This document shows positions 1 to 64,000 of a stretch of 64,000 nucleotides of DNA, piece after piece; positions within the stretch are counted from its first letter, which is position 1; each line of letters starts with the position of its first letter. The notes under the pieces were generated by a model. That model was given only the letters and a program-made list of their open reading frames with translations. It did no database searches and had not been told where the DNA came from. The DNA comes from a virus: positions 1-64,000 of IMG/VR virus record IMGVR_UViG_3300032092_000011. One strand, given 5' to 3'. The translations under genes and the position numbers were made by a program.

Positions 1-794
1 TTTACAACAGTAGCATCCTCATATAATTTCTTACATGAACTATAATGTGTGAGTTGACGTATACCATGAATATCCCACGTTGTTGCAGCTAATTTAAGAG
101 CATCTTCAACCAACATAGGATCTTCATAACACCAATGGTGGTGATAATCAAAAACTATTGGAATTCCAGTGTGAACCGAGACACCATGAACCAGATCACT
201 AATACTATATTGATTCTTTTTATCATCGTTTTCTAGTGTCAGCCTTGTCTTTACAGATAAATCTAAGGTGTCAAATGCTTTAATGAATCTTTGTATTGCA
301 TCTTCTTTACCACCTGCAGTTGTGTTAATATGAATATTGATAGCAGCATGTGGAGTTCTAGGAAGACCAATGAGATCCATGATTTCACCATGTTGATTTA
401 GTTCTTTGATTGAACGAACAACAACATTTGGGTTTTCACTAGCAATAACGCAAAAATGCCCCGGATGGAATGTTAGCCGCTGACCAGCATCCATTGCAAT
501 TTTACCAGCTCCTTTCAAAAGATTAGAAATCTTTACATAGTCTGGTAAATCTTTTAGTTCATACTCTGACATCCAAGGAAACATATCAGATGACATGCGA
601 TAAAGTTTGATTCCATTTTGATTATTCCATTTGATAATCTCAATAAGATCTCGAACGTTTTTGATTGCAAGCTCACTAGCATATTCAATTCCTTTTTGCT
701 CAAAAGTCTTTTTAATCATACCACGGCCGATCGTGATACCCTTTTCTTGCTGAAGGGTCATGTTTATACAGCAATAGCCAAAATTTACACTCAT
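1..794 (-). CDS. uvsE: UV DNA damage endonuclease UvsE (3' end runs off window)
   Basis: Not in ORF track. Hand translation gives MSVNFGYCCIN...LYRMSSDMFPW...RLTFHPGHFCVIAS...LTLENDDK...PIVFDYHHH, the UvdE/UvsE motifs. Confidence 0.93.
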   Translation of the reverse strand, partial: MSVNFGYCCINMTLQQEKGITIGRGMIKKTFEQKGIEYASELAIKNVRDLIEIIKWNNQNGIKLYRMSSDMFPWMSEYELKDLPDYVKISNLLKGAGKIAMDAGQRLTFHPGHFCVIASENPNVVVRSIKELNQHGEIMDLIGLPRTPHAAINIHINTTAGGKEDAIQRFIKAFDTLDLSVKTRLTLENDDKKNQYSISDLVHGVSVHTGIPIVFDYHHHWCYEDPMLVEDALKLAATTWDIHGIRQLTHYSSCKKLYEDATVV

Positions 795-946
795 ATTTTA
801 TCTTTAGGTTCTGGAGAAATAATATTGTTTCTCCACCATTTTTTAAACGTAGATTTATCAGATAATTTTTCTACGTAGTTTTCACCGACCATAATTACAA
901 TAAAAGAAAGTAAACTAATGGCCATTAAAGTTAACACTATTTCCAT
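791..946 (-). CDS. small membrane protein (51 aa)
   Basis: Hand translation MEIVLTLMAISLLSFIVIMVGENY...; stop overlaps the uvsE start (ATGA). Confidence 0.6.
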   Translation of the reverse strand: MEIVLTLMAISLLSFIVIMVGENYVEKLSDKSTFKKWWRNNIISPEPKDKI

Positions 947-956
947 ATTTAATTTT

Positions 957-1193
957 TTAACTTATACCAACCTCTCTTTTAATTGTTTCAAGTTGTCTCT
1001 CAATATCACATGCTTCTTCAAGTGTTAGAATATCTTCATCTAAAAAAAGTAATCCACCTTGAGTTTCAACCCAAACTTTATTGTCCATAATTAAATGATC
1101 TGCGACCAAATGAATACTCGAATCTTCTAACCAGACGACGTGACTTGCTTTATTAATTCGATTGATTCGTTGTTGGGTTGACATTAGTCCCAT
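957..1193 (-). CDS. hypothetical protein
   Basis: ORF tightly packed within the minus-strand run. Confidence 0.6.
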   Translation of the reverse strand: MGLMSTQQRINRINKASHVVWLEDSSIHLVADHLIMDNKVWVETQGGLLFLDEDILTLEEACDIERQLETIKREVGIS

Positions 1194-1609
1194 TGTTTTT
1201 CATATTTGTACCAATGATCAGCACTTGCACATTCTCGTAAGGCATCTATAATTAGATAATCCATTGTCTTTCCATCAATCTTTTCAAAGAATTCAATAAT
1301 ATCATTCTTTGCGTGTTCAATCTCTTCGGCGGTTGGGGTTTGAGCAACATGCTCTAAACCATTAAATCCAGCTGAACATACTGCTGAAATAGCTCGACTC
1401 GCAACTCTTTCATTGTCATTAAATCTTGAACCGAAATAATAATCAGAACGAGGATCGAGTTTGTTAATCATATCCCAAATCTCTTCATTCGTATGTCGAA
1501 GACGAAATACTGAAACCGCGGTTTCAATAATAGATTTATAATTATGAACTGCCGGATAGTTTGGGTTAAAAGAAATTCCGTTTGCTTTTACGTTTTTAAT
1601 GTCAATCAT
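1184..1609 (-). CDS. hypothetical protein (start revised to MIDIKNV)
   Basis: The ORF-track N-terminal extension lies inside the promoter motif at ~1628-1665. Confidence 0.7.
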   Translation of the reverse strand: MIDIKNVKANGISFNPNYPAVHNYKSIIETAVSVFRLRHTNEEIWDMINKLDPRSDYYFGSRFNDNERVASRAISAVCSAGFNGLEHVAQTPTAEEIEHAKNDIIEFFEKIDGKTMDYLIIDALRECASADHWYKYEKQWD

Positions 1610-1627
1610 TTTTAATTTGTTTTGTTG

Positions 1628-1665
1628 ATATGTAAATATAATCAATTTCTACGAAACGGTAAAAT
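1628..1665 (-). promoter_or_regulatory. early-type promoter TTTA-N19-TATATTTACATA
   Basis: Copy of a motif found ~13 times upstream of genes. Confidence 0.75.
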
Positions 1666-2201
1666 TATTTTTGAAGTTTTTTCAATAAAGCATCATGAAA
1701 TTCACCATAGTATGACTTACCACCAATATTCCAGGTATCTAATTCATTAATAGTGTAATTCCTATCATATGTTTTCCAATCGTATAAGGTGAAAGTGTTT
1801 CCTTTAAAATTAAAGACCCATTCAACCTGTACTTTGTCATCACCTGATGCTTCATTATACGTTGGTTCTCCAAATGCTTCTACCAATTGAGAATAATAAA
1901 ATCCTCGTAAATATCCTTGAAGAGAAGTACCACATGCATCTGCCGAATCTTTGTCCATTTTTTGCAAAACTTTACAGATAATCATCTCTTCTTCCCAAGG
2001 CTCTGATTCAAAATAGAGACCATATTCTTCTAGCAATGTTTCATATTTGCGCCAATTATTTGCTAATTCTAGTGCAACTTCTGTGAACTCTCCAGAGTCG
2101 GAAGGATCGATATTAATAAATCCATGATAGCTTTCATGATTTTCATCAAATTGAAAATCATTAGCAATAGTTTCAATGTAATTTTTAACTGTATTTTTCA
2201 T
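1665..2201 (-). CDS. hypothetical phage protein
   Basis: 178 aa ORF; C-terminal LVEAFGEP..DKVQVEW..FTLYDWK segment typical of phage hypotheticals. Confidence 0.75.
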   Translation of the reverse strand: MKNTVKNYIETIANDFQFDENHESYHGFINIDPSDSGEFTEVALELANNWRKYETLLEEYGLYFESEPWEEEMIICKVLQKMDKDSADACGTSLQGYLRGFYYSQLVEAFGEPTYNEASGDDKVQVEWVFNFKGNTFTLYDWKTYDRNYTINELDTWNIGGKSYYGEFHDALLKKLQK

Positions 2202-2202
2202 A

Positions 2203-2397
2203 TTAATATTGTTTACGTGTTTGTTCCCAGATGTTATTTGCCCAAGTGTTGAAATCTACTTTTTCTGATTCAACAGTTCTCATGATTCTGGGTTGACCAG
2301 GAGTTGGATAATTTACAGGTTCTCCGGCAGTTTTATTACGTCTGCGTTCCATGATTCGGTTGTTTACTTTTTCAATAATAATGTGTAGATATTTCAT
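2203..2397 (-). CDS. hypothetical protein
   Basis: ORF abutting its neighbours. Confidence 0.6.
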   Translation of the reverse strand: MKYLHIIIEKVNNRIMERRRNKTAGEPVNYPTPGQPRIMRTVESEKVDFNTWANNIWEQTRKQY

Positions 2398-2416
2398 AGA
2401 TTAGGGATTTATGATT

Positions 2417-2758
2417 TTAAATATAGTAAGACTCTTCTTGGTTATGTTTTGCAACCTGTTCAGCATCAAACTTTTCGTTTCTCCAGCAGAACGTATTAAG
2501 ATTTAAGTTATGCTTACGTTCATTTTGAGTACCAGGATATACTGTGATCTGTACCAATTTATCAGTAATTTTTGTAATTCTACCAGTATAAATCAAATTG
2601 TACGAGTCATATTCGGCAGTATCTCCAATATTAAAGCTATTGGTTTGAACTCCGTTCACGAAAATCTTAATTGATTTGTTACGCTCTAAATCTACTGAGT
2701 ATTTAGTTGCTACAGATGGATAATGTTTTCTTGCTTTGGTTTGAACTTGAATTAACAT
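2417..2758 (-). CDS. hypothetical protein
   Basis: ORF directly behind the promoter motif and an A-rich leader. Confidence 0.75.
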   Translation of the reverse strand: MLIQVQTKARKHYPSVATKYSVDLERNKSIKIFVNGVQTNSFNIGDTAEYDSYNLIYTGRITKITDKLVQITVYPGTQNERKHNLNLNTFCWRNEKFDAEQVAKHNQEESYYI

Positions 2759-2781
2759 ATTGTTTGTTTTAATTATTAATG

Positions 2782-2826
2782 ATATGTAAATATAAACAAT
2801 TTTCTCTAAACGGTAAAACTTTTTTC
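2782..2826 (-). promoter_or_regulatory. early-type promoter with two upstream GTTATTAACA boxes (~2843-2864)
   Basis: AAAGTTTTACCGTTTAGAGAAAATTGTTTATATTTACATATC on minus strand. Confidence 0.8.
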
Positions 2827-2858
2827 ACTTTTTTTCAAAAAAGTTATTAACAAAGTTA

Positions 2859-3128
2859 TTAACATTTTTCAAATTGCAACTGAGGATAGCGGCTGCAAAT
2901 ATCATAAACTCTACAAACTCGACTTGCTAATTCAGTTGGTAGAATTTCTAAAGCCAAAACTTGAAGGTCAGTATATAAATAACCATCAAATAGACCATAC
3001 AACTTATTTTCAAGTTCAAATGAACGATCAAAATCTTCAGCAAATCTAACTTCTCTAATAAGAGCTAAAATTTCAGATAAAGTTTCTTCGTTCATGTTTT
3101 CATGTCTGTTAAATCTAGAATGAGCCAT
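2859..3128 (-). CDS. hypothetical protein
   Basis: ORF behind the promoter motif at ~3148. Confidence 0.7.
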   Translation of the reverse strand: MAHSRFNRHENMNEETLSEILALIREVRFAEDFDRSFELENKLYGLFDGYLYTDLQVLALEILPTELASRVCRVYDICSRYPQLQFEKC

Positions 3129-3147
3129 AATGTGTTTGTTTTAATTG

Positions 3148-3192
3148 ATATGTAAATATAAACAAAAAACCCGACATAAAAAAATGTCGGGT
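3148..3192 (-). promoter_or_regulatory. early-type promoter overlapping an intrinsic terminator hairpin (CCCGACAT-A6-ATGTCGGG)
   Basis: TTGTTTATATTTACATATC plus an 8-bp stem followed by a T-run on the minus strand. Confidence 0.65.
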
Positions 3193-3220
3193 GAAATATT
3201 TTTAAAAAAGTTATTAACAA

Positions 3221-3565
3221 TTATTTCCAGAATAGCTGGACGCAGAGAAGCAGGATAGCTAAACCTAATGAGATAAGAGTCTTTGTATTCATGCCTTCTC
3301 CCATTATTAAATAGGTTAATGATGAAAATGCAATCATACCGGTTGCAAATCCAATAAATCTACCTGGCCAAAGTGCACCATCATAATAGGTAAATAATTC
3401 TCTAGTGGCCATTATAAACGTGTATGATATGATAACACCACCAAAAAGAGAAACCCAGAATGGATTCTTTTTAATCCACGGCCAGACAAATTGGCCATTA
3501 GTCTGAAACCAAACTAAAGATTGGCCAAATAGAAATAATAGAATTCCAAATATTAAATGCCTCAA
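3221..3565 (-). CDS. small membrane protein, ~4 TM helices
   Basis: Four hydrophobic segments. Confidence 0.75.
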   Translation of the reverse strand: MRHLIFGILLFLFGQSLVWFQTNGQFVWPWIKKNPFWVSLFGGVIISYTFIMATRELFTYYDGALWPGRFIGFATGMIAFSSLTYLIMGEGMNTKTLISLGLAILLLCVQLFWK

Positions 3566-4191
3566 AATAAAGATTCAGTTTTTGTAATCAAATGAGAAAT
3601 AAAACTAGGTCTATGTTCAATTGACGGGCCAGTTTCCTGTATTGCTGTAATATGTTGTTTAGTCCCATATCCTTTATTAGAAGCCCAGCCATAGATCTTA
3701 TTACTATCATGCTCATTTAGAGATTTCATATAATTATCTCTAGCAACTTTAGCAAGAATAGAGGCAGCAGCAATTGAGGTGTACTTGTTATCTCCACCAA
3801 CAACTGTTGTATATGTTTTATCCTTATATCCATGGAATTGGTCTCCATCGATTAGAATAAAATCAAAATCAACTTCTTCCTGTACATTTGAAAGTGCTTG
3901 GTTCATACCATGTAGAGTTGCTTTAAGAATATTCATTCTCTCAATATCTTCTACGCCGATGTTAACAACACTCCATGCGATTGCATGTTGGAGAACTATT
4001 TCATGTGCTTGTTTCTTTTGAGATTCTGATAATAGCTTAGAATCTTTAACAAGAGGATGTTGAAAATCCTTTGGCATAATACATGCTGCTACAGTAACTG
4101 GACCAGCTAAAGCTCCTCTTCCAGCTTCGTCAACACCAACTTCAATAACTTCAGAATCGTTATTGTATTGTGATTTTAATAAAATTTGCAT
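3562..4191 (-). CDS. rnhB: ribonuclease HII
   Basis: GVDEAGRGALAGP, KDSK, IDG, SIAAASILAKVARD, NKGYGT, HRPSF motifs. Confidence 0.96.
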   Translation of the reverse strand: MQILLKSQYNNDSEVIEVGVDEAGRGALAGPVTVAACIMPKDFQHPLVKDSKLLSESQKKQAHEIVLQHAIAWSVVNIGVEDIERMNILKATLHGMNQALSNVQEEVDFDFILIDGDQFHGYKDKTYTTVVGGDNKYTSIAAASILAKVARDNYMKSLNEHDSNKIYGWASNKGYGTKQHITAIQETGPSIEHRPSFISHLITKTESLF

Positions 4192-4605
4192 TTATATAGA
4201 TTTTTTAAGATTTTCATAAATTTCGTTAATCATAGTACTTTCATTTGCAAAGATTTCTTTTTCCATGTTTCTGCGAATGTTTTCGATATGATTTCGTACA
4301 TAATTAACCATTTTGTTGGCTTCGCTTGAAGTAAGACTCTTGGTTATAAAAAACTTGTGATTAGTTATTCTAACACCATCATCTCCTAAAACAATATAAT
4401 AATCAAGATCTTTATTCTGTAAGTAATATGTTCCACTTACAGGGGCTATTAAGAATTTCGTGCCTTTGTTTTTACACATTGCCCTGACGATTGCATAGAT
4501 CTTTGAAATTTCAGAATTCATCTTAGAACTTCCGTTTGATAAATTAGAATCTAAAACCCTAGTAATCTTTAATTTAGTAATCTTATAAAACCTTTTAAAG
4601 CCCAT
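4192..4605 (-). CDS. hypothetical protein
   Basis: 137 aa ORF abutting rnhB. Confidence 0.7.
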   Translation of the reverse strand: MGFKRFYKITKLKITRVLDSNLSNGSSKMNSEISKIYAIVRAMCKNKGTKFLIAPVSGTYYLQNKDLDYYIVLGDDGVRITNHKFFITKSLTSSEANKMVNYVRNHIENIRRNMEKEIFANESTMINEIYENLKKSI

Positions 4606-4670
4606 ACAAATATTAGTTAGTTTAACTTAATACTTATATGGGCTTTTTATTAAAAGTTTATTAGTAAATT

Positions 4671-5360
4671 CTATTTGTTATTGTCGTACTTCCATTTCTC
4701 ATATCGGCGTACAATCTCTTGTAAGATTTCAGCACGTACAATATCTTCATCACCAAAGGTATGGACACCAACCCCTTTCACGTCTTTCATCAAGTCGATA
4801 AATGCCGGTAGCGATACCTTACTCTTTTCAATATCGTATTGGCTAACATCACCCGCAATAACAACTTTACTATCATTACCCATTCTTGTAATAAATAGCA
4901 TTAGCTGTTTGTAGTCGGCATTTTGAGCTTCGTCAAGAATCATAATTGCATCATCAAATGTATCTCCTCTCATATAAGCTAGAGGTTGAAATTCAATAAC
5001 ACCTCTGCCCATAATATTGTGAGCTTCTGTAAAACCAACAATTTTTTCAATATTTGAGGTAAATGATTTGATATATGGAGCTATCTTTTCATCAATTGTT
5101 CCAGGTAAGAAACCTAACTTTTCACCAGCTTCTTGTATTGGTTTTGTTAAGATGATTTTCTTGATTTTCTTTTCTTTGTAGAGTTTTAATGCGGCATACA
5201 TTGCCGAAAAAGTTTTAGAAGTTCCTGCCGGACCGTGACAGAATGTAATTTGATTTTTAAGAATGGTTTCAACATATTTAGCTTGTGTATCTTTTAGATA
5301 GACTTTGCTAAGTGCCGATTCTGTTGTTTGTGCTGATGCTCGATCTTTTCTTGTAGCCAT
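4671..5360 (-). CDS. phoH: PhoH family ATPase (start revised to MATRKDR)
   Basis: GPAGTSKT, EKLGFLPG, LAYMRGDTF, ILDEAQN, GDVSQYD motifs. Confidence 0.95.
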   Translation of the reverse strand: MATRKDRASAQTTESALSKVYLKDTQAKYVETILKNQITFCHGPAGTSKTFSAMYAALKLYKEKKIKKIILTKPIQEAGEKLGFLPGTIDEKIAPYIKSFTSNIEKIVGFTEAHNIMGRGVIEFQPLAYMRGDTFDDAIMILDEAQNADYKQLMLFITRMGNDSKVVIAGDVSQYDIEKSKVSLPAFIDLMKDVKGVGVHTFGDEDIVRAEILQEIVRRYEKWKYDNNK

Positions 5361-5374
5361 ATGTGTTTTTGTAT

Positions 5375-5632
5375 TTAGTCTCCAGCCATTTTGACTAGTG
5401 ATTTTAACTTTAATAGAGTATCGCACTTCTCGTACTCTTCCTTCTTTTCGAAGTATTCAATTAATAAATCTATAAATTTAGATCGTTGACCTAAGCCATG
5501 TGGGATTTCAATAAGATCCTTACCTTCTTGAAACACAACGAAGCGATTTACAGTTTTTGTAAAGTTGCGGGTCAAAGTGTAGTAACTTGACCTCATAATA
5601 TCATCCTTTTCTCGATTTGAAATTTGACTCAT
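5375..5632 (-). CDS. UVR (UvrB/UvrC)-like motif protein (start MSQISNR)
   Basis: C-terminal LLIEYFEKKEEYEKCDTLLKLK. Confidence 0.7.
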   Translation of the reverse strand: MSQISNREKDDIMRSSYYTLTRNFTKTVNRFVVFQEGKDLIEIPHGLGQRSKFIDLLIEYFEKKEEYEKCDTLLKLKSLVKMAGD

Positions 5633-5705
5633 GTACTCAGTGATAACCATTCTTATGGTATATATTAACCGGAATATCGGCAATACGGTGAGATACTATA
5701 GTATT

Positions 5706-5903
5706 TTATGATTCTTTTTCTGAGTCAGTTTTTAACTTTTGAATATAAGTTGCCTTTCTAACCTCATCTCTTCTAGTAACAGATGGTTTGACAAATTCTT
5801 TACGATCTCGTAATTGATTAATTTGTTTTGTTTTAACAACTTTGGTTTTATACTTTTTTAAAGCCTGTTCGATATTTCCGTTTTTAACTTCAACTATAAT
5901 CAT
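5706..5903 (-). CDS. rpsU: 30S ribosomal protein bS21
   Basis: MIIVEVKNGNIEQALKKYKTK...LRDRKEFVKPSVTRR...KATYIQ, Bacteroidota-type bS21. Confidence 0.92.
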   Translation of the reverse strand: MIIVEVKNGNIEQALKKYKTKVVKTKQINQLRDRKEFVKPSVTRRDEVRKATYIQKLKTDSEKES

Positions 5904-6154
5904 TTTATCTCTTGTATTATTTTTTTAAGTTCATTACATTTTTCATATTCTTCTCTAGCCTCAAACCAGCTAATAATAAATGTAATTGCCTCTAGTTTTT
6001 CTTCTTTGGATGATGTACTATTTAATGCATCTTGTTTTCTATTTATTATAGCTTTATAAACAAGATCCATCATCTTCTCTCTGGGTAGATTTCTTACCGA
6101 ATTAAAAAATCTAAGAGAATCCTCGTCCATTGAAAATTCAGCATCTTCTATCAT
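5900..6154 (-). CDS. UVR-like motif protein
   Basis: C-terminal IISWFEAREEYEKCNELKKII. Confidence 0.7.
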   Translation of the reverse strand: MIEDAEFSMDEDSLRFFNSVRNLPREKMMDLVYKAIINRKQDALNSTSSKEEKLEAITFIISWFEAREEYEKCNELKKIIQEIK

Positions 6155-6957
6155 TCTAATTCTTTAATTTTTCTTATTATTTCCATTTGTTCATCCGTTA
6201 TCGATGAAAAATCACCATGGACCTTAACAAATAAATTACCAAAGGTATTTTCTCGGTATATTGGCATTCCCTTTCCAGGAATTCTCAATACTCTACCGCT
6301 AGTGGTCTTAGGTGGTATATTTATTTTATATTTTCCAAATGGAGTTTCAATATTGACATCGATACCTAATATTAAATCATAGAAAGGTAAATAGTGATCA
6401 ATCCACATGTCAGACCCTTGAACTACAATTCTTTCGTCCGGATTAATCAATATGTTAATAATTAGATCGCCTCTAGGCGCAGCTGTATTATATGGGTTGT
6501 AAGATCCTCTGCCATATACCTTTAAAACCATTCCGTTCTGCAAACCTCTAGCAAAATCAACTTTGACTTTATCAAAATTTAAATCAAAGTTCTTAGAACA
6601 ACCGTAATATGCTTCTTCTAATGTGAATGTTGCGTTAATTCTAACATTGGAGCCTGCTGCGTTTTGTTTATAATTTCGGTCAAAACTGTCACCCCAATTT
6701 CCATTCCATTGGCTGAATAAATCATTTAGATTAAAGCTATTAAATCCACTAAATTTTCTAGTAGAATCATACACGCTTCTTTTGTCAACGTTACCTAACG
6801 TCTCGTACGCTTCTTGTACTTTTTGAAATTTATCTTTAGCAGATGAGTCATTTGGATTTCTATCAGGGTGCAAATCTTTTGCCAATCGCCGATAAGCAGC
6901 CTTAATTTCTTCCGGTGTCGCCGTTTCTTGAACCCCTAAGGTTTGATAATAACTCAT
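6151..6957 (-). CDS. dnaJ: DnaJ/CbpA-type co-chaperone (J domain and C-terminal domain, no Zn finger)
   Basis: YYQTLGV...IKAAYRRLAKDLHPDRN; LRIPGKGMP C-terminal motif. Confidence 0.92.
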   Translation of the reverse strand: MSYYQTLGVQETATPEEIKAAYRRLAKDLHPDRNPNDSSAKDKFQKVQEAYETLGNVDKRSVYDSTRKFSGFNSFNLNDLFSQWNGNWGDSFDRNYKQNAAGSNVRINATFTLEEAYYGCSKNFDLNFDKVKVDFARGLQNGMVLKVYGRGSYNPYNTAAPRGDLIINILINPDERIVVQGSDMWIDHYLPFYDLILGIDVNIETPFGKYKINIPPKTTSGRVLRIPGKGMPIYRENTFGNLFVKVHGDFSSITDEQMEIIRKIKELE

Positions 6958-7090
6958 TCTTTTCTGCTTTTAACGCTTCTTTGCGCTGTTCAACGATAGA
7001 TTTCTTTTGTTCACGCTCCATTGCATCAGCAACTCTTTTTACCTGAGCCGTTAATGCTGTTAAAGCTGAAATAAGTTCTTTATCTGTCAT
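6902..7090 (-). CDS. small coiled-coil hypothetical protein
   Basis: 62 aa ORF whose 3' end overlaps the dnaJ start. Confidence 0.5.
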   Translation of the reverse strand: MTDKELISALTALTAQVKRVADAMEREQKKSIVEQRKEALKAEKNELLSNLRGSRNGDTGRN

Positions 7091-7124
7091 AGTTTTAAAA
7101 TTAATTATACAATATGTATCATAA

Positions 7125-7149
7125 TAAAAAAGGAGGCTTATGCCTCCTT
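7125..7149 (-). terminator. intrinsic terminator
   Basis: AAGGAGGC-TTAT-GCCTCCTT stem with an A-run (T-run on minus strand). Confidence 0.7.
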
Positions 7150-7437
7150 AAGATCAGTCAGATATTTTTGTAATATCGTACATTTTTCGTATTCCTCAGT
7201 TTCGACGAACCAACTTAACATGAACTCTAAAGTGTCGATTAGTTGAGTATTATTGAGGTTGATTAGCTTCATTCTCTCAATGTCAATACCATTTACTTCG
7301 ATATTTTTAAAGTTTGCTCGAACTAATTGATCGACTACGTCGTGATAAACACCTTTAATTTCGTTTGATTTCATAATTTGTTCTAGTTCATCATGTTCTT
7401 CCGTGAACTCGTTTTCTAAATCTTCGTTGTTAAACAT
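7138..7437 (-). CDS. UVR-like motif protein
   Basis: C-terminal MLSWFVETEEYEKCTILQKYL; preceded by an early-type promoter at ~7453-7495. Confidence 0.7.
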   Translation of the reverse strand: MFNNEDLENEFTEEHDELEQIMKSNEIKGVYHDVVDQLVRANFKNIEVNGIDIERMKLINLNNTQLIDTLEFMLSWFVETEEYEKCTILQKYLTDLKEA

Positions 7438-7495
7438 ATCTATTTGTTTTATGATATGTAAATATAAACAAAAAAATTCAAACGGAAAAACTTTT

Positions 7496-7870
7496 TTAAA
7501 AAATTTTTACTTTTTTAACTTCTGTCTTTTTAGAAAATGCAACACTCAATATTCCATTAGTATGTGACGCTTTTAAATTATCAACATCAACATCAGAACC
7601 TAGTGTAAATTTTCTAACAAATGATTTTTTAAACTTGTTAGAAGCTTTCTCATCGATTTCAGCAGAAATTACAAGATCCATACCTTCAACTTCAATACTC
7701 AATTCATCTGTTTCAAATCCAGGTACTGCTAAATGAAGGGTGTTGTTTTCAACATAATAATCTTTGAATTGATCTGTTGAAATCCAGGTTGTTTTCCAGA
7801 TTGGTTCGCTAATGTTGTCGAACATTTTTTCTACTACTTTGTCAAATGAAGTTCCTCTTGTTGTAAACAT
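7496..7870 (-). CDS. small heat-shock protein Hsp20/alpha-crystallin
   Basis: LAVPGF..DELSIEVEG..L.ISAE...SFVRKFTL...ASHTNGILSV. Confidence 0.9.
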   Translation of the reverse strand: MFTTRGTSFDKVVEKMFDNISEPIWKTTWISTDQFKDYYVENNTLHLAVPGFETDELSIEVEGMDLVISAEIDEKASNKFKKSFVRKFTLGSDVDVDNLKASHTNGILSVAFSKKTEVKKVKIF

Positions 7871-7894
7871 AATTTATTATATTTTTGGTTTCTG

Positions 7895-7960
7895 GCTTAT
7901 GCCATTACTAATATATGTACAAAAAGTATGCCAATTTGATTTTTATGCCAAATTGTCATA
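7895..7960 (-). promoter_or_regulatory. sigma54-like promoter with TG(A/G)CA repeats upstream of hsp20
   Basis: Minus strand TATGACAATTTGGCATAAAAATCAAATTGGCATACTTTTTGTA (GG-N10-GT spacing). Confidence 0.45.
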
Positions 7961-7963
7961 TTT

Positions 7964-8698
7964 TTAAAAATCTGAGTTTCTAATTGGTGACATATTGGCA
8001 AATCTTAAAACTAGACTTCCGGCTGCCTCAATATCCTCTTCGCAATAATTTTTAATATCTTCAATTCTACCAGCCCAATATGCCGCACCGACTTCTCCAG
8101 CCGACATTTCATCTTTTGGATTTTTAATACCTAAAAGAAGACAAATATGAGCAAGAGCTGCGCTACTCCAGCCACCGGCTTTCCATACCTCGTATGTATC
8201 AATTAAACAGTTTTCCCATGGTTTCATTTTATGTAAATGAAGTTGTTTAGGTAGATCTAGCCCATGAACAATACTTTTTTTGATGATATATGGAATATCA
8301 AATCCTTTAATATTATGTCCAACTAATTTGATTCCAGGCGCCTTAAAAAATACAATCTTCATGAATTCAATAAATTCTGAAAGTAGATCCTTCTCATCGG
8401 TACCATAAAATGATTTCTTTTGCATGAATGGATTTCCTTCTTCATCGAATTTAACTTGACCAACTGAGATACACACAATTCTACCCCATTCAGCAGAAAG
8501 AGATGCTTTTTGATAATAAATCTCATCATCAGATAGATTCTTTAATTCAACGTCCTCATCTCTGATAAATTTAGCCTTTCTTTCCCAAAAACTTTTGAGA
8601 GATGGAATATTGGTAATAGCTTCTTGATATGTTTCAAACCCAGAGGTCGTCTCAATATCAATAAAAAGCATTCCTTTAATTTCTTCTTGATTATACAT
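7964..8698 (-). CDS. PolB-related 3'-5' exonuclease (DEDD)
   Basis: FIDIET, GRIVCIS, LVGHNIKGFDIPY, IDT, YCEED motifs. Confidence 0.88.
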   Translation of the reverse strand: MYNQEEIKGMLFIDIETTSGFETYQEAITNIPSLKSFWERKAKFIRDEDVELKNLSDDEIYYQKASLSAEWGRIVCISVGQVKFDEEGNPFMQKKSFYGTDEKDLLSEFIEFMKIVFFKAPGIKLVGHNIKGFDIPYIIKKSIVHGLDLPKQLHLHKMKPWENCLIDTYEVWKAGGWSSAALAHICLLLGIKNPKDEMSAGEVGAAYWAGRIEDIKNYCEEDIEAAGSLVLRFANMSPIRNSDF

Positions 8699-8979
8699 TA
8701 TTCATATTTAGTTTTAGTAATACTGTCTACCTCTTTAATTATATCAAATATAGAACATGAGTAAATCCAATAAGGTCGACCCATTCGCTTAGTATCGTTG
8801 TCGCTTGCTGGTACATGGAATGAGTACCACTTAACACCATATGTTTTTGTTAAATTTTCATTAACACCAACACATTCGCCTTGATATGTTGTCATTTTAG
8901 CCCAAACAAATTCATAGAACTTGCCTTCTTTGGGATTCTTAACGTTAACGATTTGGATTTCTTTAGGTTTCTTTGCCAT
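8698..8979 (-). CDS. hypothetical protein
   Basis: ORF behind an early-type promoter at ~8994-9032. Confidence 0.7.
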   Translation of the reverse strand: MAKKPKEIQIVNVKNPKEGKFYEFVWAKMTTYQGECVGVNENLTKTYGVKWYSFHVPASDNDTKRMGRPYWIYSCSIFDIIKEVDSITKTKYE

Positions 8980-9074
8980 AATTTCTAATTGTTTATGTAA
9001 ATATAAACAAAAAAATCGACACGGTAAAATTTTTGTGAAAGATTTTAAGATTATATGAGTAATCTTAAGAAAGT

Positions 9075-9314
9075 TTAATCCAACTGCTCAAATGGATCTG
9101 ACCAGGTTCTAGACTGACGAACCTTAACATATTGGTCGTATGTTAAATGAATTGCTATATAACCTCCTGAAATAGAATATGGAGCATCGGTCTCTGAAAA
9201 CCAATATTGAGGTGGAATTTCTACCCTATCATTTAAAAAATCAAAAAGCTCGTCGACGAGCATATGGTGTACATATATGGTTAAAACCATGCATTTGTTA
9301 TTAGGGTACCCCAT
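9075..9314 (-). CDS. hypothetical protein
   Basis: Probable start MGYPNN, coupled (TAATG) to the upstream gene. Confidence 0.6.
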   Translation of the reverse strand: MGYPNNKCMVLTIYVHHMLVDELFDFLNDRVEIPPQYWFSETDAPYSISGGYIAIHLTYDQYVKVRQSRTWSDPFEQLD

Positions 9315-10258
9315 TATTTCTCTACTTTCCAAGCTGGATTCTGTTTTGTATTCTGTGCTGTATCTTCCTCTTTAAATTTCTTTAAAAGATCTACAGTATC
9401 TTGAGACAATTCGGTTTCATAATAATCCTCATAGATCTTTTGATATAAAATAGACATGATACCAAATAATGCACCTGGTTCCGAGTTCATTTCAAAAACA
9501 TAAACTTTACCATCCTTAGTTTCAGCTAAATCAATTGCATAAAAGTCTAAATCTGAATGGGCATCTGAAAAATATCTTAAAACCTTTAAATGTTCTGGTT
9601 TAATGTTCTTAATATCTTTACAGATATATGAAAAATTAGTTTCTTTTTCTGGATCTTTTTTAGAAATATCAGCAGTTTCATCATCTAACGGAACTCTTTG
9701 AGCCCATTGGATCAACTCTCCTCTCCATAACCAGTATCTATGTTCTTCTGTAATATCTATTTTTTCAGAAAATGAAGTGAATTTGCTTAAATCAGCAGAA
9801 TCAAAATCTTCTTCATCTTTAAAAACAACGATTCCTAATCCGCTATGCTCATTATCAGGCTTAGCAACAATAGGAAAATTAAGATCCTTTACTTCGCTTG
9901 GATCTGTAACGCTAGGTATAATATAGTTACTATCCTGATGCATTTCATAGAATGCTGACTTTGATGATATATTTTTTCTAGCCTCGATCTTATTATAAAT
10001 CTGATCGGGACGAATAGCTCCTTTTTCTAAAAGTTGCTCTAAAGTACCACGATCATAATTAAGTACAGGAAGTCCTTTTGGAACATCAACAACATCTATA
10101 TCTCTAGTTAAAATACACCAATATTCAGGAGTATGATATTCATCACCAGTTATAAAAGAATCTTCTAAATCTTTTCTTCTAGTAATGCATACCTTTTTAA
10201 ACTCATCTTTTACAATGGCTTCAGATACAAATTGTTCAAATGTTAATAGTGACTTCAT
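9314..10258 (-). CDS. ATP-grasp (RimK-like) ligase with N-terminal capsid-targeting-like tag
   Basis: FPIVAKPDNEHSGLGIVVF, FYAIDL...VYVFEMNSEPG; N-terminus MKSLLTFEQFVSEA. Confidence 0.75.
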   Translation of the reverse strand: MKSLLTFEQFVSEAIVKDEFKKVCITRRKDLEDSFITGDEYHTPEYWCILTRDIDVVDVPKGLPVLNYDRGTLEQLLEKGAIRPDQIYNKIEARKNISSKSAFYEMHQDSNYIIPSVTDPSEVKDLNFPIVAKPDNEHSGLGIVVFKDEEDFDSADLSKFTSFSEKIDITEEHRYWLWRGELIQWAQRVPLDDETADISKKDPEKETNFSYICKDIKNIKPEHLKVLRYFSDAHSDLDFYAIDLAETKDGKVYVFEMNSEPGALFGIMSILYQKIYEDYYETELSQDTVDLLKKFKEEDTAQNTKQNPAWKVEK

Positions 10259-10268
10259 GTACTATATA

Positions 10269-10868
10269 TTATTTGTAATGTTCTCCGCCTACCCAAAGAA
10301 CGAAAGATCTTCTAGTTCCTTTAGTAACGGGAGTAACTCGATGCATCATATATGATGGAAAAACTACAACATTACCACGTCCTCTTGGGGCTTGTCGAAT
10401 CCAATCTCCACCTCCCCAAATTTCTAAATCGCCGCCCTCGTATTCGCCGCCATCCGAAAGCTGAACTGTTATAGAAACTTTTCTTTTAGATGCCATTCCA
10501 GTTCCTAAATCTTGATGCCATGTATAATGTCCACCTGCAACATCGTAATATTCTGTATATTGAATTGCTTCTGGTGCTGCAATTAAATCAAATCCCCAGG
10601 TATGGTCATTAGCCTCAATTGCCATGGCCATTAATTTATCATAAAGCCATCCCCATTCTTGTGTTTGAGGAATCCATTTAATGCTAGAACTACGTACCTT
10701 TTTATCGACATTAGTTGATTCTCCTCCGATAATTGTAGCTTGCTCAAATGGAATTAAATCCACGTCATTATAAATTTTAGTTAATTCTTGTTCGGTAAAT
10801 CCCTTATCGAACCAGTAATAATTCTGAGGATCATTCTCAGGTTTTGTAAAGATGTTTTGAAAGTTCAT
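10269..10868 (-). CDS. 2OG-Fe(II) oxygenase, PKHD/prolyl-hydroxylase type
   Basis: YTWHQD, RKVSITVQLS, YEGGDL, VVVFPSYMMHRVTPVTKGTRRSFVLW. Confidence 0.92.
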   Translation of the reverse strand: MNFQNIFTKPENDPQNYYWFDKGFTEQELTKIYNDVDLIPFEQATIIGGESTNVDKKVRSSSIKWIPQTQEWGWLYDKLMAMAIEANDHTWGFDLIAAPEAIQYTEYYDVAGGHYTWHQDLGTGMASKRKVSITVQLSDGGEYEGGDLEIWGGGDWIRQAPRGRGNVVVFPSYMMHRVTPVTKGTRRSFVLWVGGEHYK

Positions 10869-10871
10869 ATA

Positions 10872-11534
10872 TTATTTATTTTTGTTAATTAGGGTTTGAA
10901 TCTCTTGATCCCAGAACGTATGTTCTTGTTGCATGTGAGAATCCTCAAATTCTTTACTGGTTACTGAAACTTCACCTGGTGTTTTAAGTCCTTGGATCCA
11001 ATATATTTTTCGTTTCATGAGGTCTTTGTTATAGAAATATAGATAATCATCTCCAAAAAATATCTTAAAACAATGTGGTATTTTTATATAATTCTCTTTT
11101 TTAAGAATCATCATACAACCAAAACCATATCCTCTATCATTTATTTCAGTCAATTCTATAAAATCATTGAACGTATTAATTTCAGAATTTAAAAGATTAT
11201 CTTTGTAGAGACCAATCATTCCAAAATTAGAATCTTTTTGGATCAACGTGTTGAACTTTCTTACCAAAAAATCAATGTTAATCGATATATCATCATTAAG
11301 TAGGCAAACGTATTTGTTCTGTGCAAGTGTTACGCCTATTGACCAAGAAGGATTGACAAATATGTTTGATTTTGGTTTAATAACTGTAACTCTATAATCC
11401 TTGCTTGCATATCCTTTCTGCGCATTGTCGATAATAATAAGCTCAGCATCCATGTTTTTGCAACTTTCAAAACTTTCAATAGTTTTGAAAATACGGTCGG
11501 ATTTCCATAGAGTCGGTATTATGAATGTAATCAT
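10872..11534 (-). CDS. glycosyltransferase family 2
   Basis: ITFIIPT, LIIIDN, CLLNDD, FFGDD. Confidence 0.85.
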   Translation of the reverse strand: MITFIIPTLWKSDRIFKTIESFESCKNMDAELIIIDNAQKGYASKDYRVTVIKPKSNIFVNPSWSIGVTLAQNKYVCLLNDDISINIDFLVRKFNTLIQKDSNFGMIGLYKDNLLNSEINTFNDFIELTEINDRGYGFGCMMILKKENYIKIPHCFKIFFGDDYLYFYNKDLMKRKIYWIQGLKTPGEVSVTSKEFEDSHMQQEHTFWDQEIQTLINKNK

Positions 11535-13342
11535 ATTTTGTATATTTCATTGACATAGCATTCTTCTTTGCCAAATTTACTAGGAGTATTAAGTGGATTA
11601 TTTGGATTTTCTTCATATGCCCAATCTTTATAGCCTAATTCCTCAAATCTATTTTTAATCTGCTCATTATAATGCCATGCAATAGAACGAACTCTTCTTT
11701 GAATATCCTTTCTAGCCAAATCATGTGAATTCATAACATTGCCATTGTTGTAGATAAATTGCAAGTAACCGAGTCTAGGTATTCTAACCATTTTCGTTTT
11801 TAAGAATGTTCTTACAATTAGTTCATAATCATCTGCAATTGCAAGATCTCTACAATGTCCACCAATTTCAAAATACGTTTCTCGCCTCCATGCTCTAACA
11901 TGATTTGGTACTCCAACGATATGCCTGATTGTTTTTGGATTTATATTTGAAGAGACAGCAACTTTAAATGTTTTATCTAGAACAGTTTCTTTAACATATC
12001 TTCCATATCCTAGTGCGAATCCATCTGGATATGTTAGTGAATTCCAATTTTGATCTATTTCTGCTGAATCTGTATAAAAGAATCCGGCATCTTTATGTGC
12101 TTGTGAAGCATTAAATAAATCTTCAGTGCATGTAGGTACTAAATAATCGTCATGGTCCAATTCTGCTAAAATATAACCTCGACATAAAGTCGCAGCTCTC
12201 CATTTTACTTCACCGATATTACCACCACTTTTCGGATTAATATCAAATACTCTAACTCTTGGATCTTTTGATGCGATTGCATTTGCTATTTTAAGAGTAG
12301 CTCCACCATCACTAGAATCATTAACAACCACCCACTCCCAATCAATATATGTTTGCGACCTTAGTGAATTATATGTCATTAAAAGTTTTTCACCAGTGTT
12401 ATATGCTGGAGTAAAATATGAAATCAATTTAGAATTATCAAAACTCATCATCGTTGTCATTGCACAATTATATGCTTTTTCACCGGTCAATGGATCATTA
12501 GGTTCTACATTAATCCACATTTTTCTAAATTCATGTGGCGCATTCCAAAGAGTTTTTAAATCTTCTGGATTTTCATATGCGCTAACAATAGCAATTGGTT
12601 TTACTCTAGCTAAATCTTCAAAAATATTTGAATCATCTTTGATATATTCAACATCTAAATCTTGAGATTCATAACTTGCATAGTAAGATGATTTTAAATC
12701 AGGTGTTCCTTCTCCAATATAAAGAATTTTAGGAACTTTGGCACTAGGTGCTTTTTGTAGATAATTGTAATGTGCTAAAATTTCATCAATAAAAAGAAAT
12801 GAATTTGGATTGGATTCATATACCTTTTCAATAAATCTACCATCAGCATCATAACCACCTTCAAATTCTATTCGATCAAATACTCTTCTGTTTAAAACAA
12901 ATTGAGCTAAATCAATATGTCTAACTTTCATATTTTCTGGCTTTGCGTACCTAACATCTACGCCAGTAAAATCTTTTCCAGCAACATGTTGATTAAATAC
13001 AATTCCATCTACAGAATTGTCAATCGATTCTTTTATTTTATCATAGAAATTTTCATGTAAAATATTATCATCATCTAGAGAATAGATCCAACCCGATTTA
13101 ATGGTATCTTTTATAATTCTACTCATTTGTGGATATAAATAGTCTCCACCTTGAGAGTATTCAAAATGAACTCTTGGGCTATATTCTTGTAGTTGAGTTA
13201 ATAATTCAACATCAATATCTTTTAATCGAGTCGAATCAAATATAATGTGCCAAACAACATCACTTGCTTTAGGAATTGAATTAGCAACTTTTAGTAGGTT
13301 TTGAGGTCTACTACACCTTGTTAAAATATGTATTGTATTCAT
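11531..13342 (-). CDS. two-domain glycosyltransferase family 2
   Basis: N-terminal YSLDDDN GT-A domain; C-terminal FTPAYN, WVVVNDS, AELDHDD, ADDYEL. Confidence 0.88.
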   Translation of the reverse strand: MNTIHILTRCSRPQNLLKVANSIPKASDVVWHIIFDSTRLKDIDVELLTQLQEYSPRVHFEYSQGGDYLYPQMSRIIKDTIKSGWIYSLDDDNILHENFYDKIKESIDNSVDGIVFNQHVAGKDFTGVDVRYAKPENMKVRHIDLAQFVLNRRVFDRIEFEGGYDADGRFIEKVYESNPNSFLFIDEILAHYNYLQKAPSAKVPKILYIGEGTPDLKSSYYASYESQDLDVEYIKDDSNIFEDLARVKPIAIVSAYENPEDLKTLWNAPHEFRKMWINVEPNDPLTGEKAYNCAMTTMMSFDNSKLISYFTPAYNTGEKLLMTYNSLRSQTYIDWEWVVVNDSSDGGATLKIANAIASKDPRVRVFDINPKSGGNIGEVKWRAATLCRGYILAELDHDDYLVPTCTEDLFNASQAHKDAGFFYTDSAEIDQNWNSLTYPDGFALGYGRYVKETVLDKTFKVAVSSNINPKTIRHIVGVPNHVRAWRRETYFEIGGHCRDLAIADDYELIVRTFLKTKMVRIPRLGYLQFIYNNGNVMNSHDLARKDIQRRVRSIAWHYNEQIKNRFEELGYKDWAYEENPNNPLNTPSKFGKEECYVNEIYKI

Positions 13343-13347
13343 GTTTA

Positions 13348-14274
13348 TTATTTTACATCAAAAAAGAACAAATGGAAGAATCTAGCATTATTAATATCGT
13401 CACCAAAATACTTAGTAGCAGCGTGAATTCTCTTTGAGTCAAAAAGAACTAATCTATTATAAACATTTCCAACCTCATCAATTTTTTCATACTGTGTTGA
13501 ATCATAAAAGTTTAATTGTGAACTTCTACCCTTAAATGTTTTATTATATGCCTCAGCATCTTGAGATGGGTCATCAAACCTGGTTCTACCAGTAAATTTA
13601 CTAGCGTAGAATGCAGTACCAGTTTCATACGGAGCTTCTTTAGTTAAGAAAACCATAGCTGCGTAATTTTGACTATCAACATGATATACAATTGGATCGT
13701 TAGCAACGCAATATTGGAATACACCATTTGCGTAAGTTTCAAGATTCCAGTTGACAATTTCACGACCAATAATTTGTTCAAACTTTTCTTTGGTTCCTTC
13801 TAAAACAAATCTTTCTTTGCTTCTTTTACCTTTATGATAATTAGATGGACTAAAGTCTAAATTATTAATGGCAAAATCTCTAACAAAATCTGGATTATCA
13901 TAGAAATTATCAACAATGATTAAACCTTTATTTTCATTATTAAATCCAGAATGAAATGCAATATAGTTATCAATATTTCCGCACTGGTATAATAATTCAC
14001 CAAAGTGAATATCAATATTCGAACTTGATCTAATAATGAATTCAACACCAACCATACTATTGTTGCCAGGGTAGTATTCCAGTACATCAGGTCGATCAAT
14101 CGCGGTAAATGGTATAGTAACATCATTAATACTGATCGATGTTATTGGTTTAAACTGATCACCATCCTTGACAGTAATCCAACCCCGTACTTTATAAAAA
14201 ACGCTAGCTTGTTTCTCGATAGAATCGAAATACCAATATACGTTTGGTGATTTTGTGAAATGATTATTAATCAT
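13348..14274 (-). CDS. DUF6445-like 2OG-Fe(II) oxygenase-fold protein
   Basis: IIVDNFYDNPD, YHVD, GTAFY, NVYNRLVLFD..IHAA, RFFHLFFF. Confidence 0.72.
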   Translation of the reverse strand: MINNHFTKSPNVYWYFDSIEKQASVFYKVRGWITVKDGDQFKPITSISINDVTIPFTAIDRPDVLEYYPGNNSMVGVEFIIRSSSNIDIHFGELLYQCGNIDNYIAFHSGFNNENKGLIIVDNFYDNPDFVRDFAINNLDFSPSNYHKGKRSKERFVLEGTKEKFEQIIGREIVNWNLETYANGVFQYCVANDPIVYHVDSQNYAAMVFLTKEAPYETGTAFYASKFTGRTRFDDPSQDAEAYNKTFKGRSSQLNFYDSTQYEKIDEVGNVYNRLVLFDSKRIHAATKYFGDDINNARFFHLFFFDVK

Positions 14275-14302
14275 AATTTTAGTTTATAGGTTTAATATTA
14301 AG

Positions 14303-15334
14303 TTAGTTTCCTCTTTTCTTATCAAAGTTTAAATATGTATCAGGATTTATTATGAGCTCATCCGAAATATCGTAGCATCCCTTAATAATATCATCTTTTG
14401 AAGCACCCTTATCAACAAGTTCTACTATCACTTGTTCAAAATAATGATTATGCTTTTCTAAATCAGTAAATTTCCAATTCTTAGGACAGCACCCACAGAA
14501 ATATTGTTCTGGAGTAATATAACCATACTTACATTTAAAGGATTCTCCGCCATATCCGCATGGTTTTAAAGAAGCATAGTAAGAATCCCAATCTAATTTA
14601 AACCGCCAGTGTTCATCATGCACAAATGCACCAAATTCTAAAAAAGCTGAGTTAAGTTGAAATCCTTCGGGTTCTTTTTCTATTTCAGCTCTACCCCAGT
14701 TTGGATTTCCTTTAATTTCAATCGCATCTCCATTTTTATCAAAAAATTCTGGAAGAGGAAAGATTCCAACCTCATAAAATCTTTTATTTCTTCTAAATAC
14801 CGGATTGTTTGTATATTCCTTTTTGGATAGATTCCAATATATTAATGATTCAAATTGATTTCTTTTAAGTAGGTTTTCTTCTTTTAACCAATATGAATAT
14901 CCAAATTGTCGGTCGTCAATGTCATTTTGGTATCTTCTAAGAACCATCTGATCAAGTTCTAGATTAGAATCAAAACATCTAATTAAAGAATTAATCCAAT
15001 TAAGTTCTAAACCGCTGATTTTTTGAGGTAAACATGTCCAATCTCCTTCTAAAAATAGAACATATTCATAATGTTCGGTCATTTTATTAAGTCGATTAAT
15101 TCCAGCACCAACTCCTAGATTTTTTTTTGAAAGTTCAAGGTGCCAAGATACATTAGAATATTTGTTAAATAATCGTTCAGTAACTTCTAATAATTCATTA
15201 TTATATGAATTTAAGAATATGAACCAATCTCCTTCAAAATTTGGATTAGCATCTAAAAAAGATACAATAGTTCTTTCTAGATATTCTGCTCTAAGTTGAG
15301 CATCGTGTGATAATGTTGCGATACAGAATTTCAT
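14303..15334 (-). CDS. GT-A fold glycosyltransferase
   Basis: NLGVGAGIN, VLFLEGDW, YTNNP motifs. Confidence 0.7.
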   Translation of the reverse strand: MKFCIATLSHDAQLRAEYLERTIVSFLDANPNFEGDWFIFLNSYNNELLEVTERLFNKYSNVSWHLELSKKNLGVGAGINRLNKMTEHYEYVLFLEGDWTCLPQKISGLELNWINSLIRCFDSNLELDQMVLRRYQNDIDDRQFGYSYWLKEENLLKRNQFESLIYWNLSKKEYTNNPVFRRNKRFYEVGIFPLPEFFDKNGDAIEIKGNPNWGRAEIEKEPEGFQLNSAFLEFGAFVHDEHWRFKLDWDSYYASLKPCGYGGESFKCKYGYITPEQYFCGCCPKNWKFTDLEKHNHYFEQVIVELVDKGASKDDIIKGCYDISDELIINPDTYLNFDKKRGN

Positions 15335-15368
15335 ATTATTATAATAATATACTACATTCTATATATAC

Positions 15369-15394
15369 AAAAAAGCCGGAATGAATCCGGCTTT
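15369..15394 (-). terminator. intrinsic terminator
   Basis: AAAGCCGGA-ATGAA-TCCGGCTTT stem. Confidence 0.7.
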
Positions 15395-15398
15395 AAAA

Positions 15399-16511
15399 TT
15401 ATTCAAATCCTATTTTTCTGTTGTGGGTAATAATACCGTTTGCAATAAAAAGATCAGTATTTTCAACATCTAATCGATACACTATTGTTTTTTCATCGAT
15501 TTCTTGTATAGAGATGATTTCAACTTCTTGTCCATTTTTATTTAGGAAAGTATCACCGATTGAAAGATCTGTAGTTTCACAGAAATTCCATATTCCATTT
15601 TGTTTTCTAAAATGAATATGGGTTCCTGACGCTATCAATAAACCATTATTAATAGAATAAGATGACCCAACACTAACTGGTGTAATCGATTTAACCGTTG
15701 CTGTATTAAATTCATACTCTAGAGTAGAATCAGACCAATTAACCCAAGCATTTTCATCTTCTGATAATCCAGAAATACTAACACTTTTTACTATGTCTTT
15801 TCGTCTAATATCTTTTAAAAGTTTAGTTGTACCATCTGCCATTTCAATAACAGAATCTCCTACCAGACAATTATCACCTCCACAACCTCTTGCTACATAA
15901 GTTGCGCCATAGTAAACAGTTCCCATACAAAATTGTTCTCCGTATCCAGCATATCCAACATACTGATTCCCGAGACAATCTAAACCTTCATAATACTGAT
16001 CGAATCCTGAATAAGTATCACATTGTTGTGGCGGTGGTGGTTCTACATAACTAAAAACCGCGGTTAATCTATAAGTATTTTGCCAGCCATCTGTTGGAAT
16101 ATAGTATGAAACGTTTGCCGAATATGACCAAATTTCATATGGATCCACGCGATACCAATATTGAAATGCATAACCAGACTGAGCAGATGCGTCTATTGTA
16201 ACCCAACTGTCATATGATTGCGTTACTGCATAAGTTGCTGGAAAATGGGAATCTAAATATCCGCTATACCATGGCGAAGTTACAGAAACTGTTCCGCCTC
16301 CATCAGAAGATAAAGTCCAGCATCTACTATTAATCCATTGGTTTCTAAACTGACCAGAAAAACTACCAGTTGAACTAGTTCCGTTGGGAGGGTTTGTAAA
16401 GAATTTACCTCTAATACTAGAAGCTGACGTGTATCCTCCTTGGCCACATTCAACGTATGATCGAAGCTGACTGAGCGTAACGCTACTGCCAGCGTAATAA
16501 ATTCTTCCCAT
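15399..16511 (-). CDS. putative virion/fibre-tip protein with C-terminal Hint (intein-like) domain
   Basis: Gly/Ser/Tyr-rich N-region; Hint block A CLVGDSVIEMADG and blocks F/G VYRLDVENTDLFIANGIITHN, followed by only RKIGFE. Confidence 0.8.
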   Translation of the reverse strand: MGRIYYAGSSVTLSQLRSYVECGQGGYTSASSIRGKFFTNPPNGTSSTGSFSGQFRNQWINSRCWTLSSDGGGTVSVTSPWYSGYLDSHFPATYAVTQSYDSWVTIDASAQSGYAFQYWYRVDPYEIWSYSANVSYYIPTDGWQNTYRLTAVFSYVEPPPPQQCDTYSGFDQYYEGLDCLGNQYVGYAGYGEQFCMGTVYYGATYVARGCGGDNCLVGDSVIEMADGTTKLLKDIRRKDIVKSVSISGLSEDENAWVNWSDSTLEYEFNTATVKSITPVSVGSSYSINNGLLIASGTHIHFRKQNGIWNFCETTDLSIGDTFLNKNGQEVEIISIQEIDEKTIVYRLDVENTDLFIANGIITHNRKIGFE

Positions 16512-17266
16512 TATGAATTAACTATTTTTTGAACCCATTCATGTCTCCACTTAAAACCAGATTCGTATTTTTGATTATTAATAAGTGGACATATGTCATA
16601 ACTTGCAGGAACTACTTGAGGAGCAATTTCAATAACTTGATTCTGTACAGTAAAACCATGATCTTCTAATATAAGTTTAACCGTACAATATTCAATTTCA
16701 TTATTAATAACTATTCTATTAACTGCTGTAGAATGTCTATCGATCCACCATGCATATATACCATTAGTATTTAAATAGTTTTTAACAAAGTTACTAAATC
16801 CAAGTACTCCATTATAATCATCTGCAAAAGCATCAAATCCTACATTATAATAAATAAAGTCAAAATTAGTAGGAAATCCTTCTTCAAATAAAGCATCTTC
16901 CCATCTATTTTCAATAATATGGGTTGTTCCACCATTTACAAAACCTTGATTTTCTAATCTAGCTAATTGATTTTGATTTGGTTCAATAATCCACAATTCA
17001 GCACAATTTGCATTCTTAACAAGTTGATTAAGAATACCAATTCCACTACCAACAATTAGAACCTTCTTTCCAACAATATTAGTTGAAAATCTAGTAACCA
17101 AATCTTGATAAATTGGCATATCAAATGGATTAATTGTCCATCTTTCCCATTCAACATCGGTTAATAAGATGTTTAAATTAGGGTCATACAAATAACAATT
17201 AATCTGCTTGTTAATATCAGCAGGTGGTAAATTATTTGTGAAAACGTAATCTATTCGTGCTTGCAT
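16511..17266 (-). CDS. class I SAM-dependent methyltransferase-like protein (GAMT/Rmt2-like)
   Basis: KVLIVGSGIG, WIIEP, ENRWED, FDFIYY. Confidence 0.6.
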   Translation of the reverse strand: MQARIDYVFTNNLPPADINKQINCYLYDPNLNILLTDVEWERWTINPFDMPIYQDLVTRFSTNIVGKKVLIVGSGIGILNQLVKNANCAELWIIEPNQNQLARLENQGFVNGGTTHIIENRWEDALFEEGFPTNFDFIYYNVGFDAFADDYNGVLGFSNFVKNYLNTNGIYAWWIDRHSTAVNRIVINNEIEYCTVKLILEDHGFTVQNQVIEIAPQVVPASYDICPLINNQKYESGFKWRHEWVQKIVNS

Positions 17267-17267
17267 A

Positions 17268-20200
17268 TTACTTATTTTCTAATTGTTTTACTCTTTCTGA
17301 AAGTTGTTTAATTGCTTCAATAAGAACACCAACTAAATCATTGTAACTTACAGTTTTATATCCATCTAATCCATCAACTACATTGTCTGGTAAAACTTTT
17401 TCAACTTCTTGAGCAATTAAACCAGTTCTCTGTCTATCTAGATCAGAATTTAAATTATATCTAACACCTCTTAAAGATTCTACAATCTCTAAAGCATTAT
17501 CTATTGTTTCAATATTTGTTTTTAACTTTTCGTCAGAACTAATAGTAACATCAGAAAAAGTTGGTGAAGAGTTAGTGTTTACATACTGGTTTAACGAATT
17601 TGCATAACCATTATTTGTAATATAACTTGTCCAGTTTGCATTTGTTAGAATAGTTCTGTATGATTGGTATGCACCATTAGTGACTCTACGTACCCAGAAA
17701 TTATCAGAGTGGAAGTCGTGTACAAGTTGGAATCCATAGTTAGCAGACCATGAGTTACCCATTGAGTTAATCCATTGATTCCAATCTCCAGATGGTGTTC
17801 CATTTGGACTAGATGCAAAGAAGAATCCGGATGCTCTATTAAATCCATTTAAGTCTCCGTCATTAGTACTCTTTTTGTCACCATCACCATATACAATTCG
17901 ACTAATGCCTACACCACTTATAGAGCTTGCATCATATGATGCTGGGCCTGTTGGACCTGTAGGACCTGTAGGACCTGTAGGACCAGGACCTCCAGCTGAA
18001 CCATCTCTACCAGTTGCACCTTGGGGACCAGTCGGACCAGTCGGACCAGTTGCTCCAGTTCCACCAGTTCCACCAGTCGGACCTGTTGGTCCAGTTGCGC
18101 CTTGGGGACCAGTCGGACCAGGACCTCCATTAGAACCATTAGTTCCATTAGGACCTGTTGGACCTTGTCTACCCTGTGCTCCAGTCGGACCAGTTGCTCC
18201 AGTTCCACCAGTTCCACCAGTCGGACCTGTTGGTCCAGTTGCTCCTTGAGGACCAGTTGAACCAGTAGGACCAGTCGGTCCAGTCGGACCGGCTACCGTA
18301 GATGCCGCTCCAGTTGCTCCAGTAGGGCCTGTAGGACCTTGAATACCTTGTGGTCCTGGACTTCCATTAGAACCATTTGTTCCAGCGGCTCCTTGAGCAC
18401 CGTTTGCTCCGGCTAGTCCATCAATACCAGATGGTCCTTGTCTACCTTGTGGACCAGTTGCTCCAGTAGGGCCAGTAGGGCCAGTTGCGCCCTGTACACC
18501 AGTCGATCCAGTTCCACCAGTTGCTCCAGTTGCACCCTGCGGCCCAGTCGGACCAGGACCTCCATTAGAACCATTAGTTCCATTTGGACCAGTAGGACCT
18601 TGTCTACCCTGTGCTCCAGTCGAACCAGTTGCTCCTTGAGCTCCAGTTCCACCAGTTCCACCAGTCGGACCAGTTGCTCCTTGAGGACCAGTCGCTCCTT
18701 GAGCTCCAGTTCCACCAGTTCCACCAGTCGGACCAGTTGCTCCTTGAGGACCAGTTGCTCCAGTTCCACCAGTCGGACCAGTTGCTCCTTGAGGACCAGT
18801 TGAACCAGTAGGACCAGTAGGTCCAGTAGGTCCAATTGCCCATGAATGAGAACTAGAACTTGTGTAATAAACACCACCATTAGGAATAGTAACCATGCCA
18901 GGCATCCATTTTAATGCGCCTGTGTCGCCATTATGAGTTGCAATTAATACCCATCCATCACCAACCTGAACCGAACCATCATTATACGCATGAACTGCTA
19001 ATCTTCCAGAATCATACGGATGGCTCATTCCTCGCCCAATTTTATACCAAACACCATTCCATGCTGGTACACTTAAGTTAGATACCGGACCGATATCTAA
19101 ATATCCAGAAGATCCTAAACTATTATCAACTGGTATAATAATTACTCTTTGATCCCATGTTAGTCTAGCAGAAGACCAAGTTACATTACCTCCTCCACTT
19201 ATAGCATAGTTTGCATTCGCAGTTTCATATTCAGTAGGACCCGTTGGTCCAGTTGCTCCTGTATTTCCTTGAGGACCTGTTGAACCTGTCGAACCAGTAG
19301 AACCTTGAGGTCCAGTTGCTCCTGTATTTCCAGTAATACCAGTTGGACCTTGATTTCCTTGTGCTCCAGTATTTCCAGTAATACCAGTTGGACCTTGATT
19401 TCCTTGAGGTCCTGTATTTCCTTGTGGACCAGTTGGACCCTGTCTACCTTGAAAACCTTGAGGTCCAGTAATACCAGTTGGACCTTGATTTCCTTGTGCT
19501 CCTGTATTTCCAGTAATACCAGTTGGACCTTGATTACCTTGAGGACCAGTTGCTCCTGTATTTCCAGTAATACCAGTCGGACCTTGATTACCTTGTGCTC
19601 CAGTATTTCCTTGAGGACCAGTTGGACCTTGATTTCCTTGAGCTCCTGTATTTCCAGTAATACCAGTTGGACCTTGATTTCCTTGTGCTCCAGTATTTCC
19701 TTGAGGACCGGTTGGACCCTGTCTACCTTGTGTTCCTTGAGCTCCAGTATTTCCTTGAGCTCCAGTATTTCCTTGAGGACCTGTCGGTCCTTGTACACCT
19801 GCTGCACCAACAACAGACATATCAGTTATATATGTCCATGTACCATTCCATAAATAAAGTGCTCCATAATCTGGATCAGTTTGCGGCAATGTTCCAGCAA
19901 CTAAACCAAATTCTCCAACTGGAGCAACATCACCTAATAACTGTGCAGTACTATCATATATTCTATAAATTCTAAATCCTTGTCCAGTAGTTCCCTGGGA
20001 TCCAGTTGGTCCCTGTCTACCTTGAAAACCTTGAGCTCCAACAGTTCCTTGTACTCCTGTTGGACCTTGATTACCTTGAGCTCCAGTTGAACCTTGCAAT
20101 CCAGTAGGACCTTGGTTTCCTTGAGCTCCAATAGTTCCTTGTACTCCTGTTGGACCTTGATTACCTTGAGCTCCAGTTGAACCTTGTAATCCAGTAGGAC

Positions 20201-20663
20201 CTTGATTACCTTGAGCTCCAGTTGAACCTTGTAATCCAGTAGGACCTTGGTTTCCTTGAGGACCTGTCGGTCCTTGTCTACCTTGTGCTCCTAAATCTCC
20301 TTGAGGACCTGTCGGTCCTTGTCTACCTTGAAAACCTTGAGCTCCAGTTGAACCTTGTAATCCAGTAGGACCTTGATTACCTTGAGCTCCAGTTGAACCT
20401 TGCAATCCAGTAGGACCTTGGTTTCCCTGAAATCCGGTCGGTCCTTGATTTCCTTGAGCTCCAGTTGAACCTTGAGGACCATTCGGACCTTGGTTTCCCT
20501 GAAATCCGGTCGGTCCTTGATTTCCTTGAGCTCCAGTCGGTCCTTGACGACCCTGACTTCCTTGCGGTCCTGTTGGACCAGCTGGAATACCTGTAATTCT
20601 GGTATCTATGGAGGTTATTTTTGAATCAAGAGACTCAACCTGCTTAATTTTAATTATCGACAC
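17268..20663 (-). CDS. collagen-like fibre protein with C-terminal peptidase S74 chaperone domain
   Basis: Hundreds of G-X-Y triplets (GPT/GAQ/GNQ); SDEKLKTNI...[13 protein letters not shown]74 motif; GTG start. Confidence 0.9.
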
Positions 20664-20725
20664 GGTTTTCTGAATTATTTTTAAATCTCAATCTATATAT
20701 TAGACTTAATTAGTAAGCGTCTAAC

Positions 20726-21895
20726 CTATTTTATTAAATTTGTTTTCCAATCGTAAGACCATTTAGTCTTTTTAGATTTTTTATACAAATTAGAAATTAG
20801 TTTGTCATACACTTCAACTAATCCTGGATTATGAATTGTATATCTTTTTAAAATATTTTGGTTTCTTTCATTATATTCTTCTATATTATTGTCGTGATTC
20901 TGTAAAACCCAGTCCAATTGTTTTGAACCTATTTCAATATTAAAATCTGGATAATAATATCCAGCATCTTTAATCATGTCAGCATTATGAATTAACGGAA
21001 AATTAAAGAATAAAACATCTAAATATGCATAGTTTAATGGATTTTCCCATTGATGCGAAATAACAATATCTGTCGCCTCTGATAAGTAATGACATACTGG
21101 GTATCTTGGTGTAAATTTAATTTTAGGAGGTTTAGCATTTACAATATCTAAATGTTTAATCATAGTTTTATAATAACTATTCTTTAATAATCTTTCACCG
21201 CTTGCTATTTGTAATAAATCAAATTTTGCTCCATTCCTAAATGATTCTTCGGCTATTAAAATTGGAATCATTGAAAATTTAACAACATTGAGATTAGGTT
21301 CAAAAACAGATATTCTTTTTTTAGAATCTGGATAATATATTGGTAGATTTTTATTTAAATCAATTCTGGTTTTTAAATCTTCTTGTAAAAACATAGGATC
21401 CCAAACAAATGGAACTGGAATAGCATTAGTTCTAAAAATAGTTTGATAATAATAATGATTTTGATAACCTTGCTGTGGAACATACCATATTTCATCTGAC
21501 CCTAAGTCCCACGTTGAAACCAATTCTTTAGATTCATTGAAAAGAGATCTTTCCATATCAATAACATAATTGTTACCGCACATGTATTTAATAACGCGCT
21601 TATGTGGAGAAACTGCTTTAAATTGATCCATGTGATCTTTAGGAAAAGAAGTTCCTAGAGTAATAAGAATATCAATATCTTTCCAGCATTCCCAGTATGA
21701 TTTAACAGGAAACCTAGTATGATCCCATACAACCTTTGTATAATCCGTTAATTTATTTCCAGTGTCTAAAATATAAACTTCATGTTTGCCTATTTGCTTT
21801 AATGCGTTTGCTAGAAAGATAGCATTTTGCTTAATACCATTAACCCAAATGCTTTCATTTTCAGATTGTAATCCTAATGTGATACCTATTACCAT
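20726..21895 (-). CDS. DUF2827 family protein (GT-B-like)
   Basis: IGIT..ESIWVNGIKQNAIFL, FEPNLNVVK, ISHQWENPLNYAYLD, PLIHN. Confidence 0.8.
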   Translation of the reverse strand: MVIGITLGLQSENESIWVNGIKQNAIFLANALKQIGKHEVYILDTGNKLTDYTKVVWDHTRFPVKSYWECWKDIDILITLGTSFPKDHMDQFKAVSPHKRVIKYMCGNNYVIDMERSLFNESKELVSTWDLGSDEIWYVPQQGYQNHYYYQTIFRTNAIPVPFVWDPMFLQEDLKTRIDLNKNLPIYYPDSKKRISVFEPNLNVVKFSMIPILIAEESFRNGAKFDLLQIASGERLLKNSYYKTMIKHLDIVNAKPPKIKFTPRYPVCHYLSEATDIVISHQWENPLNYAYLDVLFFNFPLIHNADMIKDAGYYYPDFNIEIGSKQLDWVLQNHDNNIEEYNERNQNILKRYTIHNPGLVEVYDKLISNLYKKSKKTKWSYDWKTNLIK

Positions 21896-21927
21896 AACTA
21901 TTCTTTATTTAGATATTTATTGACATT

Positions 21928-21955
21928 AAAAAAGGGAGCTTTTCAGCTCCCTTTT
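21928..21955 (-). terminator. intrinsic terminator
   Basis: AAAAGGGAGCT-TTTC-AGCTCCCTTTT. Confidence 0.8.
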
Positions 21956-21976
21956 ATTATTAAAATATTAGTACTA

Positions 21977-23347
21977 TTATGCTACAACGTATGTAACTTC
22001 TAAAGTATCATTTGAATCAATTTGATATGCTACTCCAGAGAATGTAATATCTCTACCTACAACAGTAGTAGCTACCAAAGTTTTTAAACCGTTTACATAT
22101 AGGTGACAAACTTCAGCTCTAACTGGTTCAGTTGCAACGTTAATTACAATTGGTGCACCAGCTGCAATTGGAAGAGTTACAGCAGGAGCAGTAATTCTTT
22201 CAGATACAAAATCTTCATTATTTACATAATTCGTATCGATACTTGCTACAGTAGCTTGAACTGTTGAAATTCTAGTATTGATTGAAGTAACATCATTATT
22301 GGTTGCTGTAATTTCAGCACCTAATGCAGTTTCTAATGAGTCAACCGATGCATCAGCTCTTAATACGAAAGAAGCAAATGCAGAATCATTAGTAGTATCA
22401 ACCGCATTAATAATAGATACGATTTCAGCAAAAGTATCGGCACTTGCAGTTGCAGCATTTAAGATTGCATCAATTCTTGCTTTTTCAGTAGATACTAAAG
22501 CAGCTAATGAAGTATCTCCAGATGTTCTAGCTGTAATTTCGCCAGATAATGCAGTTTCTAATGAATCGATAGAAGCTCTATCTTGGGTAACTGCAGCGGC
22601 TCTAGTAGATTCTTCAGCAGAAATTCTAGTAGTTAATGAAGTGTCTGCGGTACTTCTAGTATTTTCTTCCGTAGAAATTCTAGTAGTTAATGAAGTAACA
22701 TCAGTGTTAGTTGCAGTAATTTCGGCAGCTAACGCAGTTTCTAATGAATCAACTGAAGAGGGTAAAGTAGCAATCACAGTTTCGATTGAATCTACTGAAG
22801 AACCTAATTGTACTAAAGCAGTTGATTGAACTGTATTTACAGATTCAACAGTAGAAACTCTTGTATCAACTGAAGTTTTGGTTGCTAAAGTTCCAGCTAA
22901 AGTTTCTAACGAATCGATAGAAGCATCTTGAGCAGTATTTGTTGTAGCAACAGTTGCAATAGCAGTTGATTGAACTGTATTTACAGATTCAACTGCAGTA
23001 ACTCTTGTATCAACCGATGATTTAGTTGCTAGAGTGCCGGCTAGAGTCTCTAATGAATCGATTGATGCGTCCTGGGCTGTGTTGGTTGAGTTTGCGCTAC
23101 TGATTAACGTTTCTAATGAATCAACGGAGTTAGTTAAACCAGCGGTTCCACCACCTACAGCAGATTCTAACGAATCAATAGATGCTAATGTTGTTGAAAG
23201 TAAACCTTCAACGGAATCTACTGAAGCCTCAACACCATCAAATCTAGTGTCTACTGCAGCAGCATTTGGGATCTGAACATCAGTAACGGTTGCCCAGTTT
23301 ACCGTTTTAAGGAAGTCAGAAATTTGTTTTGACCTTAATTGCGACAT
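21977..23347 (-). CDS. coiled-coil repeat fibre-like virion protein
   Basis: Repeated AS(I/V)DSLET(L/A) and TSLTTRIS.EE units; beta-rich C-terminus. Confidence 0.7.
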   Translation of the reverse strand: MSQLRSKQISDFLKTVNWATVTDVQIPNAAAVDTRFDGVEASVDSVEGLLSTTLASIDSLESAVGGGTAGLTNSVDSLETLISSANSTNTAQDASIDSLETLAGTLATKSSVDTRVTAVESVNTVQSTAIATVATTNTAQDASIDSLETLAGTLATKTSVDTRVSTVESVNTVQSTALVQLGSSVDSIETVIATLPSSVDSLETALAAEITATNTDVTSLTTRISTEENTRSTADTSLTTRISAEESTRAAAVTQDRASIDSLETALSGEITARTSGDTSLAALVSTEKARIDAILNAATASADTFAEIVSIINAVDTTNDSAFASFVLRADASVDSLETALGAEITATNNDVTSINTRISTVQATVASIDTNYVNNEDFVSERITAPAVTLPIAAGAPIVINVATEPVRAEVCHLYVNGLKTLVATTVVGRDITFSGVAYQIDSNDTLEVTYVVA

Positions 23348-23442
23348 GTCTAATTGTTATTTTTCGGCCTTAGAAGTTTATTCCTCTAATGGTTTATATA
23401 TTTAGTCGCATCTTCCGAAATAACAATAACCTTATAATAATT

Positions 23443-24873
23443 TTAGCGGTGGATTTGATAATTGAAGTCGATTCGATCTGAATCTTCTAAGAAATAACCA
23501 GAAACTTCTGCATTCCAATACAATTGATCGCCTTGATCCAAGTCAACGTATGATTTTGCTGTGGTTCCGCCATCTCCTGAGAAATAGCATGCATATCCAT
23601 TTTTAGTTCCATTTCCAACATCATTAATAACTCCATTTACGTTAACTTCGATATATGTTGTTGGCGCAGGATCTAGTGCTAAACCTAACCCAGTACCTTG
23701 AATAGTTGAACTTAAAATTACTAAATTTGGAATTAAGTTTCTTTCAGTATATGGCACTACATTTGGTGCTAAATTACTTTCAACTGGAATTTCAGCTGCT
23801 AAACTTGCTAATGTTGTAATACTAGCCGTTAAACTATTAATTTGAGAAATTAAATTAGATTCGATTGTTGAAACTCTTGTGTCAACAGAAGTTTTACTTG
23901 CTAATGTGATAGCTAAATTTTCTAATGAATCAACCGAATTTTCAACAGTATCTATTTCATTACCAGTCGTTGTTAAATCAGATCTTAATTCAGAAATATC
24001 TGTTACTAAATCGCCAACTTCAGTGTAAGCTTCTAATTGATACGATATTCTTTGACCAACTTCCCATTCTAAATCTTCAATAATATTGCTAGATGAAACA
24101 GATTCAAAATCTAATGTTAATTTAATAGCATCTGCAAAATCGGTAGATGAATTATTTGAATTTAGGTTAATTCTTTCCCATGAAATAATATCATATATTG
24201 CATATTGCGTTGGTGAAAGGGTGTTAATTATTGTGATTGTTGCTTTTTGACCAGGGCTTGAAAATCTCTGCATTAAAAAATTTTCAAGAGAAGACAATCT
24301 AATATTATTTTCGTTTAAATTATTAAAAATAATACTAGTTGTCAATTCTGGATTTGTGCTATTAACTGATGCCTTTCCAAAAGAAGTTGGATTAGATCCA
24401 CTTACTGATATAATATTAAAAGTAGAAACTAGAATATCTCCGGCAACTGAAGTCTGTAAAGCTGGAACTCCTGTTGCTACAACTTCAGCAATTTTAAATT
24501 GTGCAAACTCGTATCTTTTAGTTGCAGGAAAGTAATTTCTAGTATCGGTGAATATAACTTCAGCATATAGATCTCCTAAATCTAAATTACTAGAATAAAA
24601 TTGAGAAATTGTAAATGTTGCCTCTCCTTTAGATTCATCAAATTGCGAAATTGTAATAGGTTCAGCATATTCATTTGGATAATTGTATACAAGTAATCTT
24701 TTGCCAGCCGAATTGAATAAAGAAACTTTTAAAGTTCCGGTTCTTCTAATATCTAATTGTTTACCAATAAAGTCCTTGTATAAAGTGAGCTTAATATTGG
24801 TAGAAAGGCCTTGACCAACCGTTACTACATTTTCTAAATATATTAAAATGTCATCTTTAGCAATATAAGCCAT
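23443..24873 (-). CDS. putative virion structural protein
   Basis: 476 aa; shares NSVDSLE.LA.TLA.KTSVDTRVST segment with the neighbouring gene. Confidence 0.65.
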   Translation of the reverse strand: MAYIAKDDILIYLENVVTVGQGLSTNIKLTLYKDFIGKQLDIRRTGTLKVSLFNSAGKRLLVYNYPNEYAEPITISQFDESKGEATFTISQFYSSNLDLGDLYAEVIFTDTRNYFPATKRYEFAQFKIAEVVATGVPALQTSVAGDILVSTFNIISVSGSNPTSFGKASVNSTNPELTTSIIFNNLNENNIRLSSLENFLMQRFSSPGQKATITIINTLSPTQYAIYDIISWERINLNSNNSSTDFADAIKLTLDFESVSSSNIIEDLEWEVGQRISYQLEAYTEVGDLVTDISELRSDLTTTGNEIDTVENSVDSLENLAITLASKTSVDTRVSTIESNLISQINSLTASITTLASLAAEIPVESNLAPNVVPYTERNLIPNLVILSSTIQGTGLGLALDPAPTTYIEVNVNGVINDVGNGTKNGYACYFSGDGGTTAKSYVDLDQGDQLYWNAEVSGYFLEDSDRIDFNYQIHR

Positions 24874-24924
24874 TTTAGGATTTTATGTTTATTCAATCTA
24901 TATATTTATATTAGACATAGGTGA

Positions 24925-25605
24925 TTATCCTCCGGTTTGAAGATAATTGAATATTTTATAAGACAATATTGGAATAATCGCATCTTCAATAGGAAGATCC
25001 TTTTTAATGTCCGCCCTAATTATCATGATTTTTGGATCTTCCTTAAATTTATTTACAAAATCCGATATTTTTTCTAGACTAAATTCTTCTGGCCCAAAAT
25101 TAAACTCGATTTTAAACTTCTTAGGATCTTGCTTTAAGATAGGTTTATTAAAACTATAAAAATATTGAGACAATGAAGTACATACAATAACATATCCAGA
25201 ACTATAAACTAATTTTTTATTAGGAATTTGGGTTATTGCCATGCATTTTTCTAGTTCTCTCCATTTACCCCTAACATCCTTATATATTTTTTCAAGGAAA
25301 ATTGTTGCATCTTCTGCAATCTTTTTTAAAACCTCTAATTCTTCATTATGCTCATTTTCGTAAGCAATTGACATAGTGTCTAGATCAATTCCTTTAATCT
25401 TTTGTAATTTAGATGAGTTTTCATCAATCGTATATTTAAACTTATATAGGCTTTCTAGATGTGATTCAATTTCACTTAATACAGGATATACTCTGTTCTC
25501 ACGAACCATCGACTGATATTTCATACCAGCCGATAGTAACTTATACTTTTTAAATTCGTAATCTATTGGACCTGAAAAGATCCAATCTTTCTGCAGAATT
25601 TCCAT
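24925..25605 (-). CDS. hypothetical protein (resembles a conserved Bacteroidota protein, DW..G.IDYEFKKY.LL)
   Basis: N-terminal motif recalled from memory; function unknown. Confidence 0.65.
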   Translation of the reverse strand: MEILQKDWIFSGPIDYEFKKYKLLSAGMKYQSMVRENRVYPVLSEIESHLESLYKFKYTIDENSSKLQKIKGIDLDTMSIAYENEHNEELEVLKKIAEDATIFLEKIYKDVRGKWRELEKCMAITQIPNKKLVYSSGYVIVCTSLSQYFYSFNKPILKQDPKKFKIEFNFGPEEFSLEKISDFVNKFKEDPKIMIIRADIKKDLPIEDAIIPILSYKIFNYLQTGG

Positions 25606-25624
25606 GTGTTATTTATCATGGAAA

Positions 25625-25930
25625 TTAGTTTTTACGGCGGATTTCTACTTTTTCAGTTTCTTTTTGGACAATTTGATGACCTACTGTGGTTAAACCCCAT
25701 TGTAAAATAAACCAACTTGCTTCCATTTCCGACAACTTATCAGATAGACCGAGTTCAGATTTTATTTTCTTTGCACAATAATCCATAAAAATCTTTTGTT
25801 CTTCTTCGGTTGTTTTATAGTTCATGTACCAATTAGGTTCATTTACTACATCATCATATGTTTTCCCGAATGGTTCTAATTGTTTATTAATTAATTCAAC
25901 AAACAATTTCTTTTGGATGTCTCTGCTCAT
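25625..25930 (-). CDS. hypothetical protein
   Basis: ORF in operon downstream of clpP. Confidence 0.7.
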   Translation of the reverse strand: MSRDIQKKLFVELINKQLEPFGKTYDDVVNEPNWYMNYKTTEEEQKIFMDYCAKKIKSELGLSDKLSEMEASWFILQWGLTTVGHQIVQKETEKVEIRRKN

Positions 25931-26133
25931 AGTTCAATAAGTTCATTTAAAAGTCCTCGATCGATTAAGGCAATATATTCATTTGCAGAAATAGAAACTT
26001 GAATCCATCCTTTTGCCGGAACATTTTGATATAGAATAGAATCTTCGTCATCTTGTTCAAGAGACCAAATAATATTAAGTATTCTTTTGAAGTACTCAAC
26101 TCTGCTGGATTCAATGTAAAAGTGGACGTTCAT
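25927..26133 (-). CDS. hypothetical protein
   Basis: ORF with 4-nt overlap to next gene. Confidence 0.65.
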   Translation of the reverse strand: MNVHFYIESSRVEYFKRILNIIWSLEQDDEDSILYQNVPAKGWIQVSISANEYIALIDRGLLNELIEL

Positions 26134-26140
26134 GTTTTAT

Positions 26141-26818
26141 TTATTTTCTTTTAATAATACTATCAATAATTCCATAATCTAAGGCCTGCTGTGAATTTAA
26201 CCAAAAATCTCTAGTAGCATCTGCTTTGACAACTTCAGCATCTTTACCACAATATTCTCCAAGAAGTTGGAATAGAATATCGTTTACCTTTTGCCATTCT
26301 TTCCAATCAATTTCAGCATCTTGAATATTTCCACTAAAACCGCCCGATGATTGATGTAACATTGTTGTTGAGAATCTTAGTGAAGATCTTTTACCCTTTG
26401 TACCGGCTCCTAATAAAACCGAACCCATTGAAGCAGCCATACCGGTGTTTACTGTTCTAATATCACTTTTAATATAATCCATTACATCCACCATTGAAAG
26501 GCCTGATTTAACAGATCCGCCTGGAGAATCAATATGCATTGTAATGTCTTCATTGCCGATAGAATCAAGAAACATTAATTGGGCTTGGACAACAGTAGAC
26601 ATGTTGTCATTTACTTCACCAGCAACCCATAATAAGCGGTCCATCATTAATCTTGAAAAAATGTCCATTTGAACTGCTCTTAATTCTCTTTCTTCTAAAA
26701 TATAAGGCGTTAATGACCCATTTATCTGTTTTTGATAATAGTCTAAAGTTAATGAAGATACATTATGCTCAGATTTTGCATAGCGGTTGAATTCCGTTGA
26801 TTTGTTTAAGTAGTTCAT
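26141..26818 (-). CDS. clpP: ATP-dependent Clp protease proteolytic subunit
   Basis: MDIFSRLMMDR, IDSPGGSV, GMAASMG (catalytic Ser), MLHQ, RDFWL. Confidence 0.96.
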   Translation of the reverse strand: MNYLNKSTEFNRYAKSEHNVSSLTLDYYQKQINGSLTPYILEERELRAVQMDIFSRLMMDRLLWVAGEVNDNMSTVVQAQLMFLDSIGNEDITMHIDSPGGSVKSGLSMVDVMDYIKSDIRTVNTGMAASMGSVLLGAGTKGKRSSLRFSTTMLHQSSGGFSGNIQDAEIDWKEWQKVNDILFQLLGEYCGKDAEVVKADATRDFWLNSQQALDYGIIDSIIKRK

Positions 26819-27123
26819 ATTTTATTAATTAAATCTTGAATGACTTGGCAAGTTTCATAATCTTCTATTTTTAGAAAATACTCGTTTGCCTTTGTTAATG
26901 ATTTTTTCCAACTTGATTTATCTAAACTTACATTATATTTAGATCCGTATTCATCTATAAACTGACACAGCATATTATGCTTAATTATTCCATTTACAGA
27001 TCCTGAGATGTGCCGAATTATTTGCCTATTAAAAATGTCTTCAGATTCTCCGTCTACGTATTTTTCCATGCGAGGACTTCCTTGAAACGAAGTTAAAGTT
27101 ATTTTAATAATCGGTACTTGCAT
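26815..27123 (-). CDS. UVR-like motif protein coupled to clpP
   Basis: C-terminal ANEYFLKIEDYETCQVIQDLI; 4-nt overlap with clpP start. Confidence 0.7.
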   Translation of the reverse strand: MQVPIIKITLTSFQGSPRMEKYVDGESEDIFNRQIIRHISGSVNGIIKHNMLCQFIDEYGSKYNVSLDKSSWKKSLTKANEYFLKIEDYETCQVIQDLINKI

Positions 27124-27962
27124 TATTTTATATTTAGGAAATCTTTTAGAATTGCTAGATATCCGGCTTGTTTAGTTTCTTCTGAAATATTATCTATTGT
27201 ATCAATAAATTTTTGGCCAGATTCTGTATATTTTAAACCACCATTAACAGTAAATAATGGTTCAATAAGATTCATAGTATATTGTTTATCGGTCGGTCCA
27301 TTATCAAGAATTTGACTAGCTAATTCAAAGTGTCTTTCATAATAATGAATATTGTCAGCAAAATGTGAATATGTACCAAGTTCTAGAGATGGGTAAGTTT
27401 CTTTTAACCATAACAGCATATGTTGATGCACGAATGCAAAAAACGGAGCATCGAAAGTTAAACCATAGAAAATATCATTTGATCTCATTTGGACTTTCAT
27501 GTAAAGCTTGTTATCACGGATAAAGAAATTTAAATACATTGTACATACAAAATCTTTATTACCCTTAAATTGAAATTTTGGTTGATTTAAGAATGCGATC
27601 GCTTGTCTAGTGTTTTGGTCTTCTTTTAAAGAGTTTAAACACCATTCCAACTGATCACCAAATAATAAATTACCATAATTTGAATTTATCTGATTAGTCC
27701 CAGGATTTGTGATACCTTTCCAAAAACCAGAAAAACGATTAATATAGTCAATATCAGTATCTTGTTTTAAATACCATGCTAATTCGCCAGCAAAGTATTT
27801 CCAATTAAATGATCGATCCTTAAAAGATGCAATTGGAGAAATTGAATCAATTGCAATTTGGCCGTAAATTAATTCACGAACCTTTAAACTTCTAGGTTGT
27901 GATTCTGAACCAAGCGTATCGATATTCTTAATTGTTTGTATAAATTGATTAGAAAAACTCAT
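27123..27962 (-). CDS. thymidylate synthase superfamily, T4 gp42-like dCMP hydroxymethylase (start MSFSNQF)
   Basis: INSNYG, NTRQAI, KDFVCT, MRSNDIFYGLTFD, HYYERH; Asp at the ThyA Asn177 specificity position. Confidence 0.8.
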   Translation of the reverse strand: MSFSNQFIQTIKNIDTLGSESQPRSLKVRELIYGQIAIDSISPIASFKDRSFNWKYFAGELAWYLKQDTDIDYINRFSGFWKGITNPGTNQINSNYGNLLFGDQLEWCLNSLKEDQNTRQAIAFLNQPKFQFKGNKDFVCTMYLNFFIRDNKLYMKVQMRSNDIFYGLTFDAPFFAFVHQHMLLWLKETYPSLELGTYSHFADNIHYYERHFELASQILDNGPTDKQYTMNLIEPLFTVNGGLKYTESGQKFIDTIDNISEETKQAGYLAILKDFLNIK

Positions 27963-27987
27963 TAATATATTTTTTAGTATTATACAC

Positions 27988-30003
27988 TTATTTAAAAGAA
28001 AGTTTATCAGCATCTTTTTCATGCGTGATTGTGTAGTACACTTCATTAGAAGGTTCAATTGACTTTTCAATAATTGCATCAGCCAATAAATCTTCAACAT
28101 GAGATTGAATTGCTCGTTTTAAAGGTCTTGCACCGTATGCTGGATCGTATCCTTCTTTAACTAAAAACTGTTTAGCAGATTTTGTAAATCTAAGAGAAAT
28201 ATTCTGCTCTTCTAATCTTTCAATCACATCAGCCAATTCAATTTCAACAATCTTAAAAATACTCTCTTCTGATAATTGTTCAAATAGAATCATGTCATCT
28301 AATCGGTTTAAGAATTCTGGTGGAAATTTATTCTTTAATTCTTTTCTAATAATAGATTCCATTTTAGCTTTATACGTAGCATCGCTCATATCGGTTTGGA
28401 ATCCGATACCAACTCCAAATTCTGAGAATTTACGGGCACCAACATTAGAAGTCATGATGATAATAGTGTTTGTAAAATCAATAGTTCTACCTAAAGAATC
28501 TGTTAAACGACCATCATCTAAAACCTGCAATAATGTATTGAAAATATCTGGATGTGCTTTTTCTATCTCATCAAATAGAATTACTGAATATGGTTTACGC
28601 CTAACGGCCTCGGTCAATTGACCGCCTTCTTCGTAACCAACATATCCTGGAGGAGAACCAATAAGTCTAGACACTGTGAATTTTTCTTGGTATTCACTCA
28701 TGTCAATTCTAACAAGGTTGTCTTCAGACCCAAAATAATATTCTGTTAAAGCTTTTACAGTTTCAGTTTTACCAACACCAGTTGGTCCAATAAACATAAA
28801 TGAACCGATTGGCTTTTTAGCCGAGCTAACACCGGTTCTAGAACGTTTAATAACTTTACATAAAGATTCTACAGCTTGATCCTGTCCAATAATAAGTTTC
28901 TTCAACTCTTTTGACATATTTAGAATCATTTTACTTTCATCACCGCTTAATCTTGCTACTGGAATTCCAGTTATTTCAGCAATTGTATGCGCAACGTCGT
29001 CTTCAGTAACAAGTCTCTTTTTATCACGAAGGCTTTTTTCCCAATCCTTAATCTTTTGCTCGATTTCTTTACGTTTAGCAATTTCTAAATCTCTAAATTG
29101 TGCTGCTCCTTCGTAATCTTGTTTGGCAACTGAAGAATGTTTTTGTTTTCCGAATTCATCAGCATCCTCTTCCATCTTTTTAATATAAGATGGAACTTTG
29201 ATTTCTGATAAATGGATTTTTGAACCAACTTCATCCATAACATCAATTGCCTTATCAGGTAATTCACGCTGAGTAATATAACGCTCTGAAAGTCTAACAC
29301 ATGCATCAATTGCTTCTGGACTATATGTTACAGCATGATGATCTTCATACTTCTCTTTGATTCTATTAAGAATTTCGATAGCTTCGTCTAAACTAGGTGG
29401 GTCAATAAAAACCTCTTGAAATCTTCTAGTTAGAGCACCATCTTCTTCAATATGTTCTCGATATTCGTCAGTTGTTGTTGCACCAATACAATGAACTTGT
29501 CCTCTTGCCAATGCTGGTTTTAAAATATTTGAAGCATCTAAAGAACCAGAAGAACCACCAGCGCCAATTAAAGTGTGGATCTCATCAATAAAAACAATAA
29601 TATCTTGATTTTCTTTAAGTTCATCAACAATAACTTTCATACGCTCTTCAAATTCACCACGGTATTTAGTACCGGCAACGATTGTAGTTAAGTTTAATGA
29701 AATTATGCGTTTATTAAAAAGTGTACGAGCCACTTTCTTTTCAACTATACGCTGTGCAATAGCCTCAACAATTGCGGTTTTACCAACTCCTGGATCTCCT
29801 AAGATGATTGGATTGTTTTTCTTTCTACGAGAAAGAATTTGGCAAACTCGATAAACTTCTTTTTCACGACCAATGATCGGATCAAGTTTACCTTCGGCTG
29901 CCATTTGTGTTAGATCTTCACCGAACTGGTCAATGAATGGAGTTTTACCCTTTGGTTGTTTTTTGGGGTTAGTATTTAAATTTTCATCAATATGATCCAT
30001 CAT
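27988..30003 (-). CDS. clpC: ClpC-type AAA+ unfoldase lacking the N-terminal repeat domain
   Basis: Two AAA modules (GDPGVGKT, GPTGVGKT), UVR M-domain QDYEGAAQFRD, IGF ClpP-docking loop. Confidence 0.9.
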   Translation of the reverse strand: MMDHIDENLNTNPKKQPKGKTPFIDQFGEDLTQMAAEGKLDPIIGREKEVYRVCQILSRRKKNNPIILGDPGVGKTAIVEAIAQRIVEKKVARTLFNKRIISLNLTTIVAGTKYRGEFEERMKVIVDELKENQDIIVFIDEIHTLIGAGGSSGSLDASNILKPALARGQVHCIGATTTDEYREHIEEDGALTRRFQEVFIDPPSLDEAIEILNRIKEKYEDHHAVTYSPEAIDACVRLSERYITQRELPDKAIDVMDEVGSKIHLSEIKVPSYIKKMEEDADEFGKQKHSSVAKQDYEGAAQFRDLEIAKRKEIEQKIKDWEKSLRDKKRLVTEDDVAHTIAEITGIPVARLSGDESKMILNMSKELKKLIIGQDQAVESLCKVIKRSRTGVSSAKKPIGSFMFIGPTGVGKTETVKALTEYYFGSEDNLVRIDMSEYQEKFTVSRLIGSPPGYVGYEEGGQLTEAVRRKPYSVILFDEIEKAHPDIFNTLLQVLDDGRLTDSLGRTIDFTNTIIIMTSNVGARKFSEFGVGIGFQTDMSDATYKAKMESIIRKELKNKFPPEFLNRLDDMILFEQLSEESIFKIVEIELADVIERLEEQNISLRFTKSAKQFLVKEGYDPAYGARPLKRAIQSHVEDLLADAIIEKSIEPSNEVYYTITHEKDADKLSFK

Positions 30004-30025
30004 AAGGTATTAATTTTCTATCTTG

Positions 30026-30481
30026 TTATTTATTGATATTATCAGCAGCATGAACCGCTGGTAAAAGGTCTGGTTTTATATTAGCATTGATTCCTAAGGA
30101 TTCAACCCAACCTCTAGCGGCTGAAACTAATCGGCTTGAGGCATAACGGTCGTCTTCATTTAGGTCTAAATCTATGTTATGGATTTCTACTCCATGTTCT
30201 CTTAAATAAAGGGCTAGAGCAACGGATCTTTCAACTTCTTTCCATAAACGATCCCACATGACATCAATCCTCGGTAATCTTTCTCGCAAATAAAGAACAT
30301 GACATCCAGTATCTCCAATATGGAGAACTACTGTGGTTGCATAGATTGAAACATCAGCTTTATTTTGACTATCACATCCAACATAGATTTGTATATCATC
30401 TCTTCCGCTTTCTTCTAAATATTGCTTGATATAACCTGCTATTTCAACCTCTTTCCCATCTGTTAATCTTTTCAATAGCAT
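30026..30481 (-). CDS. RNase H-like YkuK (DUF458) family protein
   Basis: IYVGCDSQ, RLWKEVERS, IDLDLN, AVHAAD. Confidence 0.85.
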   Translation of the reverse strand: MLLKRLTDGKEVEIAGYIKQYLEESGRDDIQIYVGCDSQNKADVSIYATTVVLHIGDTGCHVLYLRERLPRIDVMWDRLWKEVERSVALALYLREHGVEIHNIDLDLNEDDRYASSRLVSAARGWVESLGINANIKPDLLPAVHAADNINK

Positions 30482-30498
30482 GGTAATTATATTAAATT

Positions 30499-31149
30499 TT
30501 AAAAATTGGTTTCGTTATTCTTTCGATACTTTTCGTTATGTTCAACTATTTTCTGTACGGCCTCTTCAGCAGTATCGACAATTCTAAAGAGTTCAAAATC
30601 TTTATAGCTCATTTTTCCGCTAGCTGCAACATAGTTCATCAACCAATCGTAGAGACCGCTCCAAAAACTAGATCCAACTAGAATGATTGGAAATTTAGGA
30701 GCATGTCCGGTTTGAGCAAGAGTCATGGCTTCAAACAACTCGTCTAGTGTTCCTAAGCCTCCAGGAAAGACAATAAATCCTTGTGAGTATTTAATTAATG
30801 AAACTTTACGAGTGAAGAAGTAACGACAGGTAATGCCATGGTTAACGTATGGATTCATTCCAGCTTCGAAAGGTAATTCAATACCAAGCCCAACTGATAA
30901 ACCATCTTTTGCTCCTTTATTAACCGCCTCCATTGCGCCTGGACCGCCGCCAGTAATTACACCAAACCCATTCTCTACTAATAACTTACCAACCTTCTCG
31001 GCTTCAACATAGTGAGGATCTTCTGGTTTGGTTCTGGCTGAACCAAATACACCGATACACGGTCGGTCCAGGTGCGCCATCTCATCAAAAGCTTTGGTAA
31101 ACTCTCCTTGAATTCGGAGAATCTGCCATGCGTCAATCATTTTATTCAT
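30499..31149 (-). CDS. LOG family nucleotide phosphoribohydrolase (TIGR00730)
   Basis: VFGSAR, ITGGGPGAMEA, YFFTRK, FPGGLGTLDELFE. Confidence 0.93.
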   Translation of the reverse strand: MNKMIDAWQILRIQGEFTKAFDEMAHLDRPCIGVFGSARTKPEDPHYVEAEKVGKLLVENGFGVITGGGPGAMEAVNKGAKDGLSVGLGIELPFEAGMNPYVNHGITCRYFFTRKVSLIKYSQGFIVFPGGLGTLDELFEAMTLAQTGHAPKFPIILVGSSFWSGLYDWLMNYVAASGKMSYKDFELFRIVDTAEEAVQKIVEHNEKYRKNNETNF

Positions 31150-31421
31150 TAGTCGTCAATTTCGTTAGTTTCTACTCGGTTCGGAGACCTTTGCATTAAA
31201 CGCTGAACGCAATTACTACAAAGTACCGAAGCAGTTTCGGTTCCAGTGTGAACCCATTGGTCACAAACTCCATCGTCTGGAGCCGCGTCTGGATAGCGAC
31301 TAAATTCTGGATTGCTATTCATGCAAATCATGGCGTGGGCCATCTTTCCAGTGTCATTGCCTAAATTAATCAATGGAATCATTTTCGTCTTCCATTTGTG
31401 CGTTACGCTTTTATTCGCCAT
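31149..31421 (-). CDS. Cys-containing hypothetical protein
   Basis: C...C...CSNC pattern, possible Zn binding. Confidence 0.65.
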   Translation of the reverse strand: MANKSVTHKWKTKMIPLINLGNDTGKMAHAMICMNSNPEFSRYPDAAPDDGVCDQWVHTGTETASVLCSNCVQRLMQRSPNRVETNEIDD

Positions 31422-31644
31422 CTTGTTCTATTTTAGAAAATTCATATTTGCCTTTAATGAAATGGTTAAGAGCTTGGCCGGCGCTAGTTGAGTTGATGAA
31501 CTTTTTGTAGTCATCAGTCTCTACACCATGGTAGGCATAGCATGTGCCGTTCTTAAAAGTTACTACTAATTCCTTTGTGTCAGCATAGTAGTTAACCATG
31601 TCAATAGTCGAAGACTCTAGTTGAGTGTGTTGAACCTTAATCAT
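31411..31644 (-). CDS. KTSC domain protein
   Basis: ESSTI..VNY....ELVVTFKNGTCYAYHGV...F..STSAG..LN.FIKGKY. Confidence 0.88.
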   Translation of the reverse strand: MIKVQHTQLESSTIDMVNYYADTKELVVTFKNGTCYAYHGVETDDYKKFINSTSAGQALNHFIKGKYEFSKIEQDGE

Positions 31645-31749
31645 ATTTCTTTAATTTCTTAGTTATTGGGGAATTTTTCAATCTTAATTTATATGGGAAA
31701 TTTTAAAGTTGTTTCCTAATCCAAGTACTTTAAGTACCTAAAGAAATTT

Positions 31750-32935
31750 TTGTACGCTAATACTCAACAGGGCCCACTAGGCCCATACCTAATAGTCCCG
31801 AGTCTAATACCCTCGCAACCGCCCTGAGGATCGTAACATGGGCCGATGGGCCGACTCTGAGGACCTTGTGCGACCCCCGACGGCAGTGAGGCTACTGGAC
31901 CACTTCAAGCACTCTTTTAATAGACCACTCTAACGACTCCAATGGGACCACCACACTCTCTTCTGAGTTCTATAAGAACTAATAAAAATAAAATCTCTCA
32001 ATGTTGTTTACAGTAATGGGAGTATAGTAAACAATTAGTGTTGTTCTAGAAGTGACGCACACTCACCACTCATAGATGGGCCCCTAGAGACCTTTGAGAC
32101 CTTGGGGCCCGAAGGGCTCTGTGATAGGGGCGGGCATCCTTTCCGGACCGGGAAAAAAACGGGCCCTGGGGAACATCAAAGTCCTATTAGGGCCCCTATA
32201 GTAGTCCAAGTTACAATGGGGACGGGCCCCATCTGGTCATCGCGGATTCTCTCTGCGCTTCTAGTTCTTATTATAACGGTTTTTTATTAGGTTAGGGGTT
32301 CTTTGGGCCCTCGGTCATGCTCTAAGGCTTGGGAGTGAATCTGGACGGACCGTGATAATGTGTGCACTTCTGTGAAAGTGTTTTGCTATATTGCTAATTA
32401 TTAGTAGTGATCTGTAGTGAAAGTCATGACCCTTGACTCCTGGACCCCTGCATGTCTACGAATTCGGGCCCCAGTGTTTACCCAGGAAATTGGCGCCCAG
32501 AGTCTGGGTACCGGTATACCCGCACCCTCTAGGACTCCGATGGCCTCTGAGCACCTGGACTCCCCATGTGCCTAGAAGCCTAGGCACCCTAGAGCCTCCC
32601 CTATTCGGGCGTTCCGTATCCGCTCTTCTATTACTCCTATACCTATAGGACTAGAAGTGTCTATAACGGACCACTAGGTGCCTACCTTACCTACTGAGCC
32701 TTCCTATGCGTCTATTAGCTCTATCTAAGCGGTTATTGGATTATTGGGCCGGCACGGGTAGATGACCACTGTGAGCTAGTGACCAGCTCACCACTAGGGT
32801 AGTGGCACGCCGGGGTGCACTCTAGGGTGAAAAAGTGCACCTGGAGTGTCACCTGGAAGCACTCCGGCAAGTGCTCCAGGAAGTGTTCTGGGAGTGCACT
32901 CCGGTAAGTGTTCCTGGAGTGATCACCGGGAGTGA
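31750..32935. other. GC-rich non-coding arm (left), rich in palindromes
   Basis: No credible ORF; eight GGGCCC sites at 31770, 32078, 32105, 32161, 32190, 32224, 32305, 32466; many CTAG; composition far from the genome average. Confidence 0.75.
32836..32935. repeat. array of ~8 degenerate 11-14 bp pseudo-palindromic units, CAC(T)CC(W)GG(R)AGTG
   Basis: CACCTGGAGTG, CACCTGGAAG, CACTCCGGCAAGTG, CTCCAGGAAGTG, TTCTGGGAGTG, CACTCCGGTAAGTG, TTCCTGGAGTG, CACCGGGAGTG in tandem. Confidence 0.7.
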
Positions 32936-33370
32936 TTATGCTGCTACTAACTCTTCGTTTTTAACGAAAGCTTTACTTGCCCATGTTTTAGCACCTACTA
33001 GTGAATATTGACGTTGGTCATACAGGGCAGTATTTAACCAATAAGAGTTAATAGTTCCTACAGTTAAGTCCATTAAGATAGCTTCGTCGATAACTGGAAT
33101 CTGTTTTCCTTTTTTAGCAAATACAGTTAACCAAATATCTGTACCTTCTGGGTTAAATTGCACTGTTTGTAGGGCACCTTTCTTAAAACCACTAATAAGT
33201 GTCTCAGGGTGCTTCATATAATGTTCATTGTCAAAGTCTCTACTATCACTAATAGTTAAGAAACCGGCACGACATTTAGTGATAAAACGGAATTTACCAG
33301 CAGTGTAACCTGACATAAAGTTAGATACGTGGATGTCTTTTTTGTTCGCTAAGATAATTGAATTGGTCAT
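32936..33370 (-). CDS. hypothetical early protein (start MTNSIIL)
   Basis: Behind an early-type promoter at ~33390-33432. Confidence 0.75.
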   Translation of the reverse strand: MTNSIILANKKDIHVSNFMSGYTAGKFRFITKCRAGFLTISDSRDFDNEHYMKHPETLISGFKKGALQTVQFNPEGTDIWLTVFAKKGKQIPVIDEAILMDLTVGTINSYWLNTALYDQRQYSLVGAKTWASKAFVKNEELVAA

Positions 33371-33459
33371 GAGTGGATGTTTTAATGTTATATGTAAATA
33401 TAAACAAAATTCTTCAAACGGTAAAACTTTTTTCAAAGTTTTTTCAAATTATTTTTCAT

Positions 33460-33486
33460 AAAAAAGGGTCCCTTTCGGGACCCTTT
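33460..33486 (-). terminator. intrinsic terminator
   Basis: AAAGGGTCCC-TTTC-GGGACCCTTT. Confidence 0.8.
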
Positions 33487-33519
33487 AAATGTTACCATTA
33501 GGTTTTTCTGCGTTGAGTC

Positions 33520-33756
33520 TTAGATAGTGGTCAAGGCAACATTTACATTACGACCGCGACCGCGATCATAAGCGGCATTCATAATACGAGAATTCTCATA
33601 TTTGCCGTTAAGAACATCACTCACATGTGTTGAACTATAACCAGTTTTTTCAGCGATGATAGTTACATCACCGTGACGTTTACGTTGATTATAATTTGCT
33701 AATTTTTGGGTGTAGCTTAATTTGTTATAGCTACTTGGTCTGTTAGAATTAAACAT
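33520..33756 (-). CDS. small helix-turn-helix DNA-binding protein (start MFNSNRP)
   Basis: GDVTIIAEKTGYSSTHVSDVLNG HTH pattern. Confidence 0.75.
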   Translation of the reverse strand: MFNSNRPSSYNKLSYTQKLANYNQRKRHGDVTIIAEKTGYSSTHVSDVLNGKYENSRIMNAAYDRGRGRNVNVALTTI

Positions 33757-33864
33757 ATATTTGTTGTTTTGTTGAATATTATATAGGGGCCCTAGGAAAA
33801 GTTTCACAAAAATATTTCACAAAATATTTTTTTATTTCATGGATTTTGTTTATATTTACATATG

Positions 33865-33976
33865 AAAAATAACAAGATGACATAATGCGACTAACACTCA
33901 CAGGGACTAACCTCCCGACAAGGGTTCGAACCTCCCCGGTTCGCAGAGGGTATACTCCGACCTGTTCTTTTTTTTA
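33865..33976 (+). ncRNA. candidate ~110-nt structured small RNA
   Basis: Lies between a promoter motif (TTGTTTATATTTACATA, 33846-33862) and a T-run; ACAGG/CCTGT closing stem, internal hairpins, GGTTCGAAC T-loop-like motif; no convincing ORF. Confidence 0.4.
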
Positions 33977-34039
33977 AAAAGACCTAGATGAGGTGCGTCA
34001 ATATAAAATTAATCAATTTTCTTGACATGGTAAAATAAA

Positions 34040-34124
34040 GTTATTAACAAAAAATGTTCATAACTTTGTGAAAATAATGTGAAAAAAGTTTTACCGTTTG
34101 GAGAATTATGTTTATATTTACATA
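34040..34124 (+). promoter_or_regulatory. early-type promoter with inverted pair of DnaA-box-like sites
   Basis: GTTATTAACA (34040) and TGTTCATAAC (34055), then AAAGTTTTACCGTTT-N-TGTTTATATTTACATA. Confidence 0.75.
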
Positions 34125-34143
34125 TAACAAATTAGCAATAACA

Positions 34144-34383
34144 ATGATTAATCTTTCTATCCAGGACAAATTCGACGGTTTAAACAAAATTGGTGACTTA
34201 CGTAACGCTATCGGTCAAGAGTTCAGTTATAACTTCTCTTCTACTTGCCGTGCTAAACTACTTAGTGTTAGCGAAGATGGTAACCGTTGTACTTTTCAAG
34301 AAGTTGAAGCATATGGTCGTAAACCTAAGCCCGGTGTTGGTACCGCAGCTAGTTGGTTGATCTGGAACTCTATGTTCTTCTAA
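34144..34383 (+). CDS. hypothetical early protein (start MINLSIQ)
   Basis: Behind promoter; high-expression codon bias (CGT, AAC, TTC). Confidence 0.7.
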   Translation: MINLSIQDKFDGLNKIGDLRNAIGQEFSYNFSSTCRAKLLSVSEDGNRCTFQEVEAYGRKPKPGVGTAASWLIWNSMFF

Positions 34384-34447
34384 TTGAAACCTTTTCTAAA
34401 TCTCATATATAATAATAGTAATTTTTAACAAAATAAACCAAACAAAC

Positions 34448-35596
34448 ATGGCAACAATTACAACCCTTTCAAACCAACTAGTTGAGCAACGTAAACAGGA
34501 AACTCTTAATGCTCAATCAATCCGTAAAACAGTCCCTTTCCGCGACATTAACCTTATCGATGACAAAACTATCGAATATAAAGGTACACGTATCGGTATT
34601 ACTAATGGATGTTTTAAGTCTCTATTGAAACTTATCGGTATGTCAAACCAGTTCGCTAAGAACTTCGAGTCATTATTTAACTCTGAAGCTAAAGCAACTT
34701 TTATTAACCGTATCAAAGATGCTATGGCATCTAACACCGGTCGTCTTAATGAAGTTACATTGGTTCTTTCACCGTTCAATAAAACTATCATTGGTATCAC
34801 CCGTAAAGCAACTGATCTTATTTCTAATGAGCAGTTCTTGGGAGTAGCTGAACGTATTATTGATCGTCAAGGTTTCGATGTTACTAACTGGTCAGTAGAC
34901 CCTACAAGCGGTATCGTCCAAATCAATGCATTTAACCCTAAAGCTACTTTCGAAGTTAACGGACTTAGCGATGAGGTTTTCACTGGAGGTATTACTTTCC
35001 GTAACTCACCTCTTCAAGGCTTCCAAGTTCTTCCATATGTAAACCGTATGTGGTGTACTAATGGTTTAACCACTTCACTTGCTGAAGAAGCTTACACTCT
35101 TAACTCTCTAGATTCAGTAACTATGGAGAAGTTCTTCGAACAACTTAACGAACTTCGTAAGAACAATTTTGCTCCAGTAAGTTTTGCTGATCGTGTTCGT
35201 AAAGCATCTAACACTCCTGCTTCACTTAATGAGATGCGCCAAGCATATAACCTCATCAACAAACACGTAGAGGACCAAGCAGATCGTTGGATCCCACTTA
35301 ATGAGAACCTTTCTGCTTACAAACGCAATGGTTTTGAAAATATGACTGTTGACCAAATGAAGAATGCTAAATCTAATCAGTCTCTATGGTCAGTAGTAAA
35401 TGGTCTTACTCACTTTGCAACTCATGCTCCTGAATTGATCACTTCTAACGTACAAGGTTACGATCAAACTCAGATGATGGTTCAAGCTGGTAACATCTTT
35501 GGTAAGAATCGTTTCGATCACGAAAACGATATGCCAAATCCGTTCGGTAATGACGCTTTGAACAACACGCTTCAAATCGGTTCACTACTTAACTAA
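34448..35596 (+). CDS. DUF932/DUF945-like protein
   Basis: GGITFRNS...RMWCTNGL and SLWSVVNGLTHFATH motifs; high-expression codon bias. Confidence 0.65.
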   Translation: MATITTLSNQLVEQRKQETLNAQSIRKTVPFRDINLIDDKTIEYKGTRIGITNGCFKSLLKLIGMSNQFAKNFESLFNSEAKATFINRIKDAMASNTGRLNEVTLVLSPFNKTIIGITRKATDLISNEQFLGVAERIIDRQGFDVTNWSVDPTSGIVQINAFNPKATFEVNGLSDEVFTGGITFRNSPLQGFQVLPYVNRMWCTNGLTTSLAEEAYTLNSLDSVTMEKFFEQLNELRKNNFAPVSFADRVRKASNTPASLNEMRQAYNLINKHVEDQADRWIPLNENLSAYKRNGFENMTVDQMKNAKSNQSLWSVVNGLTHFATHAPELITSNVQGYDQTQMMVQAGNIFGKNRFDHENDMPNPFGNDALNNTLQIGSLLN

Positions 35597-35616
35597 GTTT
35601 TGTTTTAATTGTTATG

Positions 35617-35642
35617 AAAGGGTCCGCAAGGACCCTTTTTTT
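35617..35642 (+). terminator. intrinsic terminator
   Basis: AAAGGGTCC-GCAA-GGACCCTTTTTT. Confidence 0.85.
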
Positions 35643-35743
35643 ATGAAAAAAAATCAAAAAAAGTGAAAAAAAGTGAAAAAAAGTTTTACCGTTTGAGAAA
35701 TTTTGTTTATATTTACATATCATTAATCGTTAAAGCAATATTT

Positions 35744-35974
35744 ATGAACAAATTAACTAAATTTTCGCCGATCTACAACACAGCCTTTTGTGTATTCTTC
35801 ATTTGGGTAGCCTATAGTACCGCTGCTGGAACTATCCAACAATACATTAAATTCGCCGGAATCGATAACGAGATCGCTTTCTGTTGTGTTGCTATGATGT
35901 TGGGAGCTATGTATTTCTACTTATCTGTATCTGACATTTTCGACGTAATCAAACGTTACCTTCAGAACAAGTAA
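35744..35974 (+). CDS. small 2-TM membrane protein (start MNKLTKF)
   Basis: Behind promoter at ~35678-35720; two hydrophobic helices. Confidence 0.7.
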   Translation: MNKLTKFSPIYNTAFCVFFIWVAYSTAAGTIQQYIKFAGIDNEIAFCCVAMMLGAMYFYLSVSDIFDVIKRYLQNK

Positions 35975-36057
35975 AAATGTTAATAACTTTTTGCAAAAAA
36001 GTTTTACCGTTTGAGAAATTATAGTTATATTTACATATCATTTAAAACATCCACATA

Positions 36058-37161
36058 ATGACAAGAGAACAATTCACAATTTCCGAAACCGCAACAGGTT
36101 ACATGTTAACAGAAGTTAGCAATCACAGGCAAGAATTTATCGAGCCTAGCCACCCTAAATTTGAATGGGTTTCTAAGAACCTAGGCCGTATCGTAAATAT
36201 TACCGAAGCCGGTCGTTGGAATAGCCAAAAAGATTACGAAAACCTATATGGCAACCAACCTAAATCACGTGGTAACCAAGAGGTAGCCACAGTTAAACCA
36301 AAGGTGGAGGTTAAATTAACCAAATTGGACGATCTAGATATTAACCCAGACTTGTTCGTACCACTTCCTACCAATACTATCTTTGACAAATTTGTCTCAG
36401 CTGAAGGTGGTTTCCTTCCCGGTTCAAATATCATGGCAGCAGGAGCTCCAGGTATTGGTAAGACAACTGTTCTCTTAGACCTCATCTCTAAACTAGATCA
36501 GGCCGGTAAGAAATGTCTCTTTATCTCTGCCGAGATGAACCGAATCGACATGGCCCGTTATCTTAAGCGTTTCCCTCACTGGGGCCAGTTACCTATCCTA
36601 TTCTTATCCGACTACGAAGAGTGTCCGAAAGAGGCAATCGAAAAAATCCTAGATGAAGGTTGGGATATAGTCCTGACCGACTCTTATACCGAAGTAAACG
36701 ACACGGTAAAAGAAGAGTGTAACCTTTCTCGTGGTAAGGTGGAGAAGTGGTTCCTAAACCTAATGTCCAGTAACAACGACGGTCATAATGCGGCCCGTAA
36801 GCATACAACCTTTATTACGATCCTACAGCTATCTAAAGGCGGTAACTTCGTCGGGTCGAATAAACTAAAACACATGACTACCGCGATGATGAACCTGGCT
36901 TGGGACGGTTCAGAAAACTCCGGTCAGCGTTATATGGAGTTTACTAAGAACCGCGTCGGCCAAGTAAATAAGAAACTCTATTTCGGTCTCCAAAACGGAG
37001 TTAGCTTCGACGAGGCCAGATACCTACGAGACCTGTATAACGACGAGATAGTCGAAGCAGAACGCGCACAGTTAGGTAAAGAAGCCGATGCCTTCGACAG
37101 GCTATTCGGTATCGGGGTAGAGGAGATAGAAGAATCCGTAGAAGAGAGCATAGAAGCCTAA
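36058..37161 (+). CDS. RecA-superfamily (RadA/Sms-like) ATPase
   Basis: GAPGIGKTT Walker A, LFISAEM, VLTDS Walker B, KGGNFVGSNKLKHM, KNRVG; own promoter at ~35995-36037. Confidence 0.85.
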   Translation: MTREQFTISETATGYMLTEVSNHRQEFIEPSHPKFEWVSKNLGRIVNITEAGRWNSQKDYENLYGNQPKSRGNQEVATVKPKVEVKLTKLDDLDINPDLFVPLPTNTIFDKFVSAEGGFLPGSNIMAAGAPGIGKTTVLLDLISKLDQAGKKCLFISAEMNRIDMARYLKRFPHWGQLPILFLSDYEECPKEAIEKILDEGWDIVLTDSYTEVNDTVKEECNLSRGKVEKWFLNLMSSNNDGHNAARKHTTFITILQLSKGGNFVGSNKLKHMTTAMMNLAWDGSENSGQRYMEFTKNRVGQVNKKLYFGLQNGVSFDEARYLRDLYNDEIVEAERAQLGKEADAFDRLFGIGVEEIEESVEESIEA

Positions 37162-37776
37162 CCGACCGGTTAGAGCCTCCAGGTAATTTGGGCCCAGAGT
37201 GGATGCTGGGCCCTTACCTGTGTCTGGCGGCTGGTAGCCTGATGAGTCTCCGGGGTGATGGTCTGGGATGGTGTGCCGGCCACCACTGCGTGAATAATAG
37301 TCCCGGAAGGTGCAAACGCCGTGGTGGGGACCTCCGGCACTCACCGGGTAGTGGCAGGTTTCCGGAGTGTGATTGCGCACCCTTTGGTTTAAGGGAACCT
37401 AGAGGACTACCTTGCGGGCTTGAACACTATATATCATGTTCTTCTACGTACGCGCGCGTGTAGGGATGGTAGGATCTTAAGACCAGTAGGAGTCGGTTAT
37501 GGCCTGGAGGCTTGGAGGGTAGGGACGGGACTTGCAGGGCCTAGAACGGGACGGGTCTTATATCTATATGCTGTTCTTCTATATCTGGATGGGTTGGGTC
37601 TTTACTTATATCCTTATTGTGCTTGTAGTACTTATCTAGGTTTCTTTTATTCTTATTTAGAATTTTATTTATTATATTGGGTATTGGGGGCACGGGTGGT
37701 TCTGGCTCTCCGGTGCCTAGTGATAGAAAAAGGGAGCCGGTTAGGACTCCCTCTTGGTTGTTGGGTTATCTGGGTT
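37162..37776. other. GC-rich non-coding arm (right)
   Basis: GGGCCC at 37190 and 37208, CCGG/CAC..GTG units, G-rich TAGG tract; shares GGGTAGTGGCA with the left arm. Confidence 0.7.
37727..37754 (-). terminator. intrinsic terminator-like hairpin
   Basis: AAAAGGGAG-CCGGTTAGGA-CTCCCTCTT. Confidence 0.55.
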
Positions 37777-38037
37777 TTAGGCTTGCGCCTTAGGTACTAG
37801 GATTGCCGGGACTGGATCAACCGGAGTCCAAGTGCTTGGACGGGTTCTGGTTGGTGGTTCAATCTCGCCAGTCTCTTCGTTATTCACTGGTAGACCTACT
37901 ATCTCTGGTTGATAAACATATACATCATGATTTGGATGCGCTGCGACTAGTCTCTCTACACTTCCTGGATAATGCTGTATCTGGTAAGTTATACCATTAA
38001 TTTCTTCTTGTTGATTATAGATTATTGTATATGACAT
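37777..38037 (-). CDS. hypothetical protein
   Basis: Last ORF of the minus-strand run, Pro-rich tail. Confidence 0.55.
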   Translation of the reverse strand: MSYTIIYNQQEEINGITYQIQHYPGSVERLVAAHPNHDVYVYQPEIVGLPVNNEETGEIEPPTRTRPSTWTPVDPVPAILVPKAQA

Positions 38038-38055
38038 TGTAATTCTTATTTAGAT

Positions 38056-38454
38056 TTAACCTTTAATTTCTACTAGTTTTAAACGGATTTCTTTTGGTAG
38101 TTCCGACCATGGAAGTTTAGTTAGTTCTTCGGTCTGGAAATCTTGGCCAAAACATCTCCATAACATTTGCTTACGTTCATCTAGGCCTCCGCGGTTCCAA
38201 AGCTCATTACCCCATCTTTTTAGCTCGGCTTCATAGATTTCGTTTTCAGGTACTCCAGCCTTGATTAGTTGACGGGTAAAATCTTCTTTAGCATCCTTTG
38301 ATTTAAACTTATATGCGTCAGTTGAGGTTTGTTTACCGTCCCTAGAGAACTGGTCGCGGAAGATTTCACCAGCCATTAGGGCATATCTTAATGAAATGGT
38401 TACTTCATTCTTGGCCTCGCTGACAAACTGTTCGTATAGTTTTACGTGTTTCAT
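38056..38454 (-). CDS. putative internal head protein (CTS-like tag)
   Basis: N-terminus MKHVKLYEQFVSEA. Confidence 0.7.
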   Translation of the reverse strand: MKHVKLYEQFVSEAKNEVTISLRYALMAGEIFRDQFSRDGKQTSTDAYKFKSKDAKEDFTRQLIKAGVPENEIYEAELKRWGNELWNRGGLDERKQMLWRCFGQDFQTEELTKLPWSELPKEIRLKLVEIKG

Positions 38455-38455
38455 A

Positions 38456-38926
38456 TTACATTGACCTTTTTATTACTTCAAAAGTTATGTTTAATTCGTC
38501 TAGGAATGCTCTGGTATCTACATAGATTTGACCAACTCTGTCCTTCTCACCAGGATTATCACCATTCGTAATATCATAGATGGTTAAGAGTGTAGCATTT
38601 ACTGGCTCTCTACCTTGTAAATTAGCATCATTTAACCATTCTTGGCTTTGGTGTAATCTAAAGGTTGGACGATCAGGTTTATTACCATTTGGCTTTACAA
38701 CATGATATTGAACGTGCGTAAACATTGTTCCACCTTCAAAGCTTTCAATTCTCTTAGTTGCCTCTTCAGTGGTTTTTGAAGTTCTAAGCATGTATTTTTT
38801 TAGCCATTTCTCTGCAGTCTTTAAAGATTTTGAATCAGGACTAGCAGGTTTAAAGTTTCTACTAGTATATTCATTTAGCTGATCAGCTTGATTTGAAAAT
38901 TCTTCAAATAATTTTACGTATTTCAT
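38456..38926 (-). CDS. putative internal head protein (CTS-like tag)
   Basis: N-terminus MKYVKLFEEF...LNEY. Confidence 0.7.
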   Translation of the reverse strand: MKYVKLFEEFSNQADQLNEYTSRNFKPASPDSKSLKTAEKWLKKYMLRTSKTTEEATKRIESFEGGTMFTHVQYHVVKPNGNKPDRPTFRLHQSQEWLNDANLQGREPVNATLLTIYDITNGDNPGEKDRVGQIYVDTRAFLDELNITFEVIKRSM

Positions 38927-38940
38927 GATTATGTGATTTT

Positions 38941-39312
38941 TTAGTCTTCTCTGTTATCTCTGTACCAGTATGCCCAATCTATAACCTCTTCAATAAACTC
39001 ATCTAAGCTCATTGCAACTTGGTCGCCAGCTGGGACTAGTCCATCTTCAAAGCTTGCGATCCATTTCTCTGCATCTTCGTCCCATTCGAAACCAATATAG
39101 TGGTCATCTACTTTGTGAACGACTATGATTGAATTTTTTGATGCAGTTACTTTTAGCTCTCTAAAGAAGGGTTTTATCTCAGATGCTGCATTTTTAAAAT
39201 CTTTATCTGAGTATGCGTTCTGATCTTCTACTGAAGTTTTATCTTCTGTGAAATAACCCTCATTTACTTCAGACTTCTTAATAAAACTTTCAAATAATTT
39301 TACGTGTTTCAT
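38941..39312 (-). CDS. putative internal head protein (CTS-like tag)
   Basis: N-terminus MKHVKLFESF...VNEG. Confidence 0.7.
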   Translation of the reverse strand: MKHVKLFESFIKKSEVNEGYFTEDKTSVEDQNAYSDKDFKNAASEIKPFFRELKVTASKNSIIVVHKVDDHYIGFEWDEDAEKWIASFEDGLVPAGDQVAMSLDEFIEEVIDWAYWYRDNRED

Positions 39313-39347
39313 TGTTGATTAATTTTATTTTCTTTATTTATCACAAT

Positions 39348-39373
39348 AAAAAAGGGTCCTTGTGAGACCCTTT
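39348..39373 (-). terminator. intrinsic terminator
   Basis: AAAGGGTC-CTTGTGA-GACCCTTT. Confidence 0.75.
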
Positions 39374-39394
39374 CTATTTCGGAAACTTTGTCTA

Positions 39395-39937
39395 TTATCC
39401 TAAGTACATTTCTTCAAAGTGAAGAATGTCTAGGCGCTTATCGACATCAATTAATTGTAATGCATTTAATAAGTCAGAGTATTCTGCAACTGATGCAGTT
39501 TGACCTTGTCTAAACTCTTGTAAGAAATCAAACGTTGCAATATCAATCGAGAATAACATTTGAGAATCTTTATTATACTTGGTAAAAAGATCGTACTCTA
39601 ATTTGTATGCTCCTTCAATAACTTCAGGTAGGTTAGCAAAATCAAAGGTTGTAGTAACCTTTGGAATTGTTGGAAGAGCGTTCCAATCTACAATATATTT
39701 TTGAATTTTCTGAGCATGCTCTAATTCATTCATTGATTCTTTTGCAAAGAACGCTGCTGCTTTTTCGTATCCTACGCCTTTACACCAATTAGATGCTGCA
39801 TTGTAGTAATAATGCGCAGTATATTCATCACCAATTCTATCGTTTAAAACTTTAACAACAGCATCAGCAAGAACTACAGGTTGAACCATTTTTGAATTTG
39901 CAGCTGGTACCACTGCTCCATTAGTTGCTTGTTTCAT
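39395..39937 (-). CDS. non-heme ferritin
   Basis: LNDRIGDEYTAHYYY..ASNWC...G...AAAFF..ESMNELEHA...ATFDFLQEF ferritin pattern. Confidence 0.88.
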   Translation of the reverse strand: MKQATNGAVVPAANSKMVQPVVLADAVVKVLNDRIGDEYTAHYYYNAASNWCKGVGYEKAAAFFAKESMNELEHAQKIQKYIVDWNALPTIPKVTTTFDFANLPEVIEGAYKLEYDLFTKYNKDSQMLFSIDIATFDFLQEFRQGQTASVAEYSDLLNALQLIDVDKRLDILHFEEMYLG

Positions 39938-39972
39938 TGTATTTTACTATTTGATTTAATTATTTATCTCTT

Positions 39973-40533
39973 TTAATGTGGATGCTTAACAAGATTAGCC
40001 TTAATCTTAACAGAATCTCCTAACTCTTTGGCTAATTCTTTAATTAAATTGATATTATTAACATCATCATCAAAAAACGTAATATCAACATATCCTTGTT
40101 CGATGAACCATCTCATTGCCTCTTTTTTCTTTTCAGCAATAGTCCCATTTAATCTCATCTTTGGGTCATTAATTGCCCAAATGAATTCTCTTTTAACATG
40201 GAAGCCAACATGTTCTTTTAACCATGTGTAAACCATATCTTGGTCATCTCGTGCTGTAATAACTCCAATGGCATTTCCTCTTTTGTAGTTTTTTTCAAGA
40301 ATGTCTAATTGAGTTTGAATCATTCGTCCCGCCTTCATAATTTCTAGGCTTTTAAAATCATCAAAATTTAAGATATGATTCTTATTTTTTTGATAACCAT
40401 TGAATTCTTCTGGAGTCAATTCATGACATTCTCCAGTTCGAGCATCACAAACTCGAATCTTGGCGTCAGTAATTACTAACGTATCATCTAAGTCGAAAAT
40501 GAGAATTTTACTCTTTGAAAATGCTTCGTTCAT
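39973..40533 (-). CDS. HAD-superfamily phosphatase
   Basis: FDLDDTL, VITAR, FFDDD motifs. Confidence 0.85.
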   Translation of the reverse strand: MNEAFSKSKILIFDLDDTLVITDAKIRVCDARTGECHELTPEEFNGYQKNKNHILNFDDFKSLEIMKAGRMIQTQLDILEKNYKRGNAIGVITARDDQDMVYTWLKEHVGFHVKREFIWAINDPKMRLNGTIAEKKKEAMRWFIEQGYVDITFFDDDVNNINLIKELAKELGDSVKIKANLVKHPH

Positions 40534-40592
40534 CGTAAATTATACACATTTTTGCTAATTTGTTTATATATTCATTAAAAATAGTGTAAAAA

Positions 40593-40620
40593 TAAAAAAA
40601 GGTGGTCACAGAGAACCACC
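40593..40620 (-). terminator. intrinsic terminator
   Basis: A-run GGTGGT-CACAGAGA-ACCACC. Confidence 0.6.
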
Positions 40621-40687
40621 AGGCTAGAATATCTTTGAGTGAAATGATATATCAATCACATGAATTTTGTGTTTAACCTATCACACT

Positions 40688-41278
40688 TTACGATAACTCA
40701 CTATCTAATTGTTTATCAATTGTTTTGATTTTTTGGTTGTCTTGTCTTGCCATTTTTTGCAAAGTTCTTTTAATATCGTCATCTGCAAATTTAAGTAAAA
40801 CTTCAGTAGATTTAAATCTTGCTTCTAATTTTAGTTTAGAAACATATTTAGCAAGAGTTTCATTCTCTTCTCCAATTGAGTCCATCATTGTAATAATATC
40901 CTCTTCTTGAGCTTCTAAAAGATCAATTTGAGCATCATGTGTTGAATCACTTTTATGAGATTTTGGAGCAGTGCCTCTAGTATTATAATCATAAGCATCA
41001 TACTTAGATTCAAGTTCATCTTCAAATTGTTCAACTTGGTCTCCTTCGATTTTAAGTTTGCCAACCTTTACGCGAACTTCAACTAATTTTTCAGCTAATT
41101 TTCTTAGTTCTCTTTTCTTAAATGGATTTAGGACTAGTCCTTTAACAAAATCAAAGAATCCTTCACCGATTAAAGAATCTAATTCTTCCGGCGTATACTT
41201 TTCGCTAACATGTTGATGAAGATTGTTTACAAACTCCTTTCTTTCAAAATGTTCTTCAAATGTTTTAATTTTTTTCAT
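40688..41278 (-). CDS. coiled-coil putative head protein (CTS-like tag)
   Basis: N-terminus MKKIKTFEEHF; LIGEG candidate cleavage site. Confidence 0.65.
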   Translation of the reverse strand: MKKIKTFEEHFERKEFVNNLHQHVSEKYTPEELDSLIGEGFFDFVKGLVLNPFKKRELRKLAEKLVEVRVKVGKLKIEGDQVEQFEDELESKYDAYDYNTRGTAPKSHKSDSTHDAQIDLLEAQEEDIITMMDSIGEENETLAKYVSKLKLEARFKSTEVLLKFADDDIKRTLQKMARQDNQKIKTIDKQLDSELS

Positions 41279-41949
41279 TAGAATTCAGGTATACCACCAA
41301 TTTTTTTAGCTCTGTTTCTCCAAAGATTTAAAACCGTTTCTTTATCTTTTTGATCTAGTTCTTGCGTATTTAAATATCTATCTACTGTATTTATCATTTT
41401 CTCTCTGCGCTTTCTACTCTCAAATCTAAGACATTGTATATTTGCATCAACCTCTTTTGGAAGCATTAGATATTCCGTTTTTCCCATTAATCCACTCTCA
41501 ATCATGATTCTCAATATATCATCATTTTCAAAGGGTTTTCCATTTTTATAATTAGGACCATCTTGTGTTATATGTTCAATCTCATGTCGAATAACGCTAC
41601 ATAGATAATAATAGATTTCTTCCCAATATTCTGGCAACCAAGAAGGATCTACCATAAAATAGATTTGAATAAAAGGCGTTGTAGGATCTCCATCATCATC
41701 CTCATCTCTTCCATCTGCTCCAGTCTGATCAAGTATTTCAAATTTATCACCCTTAAAGTAAATATCGCAATAAATATCAAATTCTAAATCTTCTTCGATT
41801 TGGTCAAAATAAGAAGATTCTAACTTTCCATCTTTAAAGTCTTTTAACCAAAAAGAAAACGCCGAAGCTGCTATTCTCGATGAAAGTCGATCATAGTAAC
41901 TCCGGCGTCTAGATTTATTCTTATTGATATTATTTACATAGTCCATCAA
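41278..41949 (-). CDS. HExxH zinc-metalloprotease-like protein
   Basis: VIRHEIEHITQ...EYLMLPKEVDA. Confidence 0.65.
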   Translation of the reverse strand: MMDYVNNINKNKSRRRSYYDRLSSRIAASAFSFWLKDFKDGKLESSYFDQIEEDLEFDIYCDIYFKGDKFEILDQTGADGRDEDDDGDPTTPFIQIYFMVDPSWLPEYWEEIYYYLCSVIRHEIEHITQDGPNYKNGKPFENDDILRIMIESGLMGKTEYLMLPKEVDANIQCLRFESRKRREKMINTVDRYLNTQELDQKDKETVLNLWRNRAKKIGGIPEF

Positions 41950-41957
41950 TAATTATA

Positions 41958-44900
41958 TTAGCAATCTAACTTTAGTTTCTCAATTTCTTGATAAAGTTCT
42001 TTAATTGCTTGAATTAAAATAGGAATTAATCCATCATAAATCACAGCTTTATATTCACTATTTGGTATATTTTTAACTAGATCAGGTACAATCTGTTCAA
42101 GCTCTTGTGCAATTACACCATAACTTAATTGTCCTGATTTATCTGGTGCCTTTCTAAGCATTTCTTCGCTCCAGTTATATGTAACACCATCAATACGCAT
42201 AATTAAATCTAACGCATTCTTAATAACCTCTATATTTGTCTTTAATCTAGCATCTGAAGAAATAGTTACATCAGAAAATGTTGGTGATGAATTAGTATTT
42301 ACATATTGGTTCATTGCCGACGCATAAACGTTTGAAGTTCCTGTTGGGCCTGTAGGACCTGTAGGACCTGTAGGACCTGTTGGACCAGGACCTCCATTAG
42401 AACCCGCAGGGCCGGTTGCACCTTGAGGACCAGTTGGGCCTGTAGGACCTGTAGGACCAGGACCTCCAGCTGAACCATCTCTACCAGTTGCACCTTGAGG
42501 ACCAGTTGGGCCTGTTGCTCCGGTTCCACCAGTTCCACCAGTAGGACCAGTTGCGCCTTGAGGACCAGTTGGGCCTGTAGGACCAGTTGCTCCTTGTGCT
42601 CCAGTCGAACCATTAGTACCATTAGTACCGGCAGGTCCAGTAGGACCAGTAGGACCTTGTCTACCTTGAGGACCTAGTGGGCCAGTTCCACCAGTCGCAC
42701 CAGTTGCTCCTTGAGCTCCAGTTCCTCCAGTTCCACCAGTCGGACCAGTTGCTCCTTGGGGACCGGTTGCTCCAGTTCCACCAGTTGAACCGGTAAAACC
42801 TTGAGGACCAATCGGGCCAGTAGGACCTGTTGGACCGGGACCTCCGGCTGAACCATCTCTACCAGTTGCACCTTGAAGACCAGTAGGACCTGTAGGACCA
42901 GTTGCTCCAGTTCCACCGGTTGGGCCTGTTGCGCCTTGAGGACCAATCGGGCCAGTAGGACCAGTTGCACCCTGTATACCAGTTGCACCAGTTCCACCAG
43001 TAGGACCTGTAAAACCTTGAGGACCAGTTGCTCCAGTTCCACCAGTCGAACCAGTTGCTCCTTGAGGTCCGGTTGAACCAGTATCTCCTTTAATACCAGT
43101 AGGACCTTGATTACCTTGAGGACCAGTTGCTCCTGTATTTCCAGTAATACCAGTAGGACCTTGATTACCTTGAGGACCAGTTGCTCCTGTATTTCCAGTA
43201 ATACCAGTAGGACCTTGATTACCTTGAGGACCTGTATTTCCTTGTAATCCAGTAGGACCTTGATTACCTTGAGGACCGGTTGGACCTTGACGACCTTGTG
43301 AACCAATTGGTCCAGTTGGTCCAGTTGGTCCAACTAAATTAATTGAAAGAAACCAAAGTTCTCCATCCCATTGATATAATCTTCCTGTATTTAAATCAAT
43401 ATAAGTTTGTCCAGCAAATTCTCCAAAACCAGATGGATCTCCATATCCTGATGTTGATCCATTAAATCCATTTGGTCCTGTTGCTCCAGTCCCACCATCG
43501 TTACCAGTTGGACCAGTTGGACCTTGTCTACCTTGTGCTCCAATAACTCCTTGCGGACCGGTAGGTCCTTGGTTACCTTGTGCTCCAGTAGTTCCTTGAA
43601 GACCAGTTGGACCTTGATTACCTTGTGCTCCAGTAGTTCCTTGTAATCCAGTAGGGCCTTGATTTCCTTGTGCTCCAGTAGTTCCTTGTAATCCAGTTGG
43701 GCCTTGGTTACCTTGAGCTCCAGTATTTCCTTGAGGTCCAATAGATCCTTGAATACCTTGAGATCCAATAGATCCTTGAATACCTTGAAGACCTTGAAGA
43801 CCGGTAGATCCTTGAATACCTTGAAGACCAGTAGATCCTTGAATACCTTGAAGACCAGTAGATCCTTGAATACCTTGAGCACCGGTATCACCCTTATCGC
43901 CAGTTGTTGTAAATGTTACAATTATATTTTCATTATCATTCCACGGGCCAGTTAAAGGTCCATCTACATAAGAAACTGGAATATCAAAATGATTTCCATG
44001 ATGAATATGTGATGCTGTAATAGCGTAAATTATATATGATGAGTTATTGCTCTCTTGTGTTAATTTAATATAACCTTTAACAGCACTTGTTGAATCATCA
44101 ATTGTTTGTAAAAAACTGCTAATATCTGTTGCAAGTCTATCGACACCTGAAATACCTAACAAAGTAGCAGCTCGAACATCATCACTAGTTATTAATATGT
44201 AACCGTCTGTTATATTTTCAATAAAAGTTTCGGTATCAAATCTATAATAAAAAGAAGCTCCACCAAAACTACCATCACGACCCTGATTACCTTGAGCTCC
44301 TACAGTTCCTTGTAAACCAGTCGGCCCTTGGTTACCTTGAGCTCCTACAGTTCCTTGTAAACCAGTCGGCCCTTGGTTACCTTGTGCTCCAGTAGTTCCT
44401 TGTAAACCGGTTGGACCTTGATTTCCTTGTAAACCAGTCGGTCCTTGATTACCCTGTGCTCCAGTAATTCCTTGTAAACCAGTCGGTCCTTGATTTCCTT
44501 GTGCTCCAGTAGTTCCTTGTAAACCAGTAATACCAGTCGGACCTTGATTACCTTGTGCTCCAGTAGTTCCTTGTAAACCAGTTGGACCTTGATTACCTTG
44601 TGCTCCAGTAGTTCCTTGTAATCCAGTTGGGCCTTGGTTACCTTGTGGACCAGTAATTCCTTGTAATCCAGTCGGTCCTTGGTTACCTTGTGGACCAGTA
44701 GGACCTTGACGGCCTTGAGAACCTGTAGCGCCTTGAGAGCCAGTAGCTCCAACCATATCAAATGAATAAACCCAAGTTTCTCCATCCCAAAAATATGCTC
44801 TACCAGTATTAATATCAATGTATGTCTGTCCATAAAAGTCTCCTTGTATTGAAGGAAGACCTTGAAAAGATAAAGTACCATTATATCCATTATTTCCTAT

Positions 44901-46334
44901 CGGACCCTGCACGCCCTGTGCTCCTGTATTTCCTTGATAACCAATAATACCTTGAAGACCCTGTGTTCCAACGGCACCTTGCGCTCCTGTTGCTCCTTGA
45001 TTTCCTTCAAGACCAGTAGGACCTTGACGACCTTGAGAACCCTGTACACCATCTATACCATCTCGACCCATGTCACCTTGAGGACCGGTAAATCCTTGGT
45101 CTCCTTGCCATCCCATCGAACCCATATCACCTTGAGGACCTGTCATACCCATGTCACCTTGAGGACCGGTAAATCCTTGGTCTCCTTGCCATCCCATCGA
45201 ACCCATGTCACCTTGAGGACCTGTCATACCCATGTCACCTTGAGGACCGGTAAATCCTTGGTCTCCTTGCCATCCCATCGGACCTATATCACCTTGAGGA
45301 CCTGTCATACCCATATCACCTTGAGGACCTGATGGACCTTGAATACCTGCAGCTCCTTGAACAGACATATCAGTAATATATGTCCATGAACCATTCCATA
45401 AATAGAGTGCTCCATAATCTGGATCTGTTTGGTCTAGCGCTCCTGCAACTAATCCAAATTGACCAATTGGGGTTTCAGTATATGATAATAAATTGTCTAA
45501 TGTATTAAATATTTGATGAATAATAAAACCTTGTCCACTAGCACCCTGAGAACCATCAGTACCACGATCACCTTGAGAACCTGCAGCACCTTGAGCACCG
45601 GTTGCTCCTTGAGCACCTGTTGCTCCTTGTGGACCTGTTGCTCCTTGAGCACCGTCATTTCCACCTTCACCCTGAATAGAAGGACCAGTAGGACCTTGAG
45701 GACCCCTAATATTTCCTTCTTGAAGCCAGTTATCTCCATCCCATTCATATAAATCGCCAGTATCAATGTCTATATACTGATCATTTCTAATAGGATTTGG
45801 GATAAGAACTGGTGTTTGAGGTATACCGCTTCCTGAATACCATTTAGAACCATCTTCTCCCGCAGCGCCTTGTACTCCCGCAGCGCCTTGTGTTCCTATA
45901 GAACCCTGTGCTCCTATTTCACCCTGTGCTCCTGTTGCTCCTTGTGCTCCATCTAATCCAGATCCACCTTCAAGAATTGTCCAAATACCGTTTCCTCCAT
46001 ATACTAAATTATATGCAGTGTATGGAACATCCATTGAAGAATATCCAATTGAATTGATATTAACACCATTTATAATTATATTAGCTGTTTCATCAGGATG
46101 CCTGATGATTTTAGGACCTCCATTGCTAATGACTCCATTAGGATCGCTAATAGAGAATGTCATTCCTGGTAAGAGTTTAATTCTACCAGATTGAACAGTT
46201 CTAGGAAGTCTAATATAAAAATCAGGACCGCCTGTTCCAGGCCCTAATATAAATTCTGAACTTGTTAATGGAAGGACATAATATGGTTGTCCACCTGTTG
46301 AAGTAATGGTACTAACATTAGTAAATGCTGACAT
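41958..46334 (-). CDS. giant collagen-like fibre protein with C-terminal S74 chaperone
   Basis: G-X-Y tracts interrupted by globular nodes; SDARLKTNI...[12 protein letters not shown]. Confidence 0.9.
45070..45330 (-). repeat. ~3 x 81-bp tandem repeat within collagen gene
   Basis: [27 protein letters not shown] repeated about three times, near-identical DNA. Confidence 0.8.
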
Positions 46335-46392
46335 TTAAAGTGACGTATTTTTGGTATCTTTACTATGTATCTATCCCTAAAAATAAGTTAAA

Positions 46393-46452
46393 AATTTAGA
46401 ATTATCCTAAATTCTAAATTGAGAATGCCTAAGACTAGTCTTAGGCATTCTC
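46393..46452. repeat. two adjacent inverted repeats, including a perfect 32-bp palindrome
   Basis: AATTTAGAATT-N6-AATTCTAAATT, then GAGAATGCCTAAGACTAGTCTTAGGCATTCTC. Confidence 0.85.
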
Positions 46453-46472
46453 TTTATACTAATTTTGTATTA

Positions 46473-49400
46473 TTAGTATGGACTTATAGTCGGCATATTA
46501 AATACAATAATATTAGGAACTTGTGAATTTGGGGGTAATTGAATCCAACCGCCTTGAGGATCAATACCACCAGAAATACAATTTGAACCAACATAATAGT
46601 TATCAACTGCATTTACATCATTCCATAATGATAAGTGTAATCCAGTTGGTGAGTGCATATAAACAGAATCTAATAAAATGCTTCTATCTTGAGTACCTAC
46701 TTGCGGTGCAGTTAAGATAAATCCACCACCTGAAACAATATCCATTGATGTTTGATGCAATATAATTCTATGTTTTATTGAACCGTTTTGAGTTTCTCTA
46801 ATAATCCATGAATTTAATGCTGCATAACCCGTACCTACGTCTGGTGTTGATTCTATATCATAGCCTTGATGATTAAGTTTTAGTGTTGATGATTTAGAAC
46901 TAATAGTTCCACTAATCAATCTAATAACTGAAGACCAACCTTGTGCTGTTGAAAATAATTCTAAATGACAATTATCAACGAATAAATCGGCATTTACAAC
47001 TTCAACAACAACGCCATCCATAAATCCAGAATCGCTGCAATCAACTTTAACATAAATATCATTTAATGATATTATCATTTCCGATCCATCGTTACCTTGA
47101 ATTAATCCTCTACCATTAACATATATTTTGCTTTGACTTCTTCCGCCTCCCTTTATTTTAAATTCAGCACCGTTGTTTATTTCGAATATACATGAAAGTT
47201 GACCACCTACTGCATTAATTCTTACATTTGGTGAAAGATTTAAAGCAACAGTACCGATAATATCGATTGGATTTGTAGCTGACATGCCGTAAATACCAGG
47301 ATTTACGTAAACTTCATATCTTGTAATACTATTTGTTATACAATATCCCATTGCTCCTTCAATAGTTGCCCATGGATTTGTAGGATCTCCTAATACAGCA
47401 GTACCATCGTTACCATTTGGATCAACATATAATATTTGATCGTATAATACTGAGAATCCAACTCCATTAGAACCTTGTGCTCCAGTTGGACCTTGGTTAC
47501 CTTGTGCACCACTAGTTCCATTAATACCTTGGAAACCTAAAGGACCTTGATTTCCTTGAGGACCCGCAATACCCTGAGCTCCGGTTGGACCTTGACGACC
47601 TTGAGAACCTTGAGCTCCCGTAGAACCTTGTGCGCCAATTGTATTAAATGAGAAATCCCAATTTCCACCATTCCAAGTATAAAAATCACCAGTTAATACA
47701 TCAATATATGTTTGACCTACAAATGATCCTATTACATTATTACTATTAGGATCTCCATTTCCAGAAAGTGTGCCACTAGCACCATTATCACCCTGTGATC
47801 CAGTGTTTCCTTGAGGACCAGTTGGACCTTGTACACCTTGTAAACCTTGAGGACCGGTTGGACCTTGTCTACCCTGTGCTCCCGTCGAACCAGTATCTCC
47901 TTGAGCTCCAGTCGGACCTTGACGACCTTGAGAACCTTGAGCTCCTGCAGAACCTTGAGCTCCAGTAGAACCTTGAGCTCCAGAACTACCAACAGAACCT
48001 TTAATATTTCCTTGAGGAATCCAGTTTGCTCCGTCCCATTCATAAACATCGCCATTGTCTAAATCTAACCAATGTTCTCCAATAATGAATATTCCTGGAT
48101 TGTATGCTCCTGGAGGTACTCCATTTTCAGAATACCACTTAATAACTTCACCAGTCGAACCTTGTGCTCCTGCAGAACCTTGTGCTCCAGTTGGACCTTG
48201 AATTCCTTGAATACCAGTTGAACCTTGCGGGCCATGATCTCCCTGGAATCCTTTTTCTCCTTGTGGACCCGTTAAACCCTGAGGACCTGTTGAACCTTGA
48301 ATACCAGTAGGTCCTTGATTTCCTTGAGGACCTGAAATACCTTGATTTCCTTGAGGACCTAAAGGACCTTGATTTCCTTGAGGACCTGCAACACCTTGAG
48401 AACCAGTTGGACCTTGAACTCCAGCTGCACCAACAACCGACATATCAGTAATATAAGTCCATTGCGCACCATCCCAAAGATATAATTTACCATAATCTGG
48501 ATCGCTTGGATCTAAACTTCCTGCAACTAAACCAAATTCTCCGGCCGGAGTTGAGGTATCTGATAATAAACTATTCAAATCATTATAGATTTGATTAATA
48601 TGGAATCCTTGACCAACATCACCTTGGAATCCTTGAGCTCCAATTGAACCTTGCGCTCCAGTTGGACCTTGGTTACCTTGGTTACCTTGAGCTCCAGTTG
48701 GACCTTGGTTACCTTGAGCTCCAGTTGCTCCTTGAAGACCGGTTGGACCTTGGTTACCTTGAGCTCCAGTTGCTCCTTGAAGACCGGTTGGACCTTGGTT
48801 ACCTTGTTGACCGGTTGGACCTTGGTTACCTTGAGCTCCAGTTGCTCCTTGAAGACCGGTTGGACCTTGGTTACCTTGAGAACCCTGTTGACCAGTTGGA
48901 CCTTGGTTACCTTGAGCTCCAGTTGCTCCTTGAAGACCGGTTGGACCTTGGTTACCTTGAGAACCCTGTTGTCCAGTCGGACCTTGATTTCCTTGAGCTC
49001 CAGTCGGACCTTGATTTCCTTGAGCTCCAGTCGGACCTTGATTTCCTTGAGAACCCTGAGGACCAGTAGGACCTTCAGTAGCACCTAACGTTGTAACAAT
49101 ATGTGAATAATCAGCAACACCCTCAGTATAAAACTTAATAGTTCTATTAGCATTATCATCATTTGTTGCAAATATTTCAACTAATACTTTATCAGTTGGG
49201 TCAACATATTTAGTTGTTATAAATAGATCTTGGTAAACATCAACAATTGTGGTTGCATTTGTGTCCCATCCAATTAAATGTGCATTCGTTGTTCCCCAAA
49301 CTTGTAAAACATTACCATTTGGATCAGTTCTTGATACTTTTACGTATACTTGAATATTATCATTTACCGATGCTTTTGTAAAGTGCATTTTAAATTGCTG

Positions 49401-51413
49401 AATTCCCGCCGGAACAAGCGCAACGCCTAATCCAACGGGTGTTAAGAATTTAGTTACTAATGCATCTGATTGTAGAGCAGTAAGATTCGTTGTAACAGTT
49501 TGTTGAGCTCCAGAAACTGGAATCGGAGATATTTCATTAATATCATTTGCTCCTCCTCCATTATTAACAAGAACAACCGACTCATTCATATAGAATGTTT
49601 GTCCGCTTGACGAACCTCTATCACCTTGGAATCCTTGAGGACCTTGATTTCCTTGAGGACCAGTAACTCCCTGCAATCCTGTTGAACCTTGTAAACCAGT
49701 TGGACCTTGATTTCCTTGTGCTCCAGTTGCTCCCTGTGCTCCAGTATCTCCTTGTGCTCCAGTATCTCCTTGAGGACCAGTTGGACCTTGATCACCTTGA
49801 GGTCCTGGAGTACCGGTTACAAACGATATGCTCCAAATATTATTTGAAAATACATCATAATATCCAGATCCTCCTGAAATAAACGTTAAAGCATAAAAAG
49901 CATATGTACCGTAAAAGCTAGAAGTTGTTATTTCGTAAGTTGCATAGCTATTAGCGTCTACAGTATTTGTTAGAATAACCTTAGTTCCGGCGGTAATTGA
50001 AGATAGAAAAGAAGTCTGATCACCGATTGGATTACCATTCACATCAATAGCCTCATTACTTACCAATAATTGAGCAAATCCAGCTAATGTATTACTAGGA
50101 CCACCATTAAAACGGTAATGTGTATTTGATGGATTTCCTCCTATGTAATAATGTAATGTTGTTGATGGAGAATCAATACCTGTATCTCCTTGAGGACCGG
50201 TTTCTCCTTGAGGACCAGTAGGTCCTTGATTTCCTTGATTTCCTTGTGCTCCAGTTGCTCCTTGAGATCCAATAGAACCTTGAGGACCTGTAGGACCTTG
50301 TACACCATCAGCACCTTGAACCGACATATCAGTAATATATTGCCATTGGGCACCATCCCATAAATAGAGTGCTCCATAATTTGGATCATTTTGCGGTAAA
50401 TTACCAGCAACTAAACCAAATTTACCAGGTTGTACATTCTGGCTTGGATTATCAGCTAATAGCAATTGTAGGTCATCATAGATAAAATCAATTTCAAAAC
50501 CATATCCAGTATCACCTTGACTACCTTGTGCTCCAACATTTCCTTGTGCTCCAACATTTCCTTGAGCTCCAGTCGAACCTTGAGGACCTGTTAGACCTTG
50601 AAGACCAGTTGGACCTTGGTTTCCTTGAAACCCAGTTGGACCTTGGTTTCCTTGTGCTCCTAATCCACCTTGAGCACCTACAGAACCTTGAACTCCAGTT
50701 GCTCCCTGCGCTCCAGTATCTCCTTGAGGACCCATTATTGAACCTTGAAGAATCCAGTTTCCATTCTGGAAAATATAAACATTTCCGCTATTAATTTCTA
50801 AATAGTGATCGTTTTCTTCATATGGCTGACCTGTATATACATTAATAGGCTGAGGTTGTATAATATCACTATACCATTTGCTTCCATCAGCACCGCCAAC
50901 ACCTTGAGAACCTACAGCTCCTTGATTACCTATAGAACCTTGAGCTCCTGTATTACCTTGAGCTCCTGTTGCACCAGTTGAACCTTGAGCTCCTGTATTA
51001 CCTTGAGCTCCTGCGGAACCTTGTGGTCCAGTTGGACCTTGTCTACCTTGATAGCCTTGAGTTCCTAAAGGTCCAGTTGCTCCTTGAGCACCAGTATTTC
51101 CTTGAGGACCAGTAGGACCGCCAGATGAAACTGATTCAACATTCCAAAAGTAATTACCGTTAATATCTTGTCTAAATACTAGTGTTTTACCAATATCTGA
51201 ATTAGACATTTCATATTGATCTTCGCCGGTTGCATTACCTCTAATGGCATAATTTTTAATCATTTCTCCAGCAAGAGCAAGATTATAGTCCATTTCTTCG
51301 TGTGTCAATGGACGATCAAAATCCGATGGAATTAATGGAATATAAAAACCATTAACGTCACGATGTTTACCGTGATCGAAACTGTATTCTGTGATTTTCT
51401 TTAATGTAGACAT
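46473..51413 (-). CDS. giant collagen-like fibre protein with C-terminal beta-helix-like domain
   Basis: G-X-Y tracts and shared nodes; LYVDPNGND....PWATI..A motif starting the C-terminal domain. Confidence 0.88.
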
Positions 51414-51421
51414 TAAACTGA

Positions 51422-51943
51422 TTAGTATGTTTTGTATGTATTATATAATTGAAGTATTTCTTCGATTGATGAATTAAACATCTGATGAATATATCCGCAG
51501 TCAATATATTCGCTTTGAGCTTTAATATATTCATCAAGATATAATTCATCATAAATTTTACGAACTTTATTAAGTGTTCTAGTGTATTCAGATAATTGTG
51601 AAAATTGCATTGCATTAATCTTATCCACATCTTTGGAAATCCAACCAGTGCCTTCTCTATATTCGATAAAACGATTAGCTCTATCAACACTAAAATTAAA
51701 ACTTCTTAATGAATATAAACATTGATCGATACAATTTCTTTCAACTGCTGTTCTAGTGGTAATTGGAGCTGTATTTTGTATATAGTCTCCAAGTTCATCC
51801 ATATTCATTTTCACAAGAGTTTTGGTTGAGTTTCTAAACTTGTTTTCTTTCAAAATCATGATTTCATTAACTTCTCCGCCAAATGCTCTAAAATTATCTA
51901 GGTAAATGTACGCTAGAACTAATGTGATTCTATCAACTATCAT
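51422..51943 (-). CDS. hypothetical protein
   Basis: 173 aa ORF in operon. Confidence 0.7.
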
Positions 51944-51944
51944 A

Positions 51945-52346
51945 TTATTTCACTCCCATATATTTAGTAAAGTAATAAATGATAATAGTACCTATTCCAG
52001 AAAGAAGACCCCATAAAATTTTTGTCGCAGTTGACTTAAATTTCATAAGTTCTTCATGTTCTCTTACCATTTTTTCATAATTATCCTCATCTTTTTCTTT
52101 TTCAATTCGAAAAGATGTGTTTTTATTCACAGCAACAACAATTCCATCATTTGGATTAAGTAGTTGTTTTTTAAGCTCGCGAATTTCATTTTTCATTTCA
52201 TTTTGATTTTCCATTAGGAGTCGAATTGCTGACTCTAATTGAATATACGATGGATCTTCCATCTTACGACGAAATGATTCAAAAGCCTTATATAAGCTCT
52301 CGATTAACTCTTTTGGTGACTGATTGTCTGGATTTTCTGGAAACAC
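51945..52346 (-). CDS. coiled-coil protein with C-terminal TM helix
   Basis: ILWGLLSGIGTIIIYYF; GTG start. Confidence 0.7.
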   Translation of the reverse strand: MFPENPDNQSPKELIESLYKAFESFRRKMEDPSYIQLESAIRLLMENQNEMKNEIRELKKQLLNPNDGIVVAVNKNTSFRIEKEKDEDNYEKMVREHEELMKFKSTATKILWGLLSGIGTIIIYYFTKYMGVK

Positions 52347-52426
52347 GATAAGTCCTATTCTTTTTTTATCAGTTTATATATTCTTGACAAAAAAGAATAG
52401 GACCAGTTAAATGATATATACTTGGC

Positions 52427-52873
52427 TTAATTGTTAGAATCTGAACCGTCTAAATTGGCTCCTACAGCATAGTGTGCCATATATTCTTCACGGCTCATAG
52501 CATGTTGAGATGCTAAATGTGCAATTTGATCGCGATCAAAATTAGGATCTGGAGTTGGAACTTGAACATTTGAAGTTCCAATGTTTTTAACAGACCAAAG
52601 TCCATAAGTTAAAACTTGTGGATTTCCAGCATTAGGATTAGTTACAATAACATCATCTTCAATGCCTTCTTGTAATTTATGAAAATTTTGGCTTGCTTGT
52701 GTAATATAGTTTTCAGCTTTTGCAATATGGTCTTGAATCCAACCTGGAATATCAAATTCCATAGTACCAATTTTACCTTGCAACTCGGTGGCCGCATCAA
52801 TAATAGCCTTTAAACTATTATGTGCCATTGAAACTTCATGGTCTCCAGCTTCTTTAATAAGTTTTTTACTCAT
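52427..52873 (-). CDS. putative head-associated protein
   Basis: LIKEA N-terminus; DHEVSMA...IPGWIQDHIAKA motif recalled from T4-like environmental phage proteins. Confidence 0.65.
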   Translation of the reverse strand: MSKKLIKEAGDHEVSMAHNSLKAIIDAATELQGKIGTMEFDIPGWIQDHIAKAENYITQASQNFHKLQEGIEDDVIVTNPNAGNPQVLTYGLWSVKNIGTSNVQVPTPDPNFDRDQIAHLASQHAMSREEYMAHYAVGANLDGSDSNN

Positions 52874-52906
52874 CGGAATTGTATAATTTTTCTATTCTAT
52901 ATATCT

Positions 52907-53476
52907 TTATTGGAAAAGTTCCTTCAGATCATAGTCATCGATGGTCTTTTTAAGAGCTTGAATATAATGAGGTGCTTCAGCATAGCTAGCAGAAAGATAT
53001 TGATAATATGCTTCTTCAGAATTTATACTACCTAAATAACGAGCTTGGTAAAATGCATAATCATAAACTGATTCTCTCCAAGTATTATAATATGCATGGT
53101 TATTTTGAGTACCAGATGATGTTGTAACTCTAGCTCGAGCCTCTTTCATGCCAAATAGATTATTGTTCTCACGAAAGATGTGGCTTTTCCAGTGACCAGT
53201 TTCAACCATCGATTGAGCTAATGGAATCCATGGATATTTGATATTTAAATCTTTCATCATCATGACGAGTTTATCCTTGGTAAAAACATCATGTTGTTTG
53301 ATTTCTATCACTCTCTCCATATCAGACATTCCCTCTAAAGCCTTCATTTTACCACGTTGATAGGAAATGTACATTGTTAAACAATATGCTGTCGTGATGA
53401 TTGTAAATACACGTAAATAAGCCTTGAAACTTATTTTTTCGTGGATAATCTTTGATTTATTGTAACGATATAACAT
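52907..53476 (-). CDS. GH73 glucosaminidase with N-terminal TM anchor (start MLYRYNK)
   Basis: LAQSMVETG, NNLFGMK, YAEAPHY motifs; early-type promoter at ~53496-53538. Confidence 0.85.
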   Translation of the reverse strand: MLYRYNKSKIIHEKISFKAYLRVFTIITTAYCLTMYISYQRGKMKALEGMSDMERVIEIKQHDVFTKDKLVMMMKDLNIKYPWIPLAQSMVETGHWKSHIFRENNNLFGMKEARARVTTSSGTQNNHAYYNTWRESVYDYAFYQARYLGSINSEEAYYQYLSASYAEAPHYIQALKKTIDDYDLKELFQ

Positions 53477-53603
53477 AATCTTATTTTTGTTTACAATGTA
53501 AATATAAACAAAATTTTTCAAACGGTAAAACTTTTTTTGAAAAAAAGTGAAAAAAAGTGAAAAAAGTTTAGAGAGCAAAGTCAAGTGCTGACCCGGCGTA
53601 CCT

Positions 53604-53933
53604 TCATTTGCTCTCTACTTGTTCGTCTTTACGACGCAAATAAAAGTATAAGCCAAAAAATGATGCTGATCCTAGGTAAAATATTCCAGACGTCATCCAA
53701 TAAGAATTTGTCCATTGCATTACAGTATAAAAAGCTGCGTCGAAACCCAGGGGGTTCAGAAAGGTCGCTATCACCAAGGCAGCAGTTGCTCGATTCTTTT
53801 TGATTATTTTTCTCACGTTGTATACTGTCTCCGTCCATATTATTAGGTTGTGATTTGTTGACCATAGTCGACAATCTATATATCTTTTAAAAGAAAAAAG
53901 CACCTTGTTTCCAAAGTGCTTTAATTTTTTCAT
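53604..53933 (-). CDS. membrane protein (start MKKLKHF)
   Basis: Two TM segments around FLNPLGFDA; ATGA coupling to upstream ORF. Confidence 0.6.
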   Translation of the reverse strand: MKKLKHFGNKVLFSFKRYIDCRLWSTNHNLIIWTETVYNVRKIIKKNRATAALVIATFLNPLGFDAAFYTVMQWTNSYWMTSGIFYLGSASFFGLYFYLRRKDEQVESK

Positions 53934-54130
53934 GCTGGACCTCCAACTCCGAAATAGACCCACCAATCTGACTCATCGTTTTCATCGATGTGAAAATACG
54001 AAAGATAGTCAATATTCTCATGGAGACTATTTTCTAAACTTTCTAATTTCTCGCACACAGACTTTACCGGGTTTGTCTTACTGGGATCATTTTCAGAAGG
54101 ACGTAACAGCTCTTCTGATAAATGTTCCAT
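53930..54130 (-). CDS. hypothetical protein
   Basis: Acidic 66 aa ORF. Confidence 0.5.
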   Translation of the reverse strand: MEHLSEELLRPSENDPSKTNPVKSVCEKLESLENSLHENIDYLSYFHIDENDESDWWVYFGVGGPA

Positions 54131-54227
54131 AGTGCTGAAAAATGATGTTTTTGGTGTGAAGTAGAATTACTTCTCAATCTATATATTATAATAATACTAA
54201 AATGTTTACTCTTTAGAGTGAAATATT

Positions 54228-54650
54228 TTAATTTTGTTGTGTTATCTTACTGTTAACATAATCAGTCAAATCTTTAACACTTCCTCTAAATGCTCTAATA
54301 TCTACTAATCTTTTATCTTCACCTGGATCTCCAACAAATGTATCAGAATCTTTAGATTCATTAAGATTATTCATAATGATAATTTCAACATCTAATGGAC
54401 TAAATGTGTTTGATAAAATACCAATGTCTTCTAAATTGGCTCTAACTTGTTTTGCTGCTTTTTCAGCATCTTTTCCAATAAGAGTTTTATGTTTCTTTAA
54501 AGCATCTTCAATTTCACGAAGTGCTTCTTTTGGAATATAATTAACATGAAGTTGTGCAGTACTATCTAGCGCATCTAAAATATTCTTTGCAATCTTAGAA
54601 AGATTAGCAGCCTCATTTACATGTTGTTCGTATAACTTAATATGCTTCAT
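54228..54650 (-). CDS. putative internal head protein (CTS-like tag)
   Basis: MKHIKLYEQHVNEA. Confidence 0.7.
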   Translation of the reverse strand: MKHIKLYEQHVNEAANLSKIAKNILDALDSTAQLHVNYIPKEALREIEDALKKHKTLIGKDAEKAAKQVRANLEDIGILSNTFSPLDVEIIIMNNLNESKDSDTFVGDPGEDKRLVDIRAFRGSVKDLTDYVNSKITQQN

Positions 54651-54654
54651 GTTA

Positions 54655-55155
54655 TTATTTTATTTGTTGAATAGTATATTCAATTAGTTCTAGCGCTGGT
54701 TTTTCTAAATCTTTATCCATTTTAAAGATAGCGCGTTTATTAAAGGGTTCAAAGTTCATATCAAAATACTTCTTAGCAGCAATAAAGATATCTGCAACTT
54801 TTTTTGCTATACCCTTTGGATCTGCTTTAAGTTCATCAATAGTGAGTGTTATGGTATCACCGATAGATTTACGATAGAGTTTCACACCTTTATCATCTTC
54901 AGAACCACACCCTACTTTAACATAAAGCTTATTATCACGGTTTGAATGCTCAATAACTATAAGAACATTACTAGGTAATCCGAGGTAATTCAAGTACTTA
55001 CCCCCAAATACTTCACCTGAATAGTAAATGTAATTTGTGCCGTGATGATTATTTATAATTTCTGGGTTTCTTCCATTCCAAAGAGCAGCATTAATAGTCA
55101 ATCTTTCTGCTTTTTCTTCGTTAATAAAATGTTCGAATAACTTAATATGCTTCAT
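54655..55155 (-). CDS. putative internal head protein (CTS-like tag)
   Basis: MKHIKLFEHFINEE. Confidence 0.7.
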   Translation of the reverse strand: MKHIKLFEHFINEEKAERLTINAALWNGRNPEIINNHHGTNYIYYSGEVFGGKYLNYLGLPSNVLIVIEHSNRDNKLYVKVGCGSEDDKGVKLYRKSIGDTITLTIDELKADPKGIAKKVADIFIAAKKYFDMNFEPFNKRAIFKMDKDLEKPALELIEYTIQQIK

Positions 55156-55159
55156 GTTA

Positions 55160-55750
55160 TTATTTTAATTTTTTATCATGACCGCCATCTCTAACTTCTT
55201 TGGCTAAATCCTTGTCAGCTTTACCCCAAGTTCCATCACCTTTAGTAAGGAATGAATTTACTCGAGCATAACCCCATTGCTGTTGATTAGCTCCAGGTCT
55301 GTGGCCTGTTTTCCAAGCTGCCATACCACGTCTCATTACTGCTCTAAGAATTCCAATTGGAACTCCGGTCTCTTCAGATTTATTCTTTAAACCAGTTTCA
55401 ATAGCATCATCATCAATAGGACTTCTATCAGTTGATTGTTCTACTTCCTCGACGATTCTTGAAATTTCTACACTAGTATATTCAAAAGCCTCATCCTTCT
55501 TATCACCGTATAATTCATGATAAGTTTTAGTATGTTTAGATGTTTTTACCTTTCCTTTTTCTCTAGCCTCTTCATCTCCAGGTAATTCTTTATAGGCTTT
55601 TGGATTATCATCATCCATTTCAGCCTGTTTCTTCATCTGTTCTTTCTTATCCTCTTCAGTTTCATCATCTAATCCAGTCATATAAGGGTCTGGACCGCGC
55701 TTTTTATCAGCTTCAATAACGTATTGTTCGTATAGTTTAATGAATTTCAT
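55160..55750 (-). CDS. putative internal head protein, DUF5824-like C-terminal domain
   Basis: MKFIKLYEQYVIEA; GILRAVMRRGMAAWKTGHRPGA.QQQWGYARVNSFL. Confidence 0.7.
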   Translation of the reverse strand: MKFIKLYEQYVIEADKKRGPDPYMTGLDDETEEDKKEQMKKQAEMDDDNPKAYKELPGDEEAREKGKVKTSKHTKTYHELYGDKKDEAFEYTSVEISRIVEEVEQSTDRSPIDDDAIETGLKNKSEETGVPIGILRAVMRRGMAAWKTGHRPGANQQQWGYARVNSFLTKGDGTWGKADKDLAKEVRDGGHDKKLK

Positions 55751-55759
55751 TATAAACAA

Positions 55760-57316
55760 TTAGTTTTTTGGCCATAAAAATACTGTTCCTGGATCGCCAA
55801 ATTGGCCATACCAACCGCATTTATCTAAGAATTTAGCAAGATCTTTATGTATTCCTTGTGGATATTTAGATCCACCATGATAATAGTTAAACATATCATC
55901 TTTAGCATTTGGCATTAATTTACCTTCACTACCACCTAACCAAATACCGCCTTCTTCGCCATCAAATTCTTCAGAAGTTTTTACAAAACTAAGGCCATAT
56001 TTATCACGCATTGTAGTCATCATTTCATCTCTTGTTAAGATTTTAGCTTCATTAACTTTAGATTCAAAAGCTTTATCTTTTTTAGGAGCAGGAAGAATAT
56101 CACCGGGTTGAGGTAATTTATCATATTGTTTTAACCAATTCTCCTCAAGCATCATACCAAACATTCCATGGAATCTTTTATCTGGAACCTTTGAAGTATC
56201 AGGAAAACTTGACATGATTACTTTATTAACATTAATAACGTAGATTTCATCGGCTTTAGTATCAATTGCATAAGTTACTAAAGTTTTTTCGTAATCTTTA
56301 GCCTTAAACATTGCTTCATTAACAAACATCTCTTCATTCCAAACTACCATTCCACCAGCATCTTCAATATGAATTTTTGCTCTAGGATATTCTCTACGTA
56401 ATGCTTCAAATTCAGCAGGTAAAATTTCTTTAGTTTTAATATCAATTCTTTGACCTACTACTTTTTTATTCTCAATAGCAACTAGTGACCAAGGACCAGA
56501 ACCTCCAGCCTTAACACCTCTCATCATTTTTGCCCACGATGTAGTTGCTTCTTCAAATATACCATTAGATGCTAAATCAAAAAGAATTTCAGCAATCTTT
56601 TTAGCCTTTGAGCCTTTATGGCCATAACCGCTTACAGTTTCTTCTGCTTCATCTTTGGTCATATCACCAAGTTCCCATGGATCATATTCTCCTAATAAAT
56701 CTTGAAGAATTGCTTTTGCTTCTTTTTCTTCAGCAGATTCATTAACAAATGATTCTTCAATTTTCTTAGCAGCTAATTTAGAATCTTTCTTAGAAACATT
56801 ATCTAAGTAAGAACCATCTCCCCACCAAGCAACAACTGCTTCAGTATCTGCTGTAGAATGAAAACCTGATCCAGCTTTATAGATTGCAATTTCTTTGCAT
56901 TTACCTGATGCAATCTTCTCTTTAGTAAATAACATTGCGTCTTTCTCAGATTTAAACTTTTTAGCAGCACGAACTCCATCGGAATAATGTACTTCAAAAG
57001 CTTCGGTTATGAATGATTCTTCAATATAGCTCCAAACTTCTCCATCTAATTCACCAGCACTTAAACCTTCTCCATCAAATGAACCAGAATTTAATTCTTT
57101 ATCATCTCCGTCATAAATGGTCCACCAAATGTCATCACCATCATTGTCTATTTCAAGCCTTCTTTCTTCACCATCTTCATCATAATATTTAGAAGCTAGT
57201 TTGCCTTTTACATCCCAACCATCTCTTTTTAAATCAGATAAAACTGACGACCATGATGAACTACCAACTCTAGCGGCTTCACCAATAAAATGTTCAAATA
57301 ATCTTACTTTTTTCAT
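55760..57316 (-). CDS. multi-domain putative internal head polyprotein
   Basis: MKKVRLFEHFIGEA; internal EESFITEA, EESFVNES, IFEEA, EEMFVNEA, FESKVNEA. Confidence 0.7.
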   Translation of the reverse strand: MKKVRLFEHFIGEAARVGSSSWSSVLSDLKRDGWDVKGKLASKYYDEDGEERRLEIDNDGDDIWWTIYDGDDKELNSGSFDGEGLSAGELDGEVWSYIEESFITEAFEVHYSDGVRAAKKFKSEKDAMLFTKEKIASGKCKEIAIYKAGSGFHSTADTEAVVAWWGDGSYLDNVSKKDSKLAAKKIEESFVNESAEEKEAKAILQDLLGEYDPWELGDMTKDEAEETVSGYGHKGSKAKKIAEILFDLASNGIFEEATTSWAKMMRGVKAGGSGPWSLVAIENKKVVGQRIDIKTKEILPAEFEALRREYPRAKIHIEDAGGMVVWNEEMFVNEAMFKAKDYEKTLVTYAIDTKADEIYVINVNKVIMSSFPDTSKVPDKRFHGMFGMMLEENWLKQYDKLPQPGDILPAPKKDKAFESKVNEAKILTRDEMMTTMRDKYGLSFVKTSEEFDGEEGGIWLGGSEGKLMPNAKDDMFNYYHGGSKYPQGIHKDLAKFLDKCGWYGQFGDPGTVFLWPKN

Positions 57317-57344
57317 TGTTTAACTATATTTTATAGTCTATATA

Positions 57345-57797
57345 TTACTTTGATAAAAGATAATCTAAAACTATGCTCCAATCTTTGAAATTAGGCTGTC
57401 CAAATTGAATCCATTCACCTTTAAATTCTGCGGCGCCATTATTTGGTCGATCATCAATAAGATAATCACCAATGCAAAGGTCTTTACGATGAGAAAGGAT
57501 TAAACGTTTATGTGCATATTTACCAAGATGTTGTTGAACCCATCTGCGCTTTGCACTGAAAGCACTTACGTTGCTCCAAGGAGCAGTGCTTAAGAAATAA
57601 ATGTCGTATTTGTCCCAAAGTGTCTTGATAGCTTCAATGGCTCCAGGCATTGGATCTGGATCATCAAATAGATGTTTATCAATCGAAGTTAATTTACCTA
57701 GTTTTGAAACAGCATCGGCGCCATGGCGCTTAATAGCATGATTTTCTAGGTCGACCATGACTCCGTCAAGGTCAATATACAGGATTTTCTTATTCAT
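57345..57797 (-). CDS. 5'(3')-deoxyribonucleotidase (NT5C, HAD)
   Basis: YIDLDGV, PMPGAIEA, LSTAPW, GDYLIDDR. Confidence 0.9.
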   Translation of the reverse strand: MNKKILYIDLDGVMVDLENHAIKRHGADAVSKLGKLTSIDKHLFDDPDPMPGAIEAIKTLWDKYDIYFLSTAPWSNVSAFSAKRRWVQQHLGKYAHKRLILSHRKDLCIGDYLIDDRPNNGAAEFKGEWIQFGQPNFKDWSIVLDYLLSK

Positions 57798-57798
57798 A

Positions 57799-58014
57799 TT
57801 ATCGTTCTAAAATTACAAATGTACCAAAATGTTTATCAAAAACTTGAACTAAATGTTCATAATCACCAGCAATCATTTCTCCAATTATTTGATCTTTATT
57901 TAAACCGAGTTGGCTTGCTAATCTGGTCGCAGTTCCCATTAAGAAGAATGCGTTTCCTTGAGGACCAGTAAGATCGATAATAATTTCTGAAGATTGTTGT
58001 TTTTCTCTAATCAT
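57799..58014 (-). CDS. conserved phage hypothetical protein
   Basis: IDLTGPQGNAFFLMG...GDYEHL..FD..FG; early-type promoter at ~58032-58076. Confidence 0.75.
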   Translation of the reverse strand: MIREKQQSSEIIIDLTGPQGNAFFLMGTATRLASQLGLNKDQIIGEMIAGDYEHLVQVFDKHFGTFVILER

Positions 58015-58111
58015 ATTCTTTTCTAATTAATGATATGTAAATATAAACAATTTTCTTTAAATGGTAAAACTTTTTTCACCATTTTCAAAAAAAGTTATTA
58101 ACATTTTTAAA

Positions 58112-58411
58112 TTAATCACCAGAATCAATATGATATGCATCACCGCAGTGAATACATTCATGTCTGTGATAACAATTACTTATTGTTTTAGAAACATATT
58201 CATGAGTACATGGCGTTCCGTCTGGTCGTAGTTTAACTTCTCCAGTTGGTCGACCAAACATGTATTGGCTTCCACAGTTTCCACATCCCAAGGTATGAGT
58301 TTCTTTATCATACCCAGAATAAATGCGACAATATCTTTCTTGTTCTGGTTTTACTGGAACTCTTTTGGTTCCATTGCAAACGGGACAGGTTCCCTTTAGA
58401 TTCGTATTCAT
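58112..58411 (-). CDS. Zn-finger protein
   Basis: CPVC, CGNC, CTH, CIHC; early-type promoter at ~58423-58462. Confidence 0.75.
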   Translation of the reverse strand: MNTNLKGTCPVCNGTKRVPVKPEQERYCRIYSGYDKETHTLGCGNCGSQYMFGRPTGEVKLRPDGTPCTHEYVSKTISNCYHRHECIHCGDAYHIDSGD

Positions 58412-58474
58412 ATTGATTAATTTATGTAAATATAATCAATTTCCATGAAACGAAAAAACTTTTAGTGAATTATT

Positions 58475-59209
58475 TTAAGAAATTTTATTCTTGTCTGGAA
58501 CTGACATTTCTTTGATCCATTTCTTACCGATCGGATTCTCAACTGGTTTATGTGCTGATTTGCCAATAATGCGTTCCATTTCACTAACTGTACTATTATC
58601 GCTTCCTGAATTATCAACAATAAACATTTTATTCTTAAAGAAGTTTTGAAAACGACCTAGATTTTGTTGAACTTCTTTCCACATAGATTCAACCATTTCT
58701 GGAGCTAGTGTTCTCTGGCGCATCATATTTCTTTCCTGTGCCACTTCTAGAGAAGTATTTACAAAAATCATATGAACATCATACCCAAAATCTTTCAACA
58801 TAGTAGCCCATCCTGTGATTTTATCATAGTCCTTACCAGTACCATCAATAATCATGCCTAAACGACCATTAATATACGCATCCATTCGGTGCTTAGTAAC
58901 ATTCTTAGCCTTGTCTCTAAGTTTCATTACCTCATCCCAAGTTGTTGCATCATTTTTATAATCACCTAGTTTCGAGGCTTCATAACCCATTCTTTCAAGT
59001 TCATATTGAAATGCAAGATCTGAATTAATTAATTTTAGGCCAGTGCTCATTGAAAGAGTTGAGGTTGAGTCCTCTCTAAAGCCAAAAATTTGATTAACCA
59101 CATAAGATTTACCTGAACCTGGTCCACCAGCCATAAAATAGGCTTTTAGGATCCCTGGATCGTGAACTCCTTCACTAATAAACTGTTCAAATAATTTTAT
59201 ATGTTTCAT
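58475..59209 (-). CDS. zeta-toxin/AAA_33-like P-loop kinase with CTS-like tag (start MKHIKLF)
   Basis: AGGPGSGKS, INSD, IIDGTG, IFVNTSLEVAQERN..R.R. Confidence 0.8.
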   Translation of the reverse strand: MKHIKLFEQFISEGVHDPGILKAYFMAGGPGSGKSYVVNQIFGFREDSTSTLSMSTGLKLINSDLAFQYELERMGYEASKLGDYKNDATTWDEVMKLRDKAKNVTKHRMDAYINGRLGMIIDGTGKDYDKITGWATMLKDFGYDVHMIFVNTSLEVAQERNMMRQRTLAPEMVESMWKEVQQNLGRFQNFFKNKMFIVDNSGSDNSTVSEMERIIGKSAHKPVENPIGKKWIKEMSVPDKNKIS

Positions 59210-59210
59210 A

Positions 59211-59768
59211 TTAATATTCAAATGGAGGTGTTCCGTAATCAGAGTGTTTTACAGCATACCACATGCTAGCAGGACCTTGAATATACCACCAACCACGATC
59301 AGAATCTACCAGTTGATATTCACCTTTTAATTTAACATCTTTAAAACCACCTCTAGAGAAGTTTTTTGTTACTGGAACTCCATCGTCCCAAGTTTTATTA
59401 GTTGATTGAGCTTTAAAAGTTGTACCATCAAATTTACCTAGAAAAACTTTAGCATCATATCCATCAGCTTGCTCATCTTTTGCAAATTGATTAACTGCAC
59501 TTTCATTAGCTTCATTTACAGATTCTTTAACTGCAGCCTTGGCAAGTTTACCTAAATCTTGGTATTTGATGCCATATTTCATCAAACCATCTTCATCAGC
59601 ATACATATCTAAGAATTCTTCCATGCCTTTAACATCACCAGCACTAATTAGTTCATAGTATTCATCCTGTAATTCAGGATCTTCAGGCATCCATTTATCA
59701 ATGTTACCTAACGCATTTTGGATTTTGTCTTCATTAACGAAGCTTTCAAATAATTTTACCTTTTTCAT
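59211..59768 (-). CDS. putative internal head protein (CTS-like tag)
   Basis: MKKVKLFESFVNED; internal VKESVNEANES. Confidence 0.7.
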   Translation of the reverse strand: MKKVKLFESFVNEDKIQNALGNIDKWMPEDPELQDEYYELISAGDVKGMEEFLDMYADEDGLMKYGIKYQDLGKLAKAAVKESVNEANESAVNQFAKDEQADGYDAKVFLGKFDGTTFKAQSTNKTWDDGVPVTKNFSRGGFKDVKLKGEYQLVDSDRGWWYIQGPASMWYAVKHSDYGTPPFEY

Positions 59769-59775
59769 ATACTAT

Positions 59776-60102
59776 TTATTCTAATTCTAAGTTATCAATA
59801 TCACCGCGCTTAATTGCATCTAGTTGTGTCTTAATTTCATGAACTCTCCATTCATAGTCAAAAACTTCATCAGCATTACAGCGACCGCCTTTATGTGCCT
59901 TTTTGATGACTGATAACTCCTTCTTGGCACGTTGTAATTCTTTTTCTAATGCCTCTTGAATAGCATGATTTTTATCAATGGTAACAAGTGAGGGCTGCTG
60001 AGGTTTCTTTTCTTCTTTCGTAACTTGGATTCCAAAGTCGCTAAAGATGTACTGGGCCATTTCAAAACGTGTCATAGTGGTAGAGTTTTTATTTTCCAAC
60101 AA
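59776..60102 (-). CDS. hypothetical coiled-coil protein (start uncertain)
   Basis: ORF in run; alternative ATG at 60075. Confidence 0.6.
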   Translation of the reverse strand: MLENKNSTTMTRFEMAQYIFSDFGIQVTKEEKKPQQPSLVTIDKNHAIQEALEKELQRAKKELSVIKKAHKGGRCNADEVFDYEWRVHEIKTQLDAIKRGDIDNLELE

Positions 60103-60106
60103 CTCT

Positions 60107-62080
60107 TTATTTATTCACTTCTAAGTCTTTAAAATATTCGTCTTTTAAAATATTATTAGAATCTACTAAGGTTACCATTGATCCAGCGTGGTGGGGTTGC
60201 CCTTCATCATGAACTAGGACTTTTTTGCCCGCACTAATTCCAAGCCACATGTGGTCCCCAGCTCCGCAAATTAAGTAATCTGCCCAATGCAGCGCATTCC
60301 AAACATGTCCCCAATTCCCATCAATACGAATGGCATCTTTCAGGGTCATTCCAACACTCAGGATGTCTCGACCCATGCGCTTATGTATATCAATAATCTC
60401 TTGCCAAGCATCTAAACTAAGTGAACTGCCTTGATTTGAGACAACTACATATCGATTCTGTGTTGGTCTAGAAACAGCTCTCAGAGTTACAAATTGTAGC
60501 CTCTCTTCAACTTTAACGCCTAATTGTTTACCAACTTCCTCTAACCAATCACCATCGGTTAGGTTAATCTCCTGTGTCATATCAATTTCAGGTTTCCAAA
60601 TGCTCCATTCAGTAGGCCACATAGGAGCAACTTTTGCCTTACGAGTATACCAACCCCAGTTAATTATATCATGAAAGGCTGATCGGAGCCAAACCTTACC
60701 CAGACCCTTCTCAATGCTCCATTGTGCAATGGCTTCGACGGCTGCAAGTGTTGCGCCAAGGGTTTCGTTCTTGAGTTCTAATAGAACATGTGCACCTTTT
60801 AAATATGGTGCATGTCGCTCTTCTCGATCCTCCCATTTTACCGTAATTGATGCGTCCTCTCGAAGTGGTAGTGCAATTCTAGTTTGGCGTTCATCTGAAA
60901 GTAAAATTGTTCCACCCTCTTCATTACCTAGACTCCATTTGATCTCACACTCTCGATCCGAGAGGTTAGTAACAATTGGACCATTGTGCCATTCAATACT
61001 CAATTGATGTGGTGGCTGCTCTACTGCGTCTCTACTAGGTTTTTCTTGTAATAGGTCATGATATGTTAATGATAACTGTTGACGAAATCTAATGTTATCC
61101 TCACCATTTATTGGTTTAGGACTAGGGCATCCGCAGTTTAAACGGTCATGTAGTGTAAATACATCGGCATCTAGGTTTCCGGTCATTGGAGTAAAAATGC
61201 CCTCATATTGGTCTCGGTATGACCGAAGCGGCAATGCAATCATGCGAACTCCATAGGCCATGGCTTGTCGGCATTGGAAAGGGTCAATGTCTTGGATGGT
61301 GGTGTGCAGCATTATGTCGGCAACTCGAAGCCACTTCCAGACATCTACTTGCTCTCCCCAGGCGATGACATTCGGTGGCAGGGCCAGTAGGTCGACCTGG
61401 TGGCCCATGGGTCCGACCATGTGAAACTGGTATTTATCACCTTGGGTTTCCCAGAATTTTTGGGCTATGCTTAGGAAATAGTCCTGGTTATTGGCCTCGG
61501 TGAAGGGGCCGATATTTACGATATGTTTTTTCTCACCTGAAATTTTAAAATCTCCTAAAATCTCCTGAGTGCTCATAGACTCTGAAGAATCTTCAACATC
61601 AATAGGAAATTGGATTAGAAATAGGGGCGACCTCATCAGAGCAAATTGATTCTCGACTTGGTCTAATGAATGTAGATAGAAAGCATCTGGTTCCCACTGT
61701 TTTCTGCAAATTGCGTCAGCCGCCGAAGTGTGCGAAGTTTCTACTATTCTCCAATTCTTTTGAGGGTCATAAATCCAATCATATAAGTTTTTTGGCATAA
61801 CTGGTTCTAGATTCTCTGGCATTTCCTCAAAGTGGATAATATCAGGTTGAACATCTAGTAGGAACCCTGTTAATTCATTAGGAGTACCAAGAGTCAGGAA
61901 ATGGTTATTATCAACCAATTCCATTACTTTATCCCTGTGTAAGCTCGGTGTTTTGGTCCACTCAACAATATACACATCATGTGAATCTTTTTTCATTTCA
62001 ACTATTCTTCGCATCAGCATTGTAGTTGCTGGCGACATTTCTAATCTCGGAATGATATAAACTATTTTTAAACTATTCAT
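60107..62080 (-). CDS. divergent GT4 + heptosyltransferase-like fusion, probably catalytically degenerate
   Basis: PDIIHFEE, VETSH, KKHIVNIG.FT, QFHMVG, WGEQ.DV GT-B scaffold; canonical catalytic residues appear substituted. Confidence 0.6.
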   Translation of the reverse strand: MNSLKIVYIIPRLEMSPATTMLMRRIVEMKKDSHDVYIVEWTKTPSLHRDKVMELVDNNHFLTLGTPNELTGFLLDVQPDIIHFEEMPENLEPVMPKNLYDWIYDPQKNWRIVETSHTSAADAICRKQWEPDAFYLHSLDQVENQFALMRSPLFLIQFPIDVEDSSESMSTQEILGDFKISGEKKHIVNIGPFTEANNQDYFLSIAQKFWETQGDKYQFHMVGPMGHQVDLLALPPNVIAWGEQVDVWKWLRVADIMLHTTIQDIDPFQCRQAMAYGVRMIALPLRSYRDQYEGIFTPMTGNLDADVFTLHDRLNCGCPSPKPINGEDNIRFRQQLSLTYHDLLQEKPSRDAVEQPPHQLSIEWHNGPIVTNLSDRECEIKWSLGNEEGGTILLSDERQTRIALPLREDASITVKWEDREERHAPYLKGAHVLLELKNETLGATLAAVEAIAQWSIEKGLGKVWLRSAFHDIINWGWYTRKAKVAPMWPTEWSIWKPEIDMTQEINLTDGDWLEEVGKQLGVKVEERLQFVTLRAVSRPTQNRYVVVSNQGSSLSLDAWQEIIDIHKRMGRDILSVGMTLKDAIRIDGNWGHVWNALHWADYLICGAGDHMWLGISAGKKVLVHDEGQPHHAGSMVTLVDSNNILKDEYFKDLEVNK

Positions 62081-62501
62081 AGCTTTCTAATATTTGCTTA
62101 ATTTCTTGTTTAGTTTCTTCAATAACCCGGTATACCGAATTAATTCTGGTTGTCTTAAACCTAAATTTATAAATGTAATTATTATATTGTCCTTTTACTG
62201 AAAGTTCACAAAAAACAGTATAACGTGGTTTCTTTTTTAATAAAAATTCGGCCAAATCAGTTTTAATAATTTGAGATTTAGCCTTACCAGTTAGAGCGTA
62301 ATCAACCGTCACATAAGCAGATAGGTCTAGATACTGGTTGTCATATTCCATAAAATCATATCTTCTTTTGACACCATTTGTTAAAAGAAACATCTCATAA
62401 GCAACAAAAGCACTTCCTTGTTGGACGTGCTTAAGAGTGTTGCTTTCTAATTCTTTTGAAATATATGGTCTTGGAATATTAATTAGATTTTCAAGAATCA
62501 T
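62073..62501 (-). CDS. hypothetical protein
   Basis: 142 aa ORF in operon. Confidence 0.7.
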   Translation of the reverse strand: MILENLINIPRPYISKELESNTLKHVQQGSAFVAYEMFLLTNGVKRRYDFMEYDNQYLDLSAYVTVDYALTGKAKSQIIKTDLAEFLLKKKPRYTVFCELSVKGQYNNYIYKFRFKTTRINSVYRVIEETKQEIKQILESYE

Positions 62502-62503
62502 AC

Positions 62504-63229
62504 TTATTTTCTTTTAAGATAAAAACCATTTTGATCCTGATCTTTATCAAAATCAACAATTATAGATCTTTTTGTCTTATTAGAATTAACTAATCCCTCG
62601 CTAGATTCCTGATTTGACTGTTCAATAATATCAACTAAATCTGGTAAACTTTCAGAAGATTCAATGCTTTTTTCAACTGATTGAAAATCTTCTTCGGTTG
62701 GCTGAACATTTTTAATTTCTTCTTGTAAATCATCGTATGAATTTACAACATTTCGCATGTCCTCAATCGATTCTTCCAGAGGATATTCAGGAGTTTTAGT
62801 ATCAGGTTTAATATAATCTACTAATGATTTAATAAATCCTAGTGCTACAAGTGGTAAGATAGCACCAGAAACAAACGCAAGAATACGCTTTTGATACAAT
62901 GGATCTTCTTCAATTAAATTAAAAAGTTGAGACCATGTTTCATAATTCTGAATATTCTTAAATGCATAATACATGTTTCCTTGCATCTGCATTAATGTAA
63001 TCGTAATGAATAATGCCCATACTAATGTTTTATTCATTTTATCTAAAACAATTAATGATGCTAGTGATGCTGCTGCACCAAGCTCAAAGGCTATAGCCAA
63101 TGTTACTGCTAACCAATACGGGTTTGATAATTCAAAAAAGTCAACTACGTGAATGGTAGAAATAACACTAACCATTAAATATAATGATACAAAAGTACCA
63201 ATAATAAATTTACTCGTTAGGTTCTTCAT
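62504..63229 (-). CDS. membrane protein (4 TM plus acidic tail)
   Basis: Hydrophobic N-terminal half. Confidence 0.75.
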   Translation of the reverse strand: MKNLTSKFIIGTFVSLYLMVSVISTIHVVDFFELSNPYWLAVTLAIAFELGAAASLASLIVLDKMNKTLVWALFITITLMQMQGNMYYAFKNIQNYETWSQLFNLIEEDPLYQKRILAFVSGAILPLVALGFIKSLVDYIKPDTKTPEYPLEESIEDMRNVVNSYDDLQEEIKNVQPTEEDFQSVEKSIESSESLPDLVDIIEQSNQESSEGLVNSNKTKRSIIVDFDKDQDQNGFYLKRK

Positions 63230-63413
63230 CTTTATTTTCCTTTTGGTTTTTATACGGAAGCCATTGATTAACTACTTCAGCTCGATCTTCGCAGCCGCAA
63301 TCCTCGTATCCCGCTAATTTTGCTATAGAATCAGCAAGTTTGGCGATCCCTATTTTTTTATTAAAATTTAATAGGGTATCGCCAAATCCACGTTCTTCTT
63401 TTTCAATTGCCAT
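63210..63413 (-). CDS. conserved small phage protein
   Basis: GFGDT...GI......DCGCEDR...NQWLPY pattern. Confidence 0.7.
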   Translation of the reverse strand: MAIEKEERGFGDTLLNFNKKIGIAKLADSIAKLAGYEDCGCEDRAEVVNQWLPYKNQKENKDEEPNE

Positions 63414-63703
63414 TATTTAGATGACTCTAATTTTTGTAATTCTTTATCAATTTCAGTCTGACGTGTTACATCAAGCAACTTACGATCAGTTGATTGAATC
63501 ATACGCTTTTCAGATTTTAAACCTTCGATTTTAAGATCTTTAGAACTTGGCAAAGAATCAATTACTGCTTTTTGAGCTTGAAACTCTTTTTTAACTTTAG
63601 TAATTTCAGAATCAATAGAGCATGCTTTTAACCATGTCATGATAACTAATGCTAAAATTAGTTTAGTTCCGTGTTTTTCTAAAAATAAATTAAATTTTTC
63701 CAT
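63413..63703 (-). CDS. N-terminal TM plus coiled-coil protein
   Basis: LILALVIMTWLKAC followed by coiled coil. Confidence 0.7.
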   Translation of the reverse strand: MEKFNLFLEKHGTKLILALVIMTWLKACSIDSEITKVKKEFQAQKAVIDSLPSSKDLKIEGLKSEKRMIQSTDRKLLDVTRQTEIDKELQKLESSK

Positions 63704-63726
63704 GATTTTACTTTTTATATTATATT

Positions 63727-63999
63727 CTATATATTTTGCATAGATTGTTTAAACTCGGCAAGTCTCTTTTGAAACTCAGCGAAATAGTATTTTATGTCTT
63801 TTTCTGTCAATGTGAATATCTGCGGACATTCATCAATCTCATTAGCAATCCAAATTTCAGCGCCCATTGGTCGAATTCCAGTTCTTTCCCAAAATGCAAC
63901 GAAATAGGCTGCGGCCTGTAGATAATAATCTTGAATCCAATCATCTTTCTTAGGCTTTCGGCTATTTTTATAGTCAATAATAAGTACTCTTTGATTTAT
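63727..63999 (-). CDS. PD-(D/E)XK (Cas4-like) exonuclease, C-terminal part (5' end off window)
   Basis: Hand translation INQRVLIIDYKNSRKPRKDDWIQDYYLQAAAY...AEIWIA. Confidence 0.8.
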   Translation of the reverse strand: MNQRVLIIDYKNSRKPKKDDWIQDYYLQAAAYFVAFWERTGIRPMGAEIWIANEIDECPQIFTLTEKDIKYYFAEFQKRLAEFKQSMQNI

Positions 64000-64000
64000 C

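Follow-up and report, generated by a model that had tools for sequence, protein, structure and literature searches.

UVR hairpins pair with other UVR hairpins, as between UvrB and UvrC and between one ClpC M-domain and the next. To our knowledge, all ClpC adaptors, and the antibiotics that activate ClpC, act through its N-domain. In the clpS-clpA operon the adaptor gene lies directly upstream of its Clp partner. Removal of the N-domain from Staphylococcus aureus ClpC raises ATPase activity without yielding proteolysis unless the M-domain contacts are also broken (F436A), so that the engineered ΔN ClpC of Jenne et al. 2025 is proteolytically inactive in S. aureus by that deletion alone (PMC12583610). 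The phage SPO1 protein Gp53 binds mainly the N-domain of B. subtilis ClpC and competes with MecA (PMC6873191), and in plastids UVR-domain proteins are enriched among CLPC1 interactors (PMC8889267).

The sequence considered here (the window, 64,000 nucleotides of a 109,841-base contig) derives from a large, uncultured phage whose host probably belongs to the Bacteroidota. It encodes a ClpC that is naturally without an N-domain, a ClpP, and four small proteins with a shared motif near their C-termini. Many jumbo phages retain an N-less ClpC alongside ClpP, which raises the question of what activates and directs such a machine.

An N-less phage ClpC and its operon

The clpC gene (27988–30003, minus strand) codes for a 671-residue ClpC-type double-ring AAA+ unfoldase with Pfam matches to AAA, AAA_lid_9, AAA_2 and ClpB_D2-small. 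The product aligns to residues 157–792 of B. subtilis ClpC (E 1e-221) with the M-domain ungapped, none of the 25 best of its 55 Pfam matches is Clp_N, and the ORF cannot be extended upstream, where the neighboring gene is RNaseH-like. Within the M-domain there is a UVR motif, KQDYEGAAQFRD (29068–29148, minus strand; PF02151, 22.2 bits), which is the sole PF02151 match on the contig in a six-frame search (E ≤ 10) and whose tyrosine corresponds to B. subtilis ClpC F436 (numbering counted on the alignment). The IGF loop is retained and reads GIGF in the translation. With two AAA+ modules, a short UVR M-domain and an IGF loop the protein is, as judged from its sequence, a ClpC, and alignment, Pfam matches and translation all bear out the first-pass annotation, which had described it as lacking the N-domain and keeping the other two features. 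There are 23 distinct phage homologues of ~640–700 residues, all N-less; in the stretch scanned, Q[DL]YE.AA is present in 21 of the 23 and an IGF or VGF loop likewise in 21/23. Bacteroidota ClpCs are 841–849 residues long, possess the N-domain, and have Y/F-E-E-A-A at the M-domain tip.

The phage protein thus resembles both the bacterial ClpC of the ClpC-ClpP/MecA system and the ΔN enzyme in its two AAA+ rings, its M-domain of equal length with an aromatic tip, and its IGF loop, and as in bacterial ClpC-ClpP it is accompanied by a ClpP with an intact triad. Unlike bacterial ClpC, it is without the domain to which MecA, McsB and phospho-arginine bind and which stabilizes the resting state; homologues of MecA and ClpS were not seen either. 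Because ΔN ClpC of S. aureus is proteolytically inactive, the phage enzyme would need a resting state that is weaker or else an activator directed at the M-domain.

The predicted ClpP peptidase (225 residues; 26141–26818, minus strand) matches PF00574 at 186.6 bits and has the Ser-His-Asp triad, the motifs GMAASMG, LHQ and TRDFW being present in the translation; on NCBIfam PRK14514 it scores 233 bits, below the 361-bit cut-off. Two genes separate it from clpC. One is a divergent thymidylate-synthase-family gene (TS-like; 27123–27962, minus strand, 279 residues from the ATG at 27962), which is far under the NCBIfam thyA cut-offs and whose homologue L227:3622-4518 matches PF00303 with 67 bits. 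The other (26815–27123, minus strand) codes for a 102-residue protein with the motif YFLKIEDYETC, hereafter the 26815 protein. Reading the junctions directly gives the order TS-like, TAATG, 26815 gene, ATGA, clpP, and the proposed translational coupling to clpP is confirmed, as the stop codon of the hairpin gene overlaps the clpP start.

An orthologue of the 26815 protein occupies the equivalent operon position in 34 IMG/VR loci, and this position is kept while the sequence drifts (18 distinct proteins, 28–57% identity). A TS-like gene is present in all 34; the orthologue adjoins it in 34/34 and adjoins clpP in only 18, with a GT25 gene between hairpin and clpP in 16. Five further clpC-clpP loci have neither the TS-like nor the hairpin gene. 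As in clpS-clpA, a protein of ~100 residues is encoded beside a Clp component and co-translated with it, but here the neighbor is clpP and not the unfoldase; ClpS (PF02617) gave no profile match, and no ClpS-like chain appeared in the fold searches.

A phage-restricted family of small hairpin proteins

The pattern [WY]F-x3-E[ED]YE-x-C occurs at the end of exactly four ORFs, all on the minus strand, across the window and the full 110-kb contig, and in a six-frame scan of both the looser E[ED][YFW]E.[CAS] is confined to the same four. The distance from motif to stop codon is 16–21 residues in each, and the DNA pattern GARGANTAYGARNNNTGY has four matches against 0.02 expected, a number reached in 0/100 shuffles. 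Conservation and the shuffle test rule out a chance or non-coding origin, and the shared ending that was first noted in these proteins is real.

Besides the 26815 gene, the ORFs lie in a cassette (4671–7870, minus strand) that reads hsp20, hairpin, small ORF, dnaJ, hairpin, rpsU (bS21), hairpin, phoH by Pfam matches, an order conserved in locus L002. The hairpin gene between hsp20 and dnaJ (7138–7437, minus strand; 99 residues, WFVETEEYEKC) has homologues at the equivalent position in L002-L004. The next (5900–6154, minus strand; 84 residues, WFEAREEYEKC) overlaps dnaJ upstream and rpsU downstream by ATGA at each junction, as read directly. The last (5375–5683, minus strand; YFEKKEEYEKC) is directly upstream of phoH and codes for at most 102 residues from a TTG, with the ATG at 5650 or 5632 a likelier start; homologues of 85–97 residues are present in L002, L003 and L109, and its family comprises 39 N-terminal homologues. 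The first-pass annotation placed all four genes in chaperone or protease neighborhoods, which holds in the window (PhoH, bS21, DnaJ, Hsp20, ClpP) but not for the family at large: DnaJ, S21 and PhoH are each found in 21 of 124 hairpin loci (within the stored stretch), and neighbors are diverse, including T5orf172 (17/75), DnaJ (13/75), SNase, amidase, RNR, PhoH and the crAss tail ring. Nor are the four N-termini unrelated, as was thought, since a helix-1 motif is common to three of them. The 5375 and 5900 families have homologous first helices (HH probability 92%), to which that of the 7138 family shows a weak homology.

The four are paralogues within a very large and undescribed family, whose members are small, helical and mostly 60–140 residues long. 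It comprises 627 clusters at 50% identity (E ≤ 1e-3), in the best 150 of which the proteins are without exception small and carry the module C-terminally, and at least 120 IMG/VR loci hold 147 hairpin ORFs, several to a phage. The motif cysteine is invariant (152/152 sequences). The family is phage-restricted, with matches in one of 301 Bacteroidota genomes. Scanning the four window proteins against Pfam, PHROGs and NCBIfam gave nothing usable, 72 family members yielded only chance matches to Pfam (e.g. DHR-2_Lobe_A at E 0.001), and the best 120 longer relatives, examined for fused forms, contained no Pfam domain. A tblastn search of 50,697 GenBank phage records, those of ClpC-bearing Firmicutes included, with three proteins of the window and a further family member as queries returned zero matches. 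The phage-only small proteins with this invariant E-x-Y-E-x-C tip, in more than 600 clusters, have neither name nor function in Pfam, PHROGs or NCBIfam, and finding their partner would annotate many genes of aquatic phages, probably of Bacteroidota.

Fold of the hairpin and its relation to UVR

In AlphaFold2 models the 26815 protein (pLDDT 82–96 over residues 24–102) has the motif at the turn between helices 69–85 and 89–101, and the 5900 protein is all-alpha, with helix 50–66, a turn at 67–69 and helix 70–82. In both, Y-E-x-C begins the last helix after a three-residue turn, and the hairpin is packed on the protein's own N-terminal helix with no free tail. Family members are predicted to have an N-terminal helix followed by a connector that varies (loop or beta-hairpin) and, at the C-terminus, by a hairpin of helix, three-residue turn and helix, the tip of which bears the invariant E-x-Y-E-x-C.

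UVR motifs (the UvrB C-terminus, UvrC, the ClpC M-domain tip, McsA, and plant CLPF/EXE/UVR2-4) are likewise helix-turn-helix hairpins of ~35 residues, with an acidic turn, an aromatic-E-x-small sequence opening helix 2, and L/I at +3. The phage hairpins share this register, the motif tyrosine aligning with ClpC F436, and some members read YEKCSEIRDLI, near the UVR sequence FEKAAELRDEI. They differ in having the invariant Cys for the first Ala, in having mostly lost the second Ala and R-D (A-A becoming C-x, with R-D in a minority only), in an I-x-[YW]-F-E signature of their own in helix 1, and in being confined to phages. An hhalign comparison of the module with UVR scores 13.4, in register and above all 200 column-shuffled controls, although this is close to the scores of the module with TPR (11.1) and of UVR with TPR (12.8). 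A home-made UVR HMM places 19 of 156 modules above the 1% shuffle level, with a best score of 17.9 bits and a median of 2.2; the Pfam UVR gathering threshold is 21.5 bits, and PF02151 has no match in the four window proteins (E ≤ 10) or in 72 family members (E ≤ 1). The hairpin is UVR-like in architecture and register, with weak similarity, and lies outside Pfam UVR. Of the UVR motif originally assigned to these proteins, the predicted hairpin and its register stand, whereas Pfam membership does not, and the profile similarity is no better than that between UVR and TPR.

Structure searches gave little to name the fold. Foldseek returned zero PDB matches at E ≤ 0.001, a BFVD search found uncharacterized phage proteins only, and an ESM Atlas lead pointed to a viral cluster (score 0.86) with UVR in 17% of members. 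A wide VIA-align search with both models reached best Z-scores of 6.6 and 7.5 with designed bundles and TPR-like chains, which is noise level for helical proteins, as are the TPR chains at Z 5.5–7.5 in the fold searches generally. A TPR repeat was rejected: there is no TPR family among the Pfam matches, the hairpin is single, and the hhalign match to TPR_1 (11.1) is out of register. MecA, ClpS, McsB and NblA gave no Pfam or NCBIfam match for the four proteins and were absent from the fold-search listings. Most likely the hairpin serves as a protein-protein docking surface.

Candidate roles of the hairpin proteins

We favor, at a probability of roughly 0.45, the reading in which these are members of a paralogous hairpin family of which only the 26815 group is tied to the protease, where it would act as an activator that caps the M-domain of the N-less ClpC. 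The linkage to ClpCP is limited to this orthologous group. The motif tyrosine aligns with F436, a resting-state contact, and we therefore propose an activator model for the clpP-linked copy. Its hairpin tip would mimic the M-domain tip, with Tyr in the place of F436; by capping the M-domain it would break the M-domain-to-M-domain resting state and so switch the ClpC-ClpP machine on, and it may also bring cargo held by the remaining part of the protein. The copies beside dnaJ, rpsU and phoH have the same hairpin, but its partner need not be ClpC. In favor of this reading are the conserved operon position of a drifting sequence, the in-register resemblance to UVR, the N-less phage ClpCs with their tip tyrosine, the S. 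aureus ΔN result (PMC12583610) and the CLPC1 interactors of plastids (PMC8889267). Several observations count against it, namely the scores below Pfam UVR, an HH similarity to UVR close to that with TPR, fold matches to generic helical bundles or TPR-like chains only, the absence of a free tail in both models, the adjacency of the 26815 orthologue to TS-like in every locus and to clpP in only 18, and the five clpC-clpP loci without a hairpin gene. So does the distribution of the family, which is not obligately associated with phage ClpC in either direction: near-complete phages of 56–63 kb have hairpin proteins and neither ClpC nor ClpP, and a complete 310-kb phage with both has no hairpin match. 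In megaphage LR745206 neither ClpP nor a hairpin ORF is present within 20 kb of its ClpC.

The proposal that came with the first-pass annotation extends to the whole family, whose UVR-like tails would dock on the M-domain of phage or host ClpC while variable N-termini pick the ClpCP substrate. Upstream parts that vary (146 ORFs, with 20 N-terminal clusters) beside a hairpin that does not, several copies per phage, and a probable host phylum with full-length ClpC and a Y/F-E-E-A-A tip are consistent with it, as are the association of plastid UVR proteins with CLPC1 (PMC8889267) and the existence of adaptor-like phage ClpC proteins such as SPO1 Gp53 (PMC6873191). The hairpin proteins share with Gp53 that they are small and phage-encoded, but Gp53 acts on ClpC and they are candidates only, the phage ClpC here lacks the domain that Gp53 mainly binds, and no sequence relation was seen. 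Three of the four window proteins are moreover full-length paralogues rather than unrelated N-domains on a shared tail, and the diverse neighbors, the non-obligate co-occurrence, scores below the Pfam UVR threshold and the empty tblastn search also speak against it, so we regard it as quite unlikely; with a protease tie only for the clpP-adjacent copy, an adaptor role for the family is conjecture. A reading in which the hairpin forms the structural, self-associating core of quickly evolving small proteins, whose paralogues would have diverse, unrelated early-gene roles without a common external partner and would sit near Clp and DnaJ genes through phage operon packing, is doubtful. C-terminal hairpins of UvrB do dimerize into a four-helix bundle, and packing of the hairpin within a small bundle in the models, the varied gene contexts, the lack of known domains fused in the best 120 longer relatives and the independence from phage ClpCP all fit; yet the invariance of exposed-type E, E and K and of Cys (627 clusters, >150 sequences) exceeds what a packing core usually needs, and the chains of ATGA/TAATG overlaps that couple the genes to dnaJ, rpsU and clpP are conserved.

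The 26815 orthologue might instead assist the TS-like enzyme, as part of a cassette for nucleotide or DNA modification that was inserted into the clpC-clpP operon, and not be a partner of ClpCP, which we consider very unlikely. It lies −53 to +12 nt from the TS-like stop codon in 34/34 loci, is missing from the five clpC-clpP loci without TS-like, and is directly followed by the GT25 glycosyltransferase gene in 16; in L152 another hairpin ORF lies directly upstream of a canonical thymidylate synthase. However, the 34 loci come from related phages and so represent few independent events, TS-like and clpP are both missing from the vicinity of the L005 homologue, and the hairpin is common to paralogues with no TS neighbor. 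Also improbable is the broadest form of the activator model, in which the EEYEKC hairpin, as a viral imitation of the tip of the ClpC M-domain, would cap the M-domains of the phage N-less ClpC, and possibly of host ClpC, undo the resting state that M-domain pairing maintains and reprogram ClpCP during infection; if true, it would define a class of Clp activators or adaptors that is new in acting on the M-domain, across hundreds of phage protein clusters. Within the reading that we favor, the clpP-coupled protein with Tyr at the F436 position is a concrete candidate activator.

Four hairpin ORFs and their family

The window has a GC content of 0.36, with almost every gene encoded on the minus strand, and belongs to a virus record of 109,841 bases with 42% completeness (CheckV). 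Four small minus-strand ORFs share one C-terminal motif, as the first-pass annotation described: 5375–5683 (YFEKKEEYEKC), 5900–6154 (84 aa; WFEAREEYEKC), 7138–7437 (99 aa; WFVETEEYEKC) and 26815–27123 (102 aa; YFLKIEDYETC). At the DNA level there are four matches where shuffles predict 0.02, and a six-frame scan found no others in the window or the full contig. Products of the adjoining genes are PhoH, bS21, DnaJ, Hsp20 and ClpP. Read directly, the junctions form two chains in which stop and start codons overlap: dnaJ and the 84-aa ORF overlap by ATGA, as do the 84-aa ORF and rpsU; a divergent thymidylate synthase-family (TS-like) gene overlaps the 102-aa ORF by TAATG, and this ORF overlaps clpP by ATGA, in line with the proposed translational coupling of 26815 to clpP.

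A 62-aa ORF (6902–7090, minus strand) with no family match overlaps the dnaJ start and is kept in the same place in a related IMG/VR locus (L002, 7162–7350). The bS21 gene (5706–5903, minus strand) has its sole DNA matches among GenBank phages in LR756501 and LR756503, 735-kb records of uncultured phages. Composition is mosaic, with islands of 0.42–0.49 GC against a 0.31 baseline at 18000–20000, 32000–34000, 36000–38000, 42000–46000, 48000–50000 and 60000–62000.

A 39-position profile of the hairpin module, searched against 1.84 billion representative proteins, matched 627 clusters at E≤1e-3, and the best 150 of these are all small (43–292 aa, mostly 60–140) with the module at the C-terminus. 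The consensus is [IL]-[DN]-x-[ML]-I-x-[YW]-F-E-x-x-E-E-Y-E-K-C-x-x-L-x-K-[LI]-K. Across roughly 1.1 Mb of DNA from related phages, the upstream part of the motif occurs 152 times and is followed by cysteine every time, including in about 30 paralogues chosen without regard to this residue. An exact-pattern scan of IMG/VR yielded at least 120 loci (26–40% GC) with at least 147 hairpin ORFs, and at least 20 loci have two to four copies. Only one of 301 Bacteroidota genomes has a module match, no family member scanned has a Pfam, PHROG or NCBIfam name, and tblastn with three window proteins and one other member found no match in GenBank phage records. Stated most safely, the four belong to a large family of small helical proteins that is phage-only and undescribed, and that shares a UVR-like, cysteine-bearing, putative docking hairpin.

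The N-termini, reported as unrelated in the first-pass annotation, are so only in part. Once the module is removed, a match persists between the 5375 and 5900 families (HH probability 92%; helix motif D-x-x-l-M-r-x-s-Y-x-x-i-x-x-N) and, weakly, with the 7138 family (19%), but the 26815 family has no N-terminal match to the other window families. By sequence comparison, the three copies around dnaJ are therefore full-length paralogues rather than a common tail on unrelated heads. Hairpin ORFs across IMG/VR form about 20 N-terminal clusters, the largest of which (a 140-aa form; 82 of 146 ORFs) has no member in the window.

Relationship of the hairpin to UVR domains

An AF2 model of the 26815 protein, built with 22 relatives, has pLDDT values of 82–96 over residues 24–102, and consists of a helix (26–43), a beta-hairpin (51–56 and 62–66), a helix (69–85), the turn I86-E87-D88 and a last helix (89–101) that opens with Y-E-T-C. 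The model of the 84-aa protein is a purely helical bundle that ends in the same way (helix 50–66, turn R-E-E, helix 70–82), and the motif is thus predicted to cap a helix-turn-helix hairpin, as in UVR. Both models pack the hairpin onto the N-terminal helix of the same protein. PDB fold searches with the two models gave only noise-level matches (generic bundles and TPR-like chains), and BFVD matches are exclusively uncharacterised phage proteins, several common to both.

Aligned by hhalign with 12 UVR domains of UvrB, UvrC and ClpC from five genomes, the module pairs EeYEKC with xxFExAA in the expected register and scores 13.4, exceeding all 200 column-shuffled controls (mean 6.4, maximum 13.0). 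A home-made UVR HMM places 19 of 156 modules beyond the 1% shuffle level, with a top score of 17.9 bits. Modelled fold and register thus resemble those of UVR, but no module scanned reaches the Pfam UVR threshold and TPR comparisons score nearly as high (module with TPR_1, 11.1; UVR with TPR, 12.8); for these last two reasons we regard the module as UVR-like, not UVR.

A ClpC lacking its N-domain

The phage ClpC (671 aa) aligns with B. subtilis ClpC residues 157–792 (E 1e-221) with an ungapped M-domain, so that the N-domain is absent and the M-domain of normal length. The only Pfam UVR match of the contig is its KQDYEGAAQFRD stretch (22.2 bits), and GIGF is present, in agreement with the first-pass description of an N-less ClpC retaining its M-domain and IGF loop. 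All 23 distinct phage ClpC homologues lack the N-domain; in the stretches scanned, Q[DL]YE.AA occurs in 21 of 23 and an IGF/VGF loop in 21 of 23. The closest cellular ClpCs (54–61% identity) are from Bacteroidota and are 841–849 aa long with a normal Clp_N sequence at the start, and for this reason the phage gene is taken to be a shortened descendant of a clpC of the host-phylum type. The host is probably a member of the Bacteroidota, the main evidence being this similarity. In the phage ClpP, the family signature is accompanied by the Ser, His and Asp motifs. Immediately upstream of clpC (30026–31149, minus strand) are an RNaseH-like (PF04308) gene and a LOG/TIGR00730-like gene, a pair that also precedes clpC in relatives L227, L264 and L290.

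Linkage to ClpCP and candidate roles

The chaperone neighbourhood noted for three of the window copies recurs elsewhere as an hsp20/hairpin/dnaJ/hairpin/rpsU/hairpin/phoH cassette (DnaJ, S21 and PhoH are each in 21 of 124 hairpin loci), but other copies lie elsewhere: T5orf172 endonuclease-like genes make up 17 of 75 upstream neighbours, and SNase, amidase, RNR, crAss-type tail ring and other genes are also found. Among 43 hairpin-bearing contigs of at least 20 kb, ClpP is present in four and ClpC in three, and the three contigs that are at least 90% complete (56–63 kb) have neither. Each of the five complete jumbo genomes that encode ClpP also has an N-less ClpC, and four have hairpin matches; the fifth, of 310 kb, has none. 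Because of this distribution, a ClpC-adaptor role for the family as a whole, with the hairpin docking on ClpC and the N-terminus selecting substrates, is not supported; what stands of that proposal is the N-less ClpC, the UVR-like hairpin and the clpP-linked copy.

Of 80 IMG/VR loci gathered via ClpP, 34 have ClpC, the TS-like gene and a hairpin gene, and five have ClpC directly before ClpP with neither a TS-like nor a hairpin gene; 38 have no ClpC within 8 kb and no hairpin gene, and three no ClpC within 8 kb and a hairpin gene elsewhere in the locus. The 34 loci encode 18 distinct hairpin proteins with 28–57% identity to that of the window (ClpP, 72–86%). The 26815 orthologue, set in an operon of N-less clpC, TS-like gene and clpP, is a candidate regulator. 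It abuts clpP in 18 of the 34 loci, with a glycosyltransferase-25 (GT25) gene between in the other 16, and lies −53 to +12 nt from the TS-like stop codon in all 34; it could just as well act for the TS-like gene.

As a regulator of ClpC, it could act on the M-domain. Counted on the B. subtilis alignment, the aromatic position in the UVR motif of ClpC is F436, and F436A abolishes the M-domain-to-M-domain resting state. S. aureus ClpC delta-N has raised ATPase activity and no proteolysis unless F436A is added, whereupon it is fully active on ssrA-tagged GFP (PMC12583610). The phage ClpC is a naturally occurring delta-N form that keeps the tip Tyr, so its M-domains should still allow repression. 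The 26815 protein, with the same aromatic-acidic hairpin tip and co-translated with ClpP, could plausibly be a cap that opens this resting state. Trapped CLPC1 in plastids strongly enriches UVR-domain proteins (PMC8889267). SPO1 Gp53 is likewise a phage adaptor-like protein for ClpC but acts via the N-domain (PMC6873191), which the phage ClpC here lacks.

The TS-like gene (27123–27962, minus strand) lies inside the clpC–clpP operon, and in one lineage GT25 is directly 3′ of the hairpin gene (L264, 5954–7978); together they may form a nucleotide or DNA hypermodification cassette. In relative G008 (L226, 3443–3814) the space between clpC and clpP is occupied by a methylglyoxal synthase-like (MGS-like) domain gene instead of the TS-like and hairpin genes. 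A 9-kb IMG/VR contig (L005, 3441–8669) carries, in order, genes for an RNase R-like protein, an S1-domain protein, a hairpin protein, SmpB and a sigma-70-like factor, and may represent a phage-borne trans-translation and RNA decay set.

What the first reader, a model, noticed from the sequence alone, without database searches (positions are those of the whole stretch)
31750..37776. Divergent early cassette bracketed by two mirror-like GC-rich non-coding arms
Seen: the only plus-strand genes of the window (34144-37161) and two minus-strand genes point outward from ~33.8 kb, with five early-type promoters in 2.7 kb and high-expression codon bias. Both outermost stop codons run straight into GC-rich non-coding DNA. 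Each arm has CCGG/CAC..GTG units next to the gene and then a tract that is G/TAG-rich on the outward strand. GGGTAGTGGCA occurs in both arms (32797, 37346). Cargo: HTH, DUF932-like protein, RadA-like ATPase, small membrane protein. Inference: a specialised chromosomal domain, such as a first-injected/terminal-repeat region with T5-like injection-stop or packaging signals, or a bidirectional origin/recombination module with its own binding proteins.
Basis: partly seen in the sequence, partly recalled or inferred. Interest (0 to 1): 0.8.

Follow-up and report, generated by a model that had tools for sequence, protein, structure and literature searches.

The report
GC-rich boundary zones around early cassette
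In a large uncultured water phage, the only block of genes that reads against all the others is fenced by two GC-rich gene-free stretches; these hold transcription stops and a late-gene start signal aimed back into the block, and show no sign of being genome ends, injection stops or a replication origin.

Summary
The window is part of a 110-kb fragment (42% complete) of a ~235-256 kb jumbo phage. In a complete relative, this cassette is the only multi-gene plus-strand block. Both outer genes run into gene-free DNA of ~51% GC, in a genome with 13% GC at fourfold sites. The arm-cassette-arm layout recurs in about 40-57 dereplicated relatives.

The "mirror" claim fails: the arms share no significant similarity, and the common 11-mer is near chance.

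The arms diverge at about the synonymous rate, apart from conserved islands. Those I can read are transcription punctuation:
- a covarying hairpin plus U-run after the ATPase gene (28 of 41 relatives);
- a bidirectional terminator;
- an outer promoter;
- the phage's late-gene upstream box, in 38 of 41 right arms, always pointing antisense into the cassette with no gene behind it.

T5-type injection-stop features were not found: no DnaA boxes, no shared inverted repeats, no extra conservation. There is no skew inflection, and I found no evidence for a terminus. Contigs break here because co-occurring strains differ (881-nt end overlap at 93% identity).

Best reading: transcriptional boundary zones with late antisense shut-off of the cassette. 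Why the arms stay GC-rich is unexplained.

Other notes of this scan on the same genome had already flagged parts of this region.

The parts
31688..31716 (-). Outer edge of the left arm: promoter GGAAAC-N17-TATAAA for the KTSC-domain gene (start 31644) and the genes beyond it
   Evidence: Read from the sequence. It has the same form as the TGAAAC-N17-TATAAT sites before the HTH and p382 genes. The block 31690-31760 is nearly invariant in four relatives.
31745..32935 (.). Left GC-rich gene-free arm (GC 0.51)
   Evidence: No ORF above 71 aa and stops in all frames. No Rfam or tRNA match. 77% identical to L016, whose p382 is 97% identical in protein. A GC-rich stretch at this position is present in 30 dereplicated relatives.
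31770..31784 (-). GGGCC-N5-GGCCC hairpin at the outer end of the left arm; a weak terminator candidate for leftward transcripts
   Evidence: Read from the sequence. The 120-nt fold window starting at 31720 has z = -3.3 on the minus strand. The terminator role is inferred.
32095..32245 (-). Conserved island I1: invariant GATGGGGACGGGCCCCAT hairpin and an invariant A7 run (U7 on the minus strand, 32153-32159) preceded by a GGGCCCU...AGGGCCC stem; a probable minus-strand terminator in some relatives
   Evidence: Alignments of 4-6 relatives. Folds show the stem before the U-run in the window's sequence; a stem can be drawn by hand in L016 and L099, and none is convincing in L026.
32340..32460 (.). 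Conserved island I2 (ACGGACCGTGATAATGTGTG...AAGTCATGACCC) with one hairpin that keeps pairing through CAC/GTG to GTG/CAC swaps; function unknown
   Evidence: nhmmer hits in 8 loci. Alignment.
32800..32935 (.). Array of about eight ~12-nt GGAGTG / CACTCC / AAGTG half-palindromes directly after the p166 stop codon
   Evidence: It is the only such cluster in 110 kb and is present in 6 distinct relatives. It is the strongest fold signal of the region, z -4 to -6 on both strands.
32936..33370 (-). p166 gene (144 aa from the conserved ATG); fold not recognised
   Evidence: Alignment of 18 homologues. AlphaFold model pLDDT 77. No PDB match by Foldseek.
33386..33446 (-). Class I promoter copy driving p166
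   Evidence: 92% complementary to the copy at 34069-34129. Core GTTTATATTTACATAT.
33462..33486 (.). GGGTCCC-TTTC-GGGACCC hairpin flanked by A-run and T-run: terminator after the HTH gene
   Evidence: Read from the sequence. Inverted-repeat partner of the terminator at 35617-35642 (pairs I5 and I6).
33520..33756 (-). Small helix-turn-helix protein (78 aa from ATG 33756), with its promoter GTGAAA-N18-TATAAT (as scored by the scan) at 33778-33807
   Evidence: phrog_925, E 1e-4. Translation. Promoter scan 10 of 12.
33806..33975 (+). Class I promoter (33806-33870) followed by a ~105-nt structured small RNA with no ORF
   Evidence: nhmmer hits in 23 loci. Stems covary, e.g. GGGAU/AUCCC, GAAUC/GAUUC and GGAGC/GCUCC. 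No Rfam match.
34068..34383 (+). Class I promoter and a 79-aa gene (34144-34383)
34384..35596 (+). Promoter TTGAAA-N18-TATAAT (as scored by the scan) and p382, a conserved 382-aa protein of unknown fold, possibly a distant DUF932 relative
   Evidence: Model pLDDT 83. No PDB match; best Z 6.6. DUF932 leads.
35617..35642 (+). Intrinsic terminator (GGGTCC-GCAA-GGACCC followed by a T-run) after p382
   Evidence: (pair I5) and the sequence.
35663..35974 (+). Class I promoter and a small protein (from M at 35744, ~76 aa) with two hydrophobic segments
35981..37161 (+). Class I promoter and a RadA/RecA-like ATPase (36058-37161). GC at its fourfold sites is 0.35 against 0.13 genome-wide, and GC rises through its 3' half.
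   Evidence: Pfam KaiC-type ATPase 34.5 bits (cut-off 26.6). RadA 5lkm, E 9e-9. GC figures.
37162..37776 (.). Right GC-rich gene-free arm (GC 0.52 up to the terminator; G>C on the plus strand)
   Evidence: In 41 dereplicated relatives: GC 0.51 +/- 0.04 and positive skew in 40. Minus-strand ORFs here are not frame-conserved.
37190..37213 (+). T1: hairpin GGGCCCAG-AGTGGATG-CTGGGCCC just after the ATPase stop codon
   Evidence: Stems covary and the loop GUGGAUG/GUGGUG is conserved. A hairpin plus U-run is found within 100 nt of the stop in 28 of 41 relatives; the window's own copy has only UU.
37386..37470 (-). Conserved island R2: orphan late-type promoter box GATATATAG (plus-strand CTATATATC, 37427-37435) facing the cassette. 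It lies within the invariant GGCTTGAACACTATATAT and next to an alternating purine-pyrimidine hairpin (37444-37463).
   Evidence: The box is present in 38 of 41 right arms and never in the other orientation. The same box sits upstream of minus-strand genes, including tail sheath and fibres.
37727..37760 (.). T2: bidirectional terminator, A-run, GGGAG-N10-CTCCC, T-rich tail, ending the leftward late operon (last gene 37777-38037)
   Evidence: Compensatory stem changes in relatives. Fold z -4 to -5.

Best explanation
The two arms are long gene-free boundary zones at the seam of an otherwise one-directional jumbo-phage genome.

Shown:
- The cassette is the only block transcribed against the rest of the genome.
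- Each outward-reading operon of the cassette ends in an arm.
- The right arm has a covarying stem-loop (in most relatives with a U-run) directly after the ATPase gene. At its far end, a bidirectional terminator also ends the incoming tail-fibre operon.
- The left arm ends at the promoter of the next leftward operon.
- Almost every relative carries, about 180-530 nt beyond the ATPase stop, one copy of the phage's late-gene upstream box. It is always oriented toward the cassette and has no gene behind it.

Inferred:
- Early in infection, host polymerase fires the clustered early promoters outward, and the arms stop these transcripts before they enter neighbouring operons.
- Late in infection, the orphan box launches a C-rich untranslated transcript antisense through the ATPase gene and the rest of the plus-strand cassette. 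This would shut the cassette off by polymerase collision and RNA pairing.

The GC-rich make-up is under selection or a biased process: 51% against 13% at fourfold sites, while the sequence itself turns over at about the synonymous rate. Its purpose is not established. The simplest idea is spacer DNA kept free of the AT-rich promoter and terminator words of this phage and its host, and rich in stable hairpins.
For: - Sole plus-strand block in a complete relative. Layout conserved in relatives.
- T1 hairpin plus U-run in 28 of 41 relatives, with covarying stems. T2 shows compensatory changes.
- Outer promoter at 31688-31716 lies in a nearly invariant block.
- The late box is strongly strand-biased: 14 to 1 and 24 to 1 in the two genomes.
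- It lies 3-70 nt upstream of minus-strand ORF starts in 10 of 14 and 20 of 24 cases. These include tail sheath, a tail fibre and, through a GTG start, the collagen fibre gene.
- The box is present in 38 of 41 right arms and 0 of 41 in the reverse orientation. Background density is about 0.2 per kb.
- No conserved ORF lies behind it.
- The arms diverge like fourfold sites yet hold 0.51 GC against 0.13.
- Antisense transcription as a timing device in a virulent phage has a published precedent, PAK_P3 (PMC4933390).
Against: - There are no expression data. The 'late' label rests on which genes carry the box. Distances to start codons are bimodal (3 nt and about 21-24 nt), so the box may not be a simple promoter.
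- The window's own T1 has a poor U-run.
- A C-rich untranslated RNA is an ideal Rho substrate, so the orphan transcript might end before it reaches the cassette.
- Punctuation accounts for at most a few hundred of the ~1,800 arm bases. It does not explain islands I1 and I2, the 12-nt array, or why the spacers must be 0.6-1.2 kb long and GC-rich.
- Fold z-scores are unremarkable over most of the arms.
- The left arm has no clade-wide motif.
Confidence: 0.5

Rival explanations
1. The arms are arrays of novel structured non-coding RNA genes, or long structured 3' tails of the early mRNAs. Their products would act early in infection as regulators, decoys or protective ends. On this view, GC-richness is simply what structured RNA looks like in an AT-rich genome.
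For: - In this genome, the other GC-rich gene-free tracts are reported as tRNA and small-RNA arrays (earlier notes).
- The cassette itself holds a proven covarying small RNA.
- Islands I1 and I2 are far more conserved than their surroundings, and one I2 stem shows compensatory swaps.
- G-U pairs in the 37444-37463 hairpin fit the plus strand.
Against: - No Rfam match in the window or in seven relatives, even at E up to 0.5-1.
- Fold z-scores over most of the arms are near zero.
- Most arm sequence diverges at the synonymous rate with frequent indels.
- Islands I1 and I2 are limited to one subclade.
- No promoter copies were found inside the left arm.
- RNAalifold on 4 sequences gave almost no covariation signal.
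Confidence: 0.22
2. The arms are recombination hot spots flanking a recombinase cassette. Frequent exchange between co-infecting strains, with repair biased toward G and C, would raise GC in the arms and the adjoining gene ends and make the region a mosaic junction.
For: - Mosaic identities across the cassette between the window and close relatives. With L016: p382 97%, ATPase 95%, p166 57%. With L025: fourfold-site identity 0.97 in p382 against 0.80 in the ATPase.
- The two ends of one assembly overlap at 93% identity here, where its end otherwise matches a sister assembly (L002) at 99%.
- Many contigs end in the arms.
- GC is raised at fourfold sites of the ATPase (0.35 against 0.13) and in flanking genes, which fits a regional process not confined to the non-coding DNA.
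- The cassette encodes a RadA/RecA-like ATPase.
Against: - From my own knowledge, GC-biased gene conversion has not been shown in phages.
- p382, in the middle of the cassette, has very low fourfold GC (0.08).
- Contig breaks are expected at any long weakly constrained stretch.
- The strand asymmetry of the right arm (40 of 41) is not predicted by this model.
- No breakpoint mapping was done.
Confidence: 0.13
3. One reading: the cassette is a terminal-repeat or first-injected region, or a replication origin. The arms would carry injection-stop, packaging or initiator-binding signals, with the 12-nt array as iterons.
For: - The cassette lies at the seam where one-directional phage genomes often have their ends.
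- There is a unique array of ~12-nt half-palindromes next to a gene of unknown function and near an HTH gene.
- Contig ends are enriched around the region.
- An ATPase of the RecA/DnaB superfamily is present.
Against: - No DnaA boxes in the arms.
- No inverted or direct repeat shared by the arms.
- The arms are not extra-conserved.
- No skew inflection.
- The array is limited to one subclade.
- The complete relative closes as a circle, and sister assemblies start at different points.
- One contig break is shown to be strain heterogeneity.
- Breaks 3.4-5.9 kb to the right fall where the collagen-repeat fibre genes lie in the window.
Confidence: 0.1

Closest known systems
Antisense transcription as a temporal switch in virulent phages (PAK_P3 asRNAs, PMC4933390; lambda oop RNA as cited there)
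   Same: A promoter with no gene behind it points into genes of the opposite temporal class. The proposed effect is to silence that class at the wrong time.
   Different: In PAK_P3, the antisense RNAs are made early and cover late structural genes, and they were seen by RNA-seq. Here a single late-type box faces the early cassette, is conserved in 38 of 41 relatives, and is only inferred from sequence.
Intrinsic (hairpin plus U-run) and bidirectional terminators between convergent operons
   Same: T1 and T2 have GC stems, covarying pairs and U-runs or A/T-flanks, and sit exactly at gene ends.
   Different: They are embedded in 0.6-1.2 kb of GC-rich spacer that ordinary convergent operons do not need. 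T1 keeps a conserved loop sequence (GUGGAUG/GUGGUG), which a plain terminator would not require.
Phage T5 injection-stop region in the left terminal repeat (bioRxiv 10.1101/866236)
   Same: A long untranslated, repeat- and palindrome-rich stretch lies next to very early genes.
   Different: The T5 region lies in a 10-kb terminal repeat. It has a 131-bp inverted-repeat pair and eight DnaA boxes, and it is more conserved than its neighbouring genes. None of these was found here.
GC-rich islands used to find structured RNAs in AT-rich genomes
   Same: Gene-free DNA of ~51% GC in a 35% GC genome, some covarying hairpins, and a proven small RNA nearby.
   Different: There is no family match. Most of the sequence is unconstrained, and fold scores are mostly ordinary.

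Membership tests
T5-type first-step-transfer / injection-stop region | Lies inside a long direct terminal repeat at a physical genome end | tested here: inconclusive
   No repeat of the window's start is found elsewhere in the record. The complete relative closes as a circle with a 55-nt overlap, and sister assemblies start at different places. One break is strain heterogeneity. No read data were available, so a collapsed repeat cannot be excluded.
T5-type first-step-transfer / injection-stop region | Pair of long inverted repeats shared by two untranslated regions | tested here: not met
   The longest inter-arm inverted match is 17 nt at 88%. blastn between the arms gives nothing better than E 0.67.
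T5-type first-step-transfer / injection-stop region | Ordered set of DnaA boxes (TTWTNCACA) | tested here: not met
   Six matches in the 64-kb window, none in either arm; fewer than in shuffles.
T5-type first-step-transfer / injection-stop region | Untranslated region more conserved than neighbouring ORFs | tested here: not met
   The arms are 77-78% identical to L016, about the identity at fourfold sites (0.68-0.82), while the proteins are 95-97% identical.
Replication origin | Inflection of cumulative GC skew | tested here: not met
   The skew falls monotonically over 110 kb, with only a local plateau where the coding strand flips. Skew here is confounded with gene orientation.
Replication origin | Iterons next to an initiator gene, conserved with it | tested here: inconclusive
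   The 12-nt array is unique in the genome but found only in the window's subclade plus L034. In some relatives it lies 370-870 nt from the p166 homologue. No initiator was recognised.
Intrinsic terminator | GC-rich stem-loop followed by a U-run at a gene end, with the stem kept by compensatory changes | tested here: met
   T1: 28 of 41 relatives, with covarying stems; the window's own copy has a short U-run. T2: A-run, stem, T-rich tail, with compensatory changes in 4 relatives.
This phage's late-gene upstream box, (A/G)ATATATAG on the gene strand | Sequence and orientation as in the copies upstream of structural genes | tested here: met
   CTATATATC at 37427 on the plus strand. All but one copy in each of two genomes share this orientation. 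Copies precede tail sheath and fibre genes.
This phage's late-gene upstream box, (A/G)ATATATAG on the gene strand | A gene start 3-70 nt downstream | tested here: not met
   No minus-strand ORF follows at 37427 or at the homologous site in G004. Candidate ORFs are not frame-conserved. Hence 'orphan'.
Known structured RNA families (Rfam 15) | Covariance-model match | tested here: not met
   No match at gathering score in the window. Nothing credible at E up to 0.5-1 in the region or in seven relatives.
RecA superfamily, RadA/Sms-like ATPase | RecA-type ATPase core (sequence match to RadA and to the KaiC-type ATPase family) | tested here: met
   PF06745 at 34.5 bits, above its 26.6 cut-off. RadA 5lkm residues 70-269, E 9e-9.
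RecA superfamily, RadA/Sms-like ATPase | RadA zinc finger and Lon-like C-terminal domain | not tested
   The protein is 367 aa and only the core matched. The N-terminal 100 residues are unassigned.
DUF932 (PF06067) | Profile match above the Pfam cut-off | tested here: inconclusive
   The window's protein does not match. Two of 17 homologues match at E 0.009. Atlas neighbour clusters carry PF06067 in 15-18% of members. No fold match.

The most novel reading that the evidence does not exclude
The GC-rich arms are a functional class of their own: composition-defined elements whose sequence is free to drift. Candidates are insulators that keep a counter-oriented early cassette electrically separate from the rest of a 250-kb one-directional genome, or the footprint of GC-biased recombination around a phage recombinase module. 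In this reading they work together with a late antisense promoter that is conserved across the clade.
Probability: 0.2. Interest if true: 0.75.

Novelty: new variant of a known kind. Interest (0 to 1): 0.5.

Why it matters
This gives a concrete, testable picture of how an uncultured clade of ~250-kb aquatic phages might time its single counter-oriented early gene block: stops on both sides, and a conserved late start signal firing back into it.

It also exposes a composition puzzle. About 1.8 kb of DNA drifts as fast as silent sites yet is held at 51% GC, where silent sites sit at 13%. Selection on base make-up, as opposed to sequence, is rarely this clear in a phage.

In practice, the region is a hot spot where metagenome assemblies of these phages break. 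That matters for anyone binning or closing such genomes.

Tried and rejected
- Recoded or decayed coding sequence: all six frames have stops. The arms have no similarity to the collagen-repeat genes or to anything else in the genome (the tblastx run there returned nothing and may not have run at all). Minus-strand ORFs in right arms are not frame-conserved.
- Known RNA families and tRNAs: none.
- GGGCCC as a conserved binding site: strongly clustered in this genome but not in relatives.
- Rho-loading tract downstream of both early operons: C>G on the transcript holds only for the first ~190 nt of the left arm, and the right arm is G-rich in the sense direction.
- A T7-like promoter reading of GAACACTATA: other subclades lack CAC; only TATATAT is shared.
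- Mirror copy of the late box in the left arm: the only left-arm look-alike of the R2 core was one 4-mismatch (14 of 18) match in L024; the box is not present clade-wide.
- Whole-arm consensus folds on 4 sequences, both strands: almost no covariation.
- Cultured relatives: none found by DNA or by the ATPase protein in the phage collection.
- Fold assignment of p382 and p166: good models but no convincing match in the solved-structure library. Foldseek gave E > 0.03; the wide VIA-align search, run for p382 only, gave Z at most 6.6.
- Contig ends as physical termini: ends are spread through the arms rather than at one site, and one is a 93%-identity overlap.

Full report
WHAT THE RECORD IS

The window is the first 64 kb of a single 109,841-base virus record with 35% GC. 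The record is classed as linear and about 42% complete. Relatives found through the cassette's ATPase include contigs of 234-256 kb. One of them, G004 (256,444 bases), has direct terminal repeats and 100% estimated completeness. This is therefore a fragment of a jumbo phage. Its relatives come from freshwater and marine metagenomes. No cultured relative was found by DNA or protein search of the phage collection. Earlier notes of this scan attribute it to a Bacteroidota host; I did not test that.

CHECKING THE OBSERVATION

Strand layout. Nearly all ORFs of the record are on the minus strand. The only convincing plus-strand genes are:
- 34144-34383;
- 34448-35596 (p382);
- about 35744-35974, a ~76-aa protein with two hydrophobic segments;
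- 36058-37161 (the ATPase).

Two minus-strand genes point the other way: a 78-aa helix-turn-helix protein at 33520-33756 and p166 at 32936-33370. In G004, my ORF map gives a single multi-gene plus-strand block in 256 kb, which is the cassette.

To the right of the cassette lie small genes and then collagen-repeat tail-fibre genes. To the left lie a KTSC-domain gene, a ClpC-like ATPase and others. The cassette therefore sits at the seam between the end of the structural genes and the start of non-structural genes.

Promoters. A ~65-nt element with the core GTTTATATTTACATAT occurs five times between 33386 and 36045. About 19 copies exist in the 110 kb, so the element is clustered here but not specific to the cassette. 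A second type, TGAAAC-N17-TATAAT, precedes the HTH gene, p382 and the first gene beyond the left arm.

The arms. The left arm (31745-32935) has GC 0.51, and the right arm (37162 to about 37725) has GC 0.52. Stops occur in all six frames. There is no tRNA and no Rfam family.

The 'mirror' claim does not hold:
- blastn and repeat searches find nothing significant between the arms.
- The shared GGGTAGTGGCA is on the plus strand in both arms, and 4 of 100 shuffles gave at least 2 hits.
- G>C on the outward strand is a property of the right arm only.

The GGGCCC clustering is real: 10 of 12 genomic copies lie in the arms. It is not shared by relatives.

CONSERVATION

The arm-cassette-arm layout, with 45-60% GC arms, recurs in the IMG/VR and metagenome relatives. 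In 41 dereplicated right arms:
- the first 300 nt have GC 0.51 +/- 0.04;
- the plus strand is G-rich in 40.

In 30 dereplicated left arms, the richest 500-nt window averages 0.50 GC.

The sequence itself turns over quickly. The closest relative, L016, has p382 97% and ATPase 95% identical in protein. Its arms are only 77-78% identical in DNA, with many indels. Identity at fourfold-degenerate sites of the two genes is 0.82 and 0.68. On average, then, the arms drift at about the silent-site rate.

Genome-wide GC at fourfold sites is only 0.13. A freely drifting stretch should therefore be very AT-rich. The 51% GC must be held by selection on composition or by a biased process. The rise in GC begins inside the ATPase gene (fourfold GC 0.35; 0.42-0.47 GC over its 3' half) and also touches genes beyond the left arm.

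WHAT THE CONSERVED ISLANDS ARE

Right arm, reading from the ATPase stop codon:

1. T1 hairpin (37190-37213). The stem covaries between relatives and the loop GUGGAUG/GUGGUG is conserved. A hairpin followed by a U-run lies within 100 nt of the stop in 28 of 41 relatives; the window's own copy has a weak U-run. I read this as the terminator of the rightward early operon.

2. Island R2 (37386-37470). It contains the invariant GGCTTGAACACTATATAT.
   - A k-mer census of 41 arms found TATATATC in 27, with at most 10 for any 8-mer in shuffles. Allowing any base before TATATAT and C or T after it, 38 of 41 arms have the box.
   - With the narrower patterns, 38 of 41 have it on the plus strand and none in the opposite orientation. 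The median position is 258 nt after the stop.
   - Genome-wide, the same box is almost exclusively on the plus strand: 14 to 1 in this record and 24 to 1 in G004. On the gene strand it reads (A/G)ATATATAG.
   - It lies 3-70 nt upstream of minus-strand ORF starts in 10 of 14 and 20 of 24 cases. These include the tail sheath gene and a tail-fibre gene of G004, and also the 1131-aa collagen-fibre gene of this record through its GTG start.
   - I therefore read it as the phage's late-gene upstream element, probably a promoter.
   - The arm copy has no ORF behind it in either genome. Candidate ORFs there shift frame between relatives.
   - It is thus an orphan pointing into the cassette, antisense to the ATPase gene. 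The untranslated RNA it would make is C-rich and G-poor.

3. An alternating purine-pyrimidine hairpin (37444-37463). Its sequence varies but the alternation is kept, also in a distant subclade. I have no explanation for it.

4. T2, a bidirectional terminator (37727-37760), with compensatory stem changes. It ends the incoming late operon.

Left arm:
- Its outer edge carries the promoter of the next operon (31688-31716), inside a nearly invariant block.
- Its inner edge has an array of ~12-nt half-palindromes (32800-32935). This array is unique in the genome, shared by six distinct relatives, and gives the strongest fold signal of the region.
- Between them lie islands I1 and I2, conserved in one subclade only.
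- I1 has an invariant U7 run on the minus strand. RNAfold places a stem directly before it in the window's sequence. A stem can be drawn by hand in L016 and L099 but not convincingly in L026.
- I2 has one hairpin with compensatory swaps.
- No 8-mer is shared across left arms above shuffle levels.

The centre of the cassette also holds a ~105-nt small RNA (33871-33975) behind its own promoter. It is conserved in 23 loci with covarying stems.

CONTIG ENDS

- Of 80 metagenome contigs carrying the ATPase, 34 end within 750 nt after its stop codon, and left ends pile up 2-5.3 kb upstream.
- Several large IMG/VR contigs also end in or near the cassette.
- The ends are spread through the arms rather than falling at one position.
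- For one 234-kb assembly, the two ends overlap by 881 nt, covering the promoter and the ATPase 5' part, at 93% identity. The same contig end otherwise matches a sister assembly (L002) at 99%. That is the signature of co-assembled strain variants.
- Ends 3.4-5.9 kb to the right fall where the collagen-repeat fibre genes lie in the window.
- Three near-complete assemblies of one species begin at different map positions, with the terminase always 107 kb from the cassette.

I found no evidence for physical ends here. Without reads, I cannot exclude a collapsed terminal repeat.

The T5 injection-stop region is defined by four features (bioRxiv 10.1101/866236): a position in the terminal repeat, a 131-bp inverted-repeat pair, eight DnaA boxes, and conservation above that of its neighbouring genes. 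Here:
- no DnaA box lies in either arm;
- no repeat is shared between the arms;
- the arms are not extra-conserved.

Cumulative GC skew shows no inflection, but skew here mostly follows gene orientation.

THE PROTEINS

- The ATPase has a RecA-type core closest to RadA.
- p382 and p166 gave confident models (pLDDT 83 and 77) with no convincing match among solved structures.
- p382 has only weak DUF932 leads.
- These results neither support nor exclude a recombination or replication role for the cassette.

BEST READING

The arms are boundary zones that separate a counter-oriented early cassette from its neighbours. Terminators for the outward early operons and for the incoming late operon are shown by sequence and covariation. 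The orphan late box is shown by sequence, orientation and conservation.

That this box fires late and silences the cassette by antisense transcription is inference. There is a published precedent of the opposite polarity in PAK_P3 (PMC4933390).

This reading covers only part of the arm length. It leaves unexplained the GC-rich make-up, the strand asymmetry of the right arm, islands I1 and I2, and the 12-nt array.

Three rivals remain:
- novel structured RNAs;
- recombination hot spots with GC-biased repair, supported by the mosaic identities and the GC rise at silent sites of the ATPase;
- the origin or terminus idea, which I rate lowest.

I put the boundary-zone reading at about 0.5.

VERDICT

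The finding is a real, clade-conserved and partly explained architecture. It is a new variant of known kinds (terminators, late promoter, antisense control) with a genuine composition puzzle attached.

Noticed in passing
window 33806-33975 (+): A ~105-nt small RNA behind its own early-type promoter. It is conserved in 23 related loci, with at least two covarying hairpins and an invariant tail AGAGGGUAKACUCCGACCUG. There is no Rfam match.
   Followed up: partly
window 37444-37463 and homologous sites in L001, L017, L018, L009, L045, L049: A 14-16 nt tract of strictly alternating purine-pyrimidine (CG/TG/TA steps) next to the orphan late box. It keeps the alternation while its sequence changes, even in distant subclades. 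This could be Z-DNA-prone DNA or a G-U-rich hairpin; it is unexplained.
   Followed up: no
G000 and G004 genome-wide (for example window 24898, 20693, 10262, 57338): The box (A/G)ATATATAG lies on the gene strand upstream of many genes. Distances to the start codon are bimodal (3 nt, or about 21-24 nt). In the 3-nt class, the start codon would lie upstream of the expected transcript start.
   Followed up: partly
L010 / G004 170.4-173.2 kb: In the complete relative, the p166 homologue and a 77-aa gene are present as three tandem copies with ~1045-bp spacing. They are on the plus strand, so the whole cassette (9 genes) reads one way there.
   Followed up: no
L016:3061-3534 (-) and L048:1754-2218 (-): The tblastn matches to p166 in these two relatives contain two in-frame stop codons each, so the gene may be broken there. 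L016 is otherwise the closest relative (p382 97% identical).
   Followed up: no
window 36058-37161: GC at fourfold sites of the ATPase gene is 0.35, against 0.13 genome-wide and 0.08 in the neighbouring p382. GC climbs toward its 3' end, so whatever keeps the arm GC-rich also acts on silent sites of this gene.
   Followed up: partly
right arms of 26 of 41 relatives, 2-45 nt after the ATPase stop in most (absent from the window): The 8-mer TTTTAATT (often extended to TTTTAATTAC) is conserved across most subclades just after the ATPase stop codon and before the T1 hairpin. Its function is unknown.
   Followed up: no
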